Part shown: piece after piece, positions 1-64,000 of the stretch
Layout of the letters: each line of letters starts with the position of its first letter
How positions within the stretch are numbered: the first letter of the stretch is position 1
Origin: a bacterium
GTDB taxonomy: Bacteria; Verrucomicrobiota; Verrucomicrobiia; Limisphaerales; RI-55
Reading direction: 5' to 3'
Assembly (NCBI GenBank): GCA_016124235.1
Contig: WGOC01000022.1
Coordinates: 157,923-221,922, forward strand
Length of the DNA stretch: 64,000 nt
Position numbers and translations under genes: made by a program
Notes under the pieces: model-generated
What the model was told of the DNA's origin: nothing
The model's database searches: none
Seen by the model: only the letters and a program-made list of their open reading frames with translations

Positions 1-960
1 CCGTTCGACCAATGGTGGTTGAAACGCATCAATCGCCAGATGCTGACGTGGATCACATTCCCGTGCTACGTCGTGTTGTTTTCCGTTCTGATTTACGTCA
101 TCGGTTACAAGCTCCGCGCCGGTGAATCGGAATGGAACGAAATGCAGTTTGTGGACGTGATTCCCAAGGGCAGTCAGGCCGAATTGCATGGCACAACCTA
201 CGGTTCCCTTTATTCCCCGGTGAACGCCCGCTATGAACTGGCCGGTGAGCAGAAGTACGCCGCTCTGCGCGGCGAATATTTGGGAGCGGCGGCCAACCGA
301 TCCATTGACGGTCACGCTGTCCTGAAAGCGGATCAATATGACGCCGTGGTCGATGTGCCGGTCTGGACCAGCCAGGTGTTTATCGGTCAGTGGGTTGATG
401 ACGGCCCCATGCCTTACACGGCGTCCATCAAACGCAAGGACGTTTCGAACGATTTCGAACTCGCGATCACTAACCGGGAACTGCCGGCCGATGCTCCGTT
501 CCGGGTCGCACTGGGCGGTCGCATTTACAACGATTTCAAAATGCCCGCCAAAGGTGCCACGGCGACTTTTGCCCTGCCGCAAGGTGGCGGGGTGCGAATC
601 GCCGACTTTGTCAATTCGGCGAGCCGGGAATTCTACGCGGCCGCCAATCAACGCAATCAGGGTTTTGGCAGTGATACCGCCCGGTTCAGCTTGCGACCCC
701 CGGATGCGACGATGGCAATTTCGTTGGCCGGCGCCATGGAAATCAACCAGAACAACAATAATTACAATTATTACGGCGGTCGATTCCTGACGCCGGGGCA
801 CCTCGAGATTTCCGATCTGTTGCGCGATGATTTTGCGGTGGTGATGGTCTGGTGCGAAAACTACGCGCCGGTCAAGCCGATGAACCAGTTCCGCCCCCGC
901 CGCAGTTCACGCGGCGCGTTGATGCGCCTGGCTGTGCCGTTGAACTCTCCGGAGAAATGA
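1..960 (+). CDS. hypothetical membrane protein, C-terminal part (5' end probably outside the window)
   Basis: Frame 1 is open from nt 1 (PFDQWW precedes the TTG at 19 used by the ORF track). There is one hydrophobic helix (WITFPCYVVLFSVLIYVIGY). The stop TGA at 958-960 overlaps the ATG at 957 of the ABC ATPase (ATGA), so it is co-operonic. No family recognised. Confidence 0.5.
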   Translation, partial: PFDQWWLKRINRQMLTWITFPCYVVLFSVLIYVIGYKLRAGESEWNEMQFVDVIPKGSQAELHGTTYGSLYSPVNARYELAGEQKYAALRGEYLGAAANRSIDGHAVLKADQYDAVVDVPVWTSQVFIGQWVDDGPMPYTASIKRKDVSNDFELAITNRELPADAPFRVALGGRIYNDFKMPAKGATATFALPQGGGVRIADFVNSASREFYAAANQRNQGFGSDTARFSLRPPDATMAISLAGAMEINQNNNNYNYYGGRFLTPGHLEISDLLRDDFAVVMVWCENYAPVKPMNQFRPRRSSRGALMRLAVPLNSPEK

Positions 961-1919
961 TTATGTCCGAAGCCGCTCCGCCCATTCCCGCCGTCCAGAC
1001 GAGCAACCTCACCCGCGTTTACGGGTCGATGGTCGCGCTGAATAATCTCAATCTCACGATCAACCAGGGCGACCTCTTCGGGTTCATCGGGTCCAACGGC
1101 GCGGGCAAGACGACCACTCTCCGAATTCTGGCAACGTTCCTTTCGCCGTCCGGTGGTTCCGCGGCCGTGCTCGGACACGACGTGGTCAAGGAAGCCGACG
1201 CGGTCCGCCATGTGATTGGTTACATGCCCGACTTTTTCGGTGTCTACAAAGACATGGAGGTGACCGAGTATCTCGATTTCTTTGGTGCGTGTTACAAGAT
1301 CCCGGCGGCCAAGCGCGAAAAGACGGTCGACGACGTACTGGAACTGGTGGGTTTGACCGAAAAGAAAGGTGCACTCATCGGCGCGTTGAGCCGCGGCATG
1401 CAGCAACGCATCGGCCTCGCCCGCGTGTTGATCCACGATCCCAAAGTGCTTTTGTTGGACGAACCCGCGTCGGGTCTCGATCCCCGGGCGCGCATCGAAA
1501 TGATGGCCATTCTCGAGGAACTCAAACGCCTCGGCAAAACCGTCATCATCAGTTCCCACATTCTCAGCGAATTACAGAGCCTGTGCAATCGAGTCGCCAT
1601 CATTGAAAAAGGCAAACTGATTTACGCCGGACCGGTTCAGGGTGTACGCGAGCAAATGTTCACCGGCCGCGTGGTCTGGGCAAAGCTCCGCGAAGGCGAT
1701 CCAGAAAAAGCGATGGGTTTCCTGAAACTGCGGAACGAGATTTCACAGATCGAACCGATCGACGGCGAACTCAAGATCACCATGATCGATCACGAAGCCG
1801 ATCACAGTTGCGTTGCTGAAGTCCTCGTGAACAACGGGTTCAAATTGCTCGAACTCCGCGAGGAAGAGGTGGGATTGGAGGAAGTCTTCCTGCACGTGAC
1901 CAAAGGCGAAACGCAATAG
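957..1919 (+). CDS. ABC transporter ATP-binding protein
   Basis: Walker A GSNGAGKTT, ABC signature LSRGMQQR, Walker B LLLDEPASGLD and H-loop SSHIL are present. The ATG at 957 (MIMSEAAPP) overlaps the upstream stop. The track start at 852 is an upstream extension in the same frame. Confidence 0.9.
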   Translation: MIMSEAAPPIPAVQTSNLTRVYGSMVALNNLNLTINQGDLFGFIGSNGAGKTTTLRILATFLSPSGGSAAVLGHDVVKEADAVRHVIGYMPDFFGVYKDMEVTEYLDFFGACYKIPAAKREKTVDDVLELVGLTEKKGALIGALSRGMQQRIGLARVLIHDPKVLLLDEPASGLDPRARIEMMAILEELKRLGKTVIISSHILSELQSLCNRVAIIEKGKLIYAGPVQGVREQMFTGRVVWAKLREGDPEKAMGFLKLRNEISQIEPIDGELKITMIDHEADHSCVAEVLVNNGFKLLELREEEVGLEEVFLHVTKGETQ

Positions 1920-1992
1920 TCGGGAAGCCAGAGAGGGACGAAGTGCGAACCGCCTGGTTAATCCACATCGTTCTCGCAATTCGCCTCGCGGA

Positions 1993-3684
1993 ATGAATGT
2001 TCTCCCGCTCATTCACCGTGAGTTGCTGGTAAACGCCCGCAAACCGGCGACCCGGCGACTGCGGGTCGCCATTGCCGTGGTTACCTTGGCAATCGCCGCG
2101 GCTTTCCTGCTCGCGATGGAAAACTCCCCGGTAGCGCAATTGGGTTTCTCCGGAAAAACGCTTTTTCAAATCCTCATTTGGCTGGCGTTTGCAACGGCAG
2201 GCTTGTTCGGTGTGTTTTTCGCCGCCGACACGATTAGTGAAGAACGTCGTGAAGGTACGCTCGGGTTACTCTTTCTAACGCCCTTGACCGGTTGCGACGT
2301 TGTCATCGGCAAATTGGCCGGGTGTTGGTTGCGCACTGCCTACGGCCTGCTCGCCGCGCTTCCGGTCATCGGCCTGGCGCTGTTGCTCGGTGGCGTTACG
2401 TTTGCCAACTATTTTGAGGTGGCTCTCGTGTTGGGCAATACACTGTTCGTTTCGACGGCGGTCGGATTAATGATTTCTTCGATCAGCCGGGATTCCGTTC
2501 AAGCGATGATGGGAACGCTGTTGGCGCTGGTCGCGATTGGGGGATTGCCGCTCTGGATCGATGTGGCCTTCAGTACCGTCGCCGGCGGGTTTCAACCCTA
2601 CCTGAGCCACGCCAGCCCGGTGTTTGCGTTGTACCAGGGGGCGAACGGCGGCTCGGCCGATCTTTGGTTCAGTCTGGCCCTGCAACATGGAGTTGGCTGG
2701 TTGGCGATTGTGGTGGCCGCCTGGCGCACTTCACGCGTCGCCGAATCATCATCATCCGTCATCAAGGTCAAAACGCGGAGGAACGTCCAAGCGGCGCCAC
2801 GCCAAGCGAAGACGCAAGCTCGCGATTCGGAAGTTGAATTGCGCAATCGCGAACCAATCACTTGGTTGGTGAAACGCCGATCGCGTGGTCCCACGATACT
2901 CGCGGCGATCGCGATGATCATGGCGGTGCTCGGCACGATCATCCTGTTCATTCTCAACACCGGCAGTCAGCCGAGTCTGAGCATGTTCATACCGGTGACT
3001 ACCATCATCTACGCGCTGCTCTATTTCGTCACCCTGATCTGGCTCGCGGTCCAATCCACCCGACACACGAGCCACGCGCGTCAGCAGGGTGAACTGGAAT
3101 TGCTGCTCGCAACCCCGATCAGCGTTCGCCGAATCGTCACGGGCTACTGGCACGGTTTGATTCGCATCTTTGGGCCCTCCGTGCTCGTCATAGTCGGGCT
3201 TGCGTTTCTGGCCATGATTCAACAAGCCATTCAAATGCAAACCATGTTGGCGAATTCGAACCAACCCAATTCAAACGTATTCGTTGTTCAAACGGCAATC
3301 CACTGGTGCTTTGGGTCGATAGGCATTTTCACGACGACGAGCGCCGTCGCCTGGGTCGGATTGTGGCTCGGATTGACCAGTGAAAAGCAGGCCGTCGCAG
3401 CGGCAAAAGCATTTGCCCTGGTGGTCGTTGTTCCCGCGCTGTTCCACACGCTGATCCAAATGTTTGGCGTCTTTACGAACTTCCTGTTTCGTGGTGGCGG
3501 GACAAATCTACTTTGGCTTTCCACAGCGGTCGACGGATCGATTCCACTGGCCATCGATGTTGGGTTCATCTTCTGGGCACGCCGGAATTTGCTGGCGCAT
3601 TTTCGCGAAGCTGCGGGGAGCACGTTTAAGCGCCGGTCGATTTCATTGCAAAGACGTTGGGTGCGCGCCGCCCCGGGCTCCTGA
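1993..3684 (+). CDS. ABC-2-type transporter permease, internally duplicated (paralogue 1 of 4)
   Basis: Polytopic membrane protein. The first half carries SEERREGTLGLLFLTPL, the ExxGTLExL-type motif of ABC-2 permeases. The second half carries the degenerate copy ARQQGELELLLATPIS. Confidence 0.8.
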   Translation: MNVLPLIHRELLVNARKPATRRLRVAIAVVTLAIAAAFLLAMENSPVAQLGFSGKTLFQILIWLAFATAGLFGVFFAADTISEERREGTLGLLFLTPLTGCDVVIGKLAGCWLRTAYGLLAALPVIGLALLLGGVTFANYFEVALVLGNTLFVSTAVGLMISSISRDSVQAMMGTLLALVAIGGLPLWIDVAFSTVAGGFQPYLSHASPVFALYQGANGGSADLWFSLALQHGVGWLAIVVAAWRTSRVAESSSSVIKVKTRRNVQAAPRQAKTQARDSEVELRNREPITWLVKRRSRGPTILAAIAMIMAVLGTIILFILNTGSQPSLSMFIPVTTIIYALLYFVTLIWLAVQSTRHTSHARQQGELELLLATPISVRRIVTGYWHGLIRIFGPSVLVIVGLAFLAMIQQAIQMQTMLANSNQPNSNVFVVQTAIHWCFGSIGIFTTTSAVAWVGLWLGLTSEKQAVAAAKAFALVVVVPALFHTLIQMFGVFTNFLFRGGGTNLLWLSTAVDGSIPLAIDVGFIFWARRNLLAHFREAAGSTFKRRSISLQRRWVRAAPGS

Positions 3685-3697
3685 CATAGGATTTATC

Positions 3698-5419
3698 ATG
3701 CACGTCCATCCGGTGACCGAGCGCGAAATGCATGCCGAGTCCCGACATGCCATGACGTGGTGGGCGCGCGTGGCGGTCTTTTCGCTCAGCGTGTTCGCGT
3801 TCCTTTGGTGCGCGATCATGACGCCGTTTGATCGGACGACGGGCAGTCGATTGTTCTACTTGGTCAATACTCTGCTTTTCATTGTGATCTGGATTCTCGT
3901 GCCCTTGCTCGTGGCCGATTCACTCAGCCAGGAACGCCGTGAAAACACGCTTGGCCTCCTCATACTGGCTGGACTGAAATCGCGGGAAATCGTCGTGGGC
4001 AAGAGCATCGCTCAGGCTTTGCGGGGCATGAACCTCTTGCTCGTCAATGCGCCCATCATGGTCATTCCAATCATCCTTGGCGGCCTCACGTGGACCGAGG
4101 TTGTGATCGCATTGATGATGAATTCAGCGGCGGTCTTCGTTGCACTTTCTGCTGGTTTGCTCGCGTCGGCGTTGTCGCGACGATGGTGGCGTGCGTTGCC
4201 CTTGGCGTGGTTGCTCAGCGCGCTTTTGATGACCATGTTTACGCTGGCGATATTCATCGGCGAACACATGGCGCTGTTTTCGTCAAACCCGTCCAATGCA
4301 ACGGCGCGGATTCCGGCCGTTCGTCTGGAAATGGATTTCGCGCTGCTCGACTGGGTACGGTCGCCCTGGCAGGACCGGCTTGATCTGCAATTGAACAGCG
4401 CTACCGGAGCACCGCCCGCGGCTTACGGCGTGGATGAAGGCTGGTGGGTCCATGAGATGACATTGTCAGCTCCGAACCTACCGACCGCACTGCTGCTTCG
4501 GGCTTTGCTGACGCTGTTGCTCGCGTTGGTGTTTCACCGGTTCGCGGTCTGGCTCGCCGCTTTGCTGATTGATTTTGACTGGCGCGCGCGTCCGCACTCG
4601 GCGGCTTTCGTCCGGTGGAAACAATTCTGGCTCTCACCCCGTTTCCTGCACGCGTTATTGCGACGCCGACTCTCCTTGGCCATGAATCGCAACCCAATCG
4701 GCTGGTTCCATCAACGTTCGTGGAAATCCCGACTGCTGAAATGGGGATGGTTTCTGGCGCTCGCCGTTGCAGCTTCATTGGTGCTTTCGGACTCGGTGAA
4801 CTACGCTTGGGGCCTGCCCAATGCGCTGCGCTGGCTGGGCATGGTGCTGCTCGCCAATATCGCGTACACGGCGGGGAGTTGTTTTCGTCACGACCTTGAA
4901 TCCGGCACCATGGAATTGTTGTTGGTCTCATCGCTTTCGGACCGCTTGATTCTCAAGGGCCGCATCGCGGGAGTCGCCGGTCAATATCTGCCATCACTGG
5001 TTTTGTTGCTCGTAATTTGGTTTACCATCTTTTTTGACCTGCCCGGGCAATACTTCACCATACGCGGCCAGTTGCATTGGTTTGAACCCGTGATCTTCAC
5101 GACCGCCGCCATCGCCTTGCTGTATCGCGGTGCCCGCGAATCTCTGCGGCGACGCGCGCCCGGTTGGACGTGGTTGCTGACGCTCTTTCACGGAATCATC
5201 TTGCCAGGTCTGGTCGCCGTTTTGGTGACGGCCATTTCTGCGTTCTTCGTGTTGCTGATTGGAGCCGGCTCCGGCGAGTCGTCGACGGTGCTTCTCACGG
5301 CAAACTTGTGGCTCTGGCTTGCGATGTTCATCATTGTTCAAGTGATCGGCACCGCCATTTCCTGGTTCCGGGCGCTCGACCAGTTGCGGGCCCGAAATTT
5401 CAGTGCGTCATTTCGATGA
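3698..5419 (+). CDS. ABC-2-type transporter permease, internally duplicated (paralogue 2 of 4)
   Basis: The ATG at 3698 (MHVHPVTERE) lies 14 nt after the stop of paralogue 1. Motifs SQERRENTLGLLILAGL and DLESGTMELLLVSSLS are present, plus the linker MNRNPIGWFHQRSWKSRLLKWGW. Confidence 0.8.
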   Translation: MHVHPVTEREMHAESRHAMTWWARVAVFSLSVFAFLWCAIMTPFDRTTGSRLFYLVNTLLFIVIWILVPLLVADSLSQERRENTLGLLILAGLKSREIVVGKSIAQALRGMNLLLVNAPIMVIPIILGGLTWTEVVIALMMNSAAVFVALSAGLLASALSRRWWRALPLAWLLSALLMTMFTLAIFIGEHMALFSSNPSNATARIPAVRLEMDFALLDWVRSPWQDRLDLQLNSATGAPPAAYGVDEGWWVHEMTLSAPNLPTALLLRALLTLLLALVFHRFAVWLAALLIDFDWRARPHSAAFVRWKQFWLSPRFLHALLRRRLSLAMNRNPIGWFHQRSWKSRLLKWGWFLALAVAASLVLSDSVNYAWGLPNALRWLGMVLLANIAYTAGSCFRHDLESGTMELLLVSSLSDRLILKGRIAGVAGQYLPSLVLLLVIWFTIFFDLPGQYFTIRGQLHWFEPVIFTTAAIALLYRGARESLRRRAPGWTWLLTLFHGIILPGLVAVLVTAISAFFVLLIGAGSGESSTVLLTANLWLWLAMFIIVQVIGTAISWFRALDQLRARNFSASFR

Positions 5420-6852
5420 ACCTTCGCCCCGTCATTGAACGTGAATTAGTCAGCGAGGCGCGAAACGAGGTCAACTACTGGCTGCGCCTGATAGGTGCGG
5501 CGGCGCTCCTTTTCGTGGGCGCGATGTACGTCGTTAATGATGCCAATTCCAGTCGTTGGCAGGGAGCGCTCCTCTTCGAGCAGATGAATCTCGCGATCTG
5601 GGCCACGGCGTTCGTTCTCGTCCCGGTATTGACCGCTGACTCGGTCGCCCGCGAAAAGCGAGAGGGCACGTTGGGGCTGTTGTTTCTCACGCCGCTCACT
5701 TCGCCCGATATCGTGATCGGCAAGTGCCTGGTTCACGGGTTGCGTTCTTTGACCATCCTGGTCGCCACCATCCCCGTCCTGTGTGTCCCCCTGATGATGG
5801 GCGGCATCTCATTCTGGCAAATTGTCAGCGCGGTGGCGACGAACCTGGGCGCTCTCTGCTTGGGAATGGCGGCGGGCATTCACGCCTCCGTTCGACAGGT
5901 CGACTGGTTGAGCGCCGTCGCGCATGCACTGTTAACCGGCATCGGAATGTTTGTCGGCTTTTGGGTGGTTGCTCGTGCATTGAACTTTTTCCCGAGCGTG
6001 GGCGGCTTCATTATCCTGCCCGTTGCGGCGTTTGTTTTGCAACGCTTCCTGCGCACGAACGCAATCTGGCTGGCCCGAAACTGGCGACGGGAACTCTATC
6101 GAGCGCCCGAACCTTACTGGGTCAACCAAATCGCCCGGTCGCCGGTCTGGCGCCGTGTAATGGCGTGGCCGAGGACCACGGCACTTGAACGCAATCCCAT
6201 CGCCTGGTTGGAGGAACATCGCTGGTCGGCGCGCATCACAAAATGGGCGTGGCTGGGGATTGTGCTCGGCGCGACGGTACTGGGTGGTTGCATCGTCGGG
6301 CCGTTCATGGATTACACAACCTGGCTCAATATTTTAACGCTGCTGCTCGCCGGCGGTTTGTCTTTTCTCGCCGCAAACAGTTTCCGCCGCGAACAGGAAT
6401 CGGGCGCGTTGGAATTGCTGCTCGTCACTCCGTTGTCCACGCGCCAGATTGTTCAGGGACGGCTCCGAGGAATGATTTTGCATTTCCTGCCAGCCACAAT
6501 GCTGCTGGCCTTTTTCTGGATCATTCCGGCCTGGTTTTCCAACGAGATCACGCACGCGACCTGGATGAGTTGCTGGTTCGGCTTTTCCACGCTGGTTACG
6601 ATACCGTTGATTGGATTTTGGTTCGCCCTGCGCCGACTTCATTATGTGACGGCGTGGTTGCTTACGGTGTTTGTGGGTTACCTCGTGCCGGCGGCAGCGG
6701 CTTTCGCACTTCGCATCGTTTTGGGCACGGACGGAACGATCCCGGTTGTGGTGGGTCTCAGTTTATTCACTGGCTATCAACTGGTCGTCGCAGCCATTTG
6801 TTTTCGACAGGTCCAAAAAGCATTGGAAGCGCGCTCGTTTATGGTCGGCTGA
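5416..6852 (+). CDS. ABC-2-type transporter permease, internally duplicated (paralogue 3 of 4)
   Basis: The ATG at 5416 overlaps the TGA at 5417-5419 of paralogue 2 (ATGA). Motifs AREKREGTLGLLFLTPL and REQESGALELLLVTPLS are present, plus the linker LERNPIAWLEEHRWSARITKWAW. Confidence 0.8.
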   Translation: MNLRPVIERELVSEARNEVNYWLRLIGAAALLFVGAMYVVNDANSSRWQGALLFEQMNLAIWATAFVLVPVLTADSVAREKREGTLGLLFLTPLTSPDIVIGKCLVHGLRSLTILVATIPVLCVPLMMGGISFWQIVSAVATNLGALCLGMAAGIHASVRQVDWLSAVAHALLTGIGMFVGFWVVARALNFFPSVGGFIILPVAAFVLQRFLRTNAIWLARNWRRELYRAPEPYWVNQIARSPVWRRVMAWPRTTALERNPIAWLEEHRWSARITKWAWLGIVLGATVLGGCIVGPFMDYTTWLNILTLLLAGGLSFLAANSFRREQESGALELLLVTPLSTRQIVQGRLRGMILHFLPATMLLAFFWIIPAWFSNEITHATWMSCWFGFSTLVTIPLIGFWFALRRLHYVTAWLLTVFVGYLVPAAAAFALRIVLGTDGTIPVVVGLSLFTGYQLVVAAICFRQVQKALEARSFMVG

Positions 6853-6968
6853 AGATCCTGACGACTCAGCACTGAAACTTTGCAGCAATTCAGACCTTGC
6901 GAGCCGGCGGGGTGATTAAGAACAACCCATTCAGATTGGCCCAACGTACGCACAAAAACTGACTTCAG

Positions 6969-8624
6969 ATGAATTCATTGCCTGTCATTGTCAGAGAGCT
7001 GCGGGTGGAAGCTCGGCACACCATGAATTATTGGCTTCGCGTCCTGGGCGCCACGCTGATGCTGGTGGCCGCGGGTTTGGTGATGATCAATTTGCGGGGC
7101 GGGATCGCCGGCAAAGGCAACGAGATGTTCACGGTTCTGCAGCCCACGCTCTTCAGCCTCATCCTGGTACTGGTGCCAATCATGACCTGTGACTGCATCA
7201 GTCGCGAGCGGCGCGAGGGAACGTTGGGGCTGCTATTTCTGACGCCGCTACGCCCGGTCGACGTCGGGCTCGCGAAGGCACTCTCCGCCGTTCTGCGGGC
7301 TTCGACTTTGATCCTCGCGGTAATGCCGATTCTGGCGATCCCGTTGCTTTTGGGTGGCATCAGCGGAAAGGACCTTCTTCGGGCCGCGTTGATGGACGGA
7401 ATGGCTCTGGTTGGCGCGATTGCCGCCGGCTTGATGGCGTCGAGTCGCTGCCGTGCTTTCAGTCGCGCCGCGCTACTCGCACTGTTGTTTTCGGGAACCG
7501 CTCTGTTGATTCTGGGCAATGTCCAGGTTCTCTATTTCTTGCAGCAACTCTTCTCCGGGAAAGTCGGTCCAGCCCCGGACGAACCCATGCCGGCCTGGGT
7601 GTTCATCTTCCTGACAACCATCGGCCCCTGGATGCTGAGTTCCGGCGCTGGTGGCCTCTGGCAACAAACTCCATCGCTAACGACCGCACCGGTTCTTTGG
7701 GTCTGCTTCAGCCAGTTTGTTCTTTCGATCGTGCTGCTGATTGCGACTCTGGCCCTGCTCAATCGCAATCTCCGCACACTGTCGGTCGAGACCGGCATGA
7801 GCCAACGCCAGATTTGGTGGTGGAAAACATTCTGCACGCCGAAGCTGTTCAAGCGTACGTTTTCCCGAATCAGTCGCGGTCTGTTGAATCGCAATCCGAT
7901 CGGTTGGTTGCAACGCCGCACGTGGTCCGCGCGATTGTCCACGTGGGGTTGGTTGGCCGTCCTGATCGTCACCGAGAGCTTCCTCGTAACGACGTCGAAC
8001 CAATCGTTTGGCGGCAACTGGAACAGTTTGATGAATGCGCAACCCATCTTCGCTGCGTTCCTGGGAATCGGAATCACGTTCAGTGCTGCTGACAGTTTTC
8101 GCAACGAAAGAGAGACCGGCGCGCTCGAGCTGCTGCTGGTCACTCCGTTGTCCGTACGGCAGATTCTCGCCGGGCGGCTTTTCGGTCTCTGGGGACAATA
8201 TCTTCCCGTCCTCGTTTTGCTGCTTGGAGCGTGGGGCTACACGTCATCCTGGCAGCTTTGGCAAAACGCAGTGGATCTAAGCGGTATACGATTCGCCTTC
8301 GGCCTCATATTCGTTTCGTCGTTCCTGGCACTTCCCTTTATCGGTCTCTACGAATCGCTCCGAAGGAAGCACTTCTTTACTGCGTGGTTGAGCACGCTGG
8401 CGCGGGGTTTGGTGATCCCAATATTTGGCCCGGGAATCGTCGGGCTCGCGTGGCATTGGAGCTTCTTCCAGGTAACGGGCGTCCGCTTTTACTCGCCCGC
8501 AGGCGATGTCACTCTGCTGCGACTCATGATTGCGGCCGCCCTGATCCAAGGATCTTTTGCGTTGAGAGCCGCGCACAAATTCCAGCAAAACCTCAACGAA
8601 AGACAATTCGCCACGACGATGTGA
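6969..8624 (+). CDS. ABC-2-type transporter permease, internally duplicated (paralogue 4 of 4)
   Basis: Motifs SRERREGTLGLLFLTPL and RNERETGALELLLVTPLS are present, plus the linker LNRNPIGWLQRRTWSARLSTWGW. Confidence 0.8.
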   Translation: MNSLPVIVRELRVEARHTMNYWLRVLGATLMLVAAGLVMINLRGGIAGKGNEMFTVLQPTLFSLILVLVPIMTCDCISRERREGTLGLLFLTPLRPVDVGLAKALSAVLRASTLILAVMPILAIPLLLGGISGKDLLRAALMDGMALVGAIAAGLMASSRCRAFSRAALLALLFSGTALLILGNVQVLYFLQQLFSGKVGPAPDEPMPAWVFIFLTTIGPWMLSSGAGGLWQQTPSLTTAPVLWVCFSQFVLSIVLLIATLALLNRNLRTLSVETGMSQRQIWWWKTFCTPKLFKRTFSRISRGLLNRNPIGWLQRRTWSARLSTWGWLAVLIVTESFLVTTSNQSFGGNWNSLMNAQPIFAAFLGIGITFSAADSFRNERETGALELLLVTPLSVRQILAGRLFGLWGQYLPVLVLLLGAWGYTSSWQLWQNAVDLSGIRFAFGLIFVSSFLALPFIGLYESLRRKHFFTAWLSTLARGLVIPIFGPGIVGLAWHWSFFQVTGVRFYSPAGDVTLLRLMIAAALIQGSFALRAAHKFQQNLNERQFATTM

Positions 8625-8725
8625 ATCGCGGTGCCCTTGGCAAAGCAAAAAGGCAAAACGTCATCGTGGATGTGCACTTCTCTTCTTGGCAGCGGCTCGC
8701 TCGTATTTCTCGGCGGAGTCGCAGC

Positions 8726-9796
8726 TCAGATTAATCCCGCAGTCTCGGGAAAGCCGCACGCGATGTTCATGCTTTGGACGGCCTGACCGCTCGCGCCTTT
8801 GACGACGTTGTCCTCGGCGCTCATCACGATCAACCGGCCGGTTCGCGGATCCAGTCGCCAGGCAATTTCAATCACGTTGGTGCCAACGACATTTTTTGTG
8901 TCGGGCAAAGCGCCGCCCTCGAGCACACGCACGAAGGGTTCGTTCGCATAGACATTGCTATAGCAACGACTGATCGTTTCCGCCAAAGCCGTCATTTCGG
9001 CGCCCGCCTGAAAATGCTTTGCCGGCGCGAGGTAAAGCGTCGTGAGGATACCGCGATTGACTGGAATCAAATGCGGCGTGAATTGAATTGTCACCTCACG
9101 GTCTGCAGCGATGGAAAGTTCCTGTTCAATCTCGGAAAGATGCCGGTGCTTCGGAACGCCGTAGGGGCGCACGCTCTCGTTGCATTCGCAGAACAGATAC
9201 GCAAGATCGGCCTTGCGACCAGCCCCGCTCACTCCGCTCATCGAGTCGGCGATAATCCCCTCGGACTTGATGATTCCAGCGTGCAACAACGGAATGACCG
9301 GCAACAGAATGCTGGTCGGATAACAGCCCGGCGACGCGATCAATAAAGCGTTCTTGATCTGCTCGCGATAAACCTCCGGCAACCCATAAATCGCCTTGGT
9401 CAGCAACTCGGGCGCGGGATGTTCGTGCGCATAGAAATCCTGATAAACGCTCGCGCTACGCAGTCGGAAGTCCGCGCTAAGATCGATCACCCGACAACCT
9501 TGTTCATTCAACGGCACAGCGTATTCGGTGGCCACGCCGTGGGGCAGCGCGAGAAAAACGATTTGCGCCTGCTTGGCCAGGTCCGTCGCGTTTGGTTCCG
9601 AAAACTTCAGTTCGCGGGCTTTGGGATGGCTGGCAAATCGCGGAAATATTTCAGCCACCGTTCGGCCGGCGTATTGGCGTGAAGTGACGGCCACGAGATC
9701 AGCGTGCGGATGACCAAGCAACAAACGGACGAGTTCTTCACCGGAATAACCGGACGCGCCCACGATGGCGACTTTGACGGATGACAGTTCTTTCAT
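8726..9796 (-). CDS. argC: N-acetyl-gamma-glutamyl-phosphate reductase
   Basis: N-terminal Rossmann motif VAIVGASGYSGEELVRLL, active-site SPGCYPTS and a length of 356 aa are typical of ArgC. Confidence 0.92.
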   Translation of the reverse strand: MKELSSVKVAIVGASGYSGEELVRLLLGHPHADLVAVTSRQYAGRTVAEIFPRFASHPKARELKFSEPNATDLAKQAQIVFLALPHGVATEYAVPLNEQGCRVIDLSADFRLRSASVYQDFYAHEHPAPELLTKAIYGLPEVYREQIKNALLIASPGCYPTSILLPVIPLLHAGIIKSEGIIADSMSGVSGAGRKADLAYLFCECNESVRPYGVPKHRHLSEIEQELSIAADREVTIQFTPHLIPVNRGILTTLYLAPAKHFQAGAEMTALAETISRCYSNVYANEPFVRVLEGGALPDTKNVVGTNVIEIAWRLDPRTGRLIVMSAEDNVVKGASGQAVQSMNIACGFPETAGLI

Positions 9797-9814
9797 GGCA
9801 AATGGTTCGATAGG

Positions 9815-10267
9815 CTAATTGGCGGTTGGCTGGCCGTACGGATTTGCGCGGCGGATTTCCAGGAAGCGCTCGGGGTGAGCCAGTTTCTGAAAGCCAAATT
9901 GCTCGTAAAGACCGTGCGCATCCAAAGTGGCCAGCATCCAACGGCGCAGATTTTGCAGTCGGGCATTCGCTAAAATTTCCGCCACCAAGAACTTTCCTAC
10001 GCCCAGGCCCCGATGGCTTTCAACGACGAAGACGTCCGCGAGCCAGGCGAAGGTGGCGTGATCGGTGATCACCCGAGCGAAGGCAATTTGTTGACCTGAT
10101 TCGAACACTCCAAAACAGAATGATCCCTCGATCGCCTGATCAACCGTTTCGCGCGAAATGCCGGCCGCCCAATACGTGCTGCCCAAGAATGCGTGGATCA
10201 ACCGCCGATCGAGCCGTGATTTGTCGGTCGATACTTCCCAATTGGCAGTTGAGTTGGCAGCGGTCAT
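9815..10267 (-). CDS. GNAT family N-acetyltransferase
   Basis: 150 aa. The acetyl-CoA binding motif HRGLGVGKFLVAEIL (R-x-x-G-x-G) is present in a GNAT-sized protein. Confidence 0.8.
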   Translation of the reverse strand: MTAANSTANWEVSTDKSRLDRRLIHAFLGSTYWAAGISRETVDQAIEGSFCFGVFESGQQIAFARVITDHATFAWLADVFVVESHRGLGVGKFLVAEILANARLQNLRRWMLATLDAHGLYEQFGFQKLAHPERFLEIRRANPYGQPTAN

Positions 10268-10290
10268 GGGCGCAGGAACGTTGGGCGAGT

Positions 10291-10326
10291 AAAAAGAAAA
10301 GCCCCGCCGGGGTCAACCGGCGGGGC
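10291..10326 (-). terminator. rho-independent terminator after rpsI
   Basis: Perfect GC-rich stem GCCCCGCCGG / CCGGCGGGGC (10301-10326). On the minus strand it is followed by the U-tract TTTTCTTTTT (10291-10300), 20 nt downstream of the rpsI stop. Confidence 0.7.
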
Positions 10327-10345
10327 TGTCCATACACAACACCAA

Positions 10346-10738
10346 TTAACGCTTCGAAAATTGGAACCGCTTGCGGGCGCCGGGCTGACCGTACTTCTTG
10401 CGTTCCTTCATACGAGGATCGCGGGTCAGCAATCCCTGCGCTTTCAGGGCCGGACGCAACGCCGCGTCCACTTTGAGCAGCGCGCGGGATACCGCATGCC
10501 TGACCGCACCGGCTTGACCGTTCGGGCCACCGCCCTTGACGTTCACGTCCAGATCGTATTTATCGACGCCGTTGATCACCGACAGCGGTTGTAAGACAAC
10601 ACCGCGCAACGAATCAGTCGGGAAATAAACCTCAAACGCCCGGTCGTTAACCGTCACCCGGCCGGAGCCGGACGAAAGGCGAACACGAGCGACCGCCGTC
10701 TTACGGCGACCAATACCGATAAAAGCAGAGTCAGCCAT
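10346..10738 (-). CDS. rpsI: 30S ribosomal protein S9
   Basis: 130 aa, with [19 protein letters not shown] and the C-terminus [17 protein letters not shown]. Confidence 0.95.
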
Positions 10739-10746
10739 ATAAAATA

Positions 10747-11181
10747 TTACTTGGTCACGGCCATCGTGGCCGGGTTCTGCGCCTGATGCGGATGGTTCGG
10801 ACCGCGATAGACTTTCAACTTCGTGATCAGGCGACGGCCGAGGCGGTTTTTCGGAATCATGCCCTTTACCGCGTGCTCAATGAGCCGTTCCGGGTGTTTT
10901 TCGCGGACCTGGGCGACCGTGCGATATTTTTCGCCGCCCTTCCATCCCGAGTAGGTCATGTAGGTCTTGTCGGTCTCCTTCTTGCCGGTGAGCACGACCT
11001 TTTCGGCGTTGATCACCACCACGAAGTCACCCGCGTCCCAATGGGGGGTGTAAATGGGCTTGTTTTTGCCGCGCAAGGTGTCCGCGACTTTAACGGCCAG
11101 GCGTCCGAGCACGGCGCCATCGGCGTCAATCACGTGCCAGCGGCGCTGGTTCAAATGGTCTTTTGGCAGATACGTTTTCAT
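10747..11181 (-). CDS. rplM: 50S ribosomal protein L13
   Basis: 144 aa. The N-terminus [35 protein letters not shown] is present, and the gene shows the canonical rplM-rpsI pairing. Confidence 0.95.
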
Positions 11182-11323
11182 CCGGTTGTCCGAACCAAAG
11201 GAGCGGAGAAGCTACCAAACGACTTTGGCTAGTCAATAGCCGTTTTGGATAATTTCCAATCAGGCGCCGTGGCTTGGTTGTGCCCGCTCTGAAAATGGAG
11301 CGGGTCATTGCGTTGTGTGTATT

Positions 11324-11360
11324 AAAAACGGGAGCCGGGACGAATCGAGTCCCGGCTCCC
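11324..11360 (-). terminator. rho-independent terminator after the oxidoreductase gene
   Basis: 11-bp stem GGGAGCCGGGA / TCCCGGCTCCC (11330-11360). On the minus strand it is followed by a T-run (complement of AAAAAC at 11324-11329), 32 nt after the stop at 11392. Confidence 0.65.
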
Positions 11361-11391
11361 GCAGTGTCAATTGCTGAATGCGCACTCAGGT

Positions 11392-12783
11392 TCAGCTGAT
11401 TTGCGGCGGCGCAAAGCCCTCGCGGTATTCACGCGAAAGGATTGTCTTGTTCGCTTCGTCGTTATTCGTGAAGCGGAAGTTTTCGGCATCCCAGCGAAGT
11501 TCATGGTCCGGAAACCGAGTTGCCTTGACCGCCAGCAAGGCTGGTTCGGTGATGCGCCAACCGATTTGGAAGGGTGTCCACAGTGGTTTGTGGTCGCCCA
11601 GGCAATCATCGGCCCAGTCCTTCCAGTGATTGCGTTTGCCGATTTCCGGCAACGGTTCGTCCTGAATCTCTTTGCCTTTGCGGAAGACCTGCGGAACGCC
11701 ATCGGCCTGCAAAAGCAACGTGCCTTCTTCGCAGACAACCATCGTGTAGTTCGCGCCCACTTTGACGTCAGGCAAACCGAGCGCCGCAAACGATGGAACC
11801 AACGCGCTGTCGCTGTAGCGAACCACAAATTTTTCCCGGGCAAACTTACCGCCACCTGGATAGGTAATGGTGCTGATGTTGTGCGCGGTGTGGGAATCCA
11901 TCGGCGGTTTCAGCGTATTGGTCAACACCGCCTCGGGACGCGGCAGGTCATAAGCGAAGTAAAGCAGATCGAGCAAATGACATCCCCAGTCCGCGAGTTG
12001 ACCGCCACCCGTTTCCCAGAAGGTCCGCCATCGACGCGGCGTCAAATCCTCACTGTAGGGCATTTCATGATTGATCGGGCCCTGCCACAAATCCCAGCTG
12101 AGCCAGTCGGGCACCGGCTTCGCGGTTGTGTAATTTGACCACGGATCCGCAAAGTAATGATTGCGCTCGACGCTGCCGGTCCACACGTAGGCCTCGATCG
12201 GCCGTCCGAGTTGGTTGCGACGCAGCATTTCCACGGCGAGCATGCGTCCGCGGTTGCAGGAACGTTGGTTGCCCATCTGAGTGACGAGGTCCGGCCGCTG
12301 CGCCAAGGCGTCACGCATCATGCGCAATTCAGACAACTGCTGCACGAGCGGTTTCTGTCCGTAGATGTGTTTGTTGTGCTTCAACGCCGTGATCATCATC
12401 GGCGCATGATTGAAGTCCGGCGTGTCGACAATGACGGCATCGAAATCGTCCACCTTGTCGGCGAAGCCTTCGCGATAATCGGCAATCGTCCACGCCTTCG
12501 GGTGCTCTTGCAGAATCGCTTCCCGTTCGCGGGAATCGACATCGCAGAAGCCGGCCCATTCCACCTTTGGGTGTCCGCGGAGGCCGGCGCGTTGCAGACT
12601 TCCTATGCCGCCGTTCTTGGCACCGATGCCGATCTGGTAGATTCGCAGGTTGCCGTTCTTGTTGGTTTGCGCCCGCGCCCGCAAGGATAACGAGGCGATG
12701 CCGACGGTCGCCACCGCACCGGTCTTGAGAAAAGCACGACGGGTGACGGGACGTTTCTGATCAGGGATGGAATTTGTATTCAT
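11392..12783 (-). CDS. Gfo/Idh/MocA family oxidoreductase with Tat signal
   Basis: The ATG at 12783 gives MNTNSIPDQKRPVTRRAFLKTGAVATVGIASLSLRARA (twin-arginine signal). A Rossmann segment IYQIGIGAKNGG follows. The track start at 12945 adds an implausible 54-aa leader. Confidence 0.8.
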   Translation of the reverse strand: MNTNSIPDQKRPVTRRAFLKTGAVATVGIASLSLRARAQTNKNGNLRIYQIGIGAKNGGIGSLQRAGLRGHPKVEWAGFCDVDSREREAILQEHPKAWTIADYREGFADKVDDFDAVIVDTPDFNHAPMMITALKHNKHIYGQKPLVQQLSELRMMRDALAQRPDLVTQMGNQRSCNRGRMLAVEMLRRNQLGRPIEAYVWTGSVERNHYFADPWSNYTTAKPVPDWLSWDLWQGPINHEMPYSEDLTPRRWRTFWETGGGQLADWGCHLLDLLYFAYDLPRPEAVLTNTLKPPMDSHTAHNISTITYPGGGKFAREKFVVRYSDSALVPSFAALGLPDVKVGANYTMVVCEEGTLLLQADGVPQVFRKGKEIQDEPLPEIGKRNHWKDWADDCLGDHKPLWTPFQIGWRITEPALLAVKATRFPDHELRWDAENFRFTNNDEANKTILSREYREGFAPPQIS

Positions 12784-13504
12784 GATGAGTGTCACCATGA
12801 TCCACGGTTTGTTGGCGAGCTCAAGAAAAACGCGCGGCCAGAAGGCGCAAATTTTGTTCCCGTGAGAACCCGAAATTGAGCAAATTAAGGTGAGCGCAAT
12901 GAACCAACATCTGATCTCAAGTGTGCGCCGATCTACCGTTTTCAATAAAACGGGGTCACGGGTCCTCGGACGCTATGGAGGCGCACAATACGATTTAGGT
13001 CCGACCATAACCAGGCGACCAGCCATGAGACCACCGGAAATGTGTAGGACTTCACATTCGAGACTATCGACTATCTGTATCGCGCGCAATTTATGGGAGT
13101 CTGTACCGGAACGCGACCAATCCGAAGAATCTATCCGCTACCGTTTGTGCCGACGGGAACATTCGCGAACTCCATTTGCTCGGTGCGTATTAAGGGCGGC
13201 AAACCGCTCCTCCATATCTCAGCTTTTGGACGGAGGGTAAGATTTGGGCCGCGGATCAAATAGAATCCGAGTAACAGCAATGTTGGTTTTCGAATTCAAA
13301 CTTTGAATGGCTTCATATGGCGCGCGGGAGCCGCAAAAGAACTTATTCCGTCGCCCTAAACGTCGAAGAGTTGGCTTCCTTTGAAAGCGATCGCATTATT
13401 TAACTTGAAGTGGCATTTCCTTACGGCCTTTCGGTGTAAAACAGGAGGCATAAACCGTCTGGCCGACAGCCACCGATCCGCGGACTTGCTGCAGCCCCGT
13501 CGGG

Positions 13505-14251
13505 ATGGCAGAGTTCGACCGCTTGATCAGAGACGTCGCAAATTCCTATCGCTTACTTGGGCTGGCGCCGGGGGCGTCATGGCCCGACGTGAGGCGTAAC
13601 TACCGGAGGCTCGTGCGGGAATGGCATCCGGACCAGTTTGGCCATAGTGTAACGCTTCAGACGACTGCGAATGAAAAGCTCAAGGAAATAAACGTCGCGT
13701 ATGAACAGATCCGGAAGTTCCGGGATGTTGCGGCCCATGTGAAGGGCGCCCCCAATGGATCTCGATCAACTCCAAATTCGAGCTGCCATACGAAGTCCGG
13801 TCGCGAGTCAACCAAATCTTCAGGACGTGCGAGCCCGAACGATTCCGGCAACCAAAAAGAAGCCACTCAACGGCAATATAGTATCTTCGAGTTGCTTCTG
13901 CGACATCCGGCAGCAATTAGGTTTGGAGTGTTGGTCGTAAGCATTGTTGTGTCGCTGCTGCGCGGAGGTAGTGGTGACACCGCGAGATCTGCGAACCGAT
14001 ACGGCGAATCACCATGGTTCGACCAGGGCCGCTCGCTGCGCGCCGGTTCATTTGTTTATTCTCCAGTACAACCTCGCCAAGAATACGACGTTACGCTGGC
14101 GAATGGCACACGCGTCAGCATTAGCAACCTGCTGAAACTTGACCTGAGTTTCGTTTCCAAGAAACGAGGTAGAAATAACCCTGTTTCGCCGGCTGAGCTA
14201 AACAACGCCGACGTATCCGTTTTGTTGAAAAGTAAGAACGGGCGAAAGTAG
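13505..14251 (+). CDS. J-domain (DnaJ-like) membrane protein
   Basis: YRLLGLAPGASWPDVRRNYRRLVREWHPDQF contains the HPD tripeptide of J domains. A Ser-rich linker is followed by one TM helix (IRFGVLVVSIVVSLL) and a ~90 aa C-terminal domain. Confidence 0.7.
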   Translation: MAEFDRLIRDVANSYRLLGLAPGASWPDVRRNYRRLVREWHPDQFGHSVTLQTTANEKLKEINVAYEQIRKFRDVAAHVKGAPNGSRSTPNSSCHTKSGRESTKSSGRASPNDSGNQKEATQRQYSIFELLLRHPAAIRFGVLVVSIVVSLLRGGSGDTARSANRYGESPWFDQGRSLRAGSFVYSPVQPRQEYDVTLANGTRVSISNLLKLDLSFVSKKRGRNNPVSPAELNNADVSVLLKSKNGRK

Positions 14252-14297
14252 CGGAGGGATTGTTAATCGCTCGCACCGCCGCGCAATTGTTTTCAAG

Positions 14298-14747
14298 TCA
14301 TTCTTGCGAACAATCGGAAGAGACTTCGTCAACTTTAATTCGGCAACAGGAAAACTGGGCTTCAAGTCCGAAGGAACCGGCGAATCTGACTTTGAACACA
14401 AACGAATCTGAATCGATGAGTTTGACCCTTTCAATCGACAATCGATCGAGTGAGTTTTGATGATTGAAGCCGTTCATTTCCAGGTCTTCGTCGAGGTCTT
14501 CGAATTGCATCGTGACGACGCGGTGATTTCGAGTGACTAGCAAGCCGTCGGCACCGGTTTGGTCCGTCAGTTCCCAAAGTCGAAGCCTGGCGGTCAACAA
14601 TGGGAAGAGCCACTGAGTCGGATCGCGATTGATATCGCCCCGGCGCAAGTGAATCTCGCATACCTCGGCATCGTGGAATGTTGGCCACTGTCCAAAAACG
14701 CTGGTCAGCTTTCGGCTTCCCTCGATGTAAGCGTCAATCCCTCGCAT
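14298..14747 (-). CDS. hypothetical protein, resembles immunity protein Imm50 family
   Basis: The N-terminal FGQWPTFHDAEVCEIHL motif and the later NGFNHQNSL segment match my recollection of Imm50-family proteins. This was not verified by a search. No toxin gene lies adjacent. Confidence 0.45.
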   Translation of the reverse strand: MRGIDAYIEGSRKLTSVFGQWPTFHDAEVCEIHLRRGDINRDPTQWLFPLLTARLRLWELTDQTGADGLLVTRNHRVVTMQFEDLDEDLEMNGFNHQNSLDRLSIERVKLIDSDSFVFKVRFAGSFGLEAQFSCCRIKVDEVSSDCSQE

Positions 14748-14795
14748 GAATCGTCGGCGCGCTCTCTTGTGACCACTTCAACTCTGACCGACTGA

Positions 14796-15995
14796 TTACC
14801 TATCACTCCGCTTCGCTGTCCACGTCGCATCGAGATTGTTGTCGCCCCCTGGCAGTTTGATGTCACCAGCAAGCGTGCCGTCGTTGTTGAGTTTGCCTGC
14901 GTATTCCACGCTCATCGCGTTGCCATTCAGCTCGCCTTTGTAGTCGAGTTTCACATTTTTCCCGTTCACATAACCGGTGATTTGTTGGTGGCCGAGCAGT
15001 CCGTCGTAGGTGCCGACGATATTGTGGCCGGCCTGAACGAGTTGTAGTTGGGATTTGCCGGCATTGCCATTGACTTCCACATCGACGTTCCAATGGCCGG
15101 CAATTTGGGCGAGCTGGTCGGCGCCCTTTTTGGGATCGAGGTTCGCGGCGATTTCTTCCGGCGTGACGGTCGATTCAACGCCGTTTTCCGGCACGGCTAC
15201 TTTCGCAATCCAGAGGATCGCGTTGAGCACGATTTTGCGTTGGTTGTCATTATACCAGTTTACGTGTTTGTGGCCGCCCGTGAAGCCGAAGCCGCGTCCA
15301 CCGTCGGGTCGTTCGTAAATCCACATCATGGTCTCGCGCCGACCGCTGGCATCGACGATGTGTTGATAAGGTCCCGCGGGGTAAACGTAGGGTCCCTTGC
15401 GAACGGCGTCGGACGGCGTGTCGGTAAGGATGTGGGTGATACCTTTCGGATCCGGATTCCAGCGCATGTTGAAATACCATTCGTCCGGCAGGCTGAACGG
15501 TTTCACGCCGTTGGTGACGGGATGCCTGGGCAGGTTTTTGTAATCCGGCTGCCACATCGGGTTGACCGAATAGTGATCCTCATACGCGCCGCCGATCCAA
15601 CGCCACATCGCCTGTTGCGGAGCGCCGACGGGAACTTCGACGGCATAATGCGCGCAACCGATACCAACACCTTTGGCAACGAGTGCATCGATCAGCTTGA
15701 TTCGGTCGCCTTGAATCGCCGGATGACCGCCTCCGCCATCCGCGTAAAAGACAACGGCTGAGGCGCCCTCGAAGACTGCGTCCGAATCAGGCCAACCGTT
15801 TGTGTAGACCTCGACTTGAATGCCCGGGACCGATTTCAAACACTGTTGCCAAAGCAGAACTCCTGCACGGAATTCATGCTCGCCAGGCGGATGGCTGGGC
15901 CTTCCCGCGACCAGGAGAATGCGCTTGTCGGCGGCGTGCGTGGCAGCTGCGAGTGAAATCAACGTCAGAGCAAGAATTGTTTTGAATGAGTTCAT
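14796..15995 (-). CDS. ThuA-domain protein with signal peptide and extra C-terminal beta-rich domain
   Basis: The ATG at 15995 gives the signal peptide MNSFKTILALTLISLAAATHA. A ThuA-like core follows (RILLVAGRPSHPPGEHEF ... VVFYADGGGGHPA). The ~110-aa C-terminal domain is unassigned. Confidence 0.75.
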   Translation of the reverse strand: MNSFKTILALTLISLAAATHAADKRILLVAGRPSHPPGEHEFRAGVLLWQQCLKSVPGIQVEVYTNGWPDSDAVFEGASAVVFYADGGGGHPAIQGDRIKLIDALVAKGVGIGCAHYAVEVPVGAPQQAMWRWIGGAYEDHYSVNPMWQPDYKNLPRHPVTNGVKPFSLPDEWYFNMRWNPDPKGITHILTDTPSDAVRKGPYVYPAGPYQHIVDASGRRETMMWIYERPDGGRGFGFTGGHKHVNWYNDNQRKIVLNAILWIAKVAVPENGVESTVTPEEIAANLDPKKGADQLAQIAGHWNVDVEVNGNAGKSQLQLVQAGHNIVGTYDGLLGHQQITGYVNGKNVKLDYKGELNGNAMSVEYAGKLNNDGTLAGDIKLPGGDNNLDATWTAKRSDR

Positions 15996-16054
15996 CGAAA
16001 TGGGTGCGTTTGAATTTCGGTTTGTATGATGGTGAGGTGTGGGTTCCGTGAATA

Positions 16055-16264
16055 TCACGCGGAACAACGGCCGCACGATTGCGGGTTGCCGGAGCAGGCG
16101 GGCATCGCTGGTTCGGTGGTTGGTTTGCTCGGCGCGAAGACCGAAAGCTTTTTCTTGAGACGTTTGGAACCGCAGTGTGGGCACGTGGCTTTCGAGGTGC
16201 GGTTGCGGACAAGGATTTCAGAATCCTTGGTGCAGACGTCGCAATGGTATTCAAAAATCGGCAT
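16055..16264 (-). CDS. FmdB-family zinc-ribbon protein
   Basis: MPIFEYHCDVCTKD...CPHCGS is the CxxC-CxxC signature of FmdB/putative regulatory zinc ribbons. The ATG at 16264 is preferred over the track start at 16321. Confidence 0.7.
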   Translation of the reverse strand: MPIFEYHCDVCTKDSEILVRNRTSKATCPHCGSKRLKKKLSVFAPSKPTTEPAMPACSGNPQSCGRCSA

Positions 16265-16364
16265 GCGCGGAAATCTAGCGCGTCGACGCGCTGAAATGAA
16301 ACGGGAAAATACTCGCGCCATCGGTCAATTTTGTGTTAGCCAACTTTTCAATTCGTAATGATTT

Positions 16365-17102
16365 GTGGCTGATTTAATGACATGTTCGTGCTGTTCGCGG
16401 CGTGCCTTTTTGGGAGGTGCGCTCGTATCGCTGTTCTCGAGTGTGAGCGTCCTCGCCGATCGTGTGCACGTCGTTCGCAAGGGCGAAACATTGTTCGGAC
16501 TGTCGCGGCAAATGGGGATTCCTTTCCACGACCTGGCCGATGCGAACCATCTGAATCGAAAGTCAAAACTTCAGGTGGGGCAGCGGTTGTTCATCCCGTC
16601 CAACGAGGCCCTCCCGCAGTTGACCGTCGCACTAAAGAAGAAGTTCGATCGAACACATGTCAAAGCGCGGCAATGGAAATACGTTGTTGTGCATCACAGT
16701 GCTACCTCGAGCGGCACGGTCGCGGGTATGGATCGTTATCACTCCCAAGTCCGCCACATGGAAAATGGTTTGGCGTATCACTTCGTGATTGGGAACGGCA
16801 AAGGGATGAAGGACGGCGAAACGGTCGCGAGTCGGCGGTGGAAAAAACAGTTGGCCGGCGGCCACCTTGCCAGTGAAGCACTTAACGAGATCAGCCTGGG
16901 AATTTGCTTGGTCGGGAATTTTGAAGTCTCGGTCCCCACGGCGAAGCAGATGCAAGCACTGGCCGGATTGATAAACTATCTTCTAAAACGGTGCCATTTG
17001 GGGCATTCGGCGGTAAAAACGCACCAACAAATCAACACGATTTACACACGCTGCCCCGGGCGGCGGTTTCCGGTAAAAACGTTGCTCGGCATGGTGGCTT
17101 GA
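16365..17102 (+). CDS. LysM domain-containing N-acetylmuramoyl-L-alanine amidase (Amidase_2/PGRP type)
   Basis: LysM segment HVVRKGETLFGLSRQMGIPFHDLADANHL..VGQRLFIP, followed by the amidase_2 motifs YVVVHHSAT and YHFVIGNG. The start is either GTG 16365 or ATG 16377 (MTCSCCSRRAFLGG). Confidence 0.8.
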   Translation: MADLMTCSCCSRRAFLGGALVSLFSSVSVLADRVHVVRKGETLFGLSRQMGIPFHDLADANHLNRKSKLQVGQRLFIPSNEALPQLTVALKKKFDRTHVKARQWKYVVVHHSATSSGTVAGMDRYHSQVRHMENGLAYHFVIGNGKGMKDGETVASRRWKKQLAGGHLASEALNEISLGICLVGNFEVSVPTAKQMQALAGLINYLLKRCHLGHSAVKTHQQINTIYTRCPGRRFPVKTLLGMVA

Positions 17103-17210
17103 ATTAAGTGGATTGTCGTAAAACTCCGGATAACGAAACATGTGGTAATTGAAAACCAATTGTTGGTCAGGCGATCTTTATAACATGTTGAAGAAAGGTA
17201 AGATTTCTGT

Positions 17211-17239
17211 TTGACAACCAGTGCGGCGATCCATAGAAA
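17211..17239 (+). promoter_or_regulatory. candidate sigma70-like promoter of the EPS export operon
   Basis: TTGACA (17211-17216), 17 nt spacer, TAGAAA (17234-17239), in an AT-rich 204-nt intergenic region ~70 nt upstream of the ATG at 17307. Promoter rules for this phylum are uncertain. Confidence 0.25.
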
Positions 17240-17306
17240 ACCTCTGCTACATAACATTCCGTAACGCAAAGGGATTGACCTTAAGTAGGAACAGACGATT
17301 CATCTT

Positions 17307-18596
17307 ATGAAGAAGATTATTGCCTCCACGGGGATGGTCGCGCTTGGTGTGCTAGGCGTTCAAGCGGCTTACACGCCCGGTATGTCCGGCCAGGATACTG
17401 CAAAATCATGGAGCCTGCACGGTGCGCTGCGTGGGTTTTACGACAGCAACAGCACGACGTCACCGTCGGGCAGTGAGGTCAAAAGTTACGGGCTTGGTGT
17501 GGAGGCGGGGGTTGGTTACAACCTGCCGCTCGACACGACGTTTTTGGGTGCGGACTACACTTACGGGTTAAAGTGGTATGAAGGTCGGGATACGGGCAAG
17601 ACTGACCAGACGCACAAATTTAATCTGAAGCTCGATCACTCATTTTCTGAAAGATATAAAGTCACACTCAAGGATTCCTTTGTTGTGACCTCTGAGCCGA
17701 CTGTGTTAGATCAGGGTGGCGTGGTGACAAGTCCTCGGCGTTTGAATTCTGACGCGTTGAGGAACCGTGCAAATTTGGACTTTGCGGCGCAATTCACGCC
17801 GAAGTTGGGTGCGACGATTGGTTATGGGAATACTTTCTACGACTACGATCAAAGTGCGTCTGACGTAGCTAATTCAGTGACAGGTCCGAGTAGGTCGCAG
17901 CTGTTGGATCGGATGGAGCACCTGATCCCGGTTGAAGGCCGGTATACAGTTAATCCAGAAACTGTCGCTTTGGTGGGTTACCAGTTTGGTTTGGTTAAAT
18001 ACCAAGATAACAATCCGTACAACGTTGGTTTGCCGGGGGCTGCTGATCCTTTGAATCCAGATTGGCGCGATAATCGTACTCACTACATCTATGCTGGTAT
18101 AGAGCACAACTTTACGCCCCAGCTGAACGCAGCGTTGAGAGGGGGCGTTCAAATTCAAGAGTACACTCAACTGCCTGCTAGCGCTGCCGTTGACGACACA
18201 TCGACTAGTCCATACGTGGACGGCAACGTGAGTTATCTATACAATCCGGGGAGCTATGTTTTGGTTGGCTATCGCCATTCAAACTCGGCAACAGATTTGA
18301 CGGTTCTCGACGCGCAAACTGATCTTATCTATGTTTCTTGGACGCACCGGATTACGACTCAGCTGAGCGCAAACCTCTCCTATCAGTGGCAATACTCTTC
18401 GTTTAACCAAGGGTTTAGTGGCGCATTGGATAATCGGAACGAAATGTTCAACATTTTTGGAATCAACCTGTCATATAGCATCAACCAGTTCCTGAGCTGT
18501 GAGATAGGGTACAATTACGATGACTTGGACAGCGATGTGGCGGGTCGCAGTTATACGCGGCATGTGGGCTATATCGGGGTCAGAGCGACCTACTAA
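17307..18596 (+). CDS. outer-membrane beta-barrel protein (EPS-locus associated)
   Basis: Signal peptide MKKIIASTGMVALGVLGVQA, alternating beta-strand pattern rich in Y/G/N, and a C-terminal aromatic residue (GVRATY). It sits directly upstream of the Wzc/Wza-like genes. Confidence 0.65.
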   Translation: MKKIIASTGMVALGVLGVQAAYTPGMSGQDTAKSWSLHGALRGFYDSNSTTSPSGSEVKSYGLGVEAGVGYNLPLDTTFLGADYTYGLKWYEGRDTGKTDQTHKFNLKLDHSFSERYKVTLKDSFVVTSEPTVLDQGGVVTSPRRLNSDALRNRANLDFAAQFTPKLGATIGYGNTFYDYDQSASDVANSVTGPSRSQLLDRMEHLIPVEGRYTVNPETVALVGYQFGLVKYQDNNPYNVGLPGAADPLNPDWRDNRTHYIYAGIEHNFTPQLNAALRGGVQIQEYTQLPASAAVDDTSTSPYVDGNVSYLYNPGSYVLVGYRHSNSATDLTVLDAQTDLIYVSWTHRITTQLSANLSYQWQYSSFNQGFSGALDNRNEMFNIFGINLSYSINQFLSCEIGYNYDDLDSDVAGRSYTRHVGYIGVRATY

Positions 18597-18668
18597 GTCT
18601 GGAAGAATATAGTTAGCTTTGGGAGGCTGGAGCCGTCAAATTCAGCCTCCCATTTTTTGTTTAGTCAT

Positions 18669-20873
18669 ATGGAATCATTCAAACAGGAAGCGCCAACTGA
18701 GAGCTCGCTCCATTTTCTGGATTATTGGCGGATTATTCGAATCCGAAAGACCGTGATCTTGGCGGTGTTTCTGTTGGTCGTCCTGACCACGACGCTTGTC
18801 ACCTTCGTGCTTCCGGAGTTCTTTGCGAGTACGGTGACCATTGAGGTTAAGAAAGATTCCAGTACTCTGGAGAAAATTGGTGGAGGAAATACGGTTCAGG
18901 GGTTTGATCCGTACTTTCTGCAGACTGAATTCGAGAAGATTCAGTCTAAGGCGGTTCTATACTCAGTAATCTCGAATTTGGACCTTGGCACTTTTTACAA
19001 GAAAACTCGCAAATATGATGTCAATTTAAAGCCGGAAGAAACGTACATGTTATTGAAAAATGACATGAGCGTTAACCAGATGCGAAACACCGAGTTGATT
19101 GAAATCACGGTGTACAGTGAAGACAAGGCAATGGCCACGAAGATAGCCAATGAGATTGCTGTGGAGTATCGGCGGTGGCGTATGGAGGATTCTGATCTCC
19201 GGTATAAAGAGGGGTTTTCGGCTATTTCAAACCAATTGGACACTGCAGAACAACTGTTGGCTGATAGCAAGCAACAGGTGACTAATTTGTTGGCGAAGCT
19301 TGGGATTACTGATTTGGACGAGTCTAGTACGAGGAATACGCTGGCTATGGAGAACCAGCAATTGATGGATTATCAACGCCAATACGACAGCCTGAATATC
19401 GAATATGGCAAAATGCTCAAGCAATTGAGTGGGGTCGACGCCATCGAAAAGATTGAGGAATTGAAGACAGTAGTGCCCGTAACTTTTCAGGATTCCGCGA
19501 TCACAGTCAATCTGCCAGCCTTGTTTCAGCGTGAAGCAGATGCGAAGAGCCGGCTGGCGGGCCTCGGACCGGATTTGGGTAAGGAAAACCCGCAGTTTAA
19601 AGCGGCACAATTGGAACTCGACACGGTGCAAAGTAATATCGAGGACAAGGTCTACGGAATTATCAAAGGTGCCCGGATTAAGGCTAATTCAGTAAGCAAT
19701 CAGTTGGCGATGTTGGATAAGGATATCAAGAGAAAGCAGGAGCAATATCGCGAGAAGTCGTCCGAGATCATGCCGTATCTAGCGGCCAAGGAGGAAAAAA
19801 CGCGGCGACAAAACGTGCGTGATTCCCTGGAGATGAAGATCGCGCAGGAGCGGATCAATGCTTCTTTGAACAGCCCGCTTATTGTAAAGGTGATCAACCC
19901 TGCGGAGGATGCGATTAAGCCGTCCAGACCAAACAAGGCGTTGAACATTGCGCTGGGTGTGGTTGTTGGATTAGTTGTCGGCGTTGGTCTGGCATTCTTC
20001 ATTGAGTATCTCGATACGAGCGTGAAGACCATTGACGATGTTGAGCGCGCGCTGCAGGCACATGTCCTTGGTGTCATTCCGCAAAACGTTGGTTCGTTAC
20101 TTGATGAAGGAGCAGATAGTCCGCATGCGGAAGCGTATCGAGTTTTGCGCACAAACATGCTTTTCTCTCGGAAGGCGGACACTCAGAATACGATTACCGT
20201 CGTTAGCGGTGGAGCAGGTGAAGGCAAATCGACCACCTTATTCAACTTGGCGTGCATTTTCGCACAAAATGGATCCCGAGTATTGATCGTGGATTCGGAC
20301 TTGCGGCGGCCGAGCATTCACAAGATTCTGCGAATCTCGAATACATTCGGTCTGACAAATTATCTATTGGGACAGAAGCCCATTGAGGAGGTTATTCAGA
20401 AGACCTCCTTGGAAAATCTGGACTTTCTGCCGTCGGGCAAGCTTCCCAGTAGTTCGATGGGTATTCTGAGCTCCGTCAAGATGAAGGAACTCGTTAAAGA
20501 ATTGAAACGACGTTACGACTTTGTCTTCTTTGATTCTCCGCCCATCATGGGTGTTAGCGATGCGTCTGTTTTGGCGAGCGAGGTCGACGTGACACTACAG
20601 GTCATCCAATATCGTCGTTATCCGCAACCGATGACCATCCGCGCCAAGCAGATGATTGAGAAGGTGGGTGGCAATCTTTTGGGCGTAGTGTTGAACAACA
20701 TCAACATGGCTCAGGATGAGAACTACTATTACTACAGCGGATACTACTACGATTATTACTCAAAGCACTCCGATGATGATGATGACGAGGGCTCGCACAA
20801 GAACGGCCAGAAGAATGGTTCCACGGGCAAGTCAACTGAGTCGTCCTCGCGACTTGATTTGAAAAAATATTAA
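18669..20873 (+). CDS. polysaccharide biosynthesis tyrosine autokinase (Wzc/GumC-like PCP-2a)
   Basis: N-terminal Wzz-type TM and coiled-coil periplasmic region with a second TM. BY-kinase motifs: Walker A GGAGEGKST, A' VLIVDSDLRRP, B FVFFDSPP. C-terminal Tyr cluster YYYYSGYYYDYY. The ATG at 18669 is preferred over the TTG at 18657. Confidence 0.85.
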   Translation: MESFKQEAPTESSLHFLDYWRIIRIRKTVILAVFLLVVLTTTLVTFVLPEFFASTVTIEVKKDSSTLEKIGGGNTVQGFDPYFLQTEFEKIQSKAVLYSVISNLDLGTFYKKTRKYDVNLKPEETYMLLKNDMSVNQMRNTELIEITVYSEDKAMATKIANEIAVEYRRWRMEDSDLRYKEGFSAISNQLDTAEQLLADSKQQVTNLLAKLGITDLDESSTRNTLAMENQQLMDYQRQYDSLNIEYGKMLKQLSGVDAIEKIEELKTVVPVTFQDSAITVNLPALFQREADAKSRLAGLGPDLGKENPQFKAAQLELDTVQSNIEDKVYGIIKGARIKANSVSNQLAMLDKDIKRKQEQYREKSSEIMPYLAAKEEKTRRQNVRDSLEMKIAQERINASLNSPLIVKVINPAEDAIKPSRPNKALNIALGVVVGLVVGVGLAFFIEYLDTSVKTIDDVERALQAHVLGVIPQNVGSLLDEGADSPHAEAYRVLRTNMLFSRKADTQNTITVVSGGAGEGKSTTLFNLACIFAQNGSRVLIVDSDLRRPSIHKILRISNTFGLTNYLLGQKPIEEVIQKTSLENLDFLPSGKLPSSSMGILSSVKMKELVKELKRRYDFVFFDSPPIMGVSDASVLASEVDVTLQVIQYRRYPQPMTIRAKQMIEKVGGNLLGVVLNNINMAQDENYYYYSGYYYDYYSKHSDDDDDEGSHKNGQKNGSTGKSTESSSRLDLKKY

Positions 20874-20905
20874 GCCGCTGAATCCGCTTTCCATATTAGC
20901 TTCGC

Positions 20906-21532
20906 ATGAAATTCTCTGAATTTAATTCACGGTATAGTCTTGGATTGTTTTTGGCAGTTGCTGTCATCGGTGCGCTAACCACGGGATGCGTATCAAACAA
21001 AAACGCTGAATCTGAGCAATTTGATAAGATCAAGGCTGATGCATCGAGCGGAGCCTCCGAGGAATTGCGCCCCGGAGATGTTCTTAAGATTACTTTTAAG
21101 GGGCCTGTCAATCCACCGCCGGATCATGAGGAACGAATCCCCGAAAGCGGTCAAATATCACTCCAATATATCGGCAAGGTCGACGTAATCGGTAAGACCC
21201 GGGAACATCTGCAAGACGAAATCCAATCAAAATACGTTCCGGATTATTTCAAAGAATTGACCGTCACGATCGCACCGGCGGATCGATTCTTTTTTGTCTA
21301 CGGTGAAGTCAAAATACCCAACAGGTATCCTTATGGGAACAAGCTAACCGTTTCCGGTGCGATCTCTACGGCAGGCGGTTTTACAGATTTTGCTAAGCAA
21401 ACAAAAGTCCAGTTGATTCGGGCGGATAACAAGAAGGAGATCGTTAATTGCAAGAAGGGTCGCGACAATCCCGAGTTCGATCCAGAAGTGTTGCCTGGTG
21501 ATCGCATCTATGTACCGCGGCGGTATTTCTGA
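20906..21532 (+). CDS. polysaccharide export protein (Wza-like, Poly_export + SLBB), lipoprotein
   Basis: Lipobox LTTGC, PGDVLKITF (Poly_export motif) and C-terminal PGDRIYVPRR (SLBB). Confidence 0.8.
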   Translation: MKFSEFNSRYSLGLFLAVAVIGALTTGCVSNKNAESEQFDKIKADASSGASEELRPGDVLKITFKGPVNPPPDHEERIPESGQISLQYIGKVDVIGKTREHLQDEIQSKYVPDYFKELTVTIAPADRFFFVYGEVKIPNRYPYGNKLTVSGAISTAGGFTDFAKQTKVQLIRADNKKEIVNCKKGRDNPEFDPEVLPGDRIYVPRRYF

Positions 21533-21924
21533 TGATCCGGTTGGATATTTTAACGGGTAAGCAGGCGGGCCAGTCAATTCTGGTCCGCCGTTTTCCTTTT
21601 TGGGTGGGGCGCGATCCAGCGTCCGACTTGGTTTTGAACGAGGCTGGCGTTTGGGACCGGCATTGCTCACTCGAATATCAAGTACCGATTGGATACCTGC
21701 TGCTTCCAGAGCCCGGGATCGAAACGCGCATCGATCAATTCGTCGCGGATCGAAAAGTCCGGCTGCATTCGGCGGCCGAGATCTCAATCGGTGGCGTCCG
21801 CATGCGATTCAACCTGGCGGATCCAACTCCGCGGGGTTTGGGATTTCGCGAGTTGATTGTCTGGGGTTTCCTGCTACTCGTCGTGGCAGCGGAGTCCTGG
21901 CTCATCTATTGGTTGCCGAGATGA
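21532..21924 (+). CDS. FHA domain-containing membrane-anchored protein
   Basis: FPFWVGRDPASDLVLNEAGVWDRHCSL is FHA-like. There is a C-terminal TM helix (LIVWGFLLLVVAAESWLIYW). The start overlaps the Wza-like stop by 1 nt (TGATG). Confidence 0.7.
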   Translation: MIRLDILTGKQAGQSILVRRFPFWVGRDPASDLVLNEAGVWDRHCSLEYQVPIGYLLLPEPGIETRIDQFVADRKVRLHSAAEISIGGVRMRFNLADPTPRGLGFRELIVWGFLLLVVAAESWLIYWLPR

Positions 21925-21940
21925 GCAAGCAGCGAGCGTA

Positions 21941-23491
21941 TTAGTGCCGAAAATGCCGGTGTCCCGTGAAGACCATGGCCATCGAGCGATCATTCGCAGC
22001 ACCGATCACCTCGGCATCTCGCACAGAACCTCCCGGTTGAATTGCGGCAGTTGCGCCGGCTTCCGCGGCCGCAATCAAACCATCGGGGAAAGGGAAGAAC
22101 GCATCGCTGCAGACCACGCTTCCTTTGAGCGAAAGCCCGGCTTCCTGCGCTTTCCAGACCGCGATCCGGCTCGCGTCCACGCGGCTCATCTGGCCGGCCC
22201 CTACACCTAATGTCCGGTCGGGACCGCAATAAACGATCGCGTTGGATTTTACGTGCTTCACCACTCGCCAGCCGAATTGCATGGCCTTGAGTTCATCGGC
22301 GGTCGGCGGACGTGACGCAACGGATTTAAGCTCGTCGCCAGCGGACATCTTCAGATCGCGGCTTTGTTGGAGATACGATTCGGCGCCGACTGATCGGACA
22401 TCCACCGGCTGCGCAGCAACTGGATTCTTGAGTAAACGCAACAACCGGAGGTTCTTCTTCTTCTTCAAGGCTTCCAACGCCTCCGGCGCAAATTCCGGGG
22501 CGATGATGACTTCACTGAAGATTTCGGCGATGGCTTCGGCGCAGGCCTGGTCGAGTTTCCCATTTACCGCGATGATTCCGCCAAACGGCGCCTGACGATC
22601 AGTCGCAAACGCCTTGTCCCAAGCGTCTTTGAAATTCGCCGCCTGGCCGACGCCACACGGATTGGTGTGCTTGAGAATGGCCAACGTCGGCGCGTCGCCC
22701 TTGAACTCAGAAATCAGCGCCGCCGCCGCGGTGAGATCCAGGATGTTGTTATAGGAAAGTTCCTTGCCGTGGAGTTGCTCGAAATAGTCACGAAACTTGC
22801 CGTACAATGCGGCCTGCTGGTGGGGGTTTTCGCCGTAGCGCAAAGGCTGAACGAGCGGCGCTTGGATGGACAGGACAGGGGCCGGCCCGGTGGCGGACGG
22901 CACAAATTCCTTCTGCAAATGTGATGCGATCGCCGCATCGTAGGCGGCGGTTCGGGCAAAAACTTTGGCGGCTAATTCCCCCCTCAACTCTAGCGTGGTA
23001 TTGCCGCTGGTTTTCACCTGTTCCGCCACTCGTGAATAATCCGCCGGATCGGTCAGCACGGTCACGCTTTCGTGATTCTTTGCGGCGCTGCGCAACATCG
23101 ATGGTCCGCCGATGTCGATATTCTCAATCGCTTCCTCAATCGAAACGTTGAGTTTGGCGACCGTTGCTTCGAACGGATAGAGGTTCACGACGACAAGATC
23201 GATGGGCAGGATGGCGTGCTCCTTGATCGTGGAGACGTGTTCGGCATTGTCTCGCAGATGGAGCAGGCCGCCGTGGATTTTAGGGTGCAACGTCTTTACG
23301 CGACCGTCGAGCATCTCCGGAAATCCCGTGTGCTCGCTGATGTCCTTGACCGTAAGCCCGGCTTCGCGCAGCACTTTGGCCGTGCCGCCGGTGGAGATCA
23401 GTTCGACTCCAGCTTCGGCGAGTGTTTTGGCGAATTCAACCAGCCCGGATTTGTCGGAAACGGAAAGCAGCGCGCGTTCGATCTTGCCCAT
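21941..23491 (-). CDS. purH: bifunctional AICAR transformylase / IMP cyclohydrolase
   Basis: 516 aa. N-terminal MGS-like [32 protein letters not shown], and full-length collinearity with PurH. Confidence 0.95.
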
Positions 23492-23575
23492 AGGCGCGGT
23501 AAAATCTCCCCTGCAATGTGCGAGGTCAATGATCGAGTTGATCGGCGCGCTGCGACCCGTTTACGGAGGGAGGAT

Positions 23576-24778
23576 TTATCGCACTTTTTCGAACGCGAAG
23601 CCCTTCAAATACTCCGTTTCGGGGATCATCGGGATGATCGGATGATCGGGCGACTGACTGAAAATGGCAGTCTGCCGTAGGATCGTCCGCGTGTCATAAG
23701 CCGCGGCAAGAATGACGTCGCGAAAGGTCGGTGTGTCAACGTGGTGTGAACAGCAAAACGTCGCCAGCACACCGCCGGGTTTGAGCAACTTGAAAGCGCG
23801 GACGTGAATTTCCTTATAACCGCGCAGGGCGTTTGGCACCGCGTCGCGCGTACGAGTGAACGACGGTGGATCCAGGATAATCACGTCGTACGGAGGAATC
23901 AGCTTTTCATTGGGCGGCGTGTGCGACCGTTCCTTCAGCCAGTCGAAGACATTTGCCTGCGTAAACTTGCATCGATCACTCAGCCCGTTGGTCGTGGCAT
24001 TCGCTTCCGCAGCTTTGACGGCGTCCTCGCTTTGATCCAATCCAAAGACATTGGCCGCTCCCGCCCTTGCGCAGTGCAATGCGAAGCCGCCCAAAAACGA
24101 AAAGCAATCGAGCACATTACCACCTTTGGCCATGCGTCCGACCGCTTCATAATTCGTTTGTTGATCGAGGTAGAGGCCGGTCTTGTGGCCACCGAGCACA
24201 TCGACTTCAAAAGAGATCCCGTTGAGCTTGATGGGAAACTTGCCGGGTAGTTCACCGGCGAGCGGGCCATTGGAATCAGGTAATCCCTCGAATTTTCGCG
24301 AAGCTAGTTCGTTGCGCTCCACGATGGCGCGCGGTTCCAGGACGTTCTGCAGCACCTTCACGATCTCCGCCTTCCGACGGTCCATTCCCAGTGACGAGGT
24401 TTGCACGACGAGGACGTCCTCGTATTTGTCGACAATCAGGCCGCTCAGGAAGTCACTTTCAGCGTTCACCACTCGGAATGATGTCGCCTCCGGCATGCGG
24501 CGCCGGCGCAATTCGAGGGCCGCGAGAATCCGCCGTTCGAAAAAGGCCGGGTTGATCTCAACCGGTTCCTGCGCCAGCACGCGAATGGCGATGCGGGATC
24601 TGGAATTGTAAAAGCCAACCCCCAACACGCGCCCGCGAAAGTCTTTTGCGAGGACGACATCGCCATCTGCGACGGGCGTTTCGAGGTTTTGGATTGAGCT
24701 TTGGTAGATCCAGGGATGGCCGGCGACAATGCGATCGTGCTCGCCGCGGCGGAGCGTGACTTCGGGGAGTTTGTTCAT
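23576..24778 (-). CDS. class I SAM-dependent rRNA methyltransferase, RlmI-like (PUA + MTase)
   Basis: 400 aa. N-terminal GHPWIYQSSI (PUA/EVE-like), SAM motif VLDCFSFLGGFAL, and ILDPPSF. Confidence 0.8.
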   Translation of the reverse strand: MNKLPEVTLRRGEHDRIVAGHPWIYQSSIQNLETPVADGDVVLAKDFRGRVLGVGFYNSRSRIAIRVLAQEPVEINPAFFERRILAALELRRRRMPEATSFRVVNAESDFLSGLIVDKYEDVLVVQTSSLGMDRRKAEIVKVLQNVLEPRAIVERNELASRKFEGLPDSNGPLAGELPGKFPIKLNGISFEVDVLGGHKTGLYLDQQTNYEAVGRMAKGGNVLDCFSFLGGFALHCARAGAANVFGLDQSEDAVKAAEANATTNGLSDRCKFTQANVFDWLKERSHTPPNEKLIPPYDVIILDPPSFTRTRDAVPNALRGYKEIHVRAFKLLKPGGVLATFCCSHHVDTPTFRDVILAAAYDTRTILRQTAIFSQSPDHPIIPMIPETEYLKGFAFEKVR

Positions 24779-24910
24779 GGGTTTGTAAACAGGCTGGTGG
24801 GAGAAACCGCCAGGCCGGGCGGACGCTATGGTCGCACCGGGGTTCTTCGCAAGCTAAGACGACATTGGGAGGACGGCTTTCTCGAATCGAAGGTCAGTGA
24901 AATTTTTCTG

Positions 24911-24949
24911 TAAGATTTCCGTGTACTGTGGCAATAGTAGGAAATCTTA
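24911..24949. promoter_or_regulatory. 10-bp perfect inverted repeat upstream of the pseudopilin-like gene
   Basis: TAAGATTTCC (24911-24920) and GGAAATCTTA (24940-24949) are separated by 19 nt. The repeat ends 15 nt before the ATG at 24965. Confidence 0.3.
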
Positions 24950-24964
24950 GGAAAAGAATAAGTT

Positions 24965-25807
<843 letters not shown>

Positions 25808-25930
25808 TGCTGGCGAGCAGACCTCCACGCTATCTGGTTAAAGAATGCGAGAATTGCGATGTGGGGCTGCTCATCGAGCTGTGCTTTTGATAAAGCTTTG
25901 GACAGACACAGAAGAGAAAGAATTCCACAA

Positions 25931-26857
<927 letters not shown>

Positions 26858-26862
26858 TTTAG

Positions 26863-29100
26863 CTATCCCAGCAGCTTTCCGCCCTGCCAGGTGAGGAAAG
26901 CCAGGACCCAGGCGAGAGTGAACATGTAGGCGAACTGGAAAAGCGGCCATTTCCAGCCGTTCGTTTCGCGCCGCACGATCGCAATTGTGCTGACGCATTG
27001 GAGGGCGAACACGTAGAAAACCATCAAAGTCAGCCCCAGCCGAGTGCTGTAAAGCTGCGAACCATCGTCGCGTTTCTGTTGCTGGAAGACTTCGGAGAGC
27101 CGTTGGATATCCTCGTCCTTGTCGCCGCCGCCCAGACTGTAGACCGTCGACATGGTACTCACAAAAACTTCGCGTGCCGCAAATGATGCCACGATGCCGA
27201 TGCCGATTTTCCAGTCGAACCCGAGCGGTGCAAACACCGGCGCAATGAGGTGCCCCAACCTACCGGCGAAGCTGTGCGCCAGCAACGCGCTGGCTTCCTG
27301 TTTGTCGAGTTCGTCCAGTTTCTTCGCCGTGGCGGCGTCCAGTTCGCCTTGCGGTGTGACCTCGCCATTGGCTTGGACCGCGGCGCGTCGTTGGTCAAAT
27401 TGCTGATTGATCTCGGCGCTCTTGGGATAGGTTTGCAAAAACCACAACAGAATGCTGATTCCCAAAATGACCGTTCCCGCGCGCCGCAGAAACAACTTGG
27501 ATCGATCCCACATGTGGCGAAGCACCTGGCTCAGGAGCGGACGTTTGTAGGGTGGCAATTCCAAGATGAGCATCGGCGTGTCACCTTTGAGCAGTGTCTT
27601 TTTGAAGAACCACGCCATGATCAACGCCACCACCGTGCCGAGCATGTACATCGAGAAGAGTGTCAATGCGGGGAGGCCGACGAAACCAAACACCTTGGTC
27701 TTCGGGATGCAGGCCGCAATCAAAAGTGTGTAGACGGGTAACCGCGCTGAGCAGCTCATCAAGGGGGCGATCAGGATCGTCACCAGCCGGTCCTTCGGGC
27801 TTTCGATCGTGCGGGTCGCCATGATGCCGGGAATCGCGCACGCGTAGGAACTGAGCATCGGAATGAAGCTTTTGCCGTGCAGGCCGACCTTGCTCATCAG
27901 GCGGTCCATCAGAAACGCAGCGCGGGCCATGTAGCCGGTGTCTTCCAGTAGGCCAATGAAGAAGAACAGGAGCAGAATCTGAGGTAGAAAAACAATCACC
28001 GCGCCGACACCCGCGATTACGCCATCGACCAGCAGGCTGCGCAACTCGCCCGGCGGCATGTAGCTGCGAATGAATTCGCCGAAGTTTGCGACGCCGCCCT
28101 CCAGCAAATCCATCGGCACGGTCGCGAACGAAAAGATGCTTTGAAAAATGAGGATCATGATCGCCGCAAAGATCAACGTTCCCCAAACTTTGTGCGTCAC
28201 GTAGCGATCGAGTCGGTCACTGAACGATTCGCCAAGTGTGCCGCCCTGGTTAACGACACGATCGCAGATTTCCCCCAGACGTGCATAGCGATCTTCAATC
28301 GCCACCGTCCGCCATGAAATATCCAGCGCCTCGAGACGCTGGCGCGCCGCCACCACCGCATCCTTGATGATGTTCGGGTAATGCGCGTCGTTGGCCGCCA
28401 CGACTTTTTCGTCGGTCAGAACCAGCAGCGCTTCGGCATGGGCGGAGGTTTTGCGTTGGCGAAATTCCTGTTTTAAAAGCGCAACCAACGGCTCGATCTC
28501 GGCTTCGGCTTTTGCGGGCAACTTCACGAACAAGTTCGTCACCGCCACGCAGGACTGATGAACAAAGAAATCCACGATGCGCTCGCGCAGTTCATTCAAT
28601 CCGCGGCCTTCGTTGGCGACAATCGGAAGGACGCTTACTCCGAGTTCGACACTCAGCGCGCCAGCGTCAATTGTGTGACCGTTCTGCTCCGCGACATCGA
28701 GCATGTTGAGCGCGATCAACGTCGGGTAGCCAAGTTCGATCACCTGCGTCGCGTAGTACAGATTGCGCTCAAGATTCGAAGCATCGACTACGACCACGAC
28801 CAACGAAGGGGCGGGCACTTCCGGCAAGCGATGAAACAACACGTCGCGTGAGATTTGCTCATCGAGCGACTTCGGGCTGAGACTGTATGTGCCGGGCAGG
28901 TCAAGAATCCTGATGGGCGAGTCTGCCGGCGTGCCTTTCAATCGCCCCTCCTTGCGCTCCACGGTGACGCCGGCGTAGTTACCCACTTTGGCGCGCATCC
29001 CCGTCAACGCGTTGAACACCGTTGTCTTGCCGCAATTCGGATTGCCGGTCAGCGCGACGTAACGCGGCGTGGTGTTGGGCTTGGCGGTGACTTCGGCCAT
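26863..29100 (-). CDS. feoB: ferrous iron transport protein B
   Basis: N-terminal G-domain GNPNCGKTTVFNALTG, DLPGTYSL, and a large polytopic C-terminal permease. 745 aa. Confidence 0.93.
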   Translation of the reverse strand: MAEVTAKPNTTPRYVALTGNPNCGKTTVFNALTGMRAKVGNYAGVTVERKEGRLKGTPADSPIRILDLPGTYSLSPKSLDEQISRDVLFHRLPEVPAPSLVVVVVDASNLERNLYYATQVIELGYPTLIALNMLDVAEQNGHTIDAGALSVELGVSVLPIVANEGRGLNELRERIVDFFVHQSCVAVTNLFVKLPAKAEAEIEPLVALLKQEFRQRKTSAHAEALLVLTDEKVVAANDAHYPNIIKDAVVAARQRLEALDISWRTVAIEDRYARLGEICDRVVNQGGTLGESFSDRLDRYVTHKVWGTLIFAAIMILIFQSIFSFATVPMDLLEGGVANFGEFIRSYMPPGELRSLLVDGVIAGVGAVIVFLPQILLLFFFIGLLEDTGYMARAAFLMDRLMSKVGLHGKSFIPMLSSYACAIPGIMATRTIESPKDRLVTILIAPLMSCSARLPVYTLLIAACIPKTKVFGFVGLPALTLFSMYMLGTVVALIMAWFFKKTLLKGDTPMLILELPPYKRPLLSQVLRHMWDRSKLFLRRAGTVILGISILLWFLQTYPKSAEINQQFDQRRAAVQANGEVTPQGELDAATAKKLDELDKQEASALLAHSFAGRLGHLIAPVFAPLGFDWKIGIGIVASFAAREVFVSTMSTVYSLGGGDKDEDIQRLSEVFQQQKRDDGSQLYSTRLGLTLMVFYVFALQCVSTIAIVRRETNGWKWPLFQFAYMFTLAWVLAFLTWQGGKLLG

Positions 29101-29124
29101 GACAATTCGATCATCGGGCGAGCC

Positions 29125-29367
29125 CTAGGTTTGCGGCGCGACGAGGATGTGTTCGGCTTCGTGCCGACGCAGACTGAGGTGGTAGCCGCGTACCTTGATT
29201 TCGATCGGGTCACCGAGCGGCGCAAAGCGGACCAGCTCAACCGGCGTACCGACCAATAAGCCCATTTCCATCAGGCGGGGACGGTCGGCGGCCGGCAAAT
29301 CAATCGCGACAACCCGGCCTTTGGCACCGGCAGCGAGATTCGTCAGGGGCTGGCCTGGCTGGGACAT
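29125..29367 (-). CDS. feoA: ferrous iron transport protein A
   Basis: 80 aa SH3-like FeoA (GAKGRVVAIDL...RLMEMGLLVGTPVELV) directly upstream of feoB. Confidence 0.85.
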   Translation of the reverse strand: MSQPGQPLTNLAAGAKGRVVAIDLPAADRPRLMEMGLLVGTPVELVRFAPLGDPIEIKVRGYHLSLRRHEAEHILVAPQT

Positions 29368-29369
29368 GC

Positions 29370-29726
29370 TCAGGCGATCTTCTTGCGCAGGGAAGCGGAC
29401 CGAAGAGGCTCAACCCAGATGGCTTGGGCGATCTTTGGGTTGAGGCCGAGACGAGCATTGCAGACCTGGCAGAGCAGGCTGGCGCTCTGGCTGATCAGGC
29501 GGATTTCACGTTCCTCACAAAAGCCCATTTCGCGAAGCCGGTCGTTGATATCCGGCGTGGAGGAAAGCTGCTTGATACGCACAAACGTGCCGGCGGGGAC
29601 ACTGTTCAGCGGGCAAAGATCGCTCGCCGGACAGGAGTCCTCGCAGTGGGCGCCGTGTTGGGCATCGTTCACGGGGATCAAGCTAGGGAGATTGAGACTG
29701 AGTTGCAAGAGGGATTTATGATCCAA
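29370..29726 (-). CDS. FeoA domain protein with Cys/His-containing N-terminal extension
   Basis: C-terminal FeoA domain (GTFVRIKQLSSTPDINDRLREMGFCEEREIRLI). The ~45-aa N-terminal extension contains HGAHCEDSCPASDLCP. Confidence 0.7.
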   Translation of the reverse strand: MDHKSLLQLSLNLPSLIPVNDAQHGAHCEDSCPASDLCPLNSVPAGTFVRIKQLSSTPDINDRLREMGFCEEREIRLISQSASLLCQVCNARLGLNPKIAQAIWVEPLRSASLRKKIA

Positions 29727-29876
29727 AATTGCACGAAACCGGTGTTATTTTGAGCAGTGTTCAATTTGCCTGTCTTCTCCTCAAGGAGACAATCAGTAGG
29801 TGGTATTATGGACACGGCCCAAGACCGCTCGATTTCTAGCCAGACTAGGGCTGCGATCGACTGCGACCGCCGTCCG

Positions 29877-31337
29877 TCACACCAACACGCCGTCAATCAC
29901 CTTGGCCCCGCCGGCGACGCCGGTCAGCCGTTCCTGTCGGCCGTTCGTTTCGAAGTAAAGTTCTTCGTGTCGAATTCCCATCGCGGCCAGAATCGTCGCG
30001 TGCAGATCGCGAATGTGGGTCGGTTGGTCGATCGCCATCAATCCGATATCGTCCGTCGCGCCGATTCGCGTGCCCGGTTTCACGCCGCCACCAGCCATCC
30101 AGATCGTGAACCCGGATGAATTGTGCTGGCGTCCCAGATCGCCCTGCATCATCGGAGTGCGACCAAATTCGCTGGCCCAGATCACCAGCGTTTCATCGAG
30201 CAAACCTCGTTGTTTGAGGTCCGCGAGCAACGCGGCGGCCGGTTGATCCGTCCAACGAGCGCGCGGCGTATGATTCTTTTCGAGATTCGCGTGGGCGTCC
30301 CAGCCGTCCTTGTCCGGCATGTCGTAAAGCTGCACGAAGCGGACCCCACGTTCGACGAGCCGCCGGGCGAGCAGGCACTTGCGACCGAAACCCGCCAGCT
30401 TCTTGTCGTCGTGATCGAGTCCGTAGCTCTTCTTTAAATGGTCGGGCTCGCGGTCGATGTCACCCACGTCGATCGCCGCACTCTGCATCCGATATGCCAG
30501 TTCATAGCTCGCGATGCGGGCGTCCAGTTCGGTGAACTGTTCGCGTCTCCGGCGGTGTTCGAGATCGAGTTCGTGGATCAAATCAAACGCTGCGTGCTGG
30601 CCGTCGGCGAATTCTTTGGGCGGTAACAAATCAAGCGCGGGCATGCCCTGGTCGCGCAGTCGCGTCGGTTGAAACGCTGCCGGAAGAAAGCCGTTCGAAT
30701 AGTTTGCCGCACCGCCCAGCGGACCCGCATCGAATAATAGGACGTAGCCCGGCAAATCCTGGTTCTCAGTGCCGAGTCCGTACGTCAGCCATGAGCCGAG
30801 ACTCGCCTTGCCGGCGCGAACTTCTCCCGTGTGCAATTGATAACTCGACGGCGCGTGGTTATTGCTGTCGGACTGCATCGAATGGATGAAGCACAAGTCG
30901 TCGACGTGCTTCGAGAGGTGCGGATGCAGATCGCTGATCCAGACTCCGGATTCGCCGTGTTGTTTCCATTGATACGGACTGCCAAACAGCTCGTCCTTGC
31001 AGCTTTGGAAAACGTTGGCGAAACGCGTCGCCTCCACCGCATCACGGATCGATTTCGGCACCGGTTTGCCGTTAAGCTTTTGCAGCAGCGGTTTGTAGTC
31101 GAAGGTGTCAACACTCGACGGACCGCCAACCATGAACAGGAAGATCACCGATTTGGCGCGTGGCGCAAAGTGAGGTTTGCGCGCGGCAAATGGATTCAAT
31201 GGATCGATTGAAACGGCTGGCGCGTGGGCCGCATTGGCTTCCAGTTGAAACAACGAGTTCAACGCGAGCGCCCCAAAGCCGGTGCCCATCGTGCCGAGAA
31301 ACCGGCGGCGTGAACAATTGCAGGGGGACGCAAACAT
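29877..31337 (-). CDS. DUF1501 domain-containing protein (sulfatase-like fold), Tat signal
   Basis: SRRRFLGTMGTGFGALAL twin-arginine signal. FLFMVGGPSSVDTFDYKP and WASEFGRTP..... DLGRQHN are typical of DUF1501. Confidence 0.85.
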   Translation of the reverse strand: MFASPCNCSRRRFLGTMGTGFGALALNSLFQLEANAAHAPAVSIDPLNPFAARKPHFAPRAKSVIFLFMVGGPSSVDTFDYKPLLQKLNGKPVPKSIRDAVEATRFANVFQSCKDELFGSPYQWKQHGESGVWISDLHPHLSKHVDDLCFIHSMQSDSNNHAPSSYQLHTGEVRAGKASLGSWLTYGLGTENQDLPGYVLLFDAGPLGGAANYSNGFLPAAFQPTRLRDQGMPALDLLPPKEFADGQHAAFDLIHELDLEHRRRREQFTELDARIASYELAYRMQSAAIDVGDIDREPDHLKKSYGLDHDDKKLAGFGRKCLLARRLVERGVRFVQLYDMPDKDGWDAHANLEKNHTPRARWTDQPAAALLADLKQRGLLDETLVIWASEFGRTPMMQGDLGRQHNSSGFTIWMAGGGVKPGTRIGATDDIGLMAIDQPTHIRDLHATILAAMGIRHEELYFETNGRQERLTGVAGGAKVIDGVLV

Positions 31338-31590
31338 GGGGACACTCTGCTACAAGCCGGCCGGGCGAGCCAACTTGATTTTGAACCGGCAATCTGTTCC
31401 GTGGTGGCAGTAAACCGGCGATCTCCCCACCGCTCTTGAACCAAAGTGGGTGGGGCGGTCTCTCCGAGACTGCCTTGGTTCTCCCGAGCGCTTTTCAGGC
31501 GCGCACGGAGTGCCCGCCCCACCTGCGGCCCAGTTCAACGTCCTGGTTCAAAGCATTTGCAACCCCGACCGATTTCCCCAATATCTCCTC

Positions 31591-34185
31591 ATGCTCACCC
31601 GGATGCTGGCCCTGCTGGCCGTTGCTCTGCCCACCGCGTTGCGGGCGGATAACGCGGCGGAGCGGCATTTCCTCGACAAGGTCAAACCGCTTTTGGAGTC
31701 GCGCTGCGTGAGTTGCCATGGCCCGGACAAGGTGAAGGGCGGCTTGCGGCTCGATTCACGCGAAGCGGTTTTGAAGGGCGGCGAAAATGGCCCGGCATTG
31801 GAACGGGGAAAACCCGGCGATAGTCTTCTGCTTCAGGCGGTGCTCCACACGAAGAAGGATCTGGAGATGCCGCCCAAGGAAAAGCTGACCCCGCAGGACA
31901 TCGCCGTGCTCGAACAGTGGATTCGTGACGGCGCGCCGTGGCCGATGGAGTCCAAAATTGCCGCGCTGGAAAAGCCGGTCCAGCCCGGCGAGCGGATCGG
32001 TGATGCTTGGTCAGATCCTCGAAATCCGATCGTCCGCATCTTCGGCGGCCAACGACTCGATCTCTGGTCGTTCAAACCGGTGCAACGCCCGGCAATTCCT
32101 GATTTGCCGAGTGCTGAAAGCGGAGCGGCCTGCCGCAACCCGATAGACGCTTTCATCCAATTGCGGCTCGCGGAGCATCATCTAAAACCTGCGCCCGAGG
32201 CGGATCGTCGCACGCTCGTGCGCCGGTTGTATTTTGATCTCACCGGCCTGCCGCCAACGCCCGTGGAAGTTGCCGCGTTCGTCGCGGACGAATCACCCGA
32301 CGCCTACGAGCGGCTCGTGGACCGATTGCTTATGTCCCCGCGTTACGGCGAACATTGGGCGCGGCAATGGTTGGACGTCGTGCGTTACAGCGACAGCAAC
32401 GGATTTGACTGGGACGAATTTCGCAAACAAGCCTGGCGTTTCCGTGACTACGTCATCCGCTCGTTCAACGCGGACAAACCGTTCAACGAATTCATCCGTG
32501 AACAACTCGCCGGCGATGAACTCGTGGATGGCTCGCCGAAGAACCAGGCCGACCGTGACCGGCTGATCGCCACCGGCTATCTGCGCGTCGGGCCGCAGGA
32601 CAATTCTGCGCCGCTTTTCAAGGAGGAGGATCGCGCGCGCTCCGAATGGCTCGCCGACCTTACCGAGACGACCGGCAGCGCGTTTCTCGGCCTCACACTT
32701 ACCTGCTGCCGTTGCCACGATCACAAATTTGATCCGCTCAGCCAGGCCGACAACTTCCGCATCCGCGCCTTCTTCGAGCCGATTCACTATGCCGACAACG
32801 AACCAATTGACCTCGCGCCCAAACAGGATCAGATCAAGACCCACAACGAGGAACTCGACGGGAAAATCAAACCGCTCGAAAAGCACCGTGACGAATTGAT
32901 CGACGGCGTCAAAAACCGGTTGCGCGAAGAACGCAGCCAGAAGCTTTCCGCGGACGAACGCGCGTTGCTCGAACTACCGGAAGACAAACGGTCGGATGAA
33001 CAGAAGAAACAAATCGAGGCAATCGAGAAGAAGCTGAAGCCCAGCGACGAAGACGTGAAGAAGTCCTCAACCGATGACGAAAAGGCGCGCAAAAAGGAAT
33101 TCGACCGGGCGATCCGCAAGCTGGAAAAGGAGAAACTCGATTACACCTATGGCCTGCTCGCGACCGACCGGACCAACGACGTGCCCGTGACGCGCATTCT
33201 CTTTCAGGGCAATCACAAGGATCCGCGCGATCCGGTCGCGCCGGGATTCATTTCCGCGCTGGACCCAAACCCGGCGAAGCTTTGCCGTCCGCCCAATGAC
33301 GCGACGACCGGTCGTCGACTCACGCTGGCCAACTGGATCGCGTCCGACAAAAATCCATTCACCGCGCGCGTCATTGTGAACCGCATCTGGCAGGGACACT
33401 TCGGCGTCGGCTTGGTCGCCACGCCGAATGACTTTGGTTTTGCCGGCGCGCGTCCGACGCATCCGGAATTGCTCGACTGGCTCGCGAGCGAATTCATGGG
33501 GAACGGTTGGTCGCTCAAGAAACTTCACCGACTCATCATAACCAGCGCCACCTATCGACAGGCCAGCGCCGGCGATGGCGAGGCGGCCGAACACGAGGCT
33601 GACCCGAACAACCAGTTTTACTGGCGGCAAAACCTGCACCGGCTGACCGCCGAACAACTCCGCGACGCGATGCTGTTCGTGTCAGGCACGCTCAACGACA
33701 AATCGGGCGGCCCGCCGGTCTGGCCCGAACTGCCGGCCGAGGTCATGCAGGCCAATCCGGCGTTCCTCGACGACAACGCGGAAAAGACCAAGGGCTGGTA
33801 TCCGTCGCCGGCGGCGGAGCAGGGCGCCCGCAGCATTTTCCTCGTGCAGAAGCGCACCGTTCGCATCCCGTTCCTGGAGACGTTTGACCTGCCCTCGAAC
33901 GAGGTGTCGTGTCCGCGCCGCCAGGAATCCGTCGTCGCGCCGCAGGCGTTTTCACTGTTGAACAGCCCGCTGGCGATCGACACGGCCCGCGCCTTTGCCC
34001 ACCGGATTGAAAATGAAAAGCCGGCGGATCATCACGCCGAAGTGAAATGCGCCTTTCAACTCGCTTTTCAACGCCCGCCCACCGCGCACGAGATGGAAGC
34101 GTGTGTTCGACTGGTGAACGAACGCGGCCTCACCGAATTCTGCCGCGTGCTCATCAACCTGAACGAGTTCGTGTTTGTGGATTGA
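31591..34185 (+). CDS. PSCyt1 / DUF1549 / DUF1553 (PSD1) domain protein
   Basis: The ATG at 31591 gives the signal peptide MLTRMLALLAVALPTALRA. Heme-type motif CVSCHGPDKVKGGLRLD, DUF1549 segment RRLYFDLTGLPPTP, CCRCHDHKFDP, and DUF1553 segment NRIWQGHFG. Confidence 0.85.
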   Translation: MLTRMLALLAVALPTALRADNAAERHFLDKVKPLLESRCVSCHGPDKVKGGLRLDSREAVLKGGENGPALERGKPGDSLLLQAVLHTKKDLEMPPKEKLTPQDIAVLEQWIRDGAPWPMESKIAALEKPVQPGERIGDAWSDPRNPIVRIFGGQRLDLWSFKPVQRPAIPDLPSAESGAACRNPIDAFIQLRLAEHHLKPAPEADRRTLVRRLYFDLTGLPPTPVEVAAFVADESPDAYERLVDRLLMSPRYGEHWARQWLDVVRYSDSNGFDWDEFRKQAWRFRDYVIRSFNADKPFNEFIREQLAGDELVDGSPKNQADRDRLIATGYLRVGPQDNSAPLFKEEDRARSEWLADLTETTGSAFLGLTLTCCRCHDHKFDPLSQADNFRIRAFFEPIHYADNEPIDLAPKQDQIKTHNEELDGKIKPLEKHRDELIDGVKNRLREERSQKLSADERALLELPEDKRSDEQKKQIEAIEKKLKPSDEDVKKSSTDDEKARKKEFDRAIRKLEKEKLDYTYGLLATDRTNDVPVTRILFQGNHKDPRDPVAPGFISALDPNPAKLCRPPNDATTGRRLTLANWIASDKNPFTARVIVNRIWQGHFGVGLVATPNDFGFAGARPTHPELLDWLASEFMGNGWSLKKLHRLIITSATYRQASAGDGEAAEHEADPNNQFYWRQNLHRLTAEQLRDAMLFVSGTLNDKSGGPPVWPELPAEVMQANPAFLDDNAEKTKGWYPSPAAEQGARSIFLVQKRTVRIPFLETFDLPSNEVSCPRRQESVVAPQAFSLLNSPLAIDTARAFAHRIENEKPADHHAEVKCAFQLAFQRPPTAHEMEACVRLVNERGLTEFCRVLINLNEFVFVD

Positions 34186-34351
34186 TAAAGCACCTTTGGG
34201 CATTTTCGGAAGTGGGTTGCCCCAACGGGGCAATGTCATTCAGCCCAGGGTTGGAGCAACGCGACTATCGACGACGAGGACCCGCCTTCGCCTGACAACG
34301 GCTTCGGCGCGGCAGGCGAGGACGATGGGTTATAACGTGGTAGTTCGCGAT

Positions 34352-34387
34352 CGATCTGTGCGGACCGCGCGAAGGATTGTTCCAAAA
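34352..34387 (+). repeat. left-end bipartite repeat (CGATCTGTGCGG-N14-TGTTCCAAAA)
   Basis: CGATCTGTGCGGAC (34352-34365) is the exact reverse complement of 49687-49700. TGTTCCAAA (34378-34386) matches the complement of 49667-49675. It lies 70 nt beyond the stop of the MuB-like gene. Confidence 0.8.
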
Positions 34388-34457
34388 TCCGTCCGTACGC
34401 TCAGACGGGCCGCTTGGCGGCCTCTCCTTAAATCAGTTTTGCTAACAGCCGGAAGCG

Positions 34458-35969
34458 TCAACCGGCGAGGGCTGAGGCTTCCGGAAATCGGTGTTCGTGC
34501 GCTTCGGTAACTGGCACGGTGCCGCGTCGCTTGGTCGTCAGTTTCATGACGTTGCCGGGCAACTGCCGCGATGCCGCAGCACTGGGGCCGCGTGCCGGCC
34601 GCGCGGTTGCGTTTTGCCTGCCGAGAGCTTTCGTCTTTGCGAGCAAGGTGGGTTCGATTACCTCTTTCATTGCTCGTTCCAAGTCGGTCGATTTGATGGT
34701 GTCGCGTCCGGATTCTTCGGCGAGTGCTTGTGCCTCGGTGACGATGTCCTTGATCGCATCGAGCTGGTGTTCTTTCAGTGATGCGTAGGCGGCCACGACA
34801 CCCACAAGCGTTTCGCTGGCACCGGGCAGAAGCGCGCGTGCGACGATGCGCAGATCTGAATCCCCCAGACGTGGGGGCAGTTCCACGAATCGTTTGGAGC
34901 GACGCAGAAACTGTCCTGAGTTCCAGCCCGTGCATTTCTCGACGTTGGCGGCGAGCTGCGAAAACTGAGGCGTCGCAATGAGTGCCACGGGCACGCCAAA
35001 ATTGTTGAGTCCGGAATAGAGCCAGTCCAACAGGACTGGCCGGGCCACAACGCGCTTGGTTTGCGGCAGGAGGTAATGCCCTTCATCGATCACCAGCATC
35101 AAACCCGATCGCCGCAGAACGTCCGTCGCGCGGGGTTTCATTTCGTTGACCTTGCGCATGTAGGAACACGCGACGCCAACGGCGGCCGCCAGCTCACGAA
35201 AGAACTCGGTTTGATTCGTGGTGCTCGTGAGCGATACCCGCCGCACTTCGCCCTCGTGTGCGGCACACCAGGCGTTGACTGCTTCGGTCTTGCCGATGCC
35301 TTCACGACCTTCAATGACGATCATCTGATGGGTTCGCCGGCAGAAATCCAGTTGCTTCCAAATCGTCTGCCCCACCGACGTTAGAGCGTGAGCGTCGGCC
35401 GCGCGTTTGCAGTCGCGATGCATCAACTCCAGGAGCGACCCAAGCAAGTCCCTGAAGTAAGGGACCGCCGCCGTGCGGAATCCTTCCCGCACGTGCTCAC
35501 CGGTGAGACGGCTCACATCAGGAAGAACCTGTTCCATCACGTTGCGCTGATAACCGGCGCTCAGGTTGTCCGCGTCCGAATCCAATTCGATGTATGGGTT
35601 GACGCAGATTTGAATGAGATGCCTCGGGAGCTTTTCCAGCGCGACTTTTTGGTAATCAGTTCCGGTCGCCATCGCCGATTCACCCGACGCACGCGCGCCT
35701 CGATTCGATCCGGTCTTGCGCGCGGTTGGCGTGGGAAGATTTTCTGGAAACATTTCGACCAGGTCTCGCGCGATTGCCAACAGACCGCCGGGCATCTGGC
35801 TTCGTCCCTGAATCCAGAACAGCAAACGTTTGAGTTCGCTCCCGGTGAGCAAGCCCGCCTTCGCGGTCGTGGCCAGTCCGTTGATACTGCGCAAGGCAAC
35901 ATACTCTTCGGAGGACATCCAACGCTCCTGTGAGAGCGCGTCGCCACTGTTCTTAATCCGCGTCGTCAT
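34458..35969 (-). CDS. AAA+ ATPase, MuB/TniB/TnsC-like transposition protein
   Basis: Walker A GREGIGKT and Walker B LMLVIDEGHYL in the C-terminal two-thirds. The start overlaps the transposase stop (4 nt). 503 aa with a ~220-aa N-terminal extension. Confidence 0.75.
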   Translation of the reverse strand: MTTRIKNSGDALSQERWMSSEEYVALRSINGLATTAKAGLLTGSELKRLLFWIQGRSQMPGGLLAIARDLVEMFPENLPTPTARKTGSNRGARASGESAMATGTDYQKVALEKLPRHLIQICVNPYIELDSDADNLSAGYQRNVMEQVLPDVSRLTGEHVREGFRTAAVPYFRDLLGSLLELMHRDCKRAADAHALTSVGQTIWKQLDFCRRTHQMIVIEGREGIGKTEAVNAWCAAHEGEVRRVSLTSTTNQTEFFRELAAAVGVACSYMRKVNEMKPRATDVLRRSGLMLVIDEGHYLLPQTKRVVARPVLLDWLYSGLNNFGVPVALIATPQFSQLAANVEKCTGWNSGQFLRRSKRFVELPPRLGDSDLRIVARALLPGASETLVGVVAAYASLKEHQLDAIKDIVTEAQALAEESGRDTIKSTDLERAMKEVIEPTLLAKTKALGRQNATARPARGPSAAASRQLPGNVMKLTTKRRGTVPVTEAHEHRFPEASALAG

Positions 35970-38371
35970 GCCGTTTCTCCTTCCTCCTCTTTGGCGCGGC
36001 GCAACAGTTCGGCCAGATTCGCGGAGCCTGAATCAATATCTGCAGACCGTGATACCGTGGCGGAACTCAAGCCGAGCTTGTTCAAACGAGTGCGGCCCTG
36101 GTGCTCGCGACGTTCCTTGTCTTCACGTCGGCGGACGGTGTCAGTCCGCTGGCGTTCGATCTCTGCGCCAAGGGCCACCACCTTTCGGTCAACCAGGTTG
36201 ACGCGGAAGCTGAGTTCATGCTTCGACTTCAGCGTGCGATGTACGCCGGCCCAGTAGCGTTGGTGCCTTTGCACCTTGGCCGTTTCATCGGCAAAGGTTG
36301 CGTCCGGTTCGTCAAGCAACACGGCCAGAGCGTTGGGTTGGCGGCAACGTTCGATCGCTATCGGGTTCTCCTGTTTCATGTCGGTGACCACCAGCACGTC
36401 GGGAAGTTCGGGATCGATCCAGGCCAGCATGCGACGGCCTTCCATCGGCGAGAGATCTTCGTGGCGATAGGTGAACTTCTCCCCGCGCAAATTAAAGCTG
36501 ACCGCGCCGCCGCGAATGACCACCGGCTTGCGATGATGCGCCAACCAGTGGCGGCAACGCGCATCCAGTTTGACGATGTCATTCTTCGGCCACCATTTAT
36601 TGAACGCTTCCTCAGGGGAAAGGCCGCGCAGGTGTTTGCCTTCTTGGGGAGTCGCGTTGTACGTGGCGACATGAACGGCAAAGCGGTCTGCCCATTCTTC
36701 GATCGAATAGAATTGGTTGAGCGCAGAGGCTTCGCCGCGCCGTGCTTCCTTCAATAGGTTGGTCAACGCTTCCGGACGATCGTAACGCTCTTCGCGGCCG
36801 CAGTATCCCAATTCGCCGTCGGTCAGATTCTGCAGGAGCCCGATCACCAGTTCCACCGGCTTTGAGCGTGCGCGCCGTGCAGTGATGATGCGAACGCCCA
36901 GACGTTGCAGACCCAATTCGCGCTCCGCCGAGGGGATGTCATCCCAACCGGGAGCCCGCATCGCTTGCATCGTTTGTTTGCCGCCGGTCATCAGCTTGGA
37001 TTCGGCAAACACTTTGCCGCGCTCCAGATAGATGGCCTTGGGTATGCCAAACTCTTCAATCGCCTTCGCGGTGACCGTGAACGCAAGCAGGGAGTTGGGT
37101 TGCTCTTCGGGAATGATGCCGAAATGCAGAACGCGCAACGTGCGCAGATCGATGATCAGAATGATCTGGCCACGCGTGAGCTTCCAGCTGCCATCGGGCA
37201 ACGGCCAGCGCAGATAGAGATTCCAGGTCGCGTCATCGATGACCAGGCAGTCCATCGGCCGGATGCCATCGTATGAAAGATCCATCGGCGGTGATGCTTT
37301 ATCGGCCGCACGAGGTCCTTGATGGAATGGGGCGATCGCTGCGATGGCTGGTGTCACCTCGCGCCGCAGTGTTTCCGGAACGTATGATTTGCGAGCGCCC
37401 AGCTTGCCGCCTTTAACTTCGCGCACAGCCGGGGCCACGCGTCCCCGAAATTTGCGCAGCGACGTGTAAACAATGCGCTCCAGTTCTTCGGTGTTCAGCA
37501 CCTTGGCGCGCGCCGCATTGGCTGACGGTCGTTTGTCGCGCAGTTCCTCCCCGGCCTGGTACCGCCGCCAAGCACGATCGAACGTGACTCGTAATGCGTT
37601 CCGATTGGCTGCCAGTCCGGGCGCTTGCGCCATCAGGAAGGCGAAGAGTTTCTCACGCGCGGCTTTCTGGGTGATGCCACGATCGAATTGCGCCTGGCAC
37701 CATTCGCAAGCGTGAGTGAGCAACAATTCTTTTTCGTCGGCGGAAATTTGGAGCGGCGAATTCAGGCCATCGATGACGCGGGCAAGCGCGCCCCATGAAT
37801 CGGACGGCGGCCGTGAATTGGTCGCTCGACGTGCCGGCTGTTTTCGAGCCGGCCGTTCCGGCAGATAGATTTCGATCGCGTCCAGTGGCCAGCTGTTGCC
37901 GGCCCGGTCCAACGTGCGCTGAAATAATTCCCGCCAGTAGCGATCGGTGATCGGATGACCGAACTCGCGTTGATAATCTTCGCGGCCCATCGCCACCAGT
38001 TCACTTCCGGAGAATGTTGTGTCGTCACGGCGGGCAATCGCTCGAACGAGGGCGCGTCGCAACCGCGTGGCCTGCATCACAGCCTCTTCGGTGCAATCGC
38101 TCATCGCGACTTTTGGGGACCAGGCGTTAGCGGCATGGTCAAACGTGAGGAGCTGAACCGGGGAGGAAAATTGTTGTCGCTGGCTTTCGGTTTGCAGCTC
38201 TTGCTGAAGAGCAAATGGAAGCGAACCAAACAACCATGCACGGCGGCCGCCACCATCGAAATCAGGCGCCACGTGCGCGAGCCGGCGACGCATGACGCGC
38301 TCGCTGGCGCGCATTGCCCGGGCGATTTGTGCGGCGGTTACTAATTCAGATTGGTTGCCGCGTTCGCTCAT
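35966..38371 (-). CDS. MuA-like DDE (RNase H-fold, rve-type) transposase
   Basis: Core VIDDATWNLYL...LIIDLRTLRVLHFGI...AIYLERGKVF...KPVELVIGLL follows the rve pattern (D.T / viD..sR.i.g / DnG.eF / P..kg.iEr). Spacing D380-70-E450-57-E507 resembles MuA (67/56, from memory). N-terminal HTH-like segments are present. 801 aa. Confidence 0.8.
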   Translation of the reverse strand: MSERGNQSELVTAAQIARAMRASERVMRRRLAHVAPDFDGGGRRAWLFGSLPFALQQELQTESQRQQFSSPVQLLTFDHAANAWSPKVAMSDCTEEAVMQATRLRRALVRAIARRDDTTFSGSELVAMGREDYQREFGHPITDRYWRELFQRTLDRAGNSWPLDAIEIYLPERPARKQPARRATNSRPPSDSWGALARVIDGLNSPLQISADEKELLLTHACEWCQAQFDRGITQKAAREKLFAFLMAQAPGLAANRNALRVTFDRAWRRYQAGEELRDKRPSANAARAKVLNTEELERIVYTSLRKFRGRVAPAVREVKGGKLGARKSYVPETLRREVTPAIAAIAPFHQGPRAADKASPPMDLSYDGIRPMDCLVIDDATWNLYLRWPLPDGSWKLTRGQIILIIDLRTLRVLHFGIIPEEQPNSLLAFTVTAKAIEEFGIPKAIYLERGKVFAESKLMTGGKQTMQAMRAPGWDDIPSAERELGLQRLGVRIITARRARSKPVELVIGLLQNLTDGELGYCGREERYDRPEALTNLLKEARRGEASALNQFYSIEEWADRFAVHVATYNATPQEGKHLRGLSPEEAFNKWWPKNDIVKLDARCRHWLAHHRKPVVIRGGAVSFNLRGEKFTYRHEDLSPMEGRRMLAWIDPELPDVLVVTDMKQENPIAIERCRQPNALAVLLDEPDATFADETAKVQRHQRYWAGVHRTLKSKHELSFRVNLVDRKVVALGAEIERQRTDTVRRREDKERREHQGRTRLNKLGLSSATVSRSADIDSGSANLAELLRRAKEEEGETA

Positions 38372-40311
38372 GCCGCTGGAATCCCGATGGCTGTCCGATT
38401 TTTTCGGATGGTTTCAACAATGACGCGTTCGCCTTCCGCTGAGCGTGCCCAATTGATCATTGCGTTGCGATCGTCGAGAAGGCCGATGGAAATCTTTTGG
38501 GCACTGGGTGCCGCCACGGCCGGCATGGCTGCGGCTTTGCCGGAAGCGAGCGCGCGCAGATTGTTCACCCCGATCCGTGCCGTCTGTTGATCGGTGAATA
38601 CAAACTCACGTTTGTGAACTACCCCGGCCACCTGGTTGGGATCACCATCGCCGGTGTAGTCACCAGCCTTGTATCCGCCGTAATTCTGGCTGGCAATCGT
38701 CGCGACATTGGCTAACCCAGCGGCCGTGACGCCCGCGGCGGCGATGTAGTTGAGACCGGTTGGGTTTTCGCCCAAAGCCCGTGAGGCAGCGAGGTACGTG
38801 CTTATGATCGCCTCACTAACCGCAAGTGCCTTGTAAGCCACAAATCCTTTCGCACCGAATGCCTTGGAGGCTTCAGCGAAACCGGACAAACCCTGGATGG
38901 CCAGCTCCAGTTCGTTTTCGCGAATCTTCTTCCGCTTCTCTGCCTCCCGCCGTTTGATCTCCGTAATATCCTGCTCGGTCTGATCAATCTTATCCTTCAG
39001 GTCGAACCACTGATCAGCCACTTCCGCGAACGCCTTGGTGTAGGTTTCCCCGTCCGGCATAAACACGTGTTCAAACTTCTGCCCGATGTCAGCCTGGATA
39101 ATTTGGAGCTGATCTTTCTCGCGCTCCAGTTGCTGGATCAACCCTTCCGAAGTCAGGCCGGCTTCGTTACTGCGCATTGATCGGTAGGCCAGCGCGTTCT
39201 GGGTTGCGCGATCAACGCCCACCGGAGCTTTTTTCTCGGCACCACCAGGAACGTCGCCGGCATTATTGGATTGCTGATCAACGGGGATCGCATCCCACAT
39301 TTTCCCAGCCATTGCGGCCAATAACTGATTCCTTGGTGAGAGTGCCGCCATCGCAAATCGCTTAGCCAGCGACGCGATTGTGTCTGCATGCCTGATTCCC
39401 GCGTTGCCAACCTGAGTGGCCATCTGGGCCAGCTTGAATAGCTTGCCCATGCCTTCCACAAAACCAGGACTGTTTACCAGCTTGGTGAGTTCCTTGAACG
39501 TTGTCTCAAGCTCACCAAAGAAGCCCTTGCCAGCGTGGCCCGCCTGAATGTCAAATGATTGCTTAAGATTGGACCAGAGAACCGCGTAAGACTCTTTCGC
39601 CGCGTCGGTCGCTTCCTTGAAGCCAGTCAATTTCGTTTCCAGAAAATCGAACAGACGGCCTTCGCGCTGTGCGGTGAGCACATCCTCGCGTGTGATCCCG
39701 AGCGACTTTGCCAGGAATGAATCCGGCCCGATGTTACCCGTCAGCAAATCACGCGATTCCTGCGTGAGTTGCCGGCCCTCCAAACCGACTGCGCGTACAG
39801 CGTTGGCCAGATCTAATGCCAGCTGGACTTGCTGGTTTAACGGAATCCCTGCGCGAGACTGTGCCGCCGTCGTCGATTGAAAGAGTTCGACCAGTTCGCC
39901 GTACGTGGCCGCGCTTTCAAGTGACTTGACCTTAAGCTGCTCAAGCAACGCGTCGGAGATCTTCAACGCCTGGTTGAAGTCTGTCACTCGGTCCGGGTTC
40001 ATCGACCGCAGGATGGCCGCTATGCCGAGCCGTGACGTCTCCATCTGCTTGTTGAAGCTCACGCTCGTGTGGACAATGTCCTCCATCACTCCGAGCACTT
40101 CACGCAGACCGCGCAACATGATGCTGGTGAAGTTAATCCCCAGCCCGGTCTTCAGCGCTTGAATCCACGAGTTAGTGGCGGTGGTATTGTCCGCTGTCGT
40201 CTTCGCGGCGTTCTTCCCCTCATTCACCAACGATTTGAAACCTGCCAACGTGCTCTGCAGCTTGGCTAGCTCCGAGTTGATCTGGATGAGAATGTCAACC
40301 TTGTTGGGCAT
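38368..40311 (-). CDS. phage tail tape-measure-like protein
   Basis: 647 aa, largely helical and low-complexity. A TMP-core-like segment is present (ESAATYGELVELFQSTTAAQSRAGIPLNQQVQLALDLANAVRAVG). The C-terminal GGYKAGDYTGDGDPNQVAGVVHKREFVFTDQQTARIG matches the GYTG.G...AG.VH.gE.V signature recalled from lambda-type TMP C-termini. Not verified by HMM. Confidence 0.65.
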   Translation of the reverse strand: MPNKVDILIQINSELAKLQSTLAGFKSLVNEGKNAAKTTADNTTATNSWIQALKTGLGINFTSIMLRGLREVLGVMEDIVHTSVSFNKQMETSRLGIAAILRSMNPDRVTDFNQALKISDALLEQLKVKSLESAATYGELVELFQSTTAAQSRAGIPLNQQVQLALDLANAVRAVGLEGRQLTQESRDLLTGNIGPDSFLAKSLGITREDVLTAQREGRLFDFLETKLTGFKEATDAAKESYAVLWSNLKQSFDIQAGHAGKGFFGELETTFKELTKLVNSPGFVEGMGKLFKLAQMATQVGNAGIRHADTIASLAKRFAMAALSPRNQLLAAMAGKMWDAIPVDQQSNNAGDVPGGAEKKAPVGVDRATQNALAYRSMRSNEAGLTSEGLIQQLEREKDQLQIIQADIGQKFEHVFMPDGETYTKAFAEVADQWFDLKDKIDQTEQDITEIKRREAEKRKKIRENELELAIQGLSGFAEASKAFGAKGFVAYKALAVSEAIISTYLAASRALGENPTGLNYIAAAGVTAAGLANVATIASQNYGGYKAGDYTGDGDPNQVAGVVHKREFVFTDQQTARIGVNNLRALASGKAAAMPAVAAPSAQKISIGLLDDRNAMINWARSAEGERVIVETIRKNRTAIGIPAA

Positions 40312-40768
40312 GCGCGTTTGGGTTGATGGAAATCAGCTTCCCGAGTTCAGGGCTCAGTGCGACCGCCTGTGGCCAGAGATCCATGTGCGTGAGATCCGCG
40401 CCGATGCTGGCAAGTTCGGAAGTCATCATCTCGCGGGCGGACTCGGGAACGGATTCGTGACCGAGAAGATTTATGTACGTGGCTAACAGTTGCCGCTTGA
40501 TTTGCCCCAGCGTTTCGTTGTCTCGCAGGATCTCGGAACGAGACTCTTCAAAAACTGGACGATCAGGGCTGTCGAATGATGCGCCACCAACTGGAAACCG
40601 TGATTGGTGTTCGTCCATCCTTCGGGAGAGCGCGCTTTTCAACAGAACTCCCTGGTTGAGCAGTTCATCTCGACGCTGAAGAAGGCCGGCAATCTCAGTG
40701 GCGGTAACCGGGTCCCGACTAACGATAGCAATGGACATCGCTGGTTGGTTCGGCGTGCTCAAATTCAT
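40295..40768 (-). CDS. hypothetical protein (157 aa)
   Basis: Intact ORF in the operon. Its start overlaps the upstream stop by 4 nt and its end overlaps the TMP-like start by 17 nt. No family recognised. Confidence 0.5.
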   Translation of the reverse strand: MNLSTPNQPAMSIAIVSRDPVTATEIAGLLQRRDELLNQGVLLKSALSRRMDEHQSRFPVGGASFDSPDRPVFEESRSEILRDNETLGQIKRQLLATYINLLGHESVPESAREMMTSELASIGADLTHMDLWPQAVALSPELGKLISINPNAHAQQG

Positions 40769-41190
40769 GGGTTGCCTCCAGTTTCAAATTCGAGCGGGTC
40801 CAGATACACAGCCTCCCCGCACTCCGGACAATCGTAGAGGTGGCACTGATCCCACGTGCCTCGCCAATCGCAATGAACGCAGTGCGCGGTGTAATGGGAC
40901 GGCGGCTCAGTGAGCACAGCGCGTTGGCGCGCACTCATTAATTTGATGGGGACCTCGCTATTATACACAGCGCGCACTTCGTCATCGCTCCCAGCCCACA
41001 GCCAACCAAAGACAGTTTCCAGCCGGGCTTCCAGGAACCATCGAACATGATCGCGAAAGCCGTTGGGACGTTCCGGATATGGATAGGAAACGCGGTTCAC
41101 TAGGTTCATCAGACCGGCAAGCTGATTCATTCCCCACGAGCGGGCACGCTGAAGGGGGGAATTGGTGATCGTCGGCGGGTGCAGTGTCAC
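40765..41190 (-). CDS. hypothetical protein with C-terminal zinc-ribbon (CVHC...CPEC)
   Basis: 141 aa with HCVHCDWRGTWDQCHLYDCPECGEAVY. There are 4-nt overlaps at both ends. Confidence 0.55.
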   Translation of the reverse strand: MTLHPPTITNSPLQRARSWGMNQLAGLMNLVNRVSYPYPERPNGFRDHVRWFLEARLETVFGWLWAGSDDEVRAVYNSEVPIKLMSARQRAVLTEPPSHYTAHCVHCDWRGTWDQCHLYDCPECGEAVYLDPLEFETGGNP

Positions 41191-41780
41191 GATTCGCCTC
41201 CTTTGCTGAAATCTGGGGTTTGACGAGCTGAACAGGGCCGCTGCCGTTTGCTGCCGTTTGTACGTGCGCGGCTTTCGGCCGGTTCGCGGCTCAAGACAGC
41301 GGCCAAATCGTCCTGGGGCATTTTAGAGCGTTGCTTTCTGGCCACTTTGGAAGCCGGTTTTGGGCTCAGATGCCGTTCAGCCAAAAACTGCCGAGCCGAG
41401 GCGACGCTTACGAGCCGTTCGTGCCTGACTACGCGCCCGACAATCATCCCACGTCGACACAACTCCATAACGTGCGGTCGTGTGCAGGAAATAATTCTGC
41501 CCAATTCAATACAGGGGATCTCCAACTTGCCGGAGCCCGGCAGGATGAACAGCAACGCCGCATCAAGATTGTGAAAGCGTTGACCTCCGGGAAGGAGGGA
41601 TTCGGCAAGGATGCGGATCGCGCGCTTCCTCCGACCCAATCCAATATCGAATGCCCAGCGAATCTTACCCTTACGAATTAGGGCCTCGACTTCGGCGTAA
41701 TTCAGAAACAACGCGGACTGCAGGCTCACTGGTTTGACCAGGCGTGCGCGTGGCGGTGTGGCTGTTCGCGTGGCGGGCAT
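41187..41780 (-). CDS. putative DNA-binding protein (two excisionase/MerR-like HTH segments)
   Basis: 197 aa. LNYAEVEALIRKGKIRWAF and IISCTRPHVMELCRRGMIVGRV resemble HTH_17-type motifs. The tail is basic. Confidence 0.5.
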   Translation of the reverse strand: MPATRTATPPRARLVKPVSLQSALFLNYAEVEALIRKGKIRWAFDIGLGRRKRAIRILAESLLPGGQRFHNLDAALLFILPGSGKLEIPCIELGRIISCTRPHVMELCRRGMIVGRVVRHERLVSVASARQFLAERHLSPKPASKVARKQRSKMPQDDLAAVLSREPAESRARTNGSKRQRPCSARQTPDFSKGGES

Positions 41781-41783
41781 CCC

Positions 41784-42383
41784 TCAAAGTTTCTGCTGAC
41801 ATCCGCCAGTGACCCATGCCCGATAGCCAGCCGGATGCGCTTGCATTGCGGCGTCGAGTGCTTCCCCGCGCGTGGCGCCGGAGCCCAATTTGGCGTGGTA
41901 AGCGTTGACGAAATCATCAGGCGGCGCGGAACCTTGAACCACGGCGGCGGTTGGGAACGGTTCGCTGGGAACCCGGCACAACACGCTGTTGACGGAGACA
42001 CCCATCGTTTCCGCCAGCAATTCAGCCAGCGCCATGCGGTCCCAAGTGGATTCCTTGCCTTTCAGTGCGTCCGTGATCTGCTGATCATGCTGCGCGTTCA
42101 TCTCCCGGAGGTAACTCTTGCGGACGTTCGGATACTTCTCGCTGATCATACGTTCAGCGGTGGGCCGGTCCATGCCGAGATTCGAGACCAGCTGATCAAC
42201 CATCGTTGTGAATTGATGGGACTTCGCCGGGGCCGGGGCCGGGGCTGGTGAAGGTGCCGGGGCCGCCGCCTGGACGGGTAGGGGGGTTGGTCGAATCGTC
42301 TCGACGCTCGTCACGCGCAGCTCTTCCGGGGCCGGCCAGATGGGAGTGGAAAGCGCGCCTTTGATCAAAAATAATTCACTCAT
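41784..42383 (-). CDS. hypothetical protein with Pro/Ala-rich linker
   Basis: 199 aa with QAAAPAPSPAPAPAPA encoded by a GGGGCC-type short repeat (42226-42270). No family recognised. Confidence 0.55.
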   Translation of the reverse strand: MSELFLIKGALSTPIWPAPEELRVTSVETIRPTPLPVQAAAPAPSPAPAPAPAKSHQFTTMVDQLVSNLGMDRPTAERMISEKYPNVRKSYLREMNAQHDQQITDALKGKESTWDRMALAELLAETMGVSVNSVLCRVPSEPFPTAAVVQGSAPPDDFVNAYHAKLGSGATRGEALDAAMQAHPAGYRAWVTGGCQQKL

Positions 42384-42885
42384 GTGTGTCAGTTGGTTGA
42401 GGTGGAACTGCGAAAAAACCTTGGAAATCGGTGAACACCGTGATTTCCCGACGCACCAGGCCGACGGCGCTAATCAATTCGGCCGGGCAGCGGCGGTGAC
42501 ATCTGAACCAATTGGAGATCGCTGCCGGGCAATCTGGTTGCCGGGCGTAGGCTCGCCATGCTTTCTCGACCGAGCCGCGCGTAACCGTCAGAGTACGGAC
42601 GGAAGCAATCACCTCTTCAGTTAGAACGGATGAAAAACGCTTGGTGTGGCGGCGCCCTGATCGGTGCCACGCAGGGCGGAGGGCTTGAAAGCCGCCGGAT
42701 TGAAACGCGTGGAGATAGCGGTCCAACGTCTGCCGGCTGCAGCCCAGCTGGCGAGCTGCGGCGCTGCGGCCGTGGGCCTGCAGGAGGGTGGAATAATCTT
42801 CGATCAGCTGAAGACGTTCCTCGGCGATCTGGTTGGCACGGTCCATTGAAGCGAGTCTAGGTGATTTCTTCCGTTTCTGATTCAT
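42376..42885 (-). CDS. putative HTH DNA-binding protein (homeodomain-like/transposase-N-terminal type)
   Basis: AARQLGCSRQTLDRYLHAFQSGGFQAL is HTH_23-like. An alternative start is the ATG at 42846. Confidence 0.55.
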   Translation of the reverse strand: MNQKRKKSPRLASMDRANQIAEERLQLIEDYSTLLQAHGRSAAARQLGCSRQTLDRYLHAFQSGGFQALRPAWHRSGRRHTKRFSSVLTEEVIASVRTLTVTRGSVEKAWRAYARQPDCPAAISNWFRCHRRCPAELISAVGLVRREITVFTDFQGFFAVPPQPTDTHE

Positions 42886-43180
42886 GGGGCGGTCCGGGAG
42901 GATTGAAGCGCCCGTCGTCCAAGCGGGCGCCCTTGAATGTTACCGAATCCTCTCTCGCCGCGTATGCGGTCATCCAAAAATCAACGTCGTCCAAAAAGCA
43001 AAATGACAGGGGCCGCGCCGTGCCAACGCAACCCCTGTCACCCATACACCGATCGCCACCGACACCGCTTGGACTTGCGATTGTCGATTCGATGGTTTCG
43101 GCGGTAACCGAAGAGAGAACCGCCGAAATCAGGAGCGCCGCCCGCAGGCCGCGCAAATTAACTGGCACGATTGCCGGCAT
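42857..43180 (-). CDS. hypothetical small secreted protein
   Basis: The ATG at 43180 (TAATG overlap with the upstream stop) gives MPAIVPVNLRGLRAALLISAVLSSVTAE, a signal-peptide-like N-terminus. The track start at 43213 is also possible. Confidence 0.4.
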   Translation of the reverse strand: MPAIVPVNLRGLRAALLISAVLSSVTAETIESTIASPSGVGGDRCMGDRGCVGTARPLSFCFLDDVDFWMTAYAAREDSVTFKGARLDDGRFNPPGPPHESETEEIT

Positions 43181-43719
43181 TACTTTGTTTTCACGAGATA
43201 CGCGTTGAGGCAATCGATTGCCCGAAGCGCAAAGGCGACGTCGCCATCAAGGCCCGAATCATCACTCAACGGTGCGAATCCGAAGTGCCGCACGTCGTGA
43301 AGGTCCGTGCAGACGGGAAGGTAATCAAAGGCCATGCGGCGCATTTCCTCCCGCATTCCAGGATCGGAAACGAACAGGGTGATGTGTTCGGCAAATCGCT
43401 GGCCTTCCGCGACGTGAAGGTCATTGAAAGTCGTCGCAAAATTGCTTTTCAATGTCTTGATCTCCGCGCGCAGATCGCCGCAAATGGCCTGCAGTTCCTC
43501 GGGTAGTTTGGCCGCTTGGATCTGCAGCAAATCCATCCTGGTGCGCGCGCTCGCCAGCGCCGCGACGCCGGCTTCGTCGTTCGGCGAAGTCGAGTGGAGC
43601 AAGGCCTGGCAATGTTTACCCTGGGCGATGACGGCTTCGTCCTGCTCGGCGATCTTGCGCAGCATGGCGCGGCGTTGCTCGGCGACTTTTTTCAAATTGG
43701 TTGGGTCAAAATTCTTCAT
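43180..43719 (-). CDS. hypothetical protein (179 aa, helical)
   Basis: The start overlaps the Ner-like stop (ATGA). No family recognised. Confidence 0.55.
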   Translation of the reverse strand: MKNFDPTNLKKVAEQRRAMLRKIAEQDEAVIAQGKHCQALLHSTSPNDEAGVAALASARTRMDLLQIQAAKLPEELQAICGDLRAEIKTLKSNFATTFNDLHVAEGQRFAEHITLFVSDPGMREEMRRMAFDYLPVCTDLHDVRHFGFAPLSDDSGLDGDVAFALRAIDCLNAYLVKTK

Positions 43720-43955
43720 GGTTGGGTTGGGGTTGTTTGGGGCCAGAAATGAAGGCCAAAGAAATCTTCAATAGCTCTCCGCGCACGGGAGCATCTTCTT
43801 GCTGGTTGAGCGCCGTTGATGACGCCGTGAAGGTAGCGAGGTGAGTAACCAAGCCTTTCGGCCAATTCTTTTACCGTCATCCCCCGCGAAAGAATCTCAG
43901 CCCTGATTCGACGGCCGTTGCACGGATTGACGGATTGAGTTGCGAAACTTCGCAT
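43716..43955 (-). CDS. Ner-like (HTH_35) DNA-binding protein
   Basis: 79 aa. RIRAEILSRGMTVKELAERLGYSPRYLHGVING..P.......AIEDFFGLHFWP matches the Ner-family layout (HTH followed by a ..IWP-type C-terminal motif). It is divergent from the XRE-type repressor. Confidence 0.65.
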   Translation of the reverse strand: MRSFATQSVNPCNGRRIRAEILSRGMTVKELAERLGYSPRYLHGVINGAQPARRCSRARRAIEDFFGLHFWPQTTPTQP

Positions 43956-44031
43956 AGGTAACCAGCATTAAAGAAACCCGTAATGCGTGTCTTAGGAAAC
44001 ACAAAGTGTGTCCTGAGTCAAGTGGTTTTCT
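43956..44031. promoter_or_regulatory. divergent promoter/operator region between the Ner-like and repressor genes
   Basis: 76-nt intergenic region with GTGTCTTAGGAAACAC (43987-44002, GTGT/ACAC inverted) followed by a second GTGTGTCC (44006-44013). Confidence 0.45.
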
Positions 44032-44832
44032 ATGAGTAAGGCTCACATTCGATTGGAGACGTTTGGATCAAGGTTGCGTTGGGTGCGCGAACAATATGGC
44101 TTGTCGCTCGCTCAGTTTGGGCAGCGCTTCAATGTTACCAGAAGTTATCTGAGTAAGCTTGAAAGGGGCGCTGCTGTGAACCCTTCCACGGATATTGTTG
44201 ACTCGATTTGCGGCCTATATCGAGTACGAGAAAAGTGGTTGCTGGAGGGCGAAGGAATGCCGTTTGTGGATGATTTGACCAATGATCTTGCGAACAAAGG
44301 CAAGCTAAGTCCGCCTTTACAGCGAATCCCTCTCACGTCTAAGCAGAAGATGGAAATGGCGCCCTTATATGTGGCTGCGTCGGTTGTGAAAGTGCTTTCG
44401 GTTGGGCAGCTGGCGCATGCTCTCTCTGGTTTACTCAACGAGCATTCTTTGGATGATCCATTTATCGGGACAGCGGCAAGTATTTACGTTGATGAACTGG
44501 CGAAGCGGTTGAAGGAGTGGGAGGCTTCCGCTGATATTCAGAAAGCAATACCCAGTGAACAGCAGTCTACAATAGGTAAAACATATTTGACATCTAATGT
44601 TTCCCTGGCTAACCAAGACGACGTGAAGATTCCCGAAGGTTTGTGGCCCAAGATGGTTGGAAGGCTAAGAAAGCTTCTCGGTCCATCTGGAAAGAAGACT
44701 CAATTCGCTCGCGATCTCGGCGTGACCCGTCAAACGGTTCATCGTTGGTTGAACGTGGAAGAAGCCGAACCGTCCGGTGATCTTGCCCTCCGTATCCAGC
44801 GTTGGATTCAACTGGAGGAAAAAGCAAAGTGA
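44032..44832 (+). CDS. XRE-family repressor-like protein with two HTH segments
   Basis: N-terminal LRWVREQYGLSLAQFGQRFNVTRSYLSKLERG (HTH_3) and C-terminal KKTQFARDLGVTRQTVHRWLN (second HTH). 266 aa. Confidence 0.7.
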   Translation: MSKAHIRLETFGSRLRWVREQYGLSLAQFGQRFNVTRSYLSKLERGAAVNPSTDIVDSICGLYRVREKWLLEGEGMPFVDDLTNDLANKGKLSPPLQRIPLTSKQKMEMAPLYVAASVVKVLSVGQLAHALSGLLNEHSLDDPFIGTAASIYVDELAKRLKEWEASADIQKAIPSEQQSTIGKTYLTSNVSLANQDDVKIPEGLWPKMVGRLRKLLGPSGKKTQFARDLGVTRQTVHRWLNVEEAEPSGDLALRIQRWIQLEEKAK

Positions 44833-44893
44833 AACAAGGCGGCGCAATCGGTGGTCAAGACCGACTGCGCCAAGCCCAACGAAAGGTCCTATC

Positions 44894-45199
44894 GTGAGAA
44901 AAGAAATTCGTCAGGCCGACGAAGATAAGAGCACGTCGCCTGCCTCCCCACAATCGCAAAGGCGCAACCGCGCGCTTCCCAAGAGATCAGCGGTCATCCA
45001 GTTTTACGGAGCGGACGGCCGTGTCTTCTGTGAAGTTGAACTGACTCCAGAACTCTTTGCCGCCGTGCGAGGCGCCGCGCGCAAAGCCCGCTGCAGTGTG
45101 CTGACGTTCATCAAGCGGGCAATCGAGGCAAAGCTCGCTGCGTTGGAAGAGGCGCAACGTTCTGTATCCGCACTGAGTGCAGAAAGGAGCGCGAAGTGA
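44894..45199 (+). CDS. hypothetical protein, C-terminal ribbon-helix-helix-like fold
   Basis: VFCEVELTPELFAAVRGAARKARCSVLTFIKRAIEAKL fits a beta-helix-helix (Arc/CopG-like) pattern. The GTG at 44894 is preceded by GAAAGG. The start is uncertain (the ORF is open from 44777). Confidence 0.4.
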   Translation: MRKEIRQADEDKSTSPASPQSQRRNRALPKRSAVIQFYGADGRVFCEVELTPELFAAVRGAARKARCSVLTFIKRAIEAKLAALEEAQRSVSALSAERSAK

Positions 45200-45414
45200 A
45201 AAGCCGCCGCCGTCCGATCAAACAGCCGGCCAAGCCTCTCTATGACCGAGATGTCCTCGGTGAATTTGCGGATGTCGCGACATCTCTCAGCAGCCTGAAC
45301 GTTGGGGAATTGGAGGGTTTCATCCAACGGATGCGGGAATTTATCCGGGCTGCGGAAGCGCGTGTCGCCATGCTCCGAAATGAACCGCAACTCAACCCAT
45401 CAGCCCTTAACTAA
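45196..45414 (+). CDS. hypothetical protein (72 aa)
   Basis: GTGA start/stop overlap with the preceding ORF. No family recognised. Confidence 0.45.
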   Translation: MKSRRRPIKQPAKPLYDRDVLGEFADVATSLSSLNVGELEGFIQRMREFIRAAEARVAMLRNEPQLNPSALN

Positions 45415-45423
45415 GGAGGCCAC

Positions 45424-45681
45424 ATGGCAAAACGAATCATTACGAAAACGACGCCAGCCGACCTCGAACAGTTGCCACCGTGGCTCGAACATTTGGAGCC
45501 TGAACTGCGGAAGCTGGCGGTGGATTGGAACGCGGCAAAGCGCCGCCGGATGGCCGCCATGTTTTCGCGTTGGTCGGCCCAGTTGATTGAGTCGGCCGAC
45601 ATGATAGATGCCCATGAAGACGAAGGTGCTTTTGACTTGGAACAACGCAACGTGAAGGCCGGCAATCCCGCCTTCAACTGA
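45424..45681 (+). CDS. hypothetical protein (85 aa)
   Basis: The ATG is preceded by AAGGAGG (45412-45418). No family recognised. Confidence 0.5.
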   Translation: MAKRIITKTTPADLEQLPPWLEHLEPELRKLAVDWNAAKRRRMAAMFSRWSAQLIESADMIDAHEDEGAFDLEQRNVKAGNPAFN

Positions 45682-45690
45682 GGGCACACT

Positions 45691-45864
45691 ATGAAGACGC
45701 TCTTTTGTTCCGGTAAAGACGCCAAGTGTGCGTTGGTGGTAAAACGCGGCGCCCGTCGCCGCCTTCGCCATCTTCAGTTCGTCAACCCACACGGGGCGCT
45801 CGATTGGTGCATGGCTCGCGGCGTGTCGTTTGTGTGGGTGCCGGCTGGTGTTGAACCCGGCTAA
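45691..45864 (+). CDS. hypothetical small protein (57 aa, below the ORF-track cutoff)
   Basis: My own translation gives MKTLFCSGKDAKCALVVKRGARRRLRHLQFVNPHGALDWCMARGVSFVWVPAGVEPG, with stop TAA at 45862-45864 immediately before a strong hairpin. Confidence 0.35.
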   Translation: MKTLFCSGKDAKCALVVKRGARRRLRHLQFVNPHGALDWCMARGVSFVWVPAGVEPG

Positions 45865-45868
45865 AAAA

Positions 45869-45895
45869 GCGGCGGCAGGTTATCCCTGCCGCCGC
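45869..45895. terminator. strong hairpin (11-bp perfect stem) ending the repressor-side operon
   Basis: GCGGCGGCAGG-TTATC-CCTGCCGCCGC. It is preceded by AAAAAA (a U-tract only for minus-strand transcripts) and has no T-run on the plus side. Confidence 0.6.
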
Positions 45896-46428
45896 TCGCA
45901 GGCACTATCTCCAGATACGGAGAATCATGTCCGCAATGGTTAGGACGTCTTTGGCCAGCTTTAGGACCTTTTCTAAGGTCCAATATTTGTGGCGCCGACG
46001 TCCGCGATTGCGTCCGTTTCGCATGGGGTATTACCTCCATTGCAGGTCTCACGACCTCACATTGAACGCACGGTGTGTTTCCACACCTGACCCATGCGGA
46101 GCTTTACGCTCCACGCACCCGATGAGCAGCCACGGAAGCTTATGTCGCCGGGCACCTGCACGCTTCACTCGAACTCAAGACGCCCGTGGCAGGGTGAAAT
46201 TATTCCATTCCCTTTGGCTGTCAACGTGCCGCCCAGAAAGCGTTTGCAATGACCAGATCGCATGCTATGAATTCGTTTAGGAACGCCCGTCGTAATTCCC
46301 TCCAGCGGCACCTCCCACGCCGCGCTTCCTCTGATACCCGGCGGGCGTTTCCTTTTTCTCAGTGCTTGCGCCTGGTGACTGTTCTGCCACGGTAGCGAAG
46401 AACCGAGGCCGCGCATGTTGGACTCTGC

Positions 46429-46472
46429 AAAAAACCCGCCAGTGATTGAGTTCGCTGGCGGGTTTTTCTTTT
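46429..46472. terminator. bidirectional rho-independent terminator
   Basis: AAAAAA-CCCGCCAG-(12 nt loop)-CTGGCGGG-TTTTTCTTTT. It lies 9 nt beyond the end of the minus-strand ORF 46481-46663. Confidence 0.75.
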
Positions 46473-46480
46473 CTGCTGAA

Positions 46481-46663
46481 TCAGTTTGCCGCTTTGGCGT
46501 GAATAGGCACGTCCGCTCGCACCGGCGCCGGTGGTTGTGAAGGCGGCGGCGGCTGTGGCGGGGGCGGCGGCGGCCTGCTCCCAACGGGTGGAGGATTGTT
46601 TACGCCGCCTTTCTTAATCAGCCCTTCATTGGCCGCCATCATCGTTCTCGGTTTCTCGCTCAT
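46481..46663 (-). CDS. possible small proline-rich protein (60 aa)
   Basis: ...NNPPPVGSRPPPPPPQPPPPSQPPAPV... It overlaps the end of the upstream gene by 38 nt and ends just before the bidirectional terminator. Coding status is uncertain. Confidence 0.3.
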   Translation of the reverse strand: MSEKPRTMMAANEGLIKKGGVNNPPPVGSRPPPPPPQPPPPSQPPAPVRADVPIHAKAAN

Positions 46664-47351
46664 TTGATTCTTCAGTTGACTTGGGGTTCAGTTCGTCCGT
46701 CATTGGAATAGACCGGAACTCCAAAGCTATTTTTCCGCGCTCTAAGTCGAGGTACATCGCCCCGATGTTATAGAGCAAATTCCCATCACTGTTACGATAC
46801 ACGCCAACATCCCTAAGGTAAAGCTCGGCTTTTACACCATCGTCTGAAAACCCTAATATCCACCCGTCATAGGCAAGATCCCTGGCTGGATCTCGGACCG
46901 TAACCCACGATCCGCTCTTGTCCTGGATGTTCATTGCGTAGCCCCAAACATCCAGATTGCCTGATTTGTGGGTGAATCGGAATTTTCTCCCAATTCGATA
47001 AGGGATGCCAAGATTCAAAAGCGCTGAACTGCCGACGCCACTCACGATCGCGATGAGGCATGCTCCGATTAGCTCTGGAAAACTGATCGTCGAATCTTGC
47101 TTTAGCAGGTTTTCAAAGAAGCCCATTTTGGTGGGTAAGGACCACTCAAATTCCAGATTCAGTGATGGGCATATCCAAAGGAAGATGAACCACTCGACCA
47201 GGTAGCAACTGAGGCCAAAGAGCAGAACCTCAATTATGTAGAAGAAAGGCTCACGTTTTTTGATAACCGCGAACGCGTTGATGATCTGGGCGACAATGAC
47301 GCCCGGAAGAAATAGCAGCAGAGATCTGAACGCGAATTCTGATATCTCCAT
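46626..47351 (-). CDS. hypothetical membrane protein (about 4 TM helices + soluble beta-rich C-terminal domain)
   Basis: The ATG at 47351 (MEISEFAF...) is preferred over the TTG at 47396. Hydrophobic segments LLLFLPGVIVAQIINAFAV, FFYIIEVLLFGLSCYLVEWFIFLWI and LIGACLIAIVSGVGSSALL. The DNA is visibly AT-richer than its surroundings. Confidence 0.6.
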   Translation of the reverse strand: MEISEFAFRSLLLFLPGVIVAQIINAFAVIKKREPFFYIIEVLLFGLSCYLVEWFIFLWICPSLNLEFEWSLPTKMGFFENLLKQDSTISFPELIGACLIAIVSGVGSSALLNLGIPYRIGRKFRFTHKSGNLDVWGYAMNIQDKSGSWVTVRDPARDLAYDGWILGFSDDGVKAELYLRDVGVYRNSDGNLLYNIGAMYLDLERGKIALEFRSIPMTDELNPKSTEESNERETENDDGGQ

Positions 47352-47445
47352 TCCCGCTTTGTAACGTGCGCGGCGATTTTCGTCTATCCGAATCAACTAG
47401 GTCTTGAAGCATTTCGATTCGATCAGCACACTATTCCTATAGGAA

Positions 47446-48252
47446 ATGGAATTCGTCAGAGCTATTCCGTTTGAAGAAGCGGTCGCCAAACTGGGTGATC
47501 GTTCGGTTATTGGTTCGTGGCTGAAGTCCACCGAGTGGGCTGGTGTGCCAGTGGCGTTGCGCGATCGTGCCTATTTCTCCGCCACGGTCGAAAGTGTGCG
47601 CGTGCTGCAGCGTGGCCGCGATATGATCAACGATTTCCTCACCGGCGTGCGTGAGATCCTGCCGAATGGCGAAGTGGCGTTGAAGGCGGGTAGTCGTCAG
47701 GAGTTCGTGAAGCAGATGCAGAGCTTCATGGAGTCGGAGGGGATGATCCGTAAACACGGCGGCTTGTCCGACGTGGCCAGCCAGCGCCGGCTGGAATTGA
47801 TCTTCGATACGCAGACCAGACAGGCCCAGGAATATGGCACCTGGAAGCAGGGCCAAGACCCCGACGTGCTCGACGAGTTCCCAGCGCAGAGATTTATCCG
47901 CGTGCATTCCGTGAACGAGGCGCGCACTTCACACGCGGCGTTTGAAGGCGCTGTCCGCCTCAAGAGTGATTTGCAGTTCTGGCAATCGATCAATCAGGAT
48001 TTCGGCGTGCCTTGGGGGCCGTGGGGTTGGGGTTGCGGTCACGACGTGGAAGACGTGGACCGTGCCGAAGCCGAGTCGCTCGGCTTGCTGCAACCAGGCG
48101 AACCGGCCCGCCCGGTGGACAAGTCGTTCAACGATCAGCTGAAGGCATCAACGTGCGGCATTGATCCAGATCTGCAGGGCGTGCTGAAGAAACAGTTTGG
48201 CGAGCAGATCCAGAGCGAAGGGGACGCGGTGAATTGGAGGGGGCAGGAATGA
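47446..48252 (+). CDS. phage Mu F-like / SPP1 gp7-family head morphogenesis protein homologue
   Basis: IPFEEAVAKL N-terminus, RRLELIFDTQTRQAQEYGTW (compare R.ELIARTE...A.N.G), and RFIRVHSVNEARTSHAAFEGAVRLKSDLQFW (compare D.RTR..H..L.G......D.FW). Recognised from memory of the family motifs. Confidence 0.6.
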   Translation: MEFVRAIPFEEAVAKLGDRSVIGSWLKSTEWAGVPVALRDRAYFSATVESVRVLQRGRDMINDFLTGVREILPNGEVALKAGSRQEFVKQMQSFMESEGMIRKHGGLSDVASQRRLELIFDTQTRQAQEYGTWKQGQDPDVLDEFPAQRFIRVHSVNEARTSHAAFEGAVRLKSDLQFWQSINQDFGVPWGPWGWGCGHDVEDVDRAEAESLGLLQPGEPARPVDKSFNDQLKASTCGIDPDLQGVLKKQFGEQIQSEGDAVNWRGQE

Positions 48253-48575
48253 CGTTGCGCGATATTCTCCGAGGCCGATTGGTGGGCAAGTATGACGATG
48301 CCGAAACTGTTCGGCGCCTGGTCGGCATCGGCCTCACCGAACTGGAAGCCAAACGTTGGTTGATTGACCAGGATGCAGGCTTCGGGCCTGACGTATTTAG
48401 CGAAGACGACAATGACCGTCAACGGCGGACGATAATGACTGATCGCATGATGGCCGCCATTCCCGACGAGGTGGCTATCGACCGCTTGCAATCGACCGGC
48501 CTCACTGAGGCTGAAGCGCGGCGGTGGCTCCAAAACCAGGATGAACTATTCCTGCCGGATTTGGTAATTGATTAG
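48249..48575 (+). CDS. hypothetical protein with internal repeat GLTE(L/A)EA(K/R)RWL.(D/N)QD
   Basis: The ATG at 48249 overlaps the MuF-like stop (ATGA). There are two copies of an ~18-aa motif (GLTELEAKRWLIDQDAGF / GLTEAEARRWLQNQDELF). Confidence 0.5.
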   Translation: MTLRDILRGRLVGKYDDAETVRRLVGIGLTELEAKRWLIDQDAGFGPDVFSEDDNDRQRRTIMTDRMMAAIPDEVAIDRLQSTGLTEAEARRWLQNQDELFLPDLVID

Positions 48576-48586
48576 GGGGTAGTTGT

Positions 48587-49207
48587 ATGTCTCGCACAAA
48601 GCCGAAAGATCTCACTATTTTTGGGGTGACGAAGCGACTGGATGAAATCGTAGCGCTCAGACACGATCTGATAGCGTATTTCAACGATCTTAATCGGTCG
48701 CAGTCCTATATGTCTGCCCCGAGCGAGGGAGAAAAAGCGAGGGCGGTAAGACCAGAGATTAACCGAAGGCTTGATTCTGTTGTCGAATATATCGAGGCCG
48801 CGGGTGTACCGTGCGTTCTATATCATTCGCCAGCGCCGGCAATCGGTGGATTTGCAGGCAATATCCATGTCCTCCATAATATCTTTAATTGGCATCAGCT
48901 CGATATTCGGCCAGTTCAAATTCTCGACATCTTTGAGAGAGCGATAGGTGTCTATCAAGCTCAGGTTGGACCTGCAAAAGTGCGGACATTTAATCCGATT
49001 TTTTGGCTGCTTCGCTTCTTACGAGCGATTAGCTCGTTACCGTTCTCACTGCTCGATAATGTCGGCCTTGGTGGACACAAGCTGGAAGAGAGTTTCGTCG
49101 GTAAATTGATCAAGTTGTTGACTGAACTTATTACATTGGCTTGTTCGGCGTACGGTTTTCTCAAATTAATTGGCCGCGAAGATATGATTCGAAAGTTTTT
49201 TGAGTGA
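48587..49207 (+). CDS. hypothetical protein (206 aa) with hydrophobic C-terminal region
   Basis: AT-richer ORF. The C-terminal FNPIFWLLRFLRAISSLPFSLL and LIKLLTELITLACSAYGFLKLI segments suggest membrane association. No family recognised. Confidence 0.55.
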   Translation: MSRTKPKDLTIFGVTKRLDEIVALRHDLIAYFNDLNRSQSYMSAPSEGEKARAVRPEINRRLDSVVEYIEAAGVPCVLYHSPAPAIGGFAGNIHVLHNIFNWHQLDIRPVQILDIFERAIGVYQAQVGPAKVRTFNPIFWLLRFLRAISSLPFSLLDNVGLGGHKLEESFVGKLIKLLTELITLACSAYGFLKLIGREDMIRKFFE

Positions 49208-49280
49208 GCGGCGCAGAGCGGCGAAATGCCGCCTACTGACTCTCTTGTCCGGCGGCTGATTTGTGAGATTCTGTGGGCCG

Positions 49281-49457
49281 ATGAAACTCGAAAATCCATT
49301 CTTTATAATCTTGGCGGCGCTCCTGGCGGCGTGGGCGATCATCGAACTTATCAATGACAGCTCCCGCGCAATAGAATGCCGTTACCGTAAGAGCAAGGCC
49401 CGGCCGAAAGGGTTGGTCGGTTACAAACAGGTCGCTCCAGAGCCGGTCCTTGGCTGA
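49281..49457 (+). CDS. possible small single-pass membrane protein (58 aa)
   Basis: MKLENPFFIILAALLAAWAIIELI followed by a basic segment (positive-inside). It competes with an antisense 81-aa ORF. Confidence 0.3.
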   Translation: MKLENPFFIILAALLAAWAIIELINDSSRAIECRYRKSKARPKGLVGYKQVAPEPVLG

Positions 49458-49585
49458 GTCGCTGCCGGTATCTGGCAATGCGGCTGCCGGAGATGTGCTG
49501 CGACGCCTGTCGCGACGTCTAACCGGTTAATTCAGGACGCATCACTTATGATTAGACGAAGTGATTGAAAGTTGTCCGATGTCCC

Positions 49586-49619
49586 ATCTGTGCGGTCTAT
49601 TTTTCAATTTGTTCCAAAA
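49586..49619 (+). repeat. right-end inner copy of the bipartite repeat (same orientation as the left end)
   Basis: ATCTGTGCGG (49586-49595), N14, then TGTTCCAAAA (49610-49619). Confidence 0.8.
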
Positions 49620-49666
49620 CTCCGAGCGACCGGCACTGAAGGCCCGCCGTTATTGAGTATTCTACG

Positions 49667-49700
49667 TTTGGAACAGTCGGACATCAGTCCGCACAGATCG
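49667..49700 (-). repeat. right-end outer copy of the bipartite repeat (inverted relative to the left end)
   Basis: TTTGGAACA (49667-49675), N13, then CCGCACAGATCG (49689-49700). Reverse complement is CGATCTGTGCGG-N13-TGTTCCAAA. Confidence 0.8.
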
Positions 49701-49853
49701 CCTGCAGCGGCGTTTTTCGGCCAAGCTCGATTCAGGGGGCGTTTAGGCTCGTAAGTGCCTCACACTCGGAAAGTTCCAAGCTGGTTTAGTCTTGTTCACC
49801 CTAAAATGTGCGAGCGTACAACTCGGTCGCGAACATTCAAACGGGGAAAGAAA

Positions 49854-49928
49854 TGGTGCGCGATACAGGGTTCGAACCTGTGACCCCCACCGTGTCAAGG
49901 TGATGCTCTACCACTGAGCTAACCGCGC
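49854..49928 (-). tRNA. tRNA-Val (anticodon GAC), CCA encoded
   Basis: The reverse complement folds as a canonical cloverleaf: acceptor GCGCGGT/ATCGCGC, D-arm GCTC-AGTGGTA-GAGC, anticodon arm TCACC-TTGACAC-GGTGG, variable loop GGGTC, T-arm ACAGG-TTCGAAC-CCTGT, then A-CCA. 75 nt. Confidence 0.93.
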
Positions 49929-50006
49929 AACCAAGGCCGGGCCGCAGAGATTCTCAAAATGCGCTCCCTTGGCAAGTGTGTTTTGGGGCGAATTTTGCGG
50001 GCATTG

Positions 50007-53000
50007 TCACGCCGCCTCGACGGCTGCCTGCTCCAACACGCGATTGAGCGTGCGGGCAGCGGATGGCAGCACAGTCGCGAGGTACTCGAGTCGTTCGCCG
50101 ACGGCCTGGACGCCTTCGGCAGCGCCATAGTTTACCAAGCGCCGATACCAGTTGAGAAATTCCTGGCTGGTTTCGGCTTCGTTTTCCGGCGGGCCGTCGA
50201 TGCTGAACTCGCCCTGCATCAATTCGCAGAACAGGCGAGCACTCAGCGCGCGCGGCTGACCATTGAGTTGGCGCCAAAAGGGCAGGGCGTCCGCGTATTG
50301 TTGAGTGAGCAAAAGCGTTTCACCTCGGGCGGCGATCAAGTCACGATTCGTCGGATGATGCTTGATGGCCTCGGCGGTCCAGTCGCGAGCGAACTCGATG
50401 AAGTCGGGTTGGCTCAACGCCACGCGGGCGCCGTGAACCCAAGCTTCAACGAACTGCGTGTTTTCCGTGACCAGGCCGTGGAACAATTTCAGCGCTTCGA
50501 CCGGGTCGCCGTGTTTTGTCGCAAACCGGGCGGCATCCATGCGCAGGGGCGCAAGCTTGGGATCTTCCTGGATGGCGGAGGCAAATTCACCAGTGGCGTC
50601 CTCGATTGCTCCGGATTGCCAAAGTGCCAGCGCGAGGCAATGACGCGGGGCGCCGCTATGGATTACCTGATTGACCAGGTAGAATGACGGTTCGTTGCGA
50701 GTGGCGATGCAGGCACGGAAGGCCGCCACCGCTTCGGTCCATTGGTGAAGCTCCTGGTGGGCGAGACCGAGCGTGAATTGCAAGGAAGCCGTCAGCTTGC
50801 CGGCCCGGGCAACTCGCGACGAAAGCACGGCGACGATGTCGGACCAGCGATTCACCTTCATCAAATGCGAGGTGTATTGCGTGAGCAACGATTCACGCAA
50901 CTCGGGTGTCACTTCATTGACCGGCTTTCCATCGAGAGCGGCGAACGCTTCAGCGTAGCGTTTCAACCCTTCGTCAAATCGTTCAGAACGAATCAGCTCG
51001 AGCCCGTAGTTCATCAACAGGTTCGGATCGCCCGGGATTTCGTCGATTGTCATTTCAAGCAAACGCAGATTGCGGATGACTTTGTTCCGGTCTTTGACGA
51101 CCTCCGCGGTGTAGCCGTGGTGAATGAGTTTCACATCGGCCACGGCTGTTTCCATGTTCCATTCTTCGCGACGGACTTCGACGCTGCTGAACACCTGTTC
51201 GTGAACACGGCTCACGTAAAACAATCCGGGCGCATTGCGGAACAACCTCGCGACAAACGTGCGGCCTTCGGCTTCATGGCCGACGTCGATGATAGGCAGA
51301 CGCCAGCCGATCGTGTTGGGCGTTTGCATCGCTATCCGGAGAGCGGCCTTGCTGTCGGGCGCAAGTTCTTCGTCAGCGTCGAGCACGAGCACCCAGTCGC
51401 CGGTGGCTTTCTCAAGGGCGGCATTGCGGGCCGCGCTAAAGTCATCACACCACGTGACCGAATGAACTTCCGCGCCGTGCTGTTTGGCGATGTCGACTGT
51501 TCGATCGGTCGAACCGGTATCCATCACGACGATTTGCTGCGCAATGTCTTTGATCGAGCGCAGGCATTGATCCAGGAACTTCTCCTCGTTTTTGGTGATG
51601 AGACAAACGCTGAGCTGTGGTTCGCGAGTTGGGGGCAGCGGAGAAAATTCGGTTTTGGTTTTCGCCGGACGTAGCTTGTGCGTTTTGGCGAACTTACGAG
51701 CCGTTTTCCAATTCGGCGTGAGCGACAGTGCTCGATCAACGCATTCCTTCATCCGCGTGGCATCACCGCTTTGGCAGGCGATTTCGGCGAGCAGCAAACA
51801 GGCTTCAGGATGGAACGGGCGTTGAGCGATCGCGTCGAGATTCGCGTTCCAAGCGGCGACCAGTTTGCCTTGTTTGAACAATTCGCGGGCGGCACCCAGG
51901 TGACCGAGTTTGGCGACGGCGGGCAGCTTGATCGCGATTGGTTTGTGCGACTTTTGTTCTGAGGGCTTGGGTGTTTCTTCTGCCGACGGGACGTCGGCAG
52001 CACGTTGCTGCACCAGTTCGGCGATGCGATTGGCGGTGTGATTCCAAGTCCAATTTTCGCGGACATGGGCGCTGGCGGCGTTTCCGCGGGCGCGCGCTTC
52101 TTCGCGATGTTCGACGACGTGGCGAATCAGCTTCTTGAGCGCGTCAACATTCGGTTCCAGCAACCAGCCATCACCGGCCAACGGCATCCCGCTGATTTCG
52201 CGACCGAACACCTGCCGCGTTGATGGAATACGATAACCAATTTCCGCCGGCACAAAATCATCGGTTGCACCACCGGCCGTGACGATTACCGGCAGACCGC
52301 AGGCCATTGCTTCGAGAACCGGCAGGCCGAAACCTTCACCGCGATACGGATGCACGAGGCAATTGCATGCTTTGTAGAGTCCGGGCAGATCGCGCGCCGG
52401 AAGTTCGTTCGTCAGATAAAGAATCTCCGGTGTGTTGGGCTGCTTTTGGATTTCGCGAATCTGTTGGTCGATCGTCTGGCCAGCGTAAACGGAAGCGCCG
52501 CCAAAATCCTTGATAACCAGACAAACGTCATCTTTTGCCGTGAATGTCTCGCAGTAGGCCTTGAGTAGAACGTCGGGGCCTTTTCGGTGGATCGTTCCGC
52601 CGACAAATAGGAATTTGAACTTCTTCTTCGTCGCCAGTGAGAGCGGTTTGACCTGCGGATGGAAAGCCTTGGGATCGATTCCGTTTGGGACAACATGAAC
52701 TTTTTCCGCCGGCACGCCCGACTCGATGTAAACCTGCCGCACGTAATTCGAGGGAACCCAGAACACGTCCGCGTTCGCGGAGGCATTTACCCAGTCCTTC
52801 GGCAGCGAACCAAATTCCCACGGTTGAATCACCGCGAGCTTGCCCTGGGCCGGCCGTGACCAATCGGGCGGCCATGCGTGGCGCACAGTGAGCGAAGCAT
52901 TCGTGTTCGCCTTGCTCGCAAGTTTACCGCGATACGATTGCAGTGGTTTCGCGAGCTTGCCGGTCACGGGTGTCGTCTGAATCCGTCGAATAGAAGCACC

Positions 53001-56000
53001 GTTTTGAATGACCAATGTGTCCGTGAGAACGCGGTTGATGTTCGAAAGACTTCCGTAATCGAGAAACGAACCGTGCCAGTTGATTTCAAAGCGGGTCGTC
53101 TGCTTGACGGCTGGTTGAGCGTTTTGACTGGGTGCCGGTTGTTTGGCAATGGCCTTTTGGAATGTCTTTCTGAATTCGTCGAACGAGCGAACCAGCGTGA
53201 TGTCGCTCCACGGATCGATGAACACAAAGTCGGAGGCATCCTTCTTTCCGGTCCAATCCGCGCCGCGGAGCGAATCAAAGACAATGGTGGGAATGCCGCG
53301 GAGTGCCGCAAACGTTTTGCCCCACGAATCAGCGCCAACGAAGACTTTGCTGGACGCGATCCATTCCATTTGTTCGCGGAACGAATAGCTGCGTTGGTCG
53401 ACGGCGCCTGAAATGGCGGGATAAAGCGTCGCTTCATCGGGCGTGCCCAAGATCACTGGAGTCAGTCCGGCGTCGAGGATCAATCGTTGCAAAGCGGGCC
53501 ATGTCGCGGGATCGAGTTGGTTGCGCTTCGAACCGACCATGCCCGTGAGACTGCCTTTCGGCGAGAGCGTGACGCACGCCGGAGAATCAGTTCGTTGAAA
53601 CTCGCGCGCCCATTTCGGGTGTTCGGTGACCTTACGCTGGCGATAGATGTCGAACGTCGGATTCCACTCGGAGTATTCCTGATAGGGCGTCACTCCCACG
53701 CCGCGACAGGTCCTCACCAGTTTCATCAACATGCGGACGAGTAAATGATGATGCGGGTCCGGATGTTCGGGCAGGAAGTAGACGTTTTTGAGTTTCGGGA
53801 ACGCGTCGAAAAAGCTCTTCATGGCCTCGTTCGAATTGGCCATGCTCACGATGACGGATTCCGGGTGACGATCGTAGAAAGTCGACAGCAGCAACAAGCC
53901 GTCGCCCGCACCTCCGCAATGGAAATAAAACGGACCGATGCGTTCCAGGTAGCCGGCCAGCATTTCCGCGAGCTTCGCGAAGTGATTTCCGTTTTGCAGT
54001 TCCTTGGTGACGACGGGGAACAGTTCTTTCACGAGTTCGAGGTAGCGACCGTCTTTTTCCCCGGTAAGAATAGAATCTACGAAGGCATTCCAATTGGTGG
54101 GTGTCGCTGAATCCATGCCCAGGAGCAACTTCTGATACTCGCGAGCCTTTTCTGTCTCGTGACGACACAAGCTTTCGCGCGTCATCTGGCGGACGGCGGG
54201 CGGGTCCAAAATGACACCGTCGATTGACGTGTAACGCGGATCGCCGTGGATGACCGTGCTGTGTGAATTGAAACGAATCGAGATTCCAGCGGCGTGCAAA
54301 CGACGGGAGAAATCCGCGTCCTCGCCCTGATAGAAGCCAAGGCTGTCGCTCCAGCGCACGCGATCCCCCACCGCCGCCTTCATCACACACAAGCCGCCCG
54401 TGACGTAGACGTGCGGATCGGTTTCGTCGTAAGGCAACAATTTGTGGCCGCGCGGTCCGGCGTTGGTCGCCCAATCCCAGTAACGTGTTCCGTCGGGGTT
54501 GAGCAGCCGCACACACAACACTTCAAAGTCATCGCCAAACTGTTGGAGGCCTCGGAAGAAATCGGATTGGAAAATCAGATCATCGTCGGCGACAACCAGA
54601 TGATCGAATCGGGCGCGATCGAGGAGGCGATTACGCATCTCACCTAAACGGCCGTTTCGCGCGGCGTCGACGGCAGGAACAAACTCGATGTCGTCAAAAC
54701 CTTCCGACGCTTCGCCGCCGATCAGAATTTCGCAATTGGGAATGTTCAATGACTGCACACTCTCGATGGCCCGCCGGAGTTTCTCTGGGCGCTTCCCGTT
54801 GGTGATGAAACAGAACGACCAGCCCGACTCACGAACGCGCGGTTTGAGATCACTGTGTTCGATCAATTTGCCGCGCAGGATCTTCAGGCGACCGGCGAAT
54901 TCGTGATCACCATTCCGCGTGGTTTTGCCAATTTGCAGATCAATCAGACCAAAGAAAATTCGGTCCAATCTGGCTTTGTGGGCACGGGCGAACTCGGATT
55001 TGCTCGCACAATCCAAGGCGGCTTCCAGCGCAACACCAGCTTCGCGGACGGCCTCTGCGGAAAGGGGTTCACGTAAATCGAGCAAATGAGTGAGCTGGTC
55101 ACTGAGTTGTAGATCGTTCGGCGAGCTCAATGCGTTCACTGACGCGACTTGTTCGGGCTTGCGGGCGAAGAAACGGATTTCTTCGCCCTGTCCGTTTTGG
55201 GCGAGTTGATCGACGAGTTGTTGATGGCTCGCGTCGTTCCGCAGCGATGCGTCCACGCGGTCGGCGACCTCGCGGTGCATACGCATGCCGTAATCACCGA
55301 GCGCGGTGTAAATTCGTTCCACCACAAAGCCCGCCGCTTCGAGATGTCGACGCAATGTCTCGGGTGTATAGTGGACGTAATGATAATTCGGATCGAGCCA
55401 GTACCAACGATCGCCCGCGTGTCGCGAACAATAGGACGCGAAGTTCGGAACAATGCCGCAGAATAGACCTCCCGGTTGCAGCGTGAGGAAAACTTTGGCG
55501 ATCGCTTCACGCGGTTGCGGCAGATGCTCGAGCACATGCAGCATGGTTATGACTTGGTGCGAATTCTCTTCGTAAGGCGTGTCCAGGAACTGTGTGTTGA
55601 CGACGGGAATCTGCAGTTCGTCGTTGGCGTAATGAACCGCCTTGCGGGTCAACTCCATGCCCGCCGGTTGGAATCCGTGGTCGCGCGCATTCAAAAGAAA
55701 CGCGCCCCAGCCACAACCGATGTCGAGAATGCGTCCGCGCTTCTGGTTGATCCCCAGAATTTCCTGGAAGAAATAGTCCCGCTTCAAACAGCTCGCCGCG
55801 GCCGCATCTTTGGACTTGGGCAGAGCCATGTGGGAACCATCATCCGCGTAGGTTTGATAGAGCTTCTCCATCTGCTCCGTCGTCATCCGCGTGCGGAGAT
55901 AAACCGTCTGGCAATCGGAGCACTGGACAATGTCCGCCGCATGGCGAACGCGATCGGCGCGCCGCGAGGCGCAAAATGGACAACCAACACTCTCCGTCGT

Positions 56001-59000
56001 CGGCTGAGCTGGACGCACCTGAAGAGGCGGCGTAACGGGAACTGGTTGGGCTGCCGGTACCGGTGATTTGCTCTCCTGCCGCCATTGTTGCAAAAGCGTG
56101 TTCTCAGAATCGGCGTTTGCCACTTCGTCGAAGAGCAATTCGGCGGTAGTCGTAGTGCCCAGCTTCCAATAGCAAAACGCAACTTGCGCGCGCGTGGCAG
56201 TGTCCTTGGGTTGTCTGGTGAGAATCGACTGGCAGTGCTTTAGCGCGTCCTCCCAACGGGATTGTTCCATCAAAATGACACCGAGCAATCGTTGGGCGTC
56301 TTCGTTGTGCGGTTCCAATCGCAACACTTCGCGGGCATTGCGTTCGGCCTTCGCCAGCGGATCATTTTCGTCCTGGCCTGTGAGGTCGTTGAGACATTCG
56401 CGAGCGAGCTGGTTTTGCGGATCGAGTTGCAGGATCTTGCGGAACACTTCGATGGCCGTTTCGCCTTCGCCACCGCCGAGCAAACATTTGGCGAGGAGCA
56501 GCAGCGTTTCAACATCGTTGGCGTTCAGTTCGAGGACGCGGTAACAGACCTTCGCGCCGTCGAGCCATTGCTGCCGTTGAATGTGCAAAGCAGCTAGCAA
56601 CCGCAACGCATCCACACCGTTGGGATTGATCGAGAGCGCTTCACGAATGACGGATTCGAGATTGCTCGGCGACTCTTGGGTTGTCGGATTTTGCGGCGCG
56701 ATCGGCTGAGTTTGTTTCGGCGATTGCGAATTGTATTTTTCAGACGCCGCAATTCCGTTCCGTGAAACTGCGATGGATTCGCGGAAGAAGCGGCGATGCT
56801 CTTCGGCCATGCAGCGCCAATCAAACTGAGTTACGGCTGCCCGTGCGTTTCGCCCGAGCGCCACTCTCAGTGCCGGTTCATCTCTCAGCTCGATAACGGC
56901 CTGCATGAACGCCGGCAGTTGCCGGGATACGATAAGCGCGCTCTCGCGGTGCTTTAAGTATTCGGGGACCGCGCCGCAATCCGTCGTGATGATGGCACGC
57001 TCCATCGCCGCTGCCTCCATCACGGAATTGTTGTTCCCTTCAAAGTCGGACGCGCAGATGTAGGCGTCGATCGAATCGTAAAATTCTCGCATCTGGTCCA
57101 CAGCGAGATTCCTGTCGCTGTAGCCGCAGAAAACCAATTCAACACCGGGAAGTTTGCTCAAAGGCGCGATAAATTGTTCGAAGCCCTTGCCGGGAGATTT
57201 GCGGTTGCCCGCCCAACCGAGTCGTAGTTTTCCGGTTGGCGAAACGGCGGACCGGGTTCGCGGTCGAAAGCGTTCCAGGTCGACTCCGTGGGTCAAGTGA
57301 AGCGTGGTTGGAACAAACGGTGCAAACAGCTCCGCGAGTCGTTTAGAAACGACGTGGACGCGCTGAAATCGTGTTTTCAGGCGCTCGGCGAAGAGGAGAA
57401 AATCTTCGTCTTTCCACGAGAGATGGGAACGGATACCGGTCACCCATTTCGCGGGCGTTCGAATTGCTTCGTCTGGAATCAGGTTCCATTCGAGTGGATA
57501 GATCAGATCAAAATTGTCCTCGTAGATCGACTGTCCCTGGTAGGCAATCGAGAACTCAAACTCGTCAGCGAGCAGGAGTTTAAGCACCTTGCAATGACGT
57601 TCGAAAATCCAGTTTGGAACGTCGGCTATGAGTAGGATGCGCGGTTTCCGACCTGGCGGCGAAAATGATCGTTGAATCTGCGTTTCGTCAGCACGCAGTC
57701 GAGACGTCGAAAATGAGGGAGTCATTGGTTGGCAGTTGGCTGAGGGACAATTCTCAAGGACGAAAATCGGCTGAACGTAATTGCGATCCGGTCCGGCACC
57801 TACCGTGTCGTGATCGAAGAGAGATTCATCAAATCCGTAGGCGGCAAGCAGTCGCCACCCTGCGAGCAATTTCGGAAGGCGGTGCCGGCCGTAGATGCGA
57901 TGGGCATTCCATACAACAACGTCGCTGCCGACGGGAACCGCCAGAAACAGTATGCCTCCGGGCCGAAGCATGCTTCGAACTTTCTGCATTGCTGCTACGT
58001 CGCCATCTGGATTGAGCGGATCGCCATAGCGGCCCAGGCCATCATGTTCGAAACTGGATATGGAAAACGCCACATCGAATAACCTGGGGGCGGCCTCAAA
58101 TTCGGAGGGCGTCAATGTCGTGATACCCGGATGATCGGTTACGATCCGGCGATATTCGACCGTCGTACAACGCCCTCCGTTTTCGAGAATCAGGGCTTCG
58201 TACCACGGAAGCTCCGATCCAATGACCACAACATCTTTGCCGCGAATACTGAAGCGATCCAGAGCTTGATAGAGCCAGAGATTGGTGGGGCCGTAGCTTC
58301 CTGCCTCGCGCCGTGAGATCCGTTGCCGAAGGTCTTCAACGAGTGTGCGAGGGTAGCGAAGAGGTTGTTCGGGCGGTGTCGCCTCGTTCAAGTACCATTC
58401 CTCAACTCTGGCCCTGCCCGACATGGTGTAAGCCTCCGTCATCGTCGCGGGAATTTTCTGTGGTGGAGTTCCGGGGACAACACTCGCCGCTTGTTGAGAT
58501 GCCGTATTCACCGCGCCTGATCGACGCGCAACGTACACAATTTTGGGTATTTCCTGTGTCTCCTGAAAGATCGACTCGATGGTCAAGCCACTGCGGGAGA
58601 AAATTTGTTCGATTTCGGCGCGCGAGTGCCGCACGCGATATTCGGACGGGCGCTTTTCTGCGACGGGTTTGCTGCGATCCTGCGTGCAATACTGGTTGTC
58701 CGGAAAGTCGTTGTAGGCGGCGTCGATGACGTCCAGTACGATGATGCCACCAACTTCCAAATGTGGAAGGTATCGGTCGAGGAAGTCATCCAGCGAAAAT
58801 CCTTCTATCAAGTGGGTCCAGTTGAGCGCCTCGATCAGGCCGAATGCCATTTCGGGCAAATGGTGAGGGCTCAAACCGTCGTCCTGCCAAAACTGTATCG
58901 GGAAGCCGGTTTTGGTGGCGATTTCAGTTCCCGCCGCAACTGTTCGGGGGTCGATATCGCATCCATAGAGTTCCGTAAAGCCATGTTCCGCCAGCCAGAA

Positions 59001-60206
59001 CAGGTTGAAACCGACTCCGCAACCTAATGACAGGACCGGGGTTTCCGTCGACAAATGCTCTGCGGCCCACACACAAGGTTTCCAAGTATCCCAGCGACTG
59101 CCGCGCTCTCGAAATATGTAGTGGAACCATCCGGGAACACCATGCCGATCGAGAACCGATTCCACCAATTCTCGCGAGATCCGAAGTTCGGGATTGAGGG
59201 TTTGACTGCGGAGCGAAGGGACCATGCTTTGCTCGGTGCACTTTTTTGTTTGAGCCGGCGGACTGACTTCGTTGAGGAAGTGACTGTGATATTCCGCCAT
59301 TGTGCATGGTTGCGCTCCGACTCTTCGAGCAAACGCGAATACCTGTTTCAACATGTCTGTGAACCGGGAAACATCCGTCTTGCTTTGCGGATAAGGGGAT
59401 GCACCCGCGACGAGTTCAACGTTGTGAAACATCATTACCAGCGGGCGGCGATGACCGTCGCGCGCGGGTTGGGCAGAAACCTGGCGCACGATTTCGCAGA
59501 GGGTGTCGGCATTGGAATACCAAGGGCGAAACCAAACAGGTTCGCCAGCGGGCGCGGAGGAAACGGTCCCGGCGGGGAGAATCGTTACTGGCAGTTCGAC
59601 GAATTGCGATTTTCCGGGCAACGCGATGTTTCCATCGGGGCCCACCCTGTAGGGAAACTCGGAAAACGAGCGATAGTCCGGTTGTTTTGCTCCGCGACGG
59701 CTCGTCCAACAGATGTGAGGTGTAACGGACGAGTCAATCAAGTAACCAAGCTCCCTCAAAATCCGGCAGGTATGGGAACTTGCACCGAAGCGACCAGCAC
59801 GGAAACTGAGCGGTTGATAGCCGAATTGTTGCCGAAATAATTCAGTCAATGTCGCGAGTTTTGCGTGCTCGATCTCGGGCCCGTACTCCCATTGCATCTC
59901 ATCCGTCAACGTGCCGGCGAAGTCCCATGTTTTTGGACGAGGTGCGACATAGTCTCCGTGCAGGTGCGTAGTCAATTCGACGTCTCTCAACGATCGAAGC
60001 ACGTCAACACAATCCGGATTCAGGAGAATTTCGGGGCTCAGCAAGTAGGTCGGACGTATGCCGAATTCTGCAAACAACGGTTGAAGCAAGTTAGGGATGG
60101 CATCTGTTACGGCCCGGAAGGAGAGAGGAGAAGCCGTCCGCCACGATGCGCTCTTGTCGCATTCCGTGTCGATCGTGACGAGGAGACGGAGTTCTTGATC
60201 TTTCAT
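50007..60206 (-). CDS. giant multidomain glycan-modifying enzyme (3399 aa): deacetylase-like + 3 methyltransferase + 5 glycosyltransferase modules + TPR regions
   Basis: Approximate domain map, aa (nt):
- 1-310 polysaccharide-deacetylase-like, LLVTIDTECD (59277-60206).
- 385-540 SAM MTase, LSLGCGVGF (58587-59054).
- 640-820 DUF268-type MTase, FSISSFEHDGLGRYGDPLNPDGD (57747-58289).
- 853-1145 GT4, GWAGNRKSPGKG...EGNNNSVMEAAA (56772-57650).
- 1185-1370 TPR.
- 1408-1640 zinc-ribbon CPFC..CSDC + SAM MTase, ILDIGCGWG (55287-55985).
- 1795-1990 GT2-like, VVADDD (54237-54824).
- 2090-2350 GT9-like, FVGADSWGKTFAALRGIPTIVF (53157-53939).
- 2440-2740 GT4, RGEGFGLPVLEAMACGLPVI (51987-52889).
- 2863-3040 GT2, SVCLITKNEE...LDADEEL (51087-51620).
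- 3040-3399 TPR-like.
It is a single uninterrupted ORF. Confidence 0.9.
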   Translation of the reverse strand: MKDQELRLLVTIDTECDKSASWRTASPLSFRAVTDAIPNLLQPLFAEFGIRPTYLLSPEILLNPDCVDVLRSLRDVELTTHLHGDYVAPRPKTWDFAGTLTDEMQWEYGPEIEHAKLATLTELFRQQFGYQPLSFRAGRFGASSHTCRILRELGYLIDSSVTPHICWTSRRGAKQPDYRSFSEFPYRVGPDGNIALPGKSQFVELPVTILPAGTVSSAPAGEPVWFRPWYSNADTLCEIVRQVSAQPARDGHRRPLVMMFHNVELVAGASPYPQSKTDVSRFTDMLKQVFAFARRVGAQPCTMAEYHSHFLNEVSPPAQTKKCTEQSMVPSLRSQTLNPELRISRELVESVLDRHGVPGWFHYIFRERGSRWDTWKPCVWAAEHLSTETPVLSLGCGVGFNLFWLAEHGFTELYGCDIDPRTVAAGTEIATKTGFPIQFWQDDGLSPHHLPEMAFGLIEALNWTHLIEGFSLDDFLDRYLPHLEVGGIIVLDVIDAAYNDFPDNQYCTQDRSKPVAEKRPSEYRVRHSRAEIEQIFSRSGLTIESIFQETQEIPKIVYVARRSGAVNTASQQAASVVPGTPPQKIPATMTEAYTMSGRARVEEWYLNEATPPEQPLRYPRTLVEDLRQRISRREAGSYGPTNLWLYQALDRFSIRGKDVVVIGSELPWYEALILENGGRCTTVEYRRIVTDHPGITTLTPSEFEAAPRLFDVAFSISSFEHDGLGRYGDPLNPDGDVAAMQKVRSMLRPGGILFLAVPVGSDVVVWNAHRIYGRHRLPKLLAGWRLLAAYGFDESLFDHDTVGAGPDRNYVQPIFVLENCPSANCQPMTPSFSTSRLRADETQIQRSFSPPGRKPRILLIADVPNWIFERHCKVLKLLLADEFEFSIAYQGQSIYEDNFDLIYPLEWNLIPDEAIRTPAKWVTGIRSHLSWKDEDFLLFAERLKTRFQRVHVVSKRLAELFAPFVPTTLHLTHGVDLERFRPRTRSAVSPTGKLRLGWAGNRKSPGKGFEQFIAPLSKLPGVELVFCGYSDRNLAVDQMREFYDSIDAYICASDFEGNNNSVMEAAAMERAIITTDCGAVPEYLKHRESALIVSRQLPAFMQAVIELRDEPALRVALGRNARAAVTQFDWRCMAEEHRRFFRESIAVSRNGIAASEKYNSQSPKQTQPIAPQNPTTQESPSNLESVIREALSINPNGVDALRLLAALHIQRQQWLDGAKVCYRVLELNANDVETLLLLAKCLLGGGEGETAIEVFRKILQLDPQNQLARECLNDLTGQDENDPLAKAERNAREVLRLEPHNEDAQRLLGVILMEQSRWEDALKHCQSILTRQPKDTATRAQVAFCYWKLGTTTTAELLFDEVANADSENTLLQQWRQESKSPVPAAQPVPVTPPLQVRPAQPTTESVGCPFCASRRADRVRHAADIVQCSDCQTVYLRTRMTTEQMEKLYQTYADDGSHMALPKSKDAAAASCLKRDYFFQEILGINQKRGRILDIGCGWGAFLLNARDHGFQPAGMELTRKAVHYANDELQIPVVNTQFLDTPYEENSHQVITMLHVLEHLPQPREAIAKVFLTLQPGGLFCGIVPNFASYCSRHAGDRWYWLDPNYHYVHYTPETLRRHLEAAGFVVERIYTALGDYGMRMHREVADRVDASLRNDASHQQLVDQLAQNGQGEEIRFFARKPEQVASVNALSSPNDLQLSDQLTHLLDLREPLSAEAVREAGVALEAALDCASKSEFARAHKARLDRIFFGLIDLQIGKTTRNGDHEFAGRLKILRGKLIEHSDLKPRVRESGWSFCFITNGKRPEKLRRAIESVQSLNIPNCEILIGGEASEGFDDIEFVPAVDAARNGRLGEMRNRLLDRARFDHLVVADDDLIFQSDFFRGLQQFGDDFEVLCVRLLNPDGTRYWDWATNAGPRGHKLLPYDETDPHVYVTGGLCVMKAAVGDRVRWSDSLGFYQGEDADFSRRLHAAGISIRFNSHSTVIHGDPRYTSIDGVILDPPAVRQMTRESLCRHETEKAREYQKLLLGMDSATPTNWNAFVDSILTGEKDGRYLELVKELFPVVTKELQNGNHFAKLAEMLAGYLERIGPFYFHCGGAGDGLLLLSTFYDRHPESVIVSMANSNEAMKSFFDAFPKLKNVYFLPEHPDPHHHLLVRMLMKLVRTCRGVGVTPYQEYSEWNPTFDIYRQRKVTEHPKWAREFQRTDSPACVTLSPKGSLTGMVGSKRNQLDPATWPALQRLILDAGLTPVILGTPDEATLYPAISGAVDQRSYSFREQMEWIASSKVFVGADSWGKTFAALRGIPTIVFDSLRGADWTGKKDASDFVFIDPWSDITLVRSFDEFRKTFQKAIAKQPAPSQNAQPAVKQTTRFEINWHGSFLDYGSLSNINRVLTDTLVIQNGASIRRIQTTPVTGKLAKPLQSYRGKLASKANTNASLTVRHAWPPDWSRPAQGKLAVIQPWEFGSLPKDWVNASANADVFWVPSNYVRQVYIESGVPAEKVHVVPNGIDPKAFHPQVKPLSLATKKKFKFLFVGGTIHRKGPDVLLKAYCETFTAKDDVCLVIKDFGGASVYAGQTIDQQIREIQKQPNTPEILYLTNELPARDLPGLYKACNCLVHPYRGEGFGLPVLEAMACGLPVIVTAGGATDDFVPAEIGYRIPSTRQVFGREISGMPLAGDGWLLEPNVDALKKLIRHVVEHREEARARGNAASAHVRENWTWNHTANRIAELVQQRAADVPSAEETPKPSEQKSHKPIAIKLPAVAKLGHLGAARELFKQGKLVAAWNANLDAIAQRPFHPEACLLLAEIACQSGDATRMKECVDRALSLTPNWKTARKFAKTHKLRPAKTKTEFSPLPPTREPQLSVCLITKNEEKFLDQCLRSIKDIAQQIVVMDTGSTDRTVDIAKQHGAEVHSVTWCDDFSAARNAALEKATGDWVLVLDADEELAPDSKAALRIAMQTPNTIGWRLPIIDVGHEAEGRTFVARLFRNAPGLFYVSRVHEQVFSSVEVRREEWNMETAVADVKLIHHGYTAEVVKDRNKVIRNLRLLEMTIDEIPGDPNLLMNYGLELIRSERFDEGLKRYAEAFAALDGKPVNEVTPELRESLLTQYTSHLMKVNRWSDIVAVLSSRVARAGKLTASLQFTLGLAHQELHQWTEAVAAFRACIATRNEPSFYLVNQVIHSGAPRHCLALALWQSGAIEDATGEFASAIQEDPKLAPLRMDAARFATKHGDPVEALKLFHGLVTENTQFVEAWVHGARVALSQPDFIEFARDWTAEAIKHHPTNRDLIAARGETLLLTQQYADALPFWRQLNGQPRALSARLFCELMQGEFSIDGPPENEAETSQEFLNWYRRLVNYGAAEGVQAVGERLEYLATVLPSAARTLNRVLEQAAVEAA

Positions 60207-63200
60207 GGCATTGTGAGAGCGGTTTGGCTTGGAGTTGGGAGCCGGTTGCTGCGGCGGTGACTTCCGTCCACGAAATATCGATTCACGAACTTTATTGCTG
60301 AGTCAGGAATCTTGTCTGATGTGTCGCCAGCCAGGGCACAAGCGAGTCCATTACGAGTAAACCAATCGACCATCGCATTACGCAACAAACGCCAGTTCTC
60401 TTGAAACCGCCCGTAGTCGGGTGGAATGCCACGTAGTTCGTGGACCAGTGTCTCATCGTCGTAACGGGCAATATGGTGATAAGTCAGCCCCATCATATCG
60501 CAAAACGAACTTACCCGGGTGTCCGTGCCTATGAGCAACGTTGGTCTGCCGTAGCTGAGCGAAACCATCCCGAAATGCAGCCGGAAACCGGCCGTTCGCG
60601 AGGCCGAAACCGCAGCCGAAACCATTGCGTCGTGCCGGTAATTTTCGTCATGAACCCAGCTCAGACCAAACTCATTCCTGAGCTCGTCAGCGATGGGCAA
60701 ATCGTATGGACTCTGCAAAACCAAAGTCGGGCGGAATTCCCGGCAAAGACGGTTCAACGTGACGCGAGCCTTGTCGTTCCAAGACTCGTTAACATGCAAC
60801 AACCGCGCCCGGATCGAAAGGTGCAACCGCGATGTGTCCGCCGTTTGAAACTTTGGCTCTCGCAGGGCGTGGAACAACACAGGGCAGCCCGTTAGTTCCA
60901 CATTACGAATACCCAGTCCTCTGACGAATTCGAGCGAGAGCGGATCACGCACACTGCCCCCGTGACAGCGTTCGTGCAAAAGGCGGACAGCCTTTATTCC
61001 GTCGGCGTCCATGACTGGCATGTGACCGACCGCCGCGCTGCCACCGACCCCCAAGGGGAGGATCGGTATCTGAATTCGCCGGATAATTGCGGAGGTCAAT
61101 GCGCAGGCAAAGACGTGCTGATACAGATTCGTGCCGCAAAGAATCGCGGCATCGCAGGCATTGATCTCCTCGACTTGCGCGTCAGACAGCGGTTGCAACA
61201 AGGGAAACTCCCGGGTGTCAGCGTTGCCAAGAAGTCGTCGGATGGAATCCACGATCAACGCGTCGCCGGAATTATCCCCGTTAACCGCGGCGCTGAGGAG
61301 TGCGATTCTCTTCCGAATGCTGTCAGTCAATTGGGGATTGACCGTGTGGACGCATTCAACGCGCTCCGACTGGAACTCGAGCACGTAAAGGAACTCGTCT
61401 TTCCCGAGATCCACTTTCTTCAAGAGCTTTCCAGCTATATTTTTTAAGATCGTTTCAAGTTCGGCCACGCTAAGGGAGCTCTGCCAGTGTTGGCGTGTTC
61501 GCCGTGCCGGATCCGAGCAATCATTGTAGGAAAGTACCAGATATTGGGTGTGCCGCGCCGCCCATTCCAGCAATCGCCTGACGTCAGAAAAATATTCAAC
61601 CAAGCCCAGCATTGTGGCGACGGTGTAACTGTCGTCCGGAAGCGATGTGTTCAAATCCAGCGTGATCACATCGGGTCGTCGGGCGACGCGATCCACGGGG
61701 ACATACTCAAGGGAAGCCGGAACGAGGGCTCGTAAAGTTTGATGTCCACATCCCAGATCGATGAGTCGACCTTGTGCCGGCAGATCCAGATCGCGAATCA
61801 ATTGTGCTGCCGCCTCGGCCCGTGAGGGCCACTCCAAAAGATTCTCACCAAGGTTGCGGTCCCAAAGAATTTTTCGTTCGGCCTCCGCGTCAACGGAGGA
61901 ATCGTGGGGAGCGTTCTGAACCGATGCGTTTTGAGAGACTCCGGTTTGCTTGTTCAGCGCCTCACGAAAAGCTTTTCTCCAGGAATTCGCAACCACATCC
62001 CAACTCCGGGTGGAAAGAGCCTCCCGGGCATTGGCTTGACCAATCTTGCGTATTCGTTCGGTATTTAAAGCGCACCATTGAAACGCCGCACGAAATGCTG
62101 CGACGGATCGCTCCACGACCAGACCATTGACCTTGTGTTGCACCAACTCCGGGACGATCCCGACGTCTACCGCCACCGGAAAGCACCCACAAGCAAGGCC
62201 TTCGACGAGCGTCAAGGGCTCTCCTTCAGCCGTGGACGCAACGCAGAGAACATCGACAGAATTGTAAAAGTTCCGCATCTGCGCCTGGGTAAGTTTCCCG
62301 CCTGCGATATTGAGTTCGAAATCAGTTCCAGCGGAGGGGCGCAATATGTCCGCAACGCCCTTGCAGGAATCCTTTTCATTGCCCGCCCATCCGATTCGTA
62401 GGGGACCCGATCGATGGGCATCGCAACGAAAGTCGCCTGTGTCGAATCCATTTGGCGTCAGCATTACCGGCCGCACTTCGGAAAAGATAGACTGTAGGCG
62501 CTTGGACGTGGCTGTTAGTGTACCGGCGTCAGTCAGGTATCGTTTGGCTGCCTCGGGAGCTGTGAGCCGCCCATAAAAGTCTTCATTCGCCCATCGATGG
62601 GAGCTGATTTCTTTAATTACTTTTCGCGGGTCTTTGACGTAGGCTTGGTGATAGCTTTCGCCCCAGAAGAACACGTGGATCAGATCGAATGGCCATGAAT
62701 TCAGGTCGGGGCTTTCGCACACGTAGAAAATCCGGAACTCGAATTCATCGCACAAACGAGTCGCAATGGCCTTGGCCGCCGTGTCGTAAGCCCAGTTGGG
62801 ACGATCAACCAGCAACAGCACCCGCGGTTTCCGACGTCCGGGAGCTTTTTGTGACAACGATATCGGTTCCAGTTCCGGAGTCGACTTCAAGTCGGGTATT
62901 GTTTTATTCCCAGCCGAGGATTCGTTACGCCGTGATCTTTGAGCTGCTATGTGAGGTGCGATCGTGCTTGCCAATTTTTCCCACCATCGTTTGGTGGTAT
63001 AGTCGGCCATCACGCGCTTCCAACCCGCTGCTGCGATCCGCCGCCGTTCGTCCGGGTGGGTGAGATAGTAGCACGTCTTTTCCACGCATTCTTCAATGGA
63101 GTCAAAACCCACCACCTCCCGGTCGAGATCAAAAATTTTTGCGAGATTGGATTTGTTGTCACAAATCTGCATAACGCCATAGGCGGGCAACGTGAACAAC

Positions 63201-63958
63201 CTGCTGTTACACGGCCCGACGGAGTTGTGCAGGTTCCAACCGATTTGTGCCCTTGGGTAGACATTGTCTGCGGCGATGGGTCCCTCCGGCCATCCCGGCC
63301 CTCGAATAAACGCTTGAGGAAACTCGAGCGACAGGCGCTCCAGACGCTGGGCCCGATCACTCAAGTTGAACACCCGCTCGCAGAGCATCACGATCTCAAG
63401 GTCGCGCCCCGCTCCAGACAGCACTTTTTCTTCGGTCAGCGTTGGGTCGCATAACTCGGCGCGAACCGGTGGGAAGAGCCAGTTCACGTGTCGGCAGCCC
63501 CAGCGACGGTAGTCATCCAGGCAGGCGATGTTGGTGGGAAAACAGAAATCAAAACTGGGAGCGACAGGCCGCGACAGAATGTCGGAGCTTTCGGGATCAT
63601 CTGCACAAATAAACACATTGTAGGTGGACAATGATTTGATGAAATCGGGGTGCAACATCGTGCCACCGGAAGCGATCAGGACGTCCTTCGTGGTCAGTCG
63701 GTCGGCCAGTGCCTCATACTGAGGAAGAAGATCCGGAGACTGGTCCCGCCATTTTGCATCCAATTTTGGGAAAGGCCACCAACCTCCATCGCAAAAGATG
63801 GGTATGGCCTCGACATTGTATTCCAAGCTTCGTGCGTTTGCCGCAAAAGCCTCTTCCTCTGCCACTCGGTTCGAAGAATAGGCGGGGTATACTATCGCGT
63901 ATCGAAGTAATTCCAGAGATCGGTGCAACGGCGGGAGCTTATCTGATTGCGATGCCAT
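60203..63958 (-). CDS. multidomain glycan-modifying enzyme (1251 aa): CgeB-like GT + GT4 + SAM methyltransferase + polysaccharide pyruvyl transferase
   Basis: Domains by aa: 1-335 CgeB/DUF3880-like (FDSIEECVEKTCYYLTHPDERRRIAAAGWKRVMADYT). 375-665 GT4 (GWAGNEKDSCKG...EGEPLTLVEGLACGCFPV). 700-860 SAM MTase (RLIDLGCGHQ). 880-1210 pyruvyl-transferase-like (GDNSGDALIVDS...ILCGTNLY). The stop overlaps the ATG of the 3399-aa gene (ATGA at 60203-60206). Confidence 0.88.
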   Translation of the reverse strand: MASQSDKLPPLHRSLELLRYAIVYPAYSSNRVAEEEAFAANARSLEYNVEAIPIFCDGGWWPFPKLDAKWRDQSPDLLPQYEALADRLTTKDVLIASGGTMLHPDFIKSLSTYNVFICADDPESSDILSRPVAPSFDFCFPTNIACLDDYRRWGCRHVNWLFPPVRAELCDPTLTEEKVLSGAGRDLEIVMLCERVFNLSDRAQRLERLSLEFPQAFIRGPGWPEGPIAADNVYPRAQIGWNLHNSVGPCNSRLFTLPAYGVMQICDNKSNLAKIFDLDREVVGFDSIEECVEKTCYYLTHPDERRRIAAAGWKRVMADYTTKRWWEKLASTIAPHIAAQRSRRNESSAGNKTIPDLKSTPELEPISLSQKAPGRRKPRVLLLVDRPNWAYDTAAKAIATRLCDEFEFRIFYVCESPDLNSWPFDLIHVFFWGESYHQAYVKDPRKVIKEISSHRWANEDFYGRLTAPEAAKRYLTDAGTLTATSKRLQSIFSEVRPVMLTPNGFDTGDFRCDAHRSGPLRIGWAGNEKDSCKGVADILRPSAGTDFELNIAGGKLTQAQMRNFYNSVDVLCVASTAEGEPLTLVEGLACGCFPVAVDVGIVPELVQHKVNGLVVERSVAAFRAAFQWCALNTERIRKIGQANAREALSTRSWDVVANSWRKAFREALNKQTGVSQNASVQNAPHDSSVDAEAERKILWDRNLGENLLEWPSRAEAAAQLIRDLDLPAQGRLIDLGCGHQTLRALVPASLEYVPVDRVARRPDVITLDLNTSLPDDSYTVATMLGLVEYFSDVRRLLEWAARHTQYLVLSYNDCSDPARRTRQHWQSSLSVAELETILKNIAGKLLKKVDLGKDEFLYVLEFQSERVECVHTVNPQLTDSIRKRIALLSAAVNGDNSGDALIVDSIRRLLGNADTREFPLLQPLSDAQVEEINACDAAILCGTNLYQHVFACALTSAIIRRIQIPILPLGVGGSAAVGHMPVMDADGIKAVRLLHERCHGGSVRDPLSLEFVRGLGIRNVELTGCPVLFHALREPKFQTADTSRLHLSIRARLLHVNESWNDKARVTLNRLCREFRPTLVLQSPYDLPIADELRNEFGLSWVHDENYRHDAMVSAAVSASRTAGFRLHFGMVSLSYGRPTLLIGTDTRVSSFCDMMGLTYHHIARYDDETLVHELRGIPPDYGRFQENWRLLRNAMVDWFTRNGLACALAGDTSDKIPDSAIKFVNRYFVDGSHRRSNRLPTPSQTALTMP

Positions 63959-64000
63959 TTGAAGTCTGTGAGCTGACGCAACGGCATTGTCGCCTCGAAC

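Follow-up and report, generated by a model that had tools for sequence, protein, structure and literature searches.

The window, the whole 64-kb stretch of DNA that was analysed, contains an element of 15,502 bp that adjoins a tRNA-Val gene. Its limits were set by comparison with relatives. The features are as follows, in order along the window.

34334..34337, no strand: left copy of the target-site duplication, AACG, the same as 49840-49843 and directly abutting the terminus
34338-49839: the element, 15,502 bp, 5'-TG...CA-3'
34338..34390, plus: B-side terminus, 5'-TGGTAGTTCG..., aligned with the conserved B-side ends of relatives
Terminal, within 34338..34390, plus: predicted transposase-binding site B1, CGATCGATCTGTGCGG, N11, TTGTTCCAAAA
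34458..35969, minus: MuB-like AAA+ ATPase (B), 503 aa (PHROG 296 'DNA transposition protein', E 1.5e-19)
35966..38371, minus: MuA-like transposase (A), 801 aa (PHROG 310, E 7.7e-30)
38368..40311, minus: tape-measure protein (TMP) homologue, 647 aa (PHROG 3336, E 1.2e-29)
40295..43719, minus: seven small operon genes, from the ORF list and overlaps, namely the next seven lines
Within 40295..43719, minus: 157-aa ORF, no Pfam, PHROG or PADLOC match
Within 40295..43719, minus: 141-aa ORF with a CxxC...CxxC zinc ribbon, no Pfam, PHROG or PADLOC match
Within 40295..43719, minus: 197-aa ORF, family F3, double winged-helix-like
Within 40295..43719, minus: 199-aa ORF, no Pfam or PHROG match
Within 40295..43719, minus: 169-aa ORF, family F8, HTH_29/28 (HTH_29, 6.6e-10)
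Within 40295..43719, minus: 118-aa ORF, doubtful, no Pfam or PHROG match
Within 40295..43719, minus: 179-aa ORF, no Pfam, PHROG or PADLOC match
43716..43955, minus: Ner-like small HTH protein, 79 aa, first gene of the operon (Pfam HTH_3, 8e-6)
43956..44031, no strand: divergent control region, 76 bp, between the repressor gene and the operon
44032..44832, plus: repressor, 266 aa, with an N-terminal XRE HTH and a second, C-terminal HTH
44777..45864, plus: four small ORFs after the repressor (140, 72, 85 and 57 aa; ORF list)
46626..47396, minus: 256-aa membrane protein (weak Pfam DUF6338, 6e-5, under the curated cutoff)
47446..48252, plus: MuF-like head-morphogenesis protein, 268 aa (PHROG 220, E 7.7e-15)
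Within 48234..49207, plus: 113-aa ORF with an internal GLTExEAxRWL repeat (weak PHROG 533, 4.6e-5)
Within 48234..49207, plus: 206-aa ORF, no family match
49585-49625, B1 orientation: subterminal bipartite site C3, a predicted binding site
49667-49704, inverted: subterminal bipartite site C2, a predicted binding site
49814..49839, minus: c-side terminus, reading 5'-TGAATGTTCGCGACCGAGTTGTACGC inward, homologous to the end of L013
49840..49843, no strand: right copy of the target-site duplication, AACG
49854..49928, minus: tRNA-Val(GAC), the insertion target (ARAGORN; Rfam tRNA, 67.6 bits)

The two termini share 18 of their terminal 26 bp, and the c-side terminus was compared with the end of L004 as well as with that of L013, the closest relative. 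In the B-side ends of relatives the order is core, ~10 nt, CA; the relatives likewise have a terminal site together with an oppositely oriented inner site 170-190 bp inside. The sequence GATCTGTGCGGWC occurs three times in the window (34353 plus, 49585 plus and 49687 minus), against 0.2 expected by chance. The preliminary description had taken a bipartite repeat as the boundary of the element. The repeat is real, but comparison with relatives turns its copies into subterminal sites: the proposed limits of 34352 and 49700 fall short of the true ones by 14 bp at the left end and by 139 bp at the right, the left repeat (34352-87) lies inside the B-side terminus, the supposed right end is C2, and the termini are 34338 and 49839. 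Exact-match searches found neither an empty insertion site nor a second copy of the element. The CCA end of the tRNA-Val gene is 14 bp from the right terminus; both this placement and the AACG duplication had been overlooked.

The transposase and ATPase genes are the final two of one translationally coupled operon. The nearest sequence relatives of the transposase are those of Mu-like phages. Its AF2 model is matched best by the Mu transpososome (4FCY, Foldseek E 2e-12), followed by ShCAST TnsB (1.4e-11). The predicted catalytic residues (D-E-E) are D379/D380, E450 and E507, invariant across 128 members of the transposase family; in the hhalign alignment to MuA (E 5e-6), D379 pairs with D269 and E507 with E392. 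The catalytic role proposed for E450 is based on the alignment and on a model of medium confidence (pLDDT 67), in which the residue lies at the end of beta4. The ATPase matches Pfam AAA_22 (7.5e-15) and TniB (6e-5), and the best PDB match of its family profile is MuB (8xvb, 2.8e-7; TnsC, 0.008). ATPase homologues are present in 33 related loci.

Upstream of the transposase gene, and translationally coupled to it, lies that of the tape-measure homologue, which matches eight more PHROG families, five of them annotated TMP. Its C-terminal domain (residues ~446-640) was found in 529 phage contigs. Clustering and alignment show that L006, L024 and L029 have true TMP homologues in the corresponding place, and in L022 a TMP-family ORF lies directly upstream of A. 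Among the small operon genes F3 and F8 have homologues in many relatives, F3 also in one full-size phage; the zinc-ribbon ORF shows no conservation across the family. The Ner-like protein also matches PHROG 925 and 769 (HTH/repressor families). The repressor matches Pfam HTH_3 in two stretches (2.7e-16) as well as PHROG repressor families; over 20 related loci have a homologue in this position, and the repressor gene always begins 5.5-7.6 kb upstream of where A begins. We found no sigma-70 consensus promoter in the 76-bp control region, which we infer to contain operators.

On the plus-strand arm, the AF2 model of the MuF-like protein matches head-morphogenesis and MuF-like minor capsid proteins in BFVD (Foldseek E 6e-6 to 1e-3), and there are at least 299 homologues, some fused to ADP-ribosyltransferase domains. 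The four small ORFs match no family; relatives encode homologues of the 57-aa and 140-aa products on the corresponding arm. The membrane protein on the opposite strand, with no PHROG or PADLOC match, is probable cargo. Searching 20 ORFs against Pfam and PHROGs, and three further doubtful ORFs against PHROGs only, gave no match to capsid, portal, terminase, tail-tube or lysis proteins, the sole exception being the weak portal C-terminal motif represented by PHROG 533 in the 113-aa ORF. PADLOC matched none of the ten unassigned ORFs tested to a known defence system.

In its gene content the preliminary description holds up well. The MuA- and MuB-like calls agree with PHROG, hhalign, Foldseek and PDB matches, the tape-measure call with its PHROG match and a C-terminal domain common to more than 500 phage contigs, and the MuF-like call with PHROG 220 and the BFVD models. 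The divergent switch does pair an XRE repressor, which has two HTH domains, with a small HTH protein. The ORFs and their 4-nt overlaps were found where it had placed them, all ORFs of the window element are intact, and profile searches agree that shell, packaging, tail and lysis genes are absent.

How widespread are elements of this kind? About 40 related loci, mostly in Verrucomicrobiota MAGs, share the layout and conserved ends, with the terminal core and CA present in more than 25. Duplications of 4 bp flank 16 of 19 elements, 12 of these without coordinate adjustment, and two more were seen by eye in L122 (ATGA) and L022 (GTAG). Where both ends were found the size is 8.2-15.5 kb, clustering at 12-14.5 kb, except for the truncated L033 (4.3 kb); L022, walked to its end, is 14.7 kb. 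None of the loci of the transposase family is full size. The minimal member, L001 (8.96 kb), retains intact ends and a duplication; the Pfam matches of its operon are A, B, the repressor and RadC only, and it thus has no recognised particle gene. Several relatives carry a GemA-like gene after B. Other members are degraded: L040 has a capsid gene fused to A, and the B genes of L009 and L010 are broken. The transposase family itself comprises 620 clusters at 50% identity (E<=1e-30) of full-length proteins of about 800 aa. For several relatives the assembly stops right at a terminus or about one k-mer or less away from it, and one MAG has two elements that differ from each other, each at its own tRNA gene; these are signs of recent mobility.

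Placement beside a tRNA gene is a property of the family. Of the 25 members with a readable junction, 23 are found 13-15 bp behind a tRNA gene, 21 of them with the repressor-side end towards it. This spacing was seen in 19 related loci where the tRNA gene had been called, and likewise in L122, L015, L017 and L005. The tRNAs are those for Glu, Val (two anticodons), Ala, Met, Arg (four anticodons), Gly and Leu, the terminus lying 13-15 bp past CCA. The spacing is the same in the more distant L122; in L005 the terminus adjoins a tRNA 3'-half fragment. The two exceptions, L003 and L022, have no adjoining tRNA.

Each relative has a different small subset of capsid, protease, portal, tape-measure or MuF genes. 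The capsid genes belong firmly to at least two families (PF05065/PHROG 10 and PHROG 1005), with a weak match to a third in L014 (PHROG 283/267), and some are fused to a protease; there are also S78 or Mu-type proteases, Mu-type or PF04860 portals, and TMP. The suggestion that only classes of ejected protein are kept, as TMP and MuF in the window would have it, does not extend to the family, given the relatives with capsid, protease or portal genes. Transposable phage contigs of 35-44 kb have MuF genes 50-60% identical to that of the window, while their A and B are merely 25-31% identical. L123 has Gam, Portal_Mu and a TerL-sized ORF (565 aa, no family match on record); in L129 one arm holds TerL, portal and protease, and the other MuF...A-B, which read outward. 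These full-size phages are candidate helpers; the 64-kb window itself contains no helper prophage.

We conclude, with a probability of roughly 0.55 for the reading as a whole, that the window element is intact and belongs to a large family of compact transposable elements of the Mu type in PVC bacteria, as a site-specific mini-Mu that is probably the satellite of a helper. Membership of the Mu superfamily, as first proposed, is borne out. Lacking capsid, portal, terminase, tail and lysis genes, the element would be unable to form particles alone, and with few phage particle genes it would probably need a helper phage to spread between cells. Since, moreover, each relative has a different particle-gene subset, the satellite reading is the best. 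For this part by itself, that the family are transposable phage satellites packaged by full-size Mu-like helpers of the same hosts, the odds are close to even or slightly below. Against it stand the single member of the transposase family in IMG/VR and the tape-measure gene, for which we know of no role in any described satellite. The repressor would hold the operon silent; on derepression the transposase would assemble on the end sites and, with the ATPase, join the 3' CA ends to the target, and the tape-measure and MuF proteins might serve entry into helper virions or their modification.

The strongest competitor, which we consider distinctly less probable, is a site-specific transposon, autonomous and never packaged, which uses its phage-derived genes to block superinfecting Mu-like phages, with dominant-negative or 'poison' subunits made from the derepressed operon and spread mainly vertical or via other vectors; by such interference the element would pay its way as a defence island. 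The element has a full transposition and regulation module and nothing else needed for particles, and its particle genes share the early operon of A and B rather than lying in a late one. L001 does without any recognised particle gene, and the near absence of the family from IMG/VR is also in keeping. Yet the ten unassigned ORFs tested revealed no known defence system, the repeated gain of full-length capsid genes of different families and of portals fits capsid building or remodelling better than poisoning, and the spread over many lineages requires some horizontal transfer. The size of 12-14.5 kb is, furthermore, about one third that of the 35-44-kb phages with which genes are shared, a ratio typical of satellites. 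Of the hypotheses first put forward, the satellite is favoured over the transposon with phage-derived genes, and decay is disfavoured.

A divergent Tn7-like transposon, whose unassigned small ORFs would include a TniQ/TnsD analogue, perhaps one of TnsA too, and whose phage-like genes would be ordinary cargo, is improbable. The fixed distance downstream of a conserved gene and the strong orientation bias recall Tn7-like elements at glmS or tRNA genes; the A model fits TnsB structures almost as closely as it fits MuA, B has weak TniB/TnsC similarity, and the 141-aa ORF has its zinc ribbon. However, no window ORF has a Pfam match to TniQ or TnsA, A is closest in sequence to transposases of Mu-like phages and B in structure to MuB, the duplication is 4 bp and not 5, several relatives have a GemA-like gene after B, a repressor/ner-type switch is present, and the zinc-ribbon ORF is no conserved feature of the family.

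Least probable is the decay of a Mu-like prophage by heavy deletion, with both ends, the regulators, A and B and a small number of structural genes retained by chance: full-size phages with the same two-arm layout exist (L129) and some members are clearly degraded (L040, L033, L009 and L010), but 0 of about 40 transposase-family loci is full size, there are 620 clusters of full-length transposases, the window ORFs are intact and translationally coupled between intact ends and duplication, no simple internal deletion of a Mu-type genome can put particle genes between the ner-like gene and A, and A and B are so much less similar to those of full-size phages than is MuF. Simple decay had already been judged a poor reading, in agreement with the transposase-family members that could be delimited, all of them compact, with intact ends and duplications, at different tRNA genes.

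The family is apparently undescribed. The preliminary description knew of no element with such an architecture, and a full-text literature search, together with a search for terms in one Tn7 survey paper, likewise returned no description. Its most distinctive property is the exact placement behind tRNA genes, which would offer harmless 'safe sites', dozens per genome. The elements contain no cognate tRNA complementarity, nor did Rfam find an RNA that could act as target selector. A factor encoded by the element may recognize the 3' half of the tRNA gene, for which one of the small HTH proteins is a candidate. The other is the N-terminal extension of the ATPase, about 190 aa long, which is conserved and has no counterpart in MuB.

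The window carries an intact transposable element of the Mu class that makes 4-bp target duplications, inserts 14 bp behind tRNA genes and belongs to a large and compact family; this much is solid. The element occupies 34338-49839 (15,502 bp) and runs 5′-TG...CA-3′. It is flanked on either side by AACG, a 4-bp duplication, and its two termini are identical at 18 of 26 positions. The limits are placed here because the ends of two closer relatives, L004 and L013, align at these points (L numbers denote contigs or loci carrying related elements, or full-size phages). The ends seen in that alignment are:

B-side (left) end: ...GGTCCGCACAGATCGATCGCGAACTACCA, followed directly by the junction
Repressor-side (right) end: the junction, followed directly by TGAATGTTCGCGACCGAGTTGTACGC...

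The preliminary description had set the limits at 34352-49700, taking inverted copies of a bipartite repeat as the termini. The repeat itself exists. The 64-kb window contains three copies of GATCTGTGCGGWC (34353 +, 49585 + and 49687 −, where 0.2 would be expected by chance), and each copy is followed after 11-13 nt by TTGTTCCAAA. Yet the ends of the relatives align outside those limits, and the two supposed terminal repeats are the terminal site B1 and the subterminal site C2; a third copy, C3, has the orientation of B1. In the relatives the conserved end 3′ of the ATPase gene consists of TTGGAAC(T)TGGAAC, then CCGGACAAAATCACCG and then ∼10 nt to TTACA, where similarity ceases. On the repressor side the core copy is inverted, and a second copy of opposite orientation lies 170-190 bp further inside. 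Exact searches of metagenome contigs for an empty insertion site and for a second copy of the window element each gave 0 matches, and the boundaries therefore rest on the duplication and the family comparison.

Twenty window ORFs were run against Pfam and PHROGs. The ORFs and 4-nt overlaps described earlier for this block were found as listed, and the profiles bear out the assignment of MuA-like, MuB-like, tape-measure, MuF-like, XRE repressor and Ner-like proteins.

Genes of the window element, with their matches in Pfam and PHROGs
34458-35969, minus strand: MuB-like ATPase (B), 503 aa; AAA_22, and PHROG 296 ‘DNA transposition protein’ (1.5e-19)
35966-38371, minus strand: transposase (A), 801 aa; PHROG 310 (7.7e-30), no Pfam match
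38368-40311, minus strand: tape-measure protein (TMP), 647 aa; PHROG 3336 (1.2e-29)
42376-42885, minus strand: HTH protein, 169 aa; HTH_29/28
43716-43955, minus strand: ner-like HTH protein, 79 aa; HTH_3
44032-44832, plus strand: XRE repressor, 266 aa; two HTH domains
47446-48252, plus strand: MuF-like head protein, 268 aa; PHROG 220 ‘minor head protein’ (7.7e-15)
48234-48575, plus strand: 113-aa ORF; weak portal C-terminal motif

TMP and MuF are the sole recognisable virion-class genes, as had been thought before these profile searches. Aside from the weak motif in the 113-aa ORF, the 20 ORFs show no likeness in Pfam or PHROGs to capsid, portal, terminase, tail tube, sheath, baseplate or lysis proteins, and the same searches revealed no integrase among the ORFs of the element. 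PHROGs returned no match for three further doubtful window ORFs. Defence cargo was considered and rejected, PADLOC having matched none of 10 unassigned window ORFs. In the 113-aa ORF a motif of ∼20 residues occurs twice (GLTELEAKRWLIDQD and GLTEAEARRWLQNQD) and weakly matches a portal PHROG at its C terminus. For the MuF-like protein, a model based on 40 homologues was compared with BFVD, where it matched proteins labelled ‘phage head morphogenesis / MuF-like minor capsid’ (E 6e-6 to 1e-3). For the C-terminal domain of the TMP, the best 80 of 529 candidate stretches lie on phage contigs, mostly of 20-60 kb.

Elsewhere in the window, a 3,399-aa ORF (50007-60206, minus strand) starts right by the tRNA-Val gene. 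After it comes a multi-domain protein of 1,251 aa (60203-63958, minus strand), of glycosyltransferase / pyruvyl-transferase / methyltransferase type. The region 16000-21600 has a lower GC content (0.475-0.54, against ∼0.57) and codes for a LysM amidase, a beta-barrel porin-like protein, a Wzz/tyrosine-kinase-type protein and a polysaccharide export protein. These genes suggest an ordinary locus for exopolysaccharide, unconnected with the element.

By predicted fold and sequence profile, A is a MuA-class DDE transposase. Its family profile gave 0 matches when searched by sequence against the PDB, so that a fold search was needed. The AlphaFold model (pLDDT 67) contains an RNase-H-like core, with E450 ending beta4 and E507 on the next helix, and the top Foldseek matches are the Mu transpososome 4FCY (2e-12), ShCAST TnsB, Tn7 TnsB and the MuA core (TM 0.67); the TnsB structure 7svw scores 1.4e-11, almost equal to MuA. 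When the family profile is aligned directly to MuA by hhalign (E 5e-6), D379 corresponds to MuA D269 and E507 to E392, while the invariant E450-R-G falls at D336-N-T-R-G of MuA. The nearest annotated phage relatives found by tblastn are transposases of Mu-like phages, with 23-27% identity. D379, D380, T382, E450, K504 and E507 are invariant in 128 family members. MuA, TnsB and the integrases have aspartate at the second catalytic position; in A the residue assigned to it from sequence and model is an invariant glutamate, in the motif E-[RNG]-G, and the D-E-E spacing is Mu-like (70 and 57 residues). An invariant Asp-Glu-Glu triad would be an unusual variant of the DDE active site, open to mutagenesis tests. 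The gene for B adjoins that for A with a 4-nt overlap. The family profile of B matches MuB (8xvb, 2.8e-7) ahead of TnsC (0.008) in the PDB. Its N-terminal ∼190 residues are missing from MuB and are conserved across the element family.

How general is this kind of element? A word-indexed protein search yielded 23 homologues of A, and their contigs, together with a single contig of IMG/VR and, from species-representative genomes, a further 28 loci, provided ∼40 loci, for part of which gene content was taken from the gene calls supplied with them. The hosts are mostly Verrucomicrobiota MAGs. In all loci a repressor of ∼270-300 aa diverges from an operon that closes with A and then B, the repressor gene starting 5.5-7.6 kb upstream of the start of A, and host genes begin ∼0.2-1 kb past B. 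Elements with both ends found measure 8.2-15.5 kb, most of them 12-14.4 kb, with the exception of a truncated 4.3-kb copy; L022, whose far end originally lay outside its locus, was walked to 14.7 kb. No full-size phage carrying the A family was found among the genome loci or in IMG/VR, where the single match is a 6.6-kb fragment. An exhaustive hmmsearch of 1.84 billion representatives gave 620 clusters of A at E ≤ 1e-30, and A is at least 700 aa long in 127 of the best 150 clusters.

The shared layout encloses a variable set of particle genes, lying between the ner-like gene and A.

Particle genes between the ner-like gene and A
HK97-type capsid protein, in some cases protease-fused: L006, L024, L025, L016, L026, L012
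Capsid protein of another family (PHROG 1005): L122
Mu-type or S78 prohead protease: L003, L031, L012
Mu-type or PF04860 portal: L004, L012
True tape-measure protein: window element, L006, L024, L029, L022

The earlier view that only proteins ejected with the DNA are represented thus holds for the window element, with its TMP and MuF, and fails for those relatives that hold capsid, protease or portal. In most relatives a coiled-coil family of 460-634 aa (F4) directly precedes A; homology of F4 to the tape-measure family is unsupported (hhalign probability 1.6%). The smallest intact member, L001 (8.96 kb), has no recognised gene of these kinds. Several relatives have a GemA-like gene 3′ of B. 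Widely shared, too, are two families of small DNA-binding proteins, F3 and F8, to which the 197-aa and 169-aa proteins of the window belong; the F3 profile found nothing significant in the PDB.

Some metagenome contigs (L004, L015, L017, L024, L029) end at the element termini or within about one assembler k-mer of them (55 or 141 nt), a pattern to be expected from sampled populations in which both filled and empty sites, or more than one insertion site, are present. The MAGs of L014, L015, L026 and L027 are labelled Pseudomonadales, Hyphomicrobiales or Bifidobacteriaceae, where nearly all other hosts are Verrucomicrobiota; these labels may reflect mis-binning or a real spread beyond the PVC group.

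The termini of the relatives were set by the conserved core before duplications were counted. A 4-bp direct repeat is then present at the junctions of 16 of 19 elements, 12 of them without adjustment of coordinates, against a chance of 1/256 for each. Two more such duplications were seen by eye, in L122 (ATGA) and L022 (GTAG). ARAGORN places a tRNA gene next to the element in 19 loci, the window included, and in 19 out of 19 the terminus lies 13-15 bp past the CCA end, mostly 14 bp, as in the window element. Two contigs start within the 3′ end of a tRNA with this spacing unchanged, and in L122, a more distant relative, the distance from tRNA-Val is 12-14 bp. The target tRNAs are Glu, Val-GAC, Val-CAC, Ala, Met, Arg (four anticodons), Gly and Leu, most of which have a GGTTCRA T-arm and the 3′ end GC(G/A)CACCA. 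Overall 23 of 25 readable junctions are tRNA-adjacent, the exceptions being L003 and L022, and the end that faces the tRNA is the repressor side in 21 of the 23 and the B side in two (L006 and L040). In L005 (2440-2549) the element lies 15 bp past an isolated tRNA 3′-half fragment, GGGTTCGACCCCCGCTTCGCGTACCA, for which ARAGORN makes no gene call; since it sits behind such a fragment, the sequence suggests that the T-arm and the 3′ strand of the acceptor may be enough as a target.

The two exceptions have no tRNA next door, at the c-side end of L003 (∼1998) and in L022/L143 (∼11608 in L143). The clean GTAG duplication of L022 lies at the 3′ terminus of a glycosyltransferase gene, a hint that a second, non-tRNA target pathway may exist.

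Targeting by a guide RNA was rejected, as no complementarity between an element and its cognate tRNA was found, the longest exact matches being 9-15 nt and no longer than those to other tRNAs; T-arm-like motifs inside the elements are not conserved, and tRNA was the sole match in Rfam. None of the ORFs searched matches TniQ or TnsA in Pfam at E ≤ 0.01, though a very divergent analogue may be present. Because cognate complementarity, other RNAs in Rfam and matches to TniQ or TnsA are all lacking, the likeliest selector is a protein reading the 3′ half of tRNA genes, for which the N-terminal ∼190 residues of B would be the first candidate.

The link to full-size phages comes through the MuF-like protein. 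It has at least 299 homologues with 53-69% identity, a conservation far above that of A, and some carry C-terminal ADP-ribosyltransferase domains. Homologues are present in other compact elements (L022, L013, L122) and in 18 IMG/VR contigs, 16 of which are 35-44 kb long, with 49-60% identity. A and B of the full-size phages that share MuF are only 25-31% identical to those of the window. L123 and L124 are a conventional Mu-like phage with A, B, Gam, ..., MuF-ART, ..., a 565-aa ORF of TerL size with no family match on record, and Portal_Mu. L129 (IMG/VR UViG_3300047678_000676, 38.6 kb) is a full-size transposable phage in which TerL, portal and protease lie on one of two divergent arms, and the MuF-like gene, followed by A (984 aa) and B reading outward, on the other. 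In this it departs from Mu and shares the two-arm plan of the compact elements. The MuF-sharing phages are plausible helpers and sources of captured genes.

In L123 (10001-11266), L124 (4634-5899) and other homologues (P0029 and P0137 among them), the MuF-like protein carries, as a fusion, a toxin domain of the ADP-ribosyltransferase type (PF01129/PF03496). Within the full-size Mu-like phages these fusions occupy the early/middle region, and the portal gene is not adjacent.

What, then, is the element? The preliminary description, which we uphold in its identification of an intact Mu-superfamily element with MuA-class A and MuB-class B, left three hypotheses standing, a phage satellite, a transposon with domesticated phage proteins and a deleted prophage. 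We give a probability of about 0.45-0.5 to a helper-dependent satellite, in which the family would be a natural mini-Mu packaged by full-size Mu-like helper phages. This is favoured in part because the elements are about one-third the size of the candidate helpers, because full-length capsid, portal and protease genes of different families have been captured repeatedly, because MuF is much nearer to phage versions than are A and B, and because a horizontal vehicle is needed; moreover there is a precedent, in that engineered mini-Mu is packaged by helper Mu in the laboratory. The size ratio, the repeated capture and the need for a vehicle also count against an autonomous transposon that keeps phage-derived genes for another purpose such as interference, which we consider rather unlikely. 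Against the satellite stand the near absence from IMG/VR, the want of a known role for a tape measure in a satellite, and the placing of particle genes in the early operon; the first and last of these also favour the transposon. Simple decay of a prophage is very improbable, for although degraded copies do occur, the family is compact throughout, the ends of its members are intact at a wide range of tRNA genes, and one deletion from a Mu-type genome cannot put particle genes inside the early operon.

The degraded members include L040 (8996-10867), where a deletion fuses the capsid gene to the transposase gene; L033 (9329-13658), a 4.3-kb remnant that keeps both ends and the duplication; and L009 and L010, with truncated or split B genes.

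More tentatively still, the satellite reading can be extended to a widespread class of transposable satellites. For replication and integration these would rely on a machinery of the MuA/MuB type, its active site being D-E-E. Neither a TniQ-type protein nor a guide RNA would be used to find the target, 14 bp behind one or another of many tRNA genes; the N-terminal extension of the MuB-like ATPase may act as selector. In Verrucomicrobiota and Planctomycetota, full-size Mu-like phages would be hijacked with the satellites' own variants of capsid, portal, protease, MuF or TMP. In the portion of the literature covered, by full text and by terms in one Tn7 survey paper, there are no compact Mu-type elements targeting tRNA genes, no satellites moving by transposition and no D-E-E Mu-class transposase, in keeping with the earlier remark that no element of this architecture has been described. 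That the family is undescribed is provisional, as this coverage is incomplete.

Mu-type transposition is the textbook case of near-random insertion, and the family would show that a large natural branch of it selects targets precisely without the selector proteins of Tn7. A compact two-protein system acting 14 bp behind tRNA genes would help in understanding how AAA+ regulators pick targets, and is possibly of use in genome engineering. If the satellites are real, transposition in place of excision and integration would be a new satellite lifestyle, and they would give a first handle on the interplay of viruses and satellites in Verrucomicrobiota and Planctomycetota, about which, to our knowledge, almost nothing is known.

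Among known systems, IS21 is similar in its two-protein organisation of transposase and ATPase (IstA with the AAA+ helper IstB) and in TG...CA ends with several terminal repeats; its duplications may also be 4 bp long. It differs in being ∼2-2.5 kb in size without regulators or cargo, and is not known to target tRNA genes, and IstA and IstB belong to other families than A and B.

The phage satellites (P4, SaPI/PICI, capsid-forming PICI, PLE) resemble the family in a size of 8-15.5 kb, about one-third of candidate helper genomes, and in having their own repressor, residence next to tRNA genes and a partial, variable set of morphogenesis genes; the capsid homologue of the relatives parallels those of SaPIbov5 (Ccm) and the cf-PICIs. 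The described satellites known to us all integrate by a tyrosine or serine recombinase and are replicated in the form of an excised circle, whereas the element moves by transposition of the Mu type. Neither a terminase small subunit nor a known gene for capsid-size redirection was recognised in it, and we know of no described satellite that encodes a tape-measure protein.

With Tn7-like elements there is a shared machinery of heteromeric DDE transposase and AAA+ regulator within one superfamily, insertion at a constant spacing past a tRNA gene that is left intact, mostly in one orientation, ends starting 5′-TG and repeated transposase sites. Tn7-like elements home to tRNAs using TniQ/TnsD or CRISPR guides, so the use of tRNA genes as a safe site is not new in itself. 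The element differs in that no TnsA, TniQ/TnsD, CRISPR module or guide-like complementarity to its cognate tRNA was detected, in duplicating 4 rather than 5 bp, in an A and B apparently nearer to MuA and MuB, and in its phage-type repressor switch and particle genes.

Compared with Mu and Mu-like phages (e.g. BalMu-1 and RcapMu-like phages), the element is 15.5 kb rather than 36-42 kb, is without capsid, portal, terminase, tail and lysis genes, makes 4-bp rather than 5-bp duplications, and inserts site-specifically behind tRNA genes where Mu is near-random. A and B do not directly follow ner but close a 9.5-kb operon, the second catalytic residue is Glu in place of Asp, and the ATPase has its N-terminal extension of ∼190 aa. 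In common with Mu are the MuA-class transposase with a MuB-class ATPase directly downstream, the repressor divergent from a small HTH gene, TG...CA termini with several subterminal sites per end and, in relatives, the GemA-like gene after B. In gene content the window element is similar to the laboratory mini-Mu, with its ends, c, ner, A and B.

Follow-up and report, generated by a model that had tools for sequence, protein, structure and literature searches.

Within the 64,000-nt stretch of DNA that we analyzed (the window), we identified a Mu-like element of 15,502 bp, located at positions 34338-49839, with TG..CA inverted-repeat ends. The features of this element and of its immediate flanks are given below; the gene encoding a homolog of phage tail tape-measure proteins (TMPs) is the subject of this study.

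34334..34337, no strand: flanking 4-bp direct repeat AACG, left copy, putative target-site duplication
34338..34367, plus: MuB-side terminus 5'-TGGTAGTTCGCGATCGATCTGTGCGGACCG, terminal inverted repeat, probable transposase site
34458..35969, minus: MuB-like AAA+ target-DNA activator, 503 aa
35966..38371, minus: MuA-like DDE transposase, 801 aa
38368..40311, minus: TMP homolog, 647 aa
40295..41190, minus: pair of short ORFs (157 aa and 141 aa) that overlap each other, directly upstream of the TMP gene
41187..42885, minus: early-operon genes w197, w199 and an HTH protein (169 aa)
43001..43043, minus: terminator-like hairpin (20-pair stem, then a T-run) within the early operon, separating w179 from the HTH gene
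43180..43955, minus: first early-operon genes, a Ner/Cro-like HTH protein (79 aa, 43716-43955) and w179
44032..44832, plus: c-type repressor, 266 aa, XRE HTH (HTH_3 2.7e-16, PHROG repressor families)
44777..45681, plus: small ORFs of 140, 72 and 85 aa on the repressor-side arm
46626..47396, minus: DUF6338-like membrane protein gene (Pfam DUF6338 6e-5, below cutoff)
47446..49207, plus: MuF-like minor head/DNA-pilot homolog (268 aa, 47446-48252), then ORFs of 113 and 206 aa
49587..49710, both strands: end motif TCTGTGCGG repeated in subterminal positions, 49587 on plus and 49689 on minus
49810..49839, minus: repressor-side terminus, reverse complement 5'-TGAATGTTCGCGACCGAGTTGTACGCTCGC
49840..49843, no strand: flanking 4-bp direct repeat AACG, right copy
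49854..49928, minus: tRNA-Val(GAC), outside the element (ARAGORN; Rfam tRNA 3.8e-13)

The two ends of the element (TGGTAG... and TGAATG...) match at 19 of 30 positions when one is compared with the reverse complement of the other, and the MuB-side terminus resembles the termini of the related element L007, TGTAAGTTCACGACCGACTTGTCCGGTC. This terminus lies 120 bp from the MuB stop codon, a distance that is usually 115-150 bp in relatives. The 9-mer TCTGTGCGG is present in three exact copies in the 64 kb (0.62 expected), all of them at the element ends, and the CCA end of the tRNA-Val gene is 14 bp from the element terminus.

Both transposition genes were assigned by profile searches. The 801-aa protein matches the transposase family PHROG_310 (7.7e-30) over residues 8-743, and a profile of its family, whose members are ~800 aa long and ~21% identical to phage Mu MuA over the aligned region, aligns with Mu MuA in hhalign (Prob 75%, E 2.5e-5); in this alignment D379 and E507, which are invariant, fall opposite D269 and E392 of the Mu protein. 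The 503-aa protein matches AAA_22 (7.5e-15) and TniB (6e-5) in Pfam and the 'DNA transposition protein' family PHROG_296 (1.5e-19), and its sole PDB sequence match is phage Mu MuB (8xvb, E 0.009). Searches of the element ORFs with Pfam, NCBIfam and PHROG found no TnsA, TniQ, TnsD or Cas protein in any of them. Very divergent target selectors may escape such profiles.

The 79-aa Ner/Cro-like protein (HTH_3 8e-6, PHROG HTH/repressor families) is encoded divergently from the repressor gene in the fashion of Mu, and repressor homologs occur in the same divergent position in at least 27 related loci; position and family thus suggest a repressor and a Ner-like regulator. Of the remaining early-operon genes, w197 encodes a family-wide small protein with homologs in 19 loci, the 169-aa HTH protein (HTH_29/HTH_28 matches in Pfam) has homologs in 9 loci, and w199 aligns to residues 154-298, i.e., the C-terminal part, of a 298-aa Mu-like_Pro_N protein encoded by L001, an 84%-identical relative of the element. 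The 157-aa and 141-aa ORFs, the latter with a CxxC..CxxC zinc ribbon, show 75-83% amino acid identity in L001 with dN/dS of 0.23-0.28; they gave no matches in Pfam, PHROG, NCBIfam or PADLOC, and these searches lend no support to a tail-assembly-chaperone identity. On the repressor side, L001 has counterparts of the 72-aa and 85-aa ORFs at 89-93% identity, and neither these nor the 140-aa ORF has a family match. The DUF6338-like gene (256 aa) lies inside a ~1-kb insert that is absent from L001, with blastn showing that L001 joins window position ~46472 to ~47440. The MuF-like protein matches phrog_220 'minor head protein and DNA pilot' (7.7e-15) and has orthologs in L001, L009, L023, L078 and L092.

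The TMP and MuF homologs are the only virion-protein homologs in the window element. With this gene set a virion cannot be made: no capsid, portal, terminase or tail-tube gene was found among the ORFs of the element (Pfam, PHROG), and the largest unassigned ORF, setting aside the 256-aa DUF6338-like insert, is just 206 aa. Every large ORF that we tested outside the element is a host gene, confirming across the whole 64-kb window the statement of an earlier note on this DNA that no tail genes are present. We class this as a compact Mu-type transposable element, and not a complete phage. PADLOC returned no matches for any element protein.

The TMP homolog and its place in the early operon

The TMP, MuA-like and MuB-like genes are the last three of the early operon, and our analysis reproduced the three minus-strand ORFs, their lengths and both of the ATGA overlaps that the earlier note had described. 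The TMP ORF ends ...GCA TGA, with the MuA-like ORF beginning at the ATG of that ATGA (38368-38371), and a second ATGA at 35966-35969 is common to the stop of the 801-aa ORF and the start of the 503-aa ORF. These overlaps had been taken as a specific tie between the TMP and the transposase, which is an over-reading: because nearly all junctions of this operon overlap, the ATGA coupling is uninformative on the relationship of these two proteins, and is generic to a tightly packed operon. A 4-nt start/stop overlap is the most frequent overlap type in bacterial operons, and by ORF coordinates it occurs at 5 of the 9 junctions here (Ner/w179, w197/w141, w141/w157, TMP/MuA and MuA/MuB), in addition to one 8-nt and one 17-nt overlap. 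In L001, the TMP stop abuts the MuA start without overlap (TAAATG), and the 4-nt TMP/MuA overlap is present again in the distant relatives L050 and L055. The genes of the operon are probably co-transcribed.

Several lines of sequence evidence identify the 647-aa protein as a true TMP homolog whose likeness to this class goes beyond a single motif. It matches PHROG TMP families at both ends, i.e., phrog_3336 (1.2e-29) with its C-terminal part and phrog_30973 and phrog_10093 with its N-terminal part, as well as other TMP families (e.g., at 1.3e-19). Using tblastn, annotated TMPs, including those of isolated phages, match at residues 74-281 and 422-642, with identity reaching 50% over residues 494-588. 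Near the C-terminus, a single hydrophobic segment (~522-541) precedes the motif GxYTGxG..VAGVVHxxE[FY]V (residues 550-571, GDYTGDGDPNQVAGVVHKREFV), which is located 76 aa from the end; P0003, a phage TMP from a tail module that shares the motif, and P0007, another phage TMP, have the same layout. The AF2 model is all-alpha, with a low overall pLDDT of 51 and confidence only at residues 81-245, and its top Foldseek matches are TMPs (BFVD, E down to 1e-6). The TMP-like label that the protein had first been given is thus borne out by PHROG, tblastn, the C-terminal motif and Foldseek, but not by the curated models proposed for checking it (PF10145, TIGR01760 and TIGR01541), nor by PF09718: we found no match in Pfam-A at E<=0.01 or in NCBIfam at E<=0.05. 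Sister-element TMPs match two of these four models below cutoff, that of L025 matching TIGR01541 (1.5e-17) and that of L031 matching PF09718 (1.4e-3). The dN/dS of the TMP gene against L001 is 0.09 (0.11 for MuA), indicating strong purifying selection.

The closest non-orthologous relatives of the window TMP are TMPs inside ordinary phage morphogenesis modules, although this proximity carries some ascertainment bias because these phage TMPs (P0003-P0008) were retrieved with the window protein as query. For example, the P0003 TMP gene precedes distal-tail, NlpC/P60 and hub-size genes, and that of P0006 follows Mu-like protease and major head protein genes; of the modules that contain the nearest TMP relatives, two (L006 and L121) carry Mu-type markers (Gam; Mu-like protease). 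The TMP-like proteins of sister elements are more distant from the window TMP than these phage TMPs are, which suggests exchange with phage TMP pools. The window protein is also shorter, at 647 aa vs 959-1091 aa in the related phage TMPs. Its gene is not in a tail module, having as neighbors two small ORFs and the MuA-like transposase gene, and no tail-assembly-chaperone pair with a frameshift was recognized upstream of it.

A family of small, tRNA-adjacent Mu-like elements

The MuA family comprises 96 clusters at 95% identity, mostly from Verrucomicrobiota, and the elements that carry it are 9-15.5 kb long, with ~4 kb of this being MuA and MuB. This family of small tRNA-adjacent elements is apparently undescribed, and it is both real and mobile. 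Insertions are located 13-16 bp after tRNA genes of eight isotypes in ~33 non-redundant loci, with the repressor-side end facing the tRNA in almost all of these and the MuB-side end in two (L039 and L050). Our script found perfect 4-bp repeats flanking the TG..CA ends in 12 of 25 members, the window included, and in relatives the two ends of an element match at up to 27 of 30 positions. Contigs of relatives break 115-180 bp beyond the last gene, and stand-alone contigs of 12.4-14.5 kb cover whole elements. No family member was found among IMG/VR viral contigs, as expected because these elements do not contain viral hallmark modules.

A TMP homolog is encoded beside MuA/MuB in 14 of 44 complete loci, either directly upstream of A or, in L049 and L091, directly downstream of B. 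A further 23 loci have FAM4, an all-helical protein, in the TMP slot, such that 37 of the 44 contain one or the other and 7 contain neither. We found FAM4 genes only beside the A/B genes of such elements. Since the one link between FAM4 and TMPs is a profile match at the N-terminus, which is weak (hhalign local Prob 84%, and 47% in an earlier comparison), with Foldseek giving no significant match, a tail role cannot be extended to the family as a whole. Other virion-protein homologs are scattered: Phage_capsid fusions in L025 and L027, Portal_Mu in L007, a Mu-like prohead protease in some relatives, and MuF only in TMP-type elements (5/5 across the family). Across relatives, the TMP gene is linked to MuA/MuB and not to capsid or protease genes. 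A weakly GemA-like gene follows B in relatives.

Conservation of the TMP-MuA-MuB triad, which the earlier note had suggested checking, is clear. The relatives L001-L004 have the same gene order with intact ORFs at 81-91% nucleotide identity, and the arrangement recurs even where the MuA of relatives is only ~30% identical. A deletion scar at the TMP/MuA junction (38368-38371) is ruled out, because L001 keeps this order and the TMP gene is under purifying selection. The TMP-transposase pairing of this tail-less and capsid-less element thus recurs across its family of small elements.

Interpretation and comparison with known systems

We favor, with a probability of roughly 45%, the interpretation that this is a helper-dependent, satellite-like transposable element in which the TMP has kept its place as a virion or ejection protein. 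The element retains a c/ner-type switch, TG..CA ends, a few virion-protein homologs (the TMP, and MuF on the other arm) and one tightly packed 'lytic' operon with TMP-MuA-MuB as its last genes. Upon derepression, this single operon would produce MuA and MuB for transposition, and would also yield the 647-aa protein as a functional tape-measure or ejection protein. The TMP would be built into tails from a co-resident Mu-like siphovirus, the putative helper, where 647 aa at ~0.15 nm per residue would give a tail of roughly 100 nm, and would be ejected ahead of the DNA at the next infection. We propose that the TMP and transposase genes stand together because they share one lytic transcription unit and because both products are needed in small amounts. 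Three features speak for a role in the virion or in ejection, exercised with a helper: the tail-tip-type C-terminus, the kinship with phage TMPs, which is closer than that with the TMP-like proteins of sister elements, and the co-occurrence with homologs of MuF, capsid and protease across the family. Counting against this, no helper phage was identified, the one indirect pointer to a helper being that the nearest TMP relatives are found in phage morphogenesis modules, and the linkage of the TMP gene to MuA/MuB would also fit a role in transposition.

Such a role had been proposed in the earlier note, where the protein was suggested to act with the transpososome; nothing in our analysis shows this, with the C-terminus and phage kinship of the protein pointing instead to the virion. 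We consider it unlikely that the TMP-derived protein, or FAM4 in relatives, is a cofactor working directly with MuA and MuB, whether as an end-binding or end-protecting pilot like Mu N, as a scaffold, or as part of the machinery that picks the site 14 bp past the tRNA. Mu N, an ejected tail protein that binds the ends of infecting Mu DNA, is a precedent. A large helical protein is present beside A/B in most complete loci, often translationally coupled to MuA or placed after MuB, the position of the target selectors in Tn7 and Tn5053. Detected proteins that would account for tRNA targeting did not include TniQ, TnsD or Cas, and FAM4 was found solely in this context. However, of the loci with neither TMP nor FAM4, L010, L107 and L116 still have a tRNA gene at the repressor side, with L010 showing the usual ~15-bp spacing and 4-bp repeat. 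The greater proximity of the window TMP to phage TMPs than to sister proteins runs opposite to the pattern expected under co-evolution with MuA, the C-terminal motif of bona fide tail TMPs is kept, no DNA-binding domain was detected in the TMP, and the ATGA coupling is generic.

A defensive function is somewhat more doubtful still. Here the truncated TMP would be a dominant-negative decoy, carried as cargo against invading or helper phages, that poisons tail or head assembly to the benefit of the element or its host, with MuF, capsid or protease homologs of other family members acting likewise. The partial sets of structural homologs, which differ from element to element, and the reduced length of the TMP are consistent with this. 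Reported precedents are the capsid-redirecting proteins of satellites and the tail-assembly blockers that prophages encode (PMC6893505, PMC10884400). However, PADLOC was blank for all element proteins, the conserved termini and dN/dS of 0.09 fit a working TMP equally well, and the gene lies in the repressed lytic operon and not among lysogeny-expressed genes.

It is very improbable that the element is a decaying Mu-like prophage, with the TMP a functionless remnant at a recent deletion or rearrangement junction. Nearly all morphogenesis genes are absent, and w199 corresponds to only the C-terminal part of the L001 protein with its protease domain, but this reading is contradicted by the order and intact ORFs shared with L001-L004, by selection on the TMP gene, by recurrence of the arrangement with divergent MuA proteins, by the intact ends and flanking repeat, and by the stand-alone contigs that hold whole elements. 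Least credible is an autonomous miniature transposable phage with structural genes too divergent to recognize, since, although many element ORFs have no detectable homologs, the unassigned ones of the window element (<=206 aa) fall short of the size of a capsid, portal or large terminase protein, and the elements are just 9-15.5 kb, with ~4 kb taken by MuA and MuB.

Compared with siphovirus TMPs of the lambda gpH type, the window protein has the same all-alpha extended form, N-terminal TMP domain, hydrophobic segment and conserved C-terminal motif. It differs in being ~300-450 aa shorter than its closest phage relatives, in missing the curated Pfam and TIGRFAM TMP models, and in being encoded with a transposase in an early-type operon, away from chaperone or distal-tail genes. 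Mu N (gp43, the DNA circularization protein) is tail-internal, ejected and found in association with the ends of incoming transposable DNA, but is no tape measure; we cite it as a conceptual precedent only, and claim no sequence relationship.

Phage satellites (P4, PICI, cfPICI, PLE; SaPIbov5 Ccm) are likewise small, repressor-controlled islands unable to build a virion, with selected virion-protein homologs (capsid-type, scaffold or protease, MuF, TMP) and a dependence on helpers that our element would share. Known satellites, however, use integrases and their own replicons; we know of none with Mu-type transposition or a tape-measure gene, and our literature search found no satellite with either.

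Tn7-like and Tn5053-type transposons (TnsB/TniA + TnsC/TniB + TniQ/TnsD) resemble these elements in their DDE transposase and MuB/TnsC-clade AAA+ regulator, and in inserting, with an orientation bias, a fixed number of base pairs downstream of a conserved gene. Homing to tRNA genes is also known for some Tn7-like elements and CASTs (PMC10293859). In contrast, TnsA, TniQ, TnsD and Cas proteins were undetected in our elements, which have phage-type regulation, virion-protein homologs, a 4-bp and not a 5-bp repeat, and many tRNA isotypes as targets instead of one att site.

With transposable phages (Mu; siphoviral ones such as D3112, B3 and RcapMu), the element shares the divergent c repressor/Ner-like switch, a MuA-type DDE transposase gene next to that of a MuB-type AAA+ protein, and TG..CA termini with repeated end sites; the weakly GemA-like gene after B and the Mu-type protease, portal and MuF homologs extend this likeness in relatives. 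The elements are, however, 9-15.5 kb vs about 35-40 kb, without head, tail, lysis or packaging modules, and their insertions lie 13-16 bp past tRNA genes, flanked by a 4-bp repeat, whereas Mu inserts near-randomly with 5 bp. The A/B genes are located at the distal end of the operon, by the element terminus and not by the repressor, and the TMP gene abuts the transposase gene, whereas that of Mu belongs to the late region, at a distance of tens of kb. The earlier observation that this arrangement is unlike that of known transposable phages therefore holds.

The operon that carries the tape-measure gene

Our analysis confirmed the three minus-strand open reading frames (ORFs) described in the earlier note, and showed that they are the last three genes of a ten-gene minus-strand operon in a 15,502-bp Mu-like element, with the following features:

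34338-49839: Mu-like element
34458-35969, minus strand: MuB-like protein, 503 aa
35966-38371, minus strand: MuA-like transposase, 801 aa
38368-40311, minus strand: tape-measure protein (TMP), 647 aa
43716-43955, minus strand: Ner-like gene, first of the operon
44032-44832, divergent from the Ner-like gene: repressor gene
49854-49928: tRNA-Val gene

The TGA of the 647-aa frame and the ATG of the 801-aa frame do overlap as ATGA at 38368-38371, and a second ATGA at 35966-35969 is common to the 801-aa and 503-aa frames. From this coupling the earlier note argued that the TMP-like protein acts with the transpososome. However, four-nucleotide overlaps are the commonest type in bacteria, and here they occur at five of the nine operon junctions, while another two junctions overlap by 8 and 17 nt. 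The tight coupling thus characterizes the operon in its entirety rather than the TMP and transposase genes in particular, and it lends that argument no support. In L001, a close relative of the element, the TMP stop and MuA start abut (TAAATG). Inside the early operon, between the genes for w179 (an early-operon protein) and HTH, a stem-loop of 20 pairs followed by a T-run (43001-43043, minus strand) may be an attenuator or early terminator; promoter and terminator scans returned counts no higher than the shuffled expectation.

The 647-aa protein has no match in Pfam-A or NCBIfam, and its proposed identity as a TMP is borne out by several independent lines of evidence (PHROG, tblastn, a C-terminal motif and Foldseek). 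Its C-terminal part (residues ~420-642) matches the PHROG TMP families phrog_3336 (1.2e-29) and phrog_1506, and its N-terminal part (residues ~66-279) matches phrog_30973 and phrog_10093. A tblastn search of 50,697 phage records matched 62, and nearly all of the matches listed are annotated TMPs, aligned over residues 74-281 and 406-642 and reaching 50% identity over residues 494-588. The protein contains a single strongly hydrophobic segment (~522-541), and the motif GDYTGDGDPNQVAGVVHKREFV lies 76 residues before its C-terminus; this motif is present at an equal distance from the C-terminus of P0003, a 1091-aa phage TMP encoded in an ordinary tail module (locus L006), upstream of distal-tail, NlpC/P60 and hub-size genes. 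AlphaFold predicts an all-helical structure, for the most part with low confidence (pLDDT 51, confident at 81-245 only); a Foldseek search of BFVD with this model ranked tape-measure proteins highest, at the low TM-scores that are expected for proteins of this type. A solved-structure search with the TMP profile returned coiled-coil noise alone.

The 801-aa protein matches PHROG transposase family 310 (7.7e-30), and its family profile matches MuA of phage Mu (Prob 75%, E 2.5e-5); a solved-structure search with the MuA profile gave no match, and the nearest isolated phages to the family MuA are only ~23% identical. The first D and last E of the catalytic triad align cleanly between the family and MuA (invariant D379 and E507 with D269 and E392). 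E450-R-G, invariant in all 18 aligned family members, aligns to MuA D336-N-T-R-G, which contains the second catalytic Asp, and this invariant E-R-G suggests, from the alignment, a D-E-E rather than a D-D-E triad in the family. The 503-aa protein is an AAA_22/TniB-type ATPase with MuB as its only PDB sequence match.

Element ends, arms and flanking chromosome

The termini of the element, at 34338 (TGGTAGTTCGCGATCGATCTGTGCGGAC) and 49839 (reverse complement TGAATGTTCGCGACCGAGTTGTACGCTC), were set by a tRNA-anchored alignment of all relatives and by comparison with the ends of L007, a relative on a 12.6-kb stand-alone contig where both ends are inverted repeats beginning 5'-TGTAAGTTCACGACC... AACG flanks both termini, and 14 bp separate the repressor-side end from the CCA of tRNA-Val. 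This placement superseded ends at 34309 and ~49715-49745, which had been taken from the limit of homology to the close relative L002 and from the TCTGTGCGG repeats. On the MuB side, homology to L001 and L002 ends near 34309, beyond which L002 runs into unrelated DNA. The ~29 bp outside the MuB-side TG terminus (34309-34337) are partly shared with L002 8252-8280, with GCGGCAGGCGAG identical and the farther flanks different, and this shared stretch may reflect a target preference or be what is left of a hairpin downstream of the tRNA. The 64 kb contain three copies of the 9-mer TCTGTGCGG, against an expectation of 0.62, and all three lie at the element ends, as terminal or subterminal sites.

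The repressor-side arm holds three small ORFs, a ~1-kb insert (~46472-47440) that is absent from L001, a homolog of MuF-like "minor head protein / DNA pilot" proteins (phrog_220, 7.7e-15), and two further small ORFs; the insert encodes, on the opposite strand, a DUF6338-like membrane protein. Beside the insert, 46364-46472 is conserved with L001 and contains a hairpin of 16 pairs, together with a weak match to Rfam rnk_pseudo that stays below threshold. We found no capsid, portal, terminase, tail-tube or lysis gene in the element, the largest ORF without an assignment being 206 aa. Pfam, NCBIfam, PHROG and Rfam scans of the element detected no TnsA, TniQ, TnsD, Cas or known RNA, and the search for an RNA guide or known RNA returned the flanking tRNA alone. 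PADLOC gave no match in the element, and defence-system cargo was rejected.

The rest of the window is planctomycete-type host chromosome (PSCyt/PSD1, DUF1501, ABC-2 permeases, PurH and polysaccharide genes). Region 16000-22000 has a GC content of 0.48-0.52 against ~0.57 and a strong positive GC skew, encodes beta-barrel porin-like and Wzz/GNVR tyrosine-kinase-type polysaccharide co-polymerase proteins, and may be a horizontally acquired polysaccharide-export island. Region 1993-8624 has a markedly negative AT skew and four consecutive, partly overlapping ORFs of ~550-650 aa, and the three tested all have ABC-2 permease-type domains. Directly past tRNA-Val, 50007-63958 (minus strand) holds two giant ORFs of 3399 and 1251 aa; the 1251-aa ORF, the one scanned, contains glycosyltransferase, methyltransferase and pyruvyl-transferase domains.

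Relatives of the element and their tRNA-adjacent insertion

A MuA protein search, followed by a MuA-alignment scan of GTDB genomes and JGI metagenomes, identified 116 MuA-bearing loci, which group into 96 clusters at 95% identity and come for the most part from Verrucomicrobiota MAGs and from peat, soil or lake metagenomes; an IMG/VR scan for family members or helpers returned none. Architectures, derived from ORF calling, clustering and jackhmmer labelling, share a common layout in which a repressor gene (minus strand) is followed by an early operon (plus strand) that runs to a large helical protein, MuA and MuB, and beyond MuB there is often a 165-aa protein that matches GemA weakly, below threshold. 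Complete elements measure 9-15.5 kb, and many contigs end 115-180 bp past the last gene, as is typical where an assembly breaks at a mobile element.

Gene content of the 44 non-redundant loci with repressor, MuA and MuB
TMP homolog: 14/44
FAM4, an all-helical protein in the TMP slot (459-634 aa): 23/44
Neither TMP nor FAM4: 7/44
HK97-type capsid fusion: 11/44 (Phage_capsid 3e-17)
Mu-type prohead protease: 9/44 (Mu-like_Pro match)
MuF: 5/44, each also with TMP
Portal_Mu: 1/44 (L007, 1.6e-43)

The triad of TMP, transposase and ATPase is conserved in relatives. In 12 clusters MuA follows the TMP gene directly, with a 4-nt overlap in the window, L050 and L055; in 4 the TMP gene is slightly farther upstream of MuA, and in another 4 it comes straight after MuB (overlapping in L049 and L091). 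Sister-element TMPs also match PHROG TMP families (7e-26 in L025 and 4e-25 in L031), and the L025 protein has a TIGR01541 match below the cutoff.

In roughly half of the elements (L011, L013-L017, L020-L022, L024, L027-L029, L032, L033, L036, L124-L127 and others) the slot immediately before MuA is occupied by FAM4, which was seen in that context only; a FAM4 homolog looked up independently again lies directly before MuA and MuB. FAM4 has no PHROG, Pfam or NCBIfam match, its AF2 model is all-helical and low-confidence, and Foldseek with this model returned nothing at E<=1e-3. Comparison with TMPs by hhalign gave an N-terminal match (local Prob 84%, E 7e-6; 47% with an earlier, smaller alignment), the 96% "global" value being unreliable for coiled coils. 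With this N-terminal match only, and neither a family nor a significant Foldseek match, FAM4 is not established as a TMP.

Capsid fusions of ~650 aa in L025 (3553-5499), L027 (5201-7147), L026, L050 and L108 join an N-terminal extension of ~380 aa to a C-terminal HK97 Phage_capsid domain, and match "major head protein" PHROGs over their full length in elements without portal or terminase. An oddly compact arrangement occurs in L005, a 7.6-kb Logan contig (SRR32020628) that encodes a 638-aa TMP homolog (P0004) only four small genes past a GpA-type large terminase, with no recognisable portal/capsid gene between the two. The 853-aa gene after the TMP P0005 in locus L122 was considered as a MuA and rejected, having no homology to MuA.

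In ~33 non-redundant loci a distance of 13-16 bp (mode 14) separates the element terminus from the CCA end of a tRNA gene, and the neighbouring tRNAs represent at least eight isotypes (Val, Arg, Glu, Ala, Met, Gly, Leu and SeC). The repressor-side end nearly always faces the tRNA, the MuB-side end doing so in two loci (L039 and L050). Of 25 elements that a script could evaluate, 12, that of the window among them, have TG..CA ends with inverted repeats matching at 16-27 of 30 positions and are flanked by a perfect 4-bp repeat; a 5-bp target duplication of Mu type was not found. Transposition in the family is site-specific and orientation-biased, with a 4-bp duplication.

Possible roles of the tape-measure protein and comparison with known systems

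We favor a helper-dependent virion or ejection role for the TMP, at a probability of roughly 45%. Both of its conserved ends are kept under strong purifying selection, and its nearest non-orthologous relatives are TMPs encoded in ordinary phage morphogenesis modules (L006 and L121, the latter in the order Mu-like protease, major head protein phrog_1005, ... TMP), with sister-element TMP-like proteins more distant, in a comparison whose phage TMPs had been retrieved with the window protein itself. MuF, a second DNA-pilot-type protein, is confined in the family to TMP-bearing elements, and sister elements carry single virion genes (capsid fusions, protease, portal); known satellites redirect helper assembly by means of homologs of such virion proteins (PMC6893505). 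Since the element cannot make a virion it would need a helper phage, with a Mu-like siphovirus the probable candidate, and the TMP would lie beside MuA and MuB because there is only one lytic operon.

It is unlikely that the TMP works directly in transposition. In favor of such a role, 37 of 44 elements (84%) have a large helical protein in linkage with A/B, occasionally downstream of MuB, which is the position of target selectors in elements of the Tn7 type, and no recognisable target selector was found in the element. Against it, three of the seven loci without TMP and FAM4 (L010, L107 and L116) still have the repressor-side tRNA gene, and L010 retains the usual spacing and 4-bp repeat. Equally doubtful is a broader proposal, that these are a new class of MuA/MuB "transposable satellites" homing 14 bp downstream of tRNA genes, in which the transposition module would always require a TMP-derived protein as its partner (TMP, or FAM4 as a possible derivative of it), e.g., an ejected pilot handing incoming DNA to the transpososome or tRNA-gene target; phage DNA ejection would then be physically coupled to site-specific transposition. 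We give somewhat less weight still to a decoy that interferes with assembly.

The TMP gene is very improbable as a remnant of a decaying prophage. Logan contigs L001-L004 encode a TMP 84% identical to that of the window, in the order repressor, ... 196, 141, 154, TMP 648, MuA 801, MuB 541, and dN/dS between the window and L001 is 0.09 for TMP, 0.11 for MuA and 0.28 for MuB. This conserved synteny, the intact element ends and the TMP dN/dS led us to reject recent decay or a deletion scar, and contradict the deletion joint that the earlier note had considered at the TMP/transposase junction. An autonomous mini-phage is the least probable reading of all.

Full-text literature searches found no description of Mu-type satellites, transposase-linked TMP genes or tRNA-homing MuA/MuB elements. 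The architecture is unusual, as first thought, and a large family of tRNA-homing mini-Mu elements with a tape-measure-type gene beside the transposase is apparently undescribed; in this family context the finding is of greater interest than one junction had implied. In the textbook picture, a transposable phage is a complete virus that transposes near-randomly. The family appears to be a widespread relative of different design: its ~96 distinct MuA lineages come from Verrucomicrobiota and Planctomycetota of soil, peat and freshwater, its elements are 9-15 kb long and insert at a fixed distance from tRNA genes, and it keeps selected virion genes only, most consistently the tape-measure-type protein beside the transposase. 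We know of no transposing phage satellite, nor of a satellite with a tape-measure gene, and if helper-dependent these elements would, to our knowledge, be the first of both; if the TMP instead works in transposition, a tail "ruler" would have been recruited into a DNA-recombination machine. Either way, the MuA/MuB pair is compact, its safe-harbour targeting beside tRNA genes is intrinsic and apparently protein-encoded, and it may be of use in genome engineering.

The element resembles phage satellites in gene content and differs from them by transposition; the Pseudomonas AH14b satellite was rejected as a precedent, being P4-like and without a transposase. With Tn7-like elements it shares fixed-distance, orientation-biased homing, but it is missing their defining TnsA and TniQ/TnsD, and the family has a 4-bp flanking repeat where 5 bp is typical of Tn7. 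It is like Mu-type transposable prophages in switch, enzymes and ends, and differs from them in genome completeness, target choice and duplication length: Mu inserts near-randomly with a 5-bp duplication, whereas this family inserts next to tRNA genes with one of 4 bp.

Follow-up and report, generated by a model that had tools for sequence, protein, structure and literature searches.

Three copies of a bipartite repeat, one standing apart and two arranged head-to-head, are found in a 64,000-nt stretch of a Verrucomicrobiota contig (WGOC01000022.1; the whole stretch is referred to as the window). Do these copies mark the ends of a mobile element, and which protein would bind to them? A previous reading based on the letters of the sequence only (the sequence-only reading) had assigned the repeats to the ends of a MuA/TnsB-type element. 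This assignment is supported. The locus encodes a transposase of this type, as judged by PHROG and fold, together with a MuB/TnsC-like ATPase. Our data point to the three copies being binding sites for the element's own MuA/TnsB-like transposase, located in the ends of a transposon of 15,502 bp, the two ends being built differently, and we regard this as the probable explanation.

Three copies of a bipartite repeat in the window

An exact pattern search of the window for ATCTGTGCGG-N(10-18)-TGTTCCAAA yielded three matches, at 34354-34386 (+), 49586-49618 (+) and 49667-49698 (-), with 14, 14 and 13 nt between the half-sites. Number and spacing agree with the ATCTGTGCGG-N13/14-TGTTCCAAA repeat described before, whose copies we continue to call L, R-inner and R-outer. 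The coordinates given for them were right to 1-2 nt; R-inner begins at 49584 if its two leading bases are included, and the end of R-outer is 49666 and not 49667. The perfect 14-nt inverted repeat CGATCTGTGCGGAC (34352-34365 and 49687-49700) is likewise real. None of 100 dinucleotide-preserving shuffles contained a match, so that three observed copies compare with zero expected. Half-sites searched singly, with one or two mismatches allowed, occurred at background frequency and were not enriched in the window, indicating that the signal is the bipartite unit. Further degenerate half-sites elsewhere in the window were rejected as candidates for the same lack of enrichment.

Element boundaries and target-site duplication

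The termini were placed by aligning the sequences that follow the tRNA gene across loci; the reverse complement of this sequence recurs downstream of the ATPase gene. Based on 11 homologous elements and a near-identical relative, the element extends from 34338 to 49839, with termini of the 5'-TG...CA-3' type that read 5'-TGGTAG... at the transposase-proximal and 5'-TGAATG... at the repressor-side end (Table 1). The TG...CA type had been anticipated correctly, although for termini at 34357 and 49695 and with GATC as the 4-bp target duplication. Alignment and duplication give the outer positions instead, and the duplicated tetramer is AACG. Exact 4-bp duplications were present in all nine elements having both flanks. 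Duplicated 5-mers were seen in none of the nine, and a 5-bp duplication was rejected; when the termini were shifted by 1-4 nt, only 0-1 of the nine duplications still matched.

A close relative from other samples (L036-L038; ATPase 77% identical) allowed a direct comparison of the transposase-side end. This end is near-identical, with two substitutions, up to TGGTAG, and homology breaks exactly there, the flanks of the window element and of L036-L038 being unrelated beyond this point. The comparison with L036 concerns the transposase-side end, as this locus stops before the repressor-side end. In addition, contigs L002, L005 and L024 end within 0-1 nt of the TG terminus. A Logan contig of 23,631 nt (L001, SRR10063242) is an independent assembly of the same element; it ends inside the head-to-head pair, where the TGTTCCAAA half-site of R-inner ends (~49617), which is not an element terminus.

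On the right-hand side, the DNA at 49701-49839 belongs to the element because its conserved GGCACTTACG box is homologous to the (A)TCAANNNNCTTACG box of the relatives. The terminal site at 49814-49839, which matches the other end of the element (TGGTAGTTCGCGATCGATCTGTGCGG) and the termini of L002 and L005, had been overlooked because it has diverged. The former labelling, with one copy at the left end and two at the right end, has to be revised: L (34352-34387) is the subterminal site of the transposase-proximal end, and R-outer, which had been taken for a terminus, is internal and lacks the terminal ~12 nt.

An uninterrupted allele, with which a comparison had also been proposed, was not found. 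A pattern search of JGI metagenome contigs for the empty site gave no match, and the closest orthologues of the flanking PSD1 gene (L039, 89%; L040, 71%) are non-syntenic and have no tRNA gene. The uninterrupted allele is predicted to read ...TTATAACG|GGGAAAGAAA-tRNA, and an unoccupied tRNA-Val allele tRNA-CCA-TTTCTTTCCCCGTTATAACCC.

Table 1. Features of the element and of its insertion site (window coordinates)
Feature	Position	Strand	Evidence
Target-site duplication, copy 1 (AACG)	34334-34337		same 4-mer outside both termini
Transposase-proximal end: terminus 5'-TG, box CGCGATCGAT, core TGTGCGG, TTCCAA	34338-34387	+	L036-L038 breakpoint, aligned ends
B: AAA+ ATPase, 503 aa, MuB/TnsC-like	34458-35969	-	Pfam AAA_22 7.5e-15, TniB 6e-5, phrog_296
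A: DDE-type transposase, 801 aa, MuA/TnsB-like	35966-38371	-	phrog_310 transposase 7.7e-30
Cargo: tape-measure-like protein, 647 aa	38368-40311	-	phrog_3336 1.2e-29; PDB 8iyk tape measure 1.7e-6
HTH protein, 169 aa (HTH_29/28/23), in operon	42376-42885	-	tblastn homologues in 8 related loci
Cro/CI-type HTH regulator, 266 aa, divergent, Mu c-like position	44032-44832	+	HTH_3 2.7e-16
R-inner: full bipartite site, 221-256 nt from the terminus, orientation opposite to the repressor-side end	49584-49619	+	pattern match
R-outer: direct bipartite site within the end, 140-174 nt from the terminus	49666-49700	-	pattern match
Conserved box GGCACTTACG, repressor-side end	49750-49759	-	homologous to (A)TCAANNNNCTTACG in relatives, equivalent place
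Repressor-proximal terminal site 5'-TGAATGTTCGCGACCGAGTTGTACGC, core TGTACGC at position 20	49814-49839	-	end comparison
Target-site duplication, copy 2 (AACG)	49840-49843		same 4-mer outside both termini
tRNA-Val(GAC), insertion landmark	49854-49928	-	ARAGORN, Rfam

Conserved arrangement of sites at the two ends

Homologous loci were fetched via the transposase (28 genome loci, mostly from Verrucomicrobiota MAGs, followed by further loci), and 11 elements with 30-50% protein identity were delimited. A core with the family consensus TGTSSGG is located at position 20 of both ends of these elements with two exceptions, both on the repressor side: L002 (position 18, terminus approximate) and L018 (a variant core missed by the pattern). 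At the transposase-proximal end of the window element the core occupies position 20 (34357-34363) and TTCCAA position 43 (34380-34385). TTCC[AG]A was found at position 43/44 of the transposase end in nine of the 11 elements, L002 having none and L019 only one at position 37. An alignment of 12 transposase-side ends gave a similar picture, with the core at 20 and TTCCAA at 43/44 in most of them and no TTCCAA at this place in L002 and L005; the consensus of this end is TGTAAAGCCGCGGTGATTTTGTCCGGTTTG-N-GAGAGTTCCAAGTTCCAAAA. Aligning the ends of homologous elements, as had been suggested, thus showed that the half-site layout is kept at fixed positions from the termini. Such conservation is consistent with the proposal that two half-sites and a spacer of fixed length represent putative transposase-binding sites.

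The repressor-side end is built differently. In distant relatives its terminal site has no TTCCAA, and the bipartite unit is therefore not universal. The positional counterpart of R-outer in the relatives consists of direct internal cores at ~103/122 and TTCCAA at ~137. Further inside, an inverted core lies at ~180-205 in eight of the 11 elements; it is at 245 in the window element, where it belongs to R-inner, and at 116 in L002, and in L018 none was matched. The inverted site carries the element's own core in L004, L008, L016, L019, L020, L021, L024, L025 and L026, and it repeats the sequence found subterminally at the transposase end, CGGTGAT included. The core variant is uniform across the sites of one element and varies between elements (e.g. 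TGTGGCG in L016, TGTCCGG in L008 and TGTCGGG in L025), which fits sites co-evolving with one protein.

Additional motifs were noticed on the repressor side. Six distant relatives (L010, L008, L029, L024, L004 and L028) carry four to five phased repeats of ~11 nt (CGGAAT[TA]A) at ~27-95 and behind them a box (e.g. TATCAAGGACTTA) that agrees with the IHF consensus WATCAANNNNTTR; of these motifs only GGCACTTACG is left in the window element. They suggest a possible host-factor bend between the terminal and the internal sites. In the window, three consecutive core-like heptamers (TGTCCGA, TGTCCCA, TGTGCGG) lie past the R-inner core at 49570-49595, and the spacer of R-outer contains TGTCCGAC; extra overlapping half-sites may be present at both places.

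Genes of the element

A minus-strand operon directed toward 34338 ends with the genes for the tape-measure-like protein, the transposase A and the ATPase B, the B gene overlapping the stop of the A gene. For A we obtained neither a Pfam match nor a sequence match in the PDB, and its likeness to MuA and TnsB is one of fold and PHROG only. In a Foldseek search with the AF2 model, which is of moderate quality only (pLDDT 68, pTM 0.34), the Mu transpososome 4fcy ranked first (E 4e-10), followed by ShCAST and Tn7 TnsB (7svw, 7pik). One homologue of A (P0007) carries PF09299, the Mu transposase C-terminal domain. The only IS-family signal for A was a sub-threshold match to ISNCY (E 0.0024). Judging from the alignment and the secondary structure prediction, invariant acidic residues of A (D379/D380, E450, E507), placed on the predicted RNase H-like fold, may form a D-E-E triad, with F-E-R-G where MuA, TnsB and integrases have D-N-G. 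Because the second catalytic carboxylate thus seems to be Glu and not Asp, activity of A is not certain.

The evidence for B comes from sequence as well as from structure prediction. B matched phrog_296, 'DNA transposition protein', with 1.5e-19, and its best sequence match in the PDB was MuB (8xvb, E 0.009). The AF2 model (pLDDT 79) was again closest to the MuB filament 8xvb (TM 0.75) and then to TnsC (7ufi, 7plh).

Only A, B and the Cro/CI-type regulator are universal in the 11 delimited elements; the 647-aa tape-measure-like protein is not conserved in the family except in the close relative L036. Pfam and NCBIfam searches detected no TnsA domain in the ORFs scanned of the window element and of L008. 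A TniQ/TnsD protein or a CRISPR module was not found in the ORFs scanned either; a very divergent target selector may be present. Just beyond the tRNA-Val gene, the window contains a giant ORF of 3,399 aa (50007-60206) followed by one of 1,251 aa (60203-63958), both on the minus strand.

Insertion downstream of tRNA genes

A spacer of 14 nt separates the 3' end of the tRNA-Val gene from the element, and an Rfam scan detected the tRNA only. In nearly all loci whose upstream DNA is long enough, a tRNA gene precedes the transposase gene by 8-9 kb on the same strand. Among the 16 loci with an upstream tRNA, the repressor-side end is located 14-15 nt after the tRNA in 15, always in the same orientation. 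The spacer between tRNA and terminus measures 14 nt in ten loci and 15 nt in five; the outlier L013, with a degenerate core, has 11 nt by the rule used to place the termini. To describe the target as the spacer between the PSD1 gene and tRNA-Val, as was done previously, names the right place and is too loose, since insertion occurs at a precise distance from the tRNA gene. The occupied genes encode tRNAs for Val, Arg, Ala, Met, Gly and Glu; 12 of the 16 are Val or Arg, and 12 of the 16 end with GCACCA. The spacers have no consensus in common, and what is recognized in the target must therefore be part of the tRNA gene and not of the spacer.

Two other readings of this neighbourhood were rejected. 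The tRNA gene is not a part of the element, because the duplication sits between it and the terminus. An island integrated at the tRNA gene by a tyrosine or serine integrase does not fit either: no integrase domain was found in any ORF scanned, and the flanking repeat comprises 4 bp and lies outside the tRNA gene.

The half-site GTTCCAA at 34379-34385 differs by one base from the T-arm box GTTCGAA of tRNA-Val. This likeness could be due to chance or could be a clue to how the tRNA gene is recognized. One possibility is that the domain binding the GTTCCAA half-site would also bind the T-arm box.

Possible function of the sites

From the layout of the ends and the predicted proteins we infer how the sites might be used. 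The comparison shows that both ends open with 5'-TG and have the core at position 20 (consensus TGTSSGG; TGTGCGG or TGTACGC in the window element). TTCCAA comes 14 bp after the core at the transposase-proximal end, and the two together form copy L. The repressor-proximal end has a terminal site without TTCCAA, then R-outer as an internal direct full site and R-inner as an inverted full site. Several transposase protomers would bind to these sites and fold the repressor-side end, the conserved ACTTACG/IHF-like box lying between the sites, and the folded end would then be paired with the single-site end. Cleavage at the 3' CA would be followed by joining to target DNA with a 4-bp stagger. The target, presumably delivered by the MuB/TnsC-like ATPase, would be the DNA 14-15 bp downstream of a tRNA gene, with the repressor-side end always tRNA-proximal. 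The site span of ~42 bp is larger than the 22-bp sites of MuA and TnsB, which counts against transposase sites; one half-site could be bound by an HTH protein of the element (169 aa or 266 aa) or by a host factor.

Instead of serving transposition, the sites might be operators for the 266-aa or the 169-aa HTH protein, or sites for a host bending protein, and control expression or immunity. The head-to-head pair does resemble the operator of a dimer, the element encodes two HTH proteins, the regulator occurs throughout the family, and in Mu the operator region doubles as transposition enhancer (PMC3145075). Nevertheless we consider this explanation unlikely. One copy is located at the far end, downstream of the A/B operon, where there is nothing to regulate, and in all elements its core keeps position 20 counted from the terminus; copying of the transposase-end subterminal sequence with its CGGTGAT by the inverted internal site also argues against operators. 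A quite improbable explanation is that R-outer and R-inner are the ends of a nested MITE-like derivative, or the remnant of an earlier insertion, and have no function here. It is true that the two copies point toward one another, as the ends of a mini-element of 115 bp would, and that the pair, as single-stranded DNA, folds better than shuffles (z -2.9). However, the 19-nt terminal sequence is missing from both copies, TG is not found where it would be expected, and there is no flanking 4-bp duplication; in addition, an equivalent inverted site is kept in position in most of the delimited distant elements, which would not result from a chance nested insertion.

Even less can be said for the arrangement proposed initially, in which L and R-outer are the terminal inverted repeats of an element at 34357-49695, GATC is duplicated and R-inner is an extra copy; we judge it very improbable. 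Its attraction is the perfect 14-nt inverted repeat with GATC on both sides. On the other hand, 49701-49839 is homologous to the repressor-side ends of relatives and contains a terminal site with the core at 20, and the 19 nt outside the R-outer core are unlike the terminal sequence. AACG flanks 34338 and 49839, an equivalent rule holding in nine of nine elements, and homology with L037 runs 14 nt past 34352 and stops at 34338. Termini at the TG of TGTGCGG with duplication of GATC were accordingly ruled out by the end alignment, the L036-L038 breakpoint and AACG, and at the outer edge (CGATC) of the inverted repeat there is no duplication. Finally, it is barely conceivable that the copies are chance repeats or belong to a REP-like sequence spread over the genome, an explanation favoured by nothing except the shortness of the half-sites. 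It is contradicted by the shuffles, none of which contained a match, and by the location of every copy inside the element ends. Moreover, the bipartite motif is not widespread: a version specifying 23 bases had no match in JGI metagenome contigs, and a version specifying 19 bases had one isolated match in IMG/VR (L033), consistent with chance. Binding of the element's own transposase therefore remains the reading that we prefer; bipartite repeats as such are nothing unusual in ends of this kind.

Relationship to Mu, Tn7 and IS21

The element resembles Mu in several respects. The folds of transposase and ATPase are closest to MuA (4fcy) and MuB (8xvb), phrog_310 and phrog_296 are families of transposable phages, and a divergent Cro/CI-type regulator is followed by the A and B genes. 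Termini are of the TG/CA type in both, and each end has several transposase-type sites in differing layouts; Mu ends have three transposase sites each, with different spacings (PMC3145075). In contrast to Mu with its ~37 kb, the elements described here have 9-15.5 kb and lack a full set of head, tail and lysis genes. The A and B genes are situated directly at one end and are read outward, the duplication comprises 4 bp and not 5 bp, and insertion is site- and orientation-specific at tRNA genes, whereas it is near-random in Mu. Sequence similarity to Mu is too low for Pfam or PDB profile searches.

Tn7 is approached in other features. The combination of a TnsB-like transposase with a TnsC-like ATPase, which Foldseek ranks just below MuA and MuB, is shared with Tn7, and so are asymmetric multi-site ends and insertion in one orientation only, at a constant distance behind a conserved gene. 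Homing to tRNA genes is known from CASTs (I-B2, I-D, V-K). CyCAST inserts 30-33 nt after tRNA-Leu (PMC10293859), compared with 14-15 nt here. Unlike in Tn7, no TnsA, TniQ/TnsD or CRISPR module was detected, the duplication has 4 bp instead of 5 bp, and one site is inverted where Tn7 has directly repeated TnsB sites. Absence of TnsA is not decisive, because many Tn7 relatives (Tn5053 type) also have none. The Tn7 terminus TGTGGGCGGAC had been given correctly in the sequence-only reading. Its proposed likeness to the repeat did not hold up: TGTGGGCGGAC stands at position 1 in Tn7 and the core at position 20 here, and the resemblance is not family-wide, the family core being TGTSSGG (e.g. TGTCCGGAAT).

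IS21 (IstA/IstB) also combines a DDE transposase and an AAA+ helper with repeated end sites, TG/CA termini and 4-8 bp duplications, all of which it has in common with the element. It differs by its size of 2-2.5 kb without cargo or regulator, and the transposase found here matches MuA/TnsB and not IstA. We know of no tRNA targeting by IS21. Taken together, the element homes like a Tn7-type transposon, has proteins most like those of Mu and departs from defining features of both. It belongs to a large, for the most part unnamed branch of the Mu/Tn7 superfamily that homes to tRNA genes and duplicates 4 bp.

To our knowledge, site-specific transposition by DDE transposases has so far been tied to dedicated selectors, namely TnsD/TniQ, TnsE or CRISPR effectors. 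Here, a minimal conserved set (regulator, A and B) goes along with a distance, defined to the single nucleotide, from tRNA genes of several identities. We tentatively raise the possibility, which we think somewhat doubtful, that a large family of the Mu/Tn7 superfamily homes 14-15 bp downstream of many tRNA genes without TniQ/TnsD or guide RNA, the transposase or the ATPase reading the tRNA gene. Should A and B be sufficient, the family would connect the targeted Tn7 systems with the near-random Mu system and would represent a compact protein-guided system for safe-harbour insertion. For Verrucomicrobiota and related genomes, where the proteins of these elements are at present mostly 'hypothetical', the features found provide annotation rules: TG...CA termini, a core at position 20 of each end, a 4-bp duplication and a tRNA gene 14-15 nt upstream.

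Distribution and variation of the family

A profile search of 1.84 billion representatives yielded 617 clusters (50% identity) at E <= 1e-30. The matches are mostly unnamed or called 'hypothetical protein', and a few ATPase homologues are annotated as 'DNA transposition AAA+ family ATPase'. The family profile matched nothing in the PDB by sequence; with fold matches only, the family thus appears as a deep branch of the MuA/TnsB superfamily. No relatives were found in IMG/VR. A literature search, of incomplete coverage and therefore weak as evidence, turned up no description of such elements.

Relatives measure 9-14 kb compared with 15.5 kb for the window element. Single phage morphogenesis genes occur in L008 (4688-6091), L002 (6007-7398), L036 (3286-4182) and the window (38368-40311 and 47446-48252). 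Across the members they include an HK97-type capsid (Pfam 2e-32), Portal_Mu, a Mu gpI-like protease, tape-measure-like proteins and a 'minor head/DNA pilot' fragment (phrog_220, 8e-15); a full virion set was found in none of the members carrying such genes. These members could be decayed mini-phages or transposing satellites, and given the scattered capsid, portal, protease and tape-measure genes the family as a whole possibly consists of transposing phage satellites.

Some genomes harbour two members of the family (L008 and L013 in CAVXLO01, L006 and L014 in DATJXK01, L017 and L030 in DASYZW01), and one MAG has two element copies, at tRNA-Ala and tRNA-Val. L028 contains a decayed copy (9315-13500) with an intact repressor-side end beside tRNA-Arg, a deleted regulatory region and a transposase truncated at about residue 190. 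In L032 the transposase is fragmentary, and a tRNA-Val gene is located downstream on the opposite strand. The smallest complete element, L004, has 8,960 bp, is inserted at tRNA-Glu and carries a RadC-family gene (5717-6400) beside the regulator.
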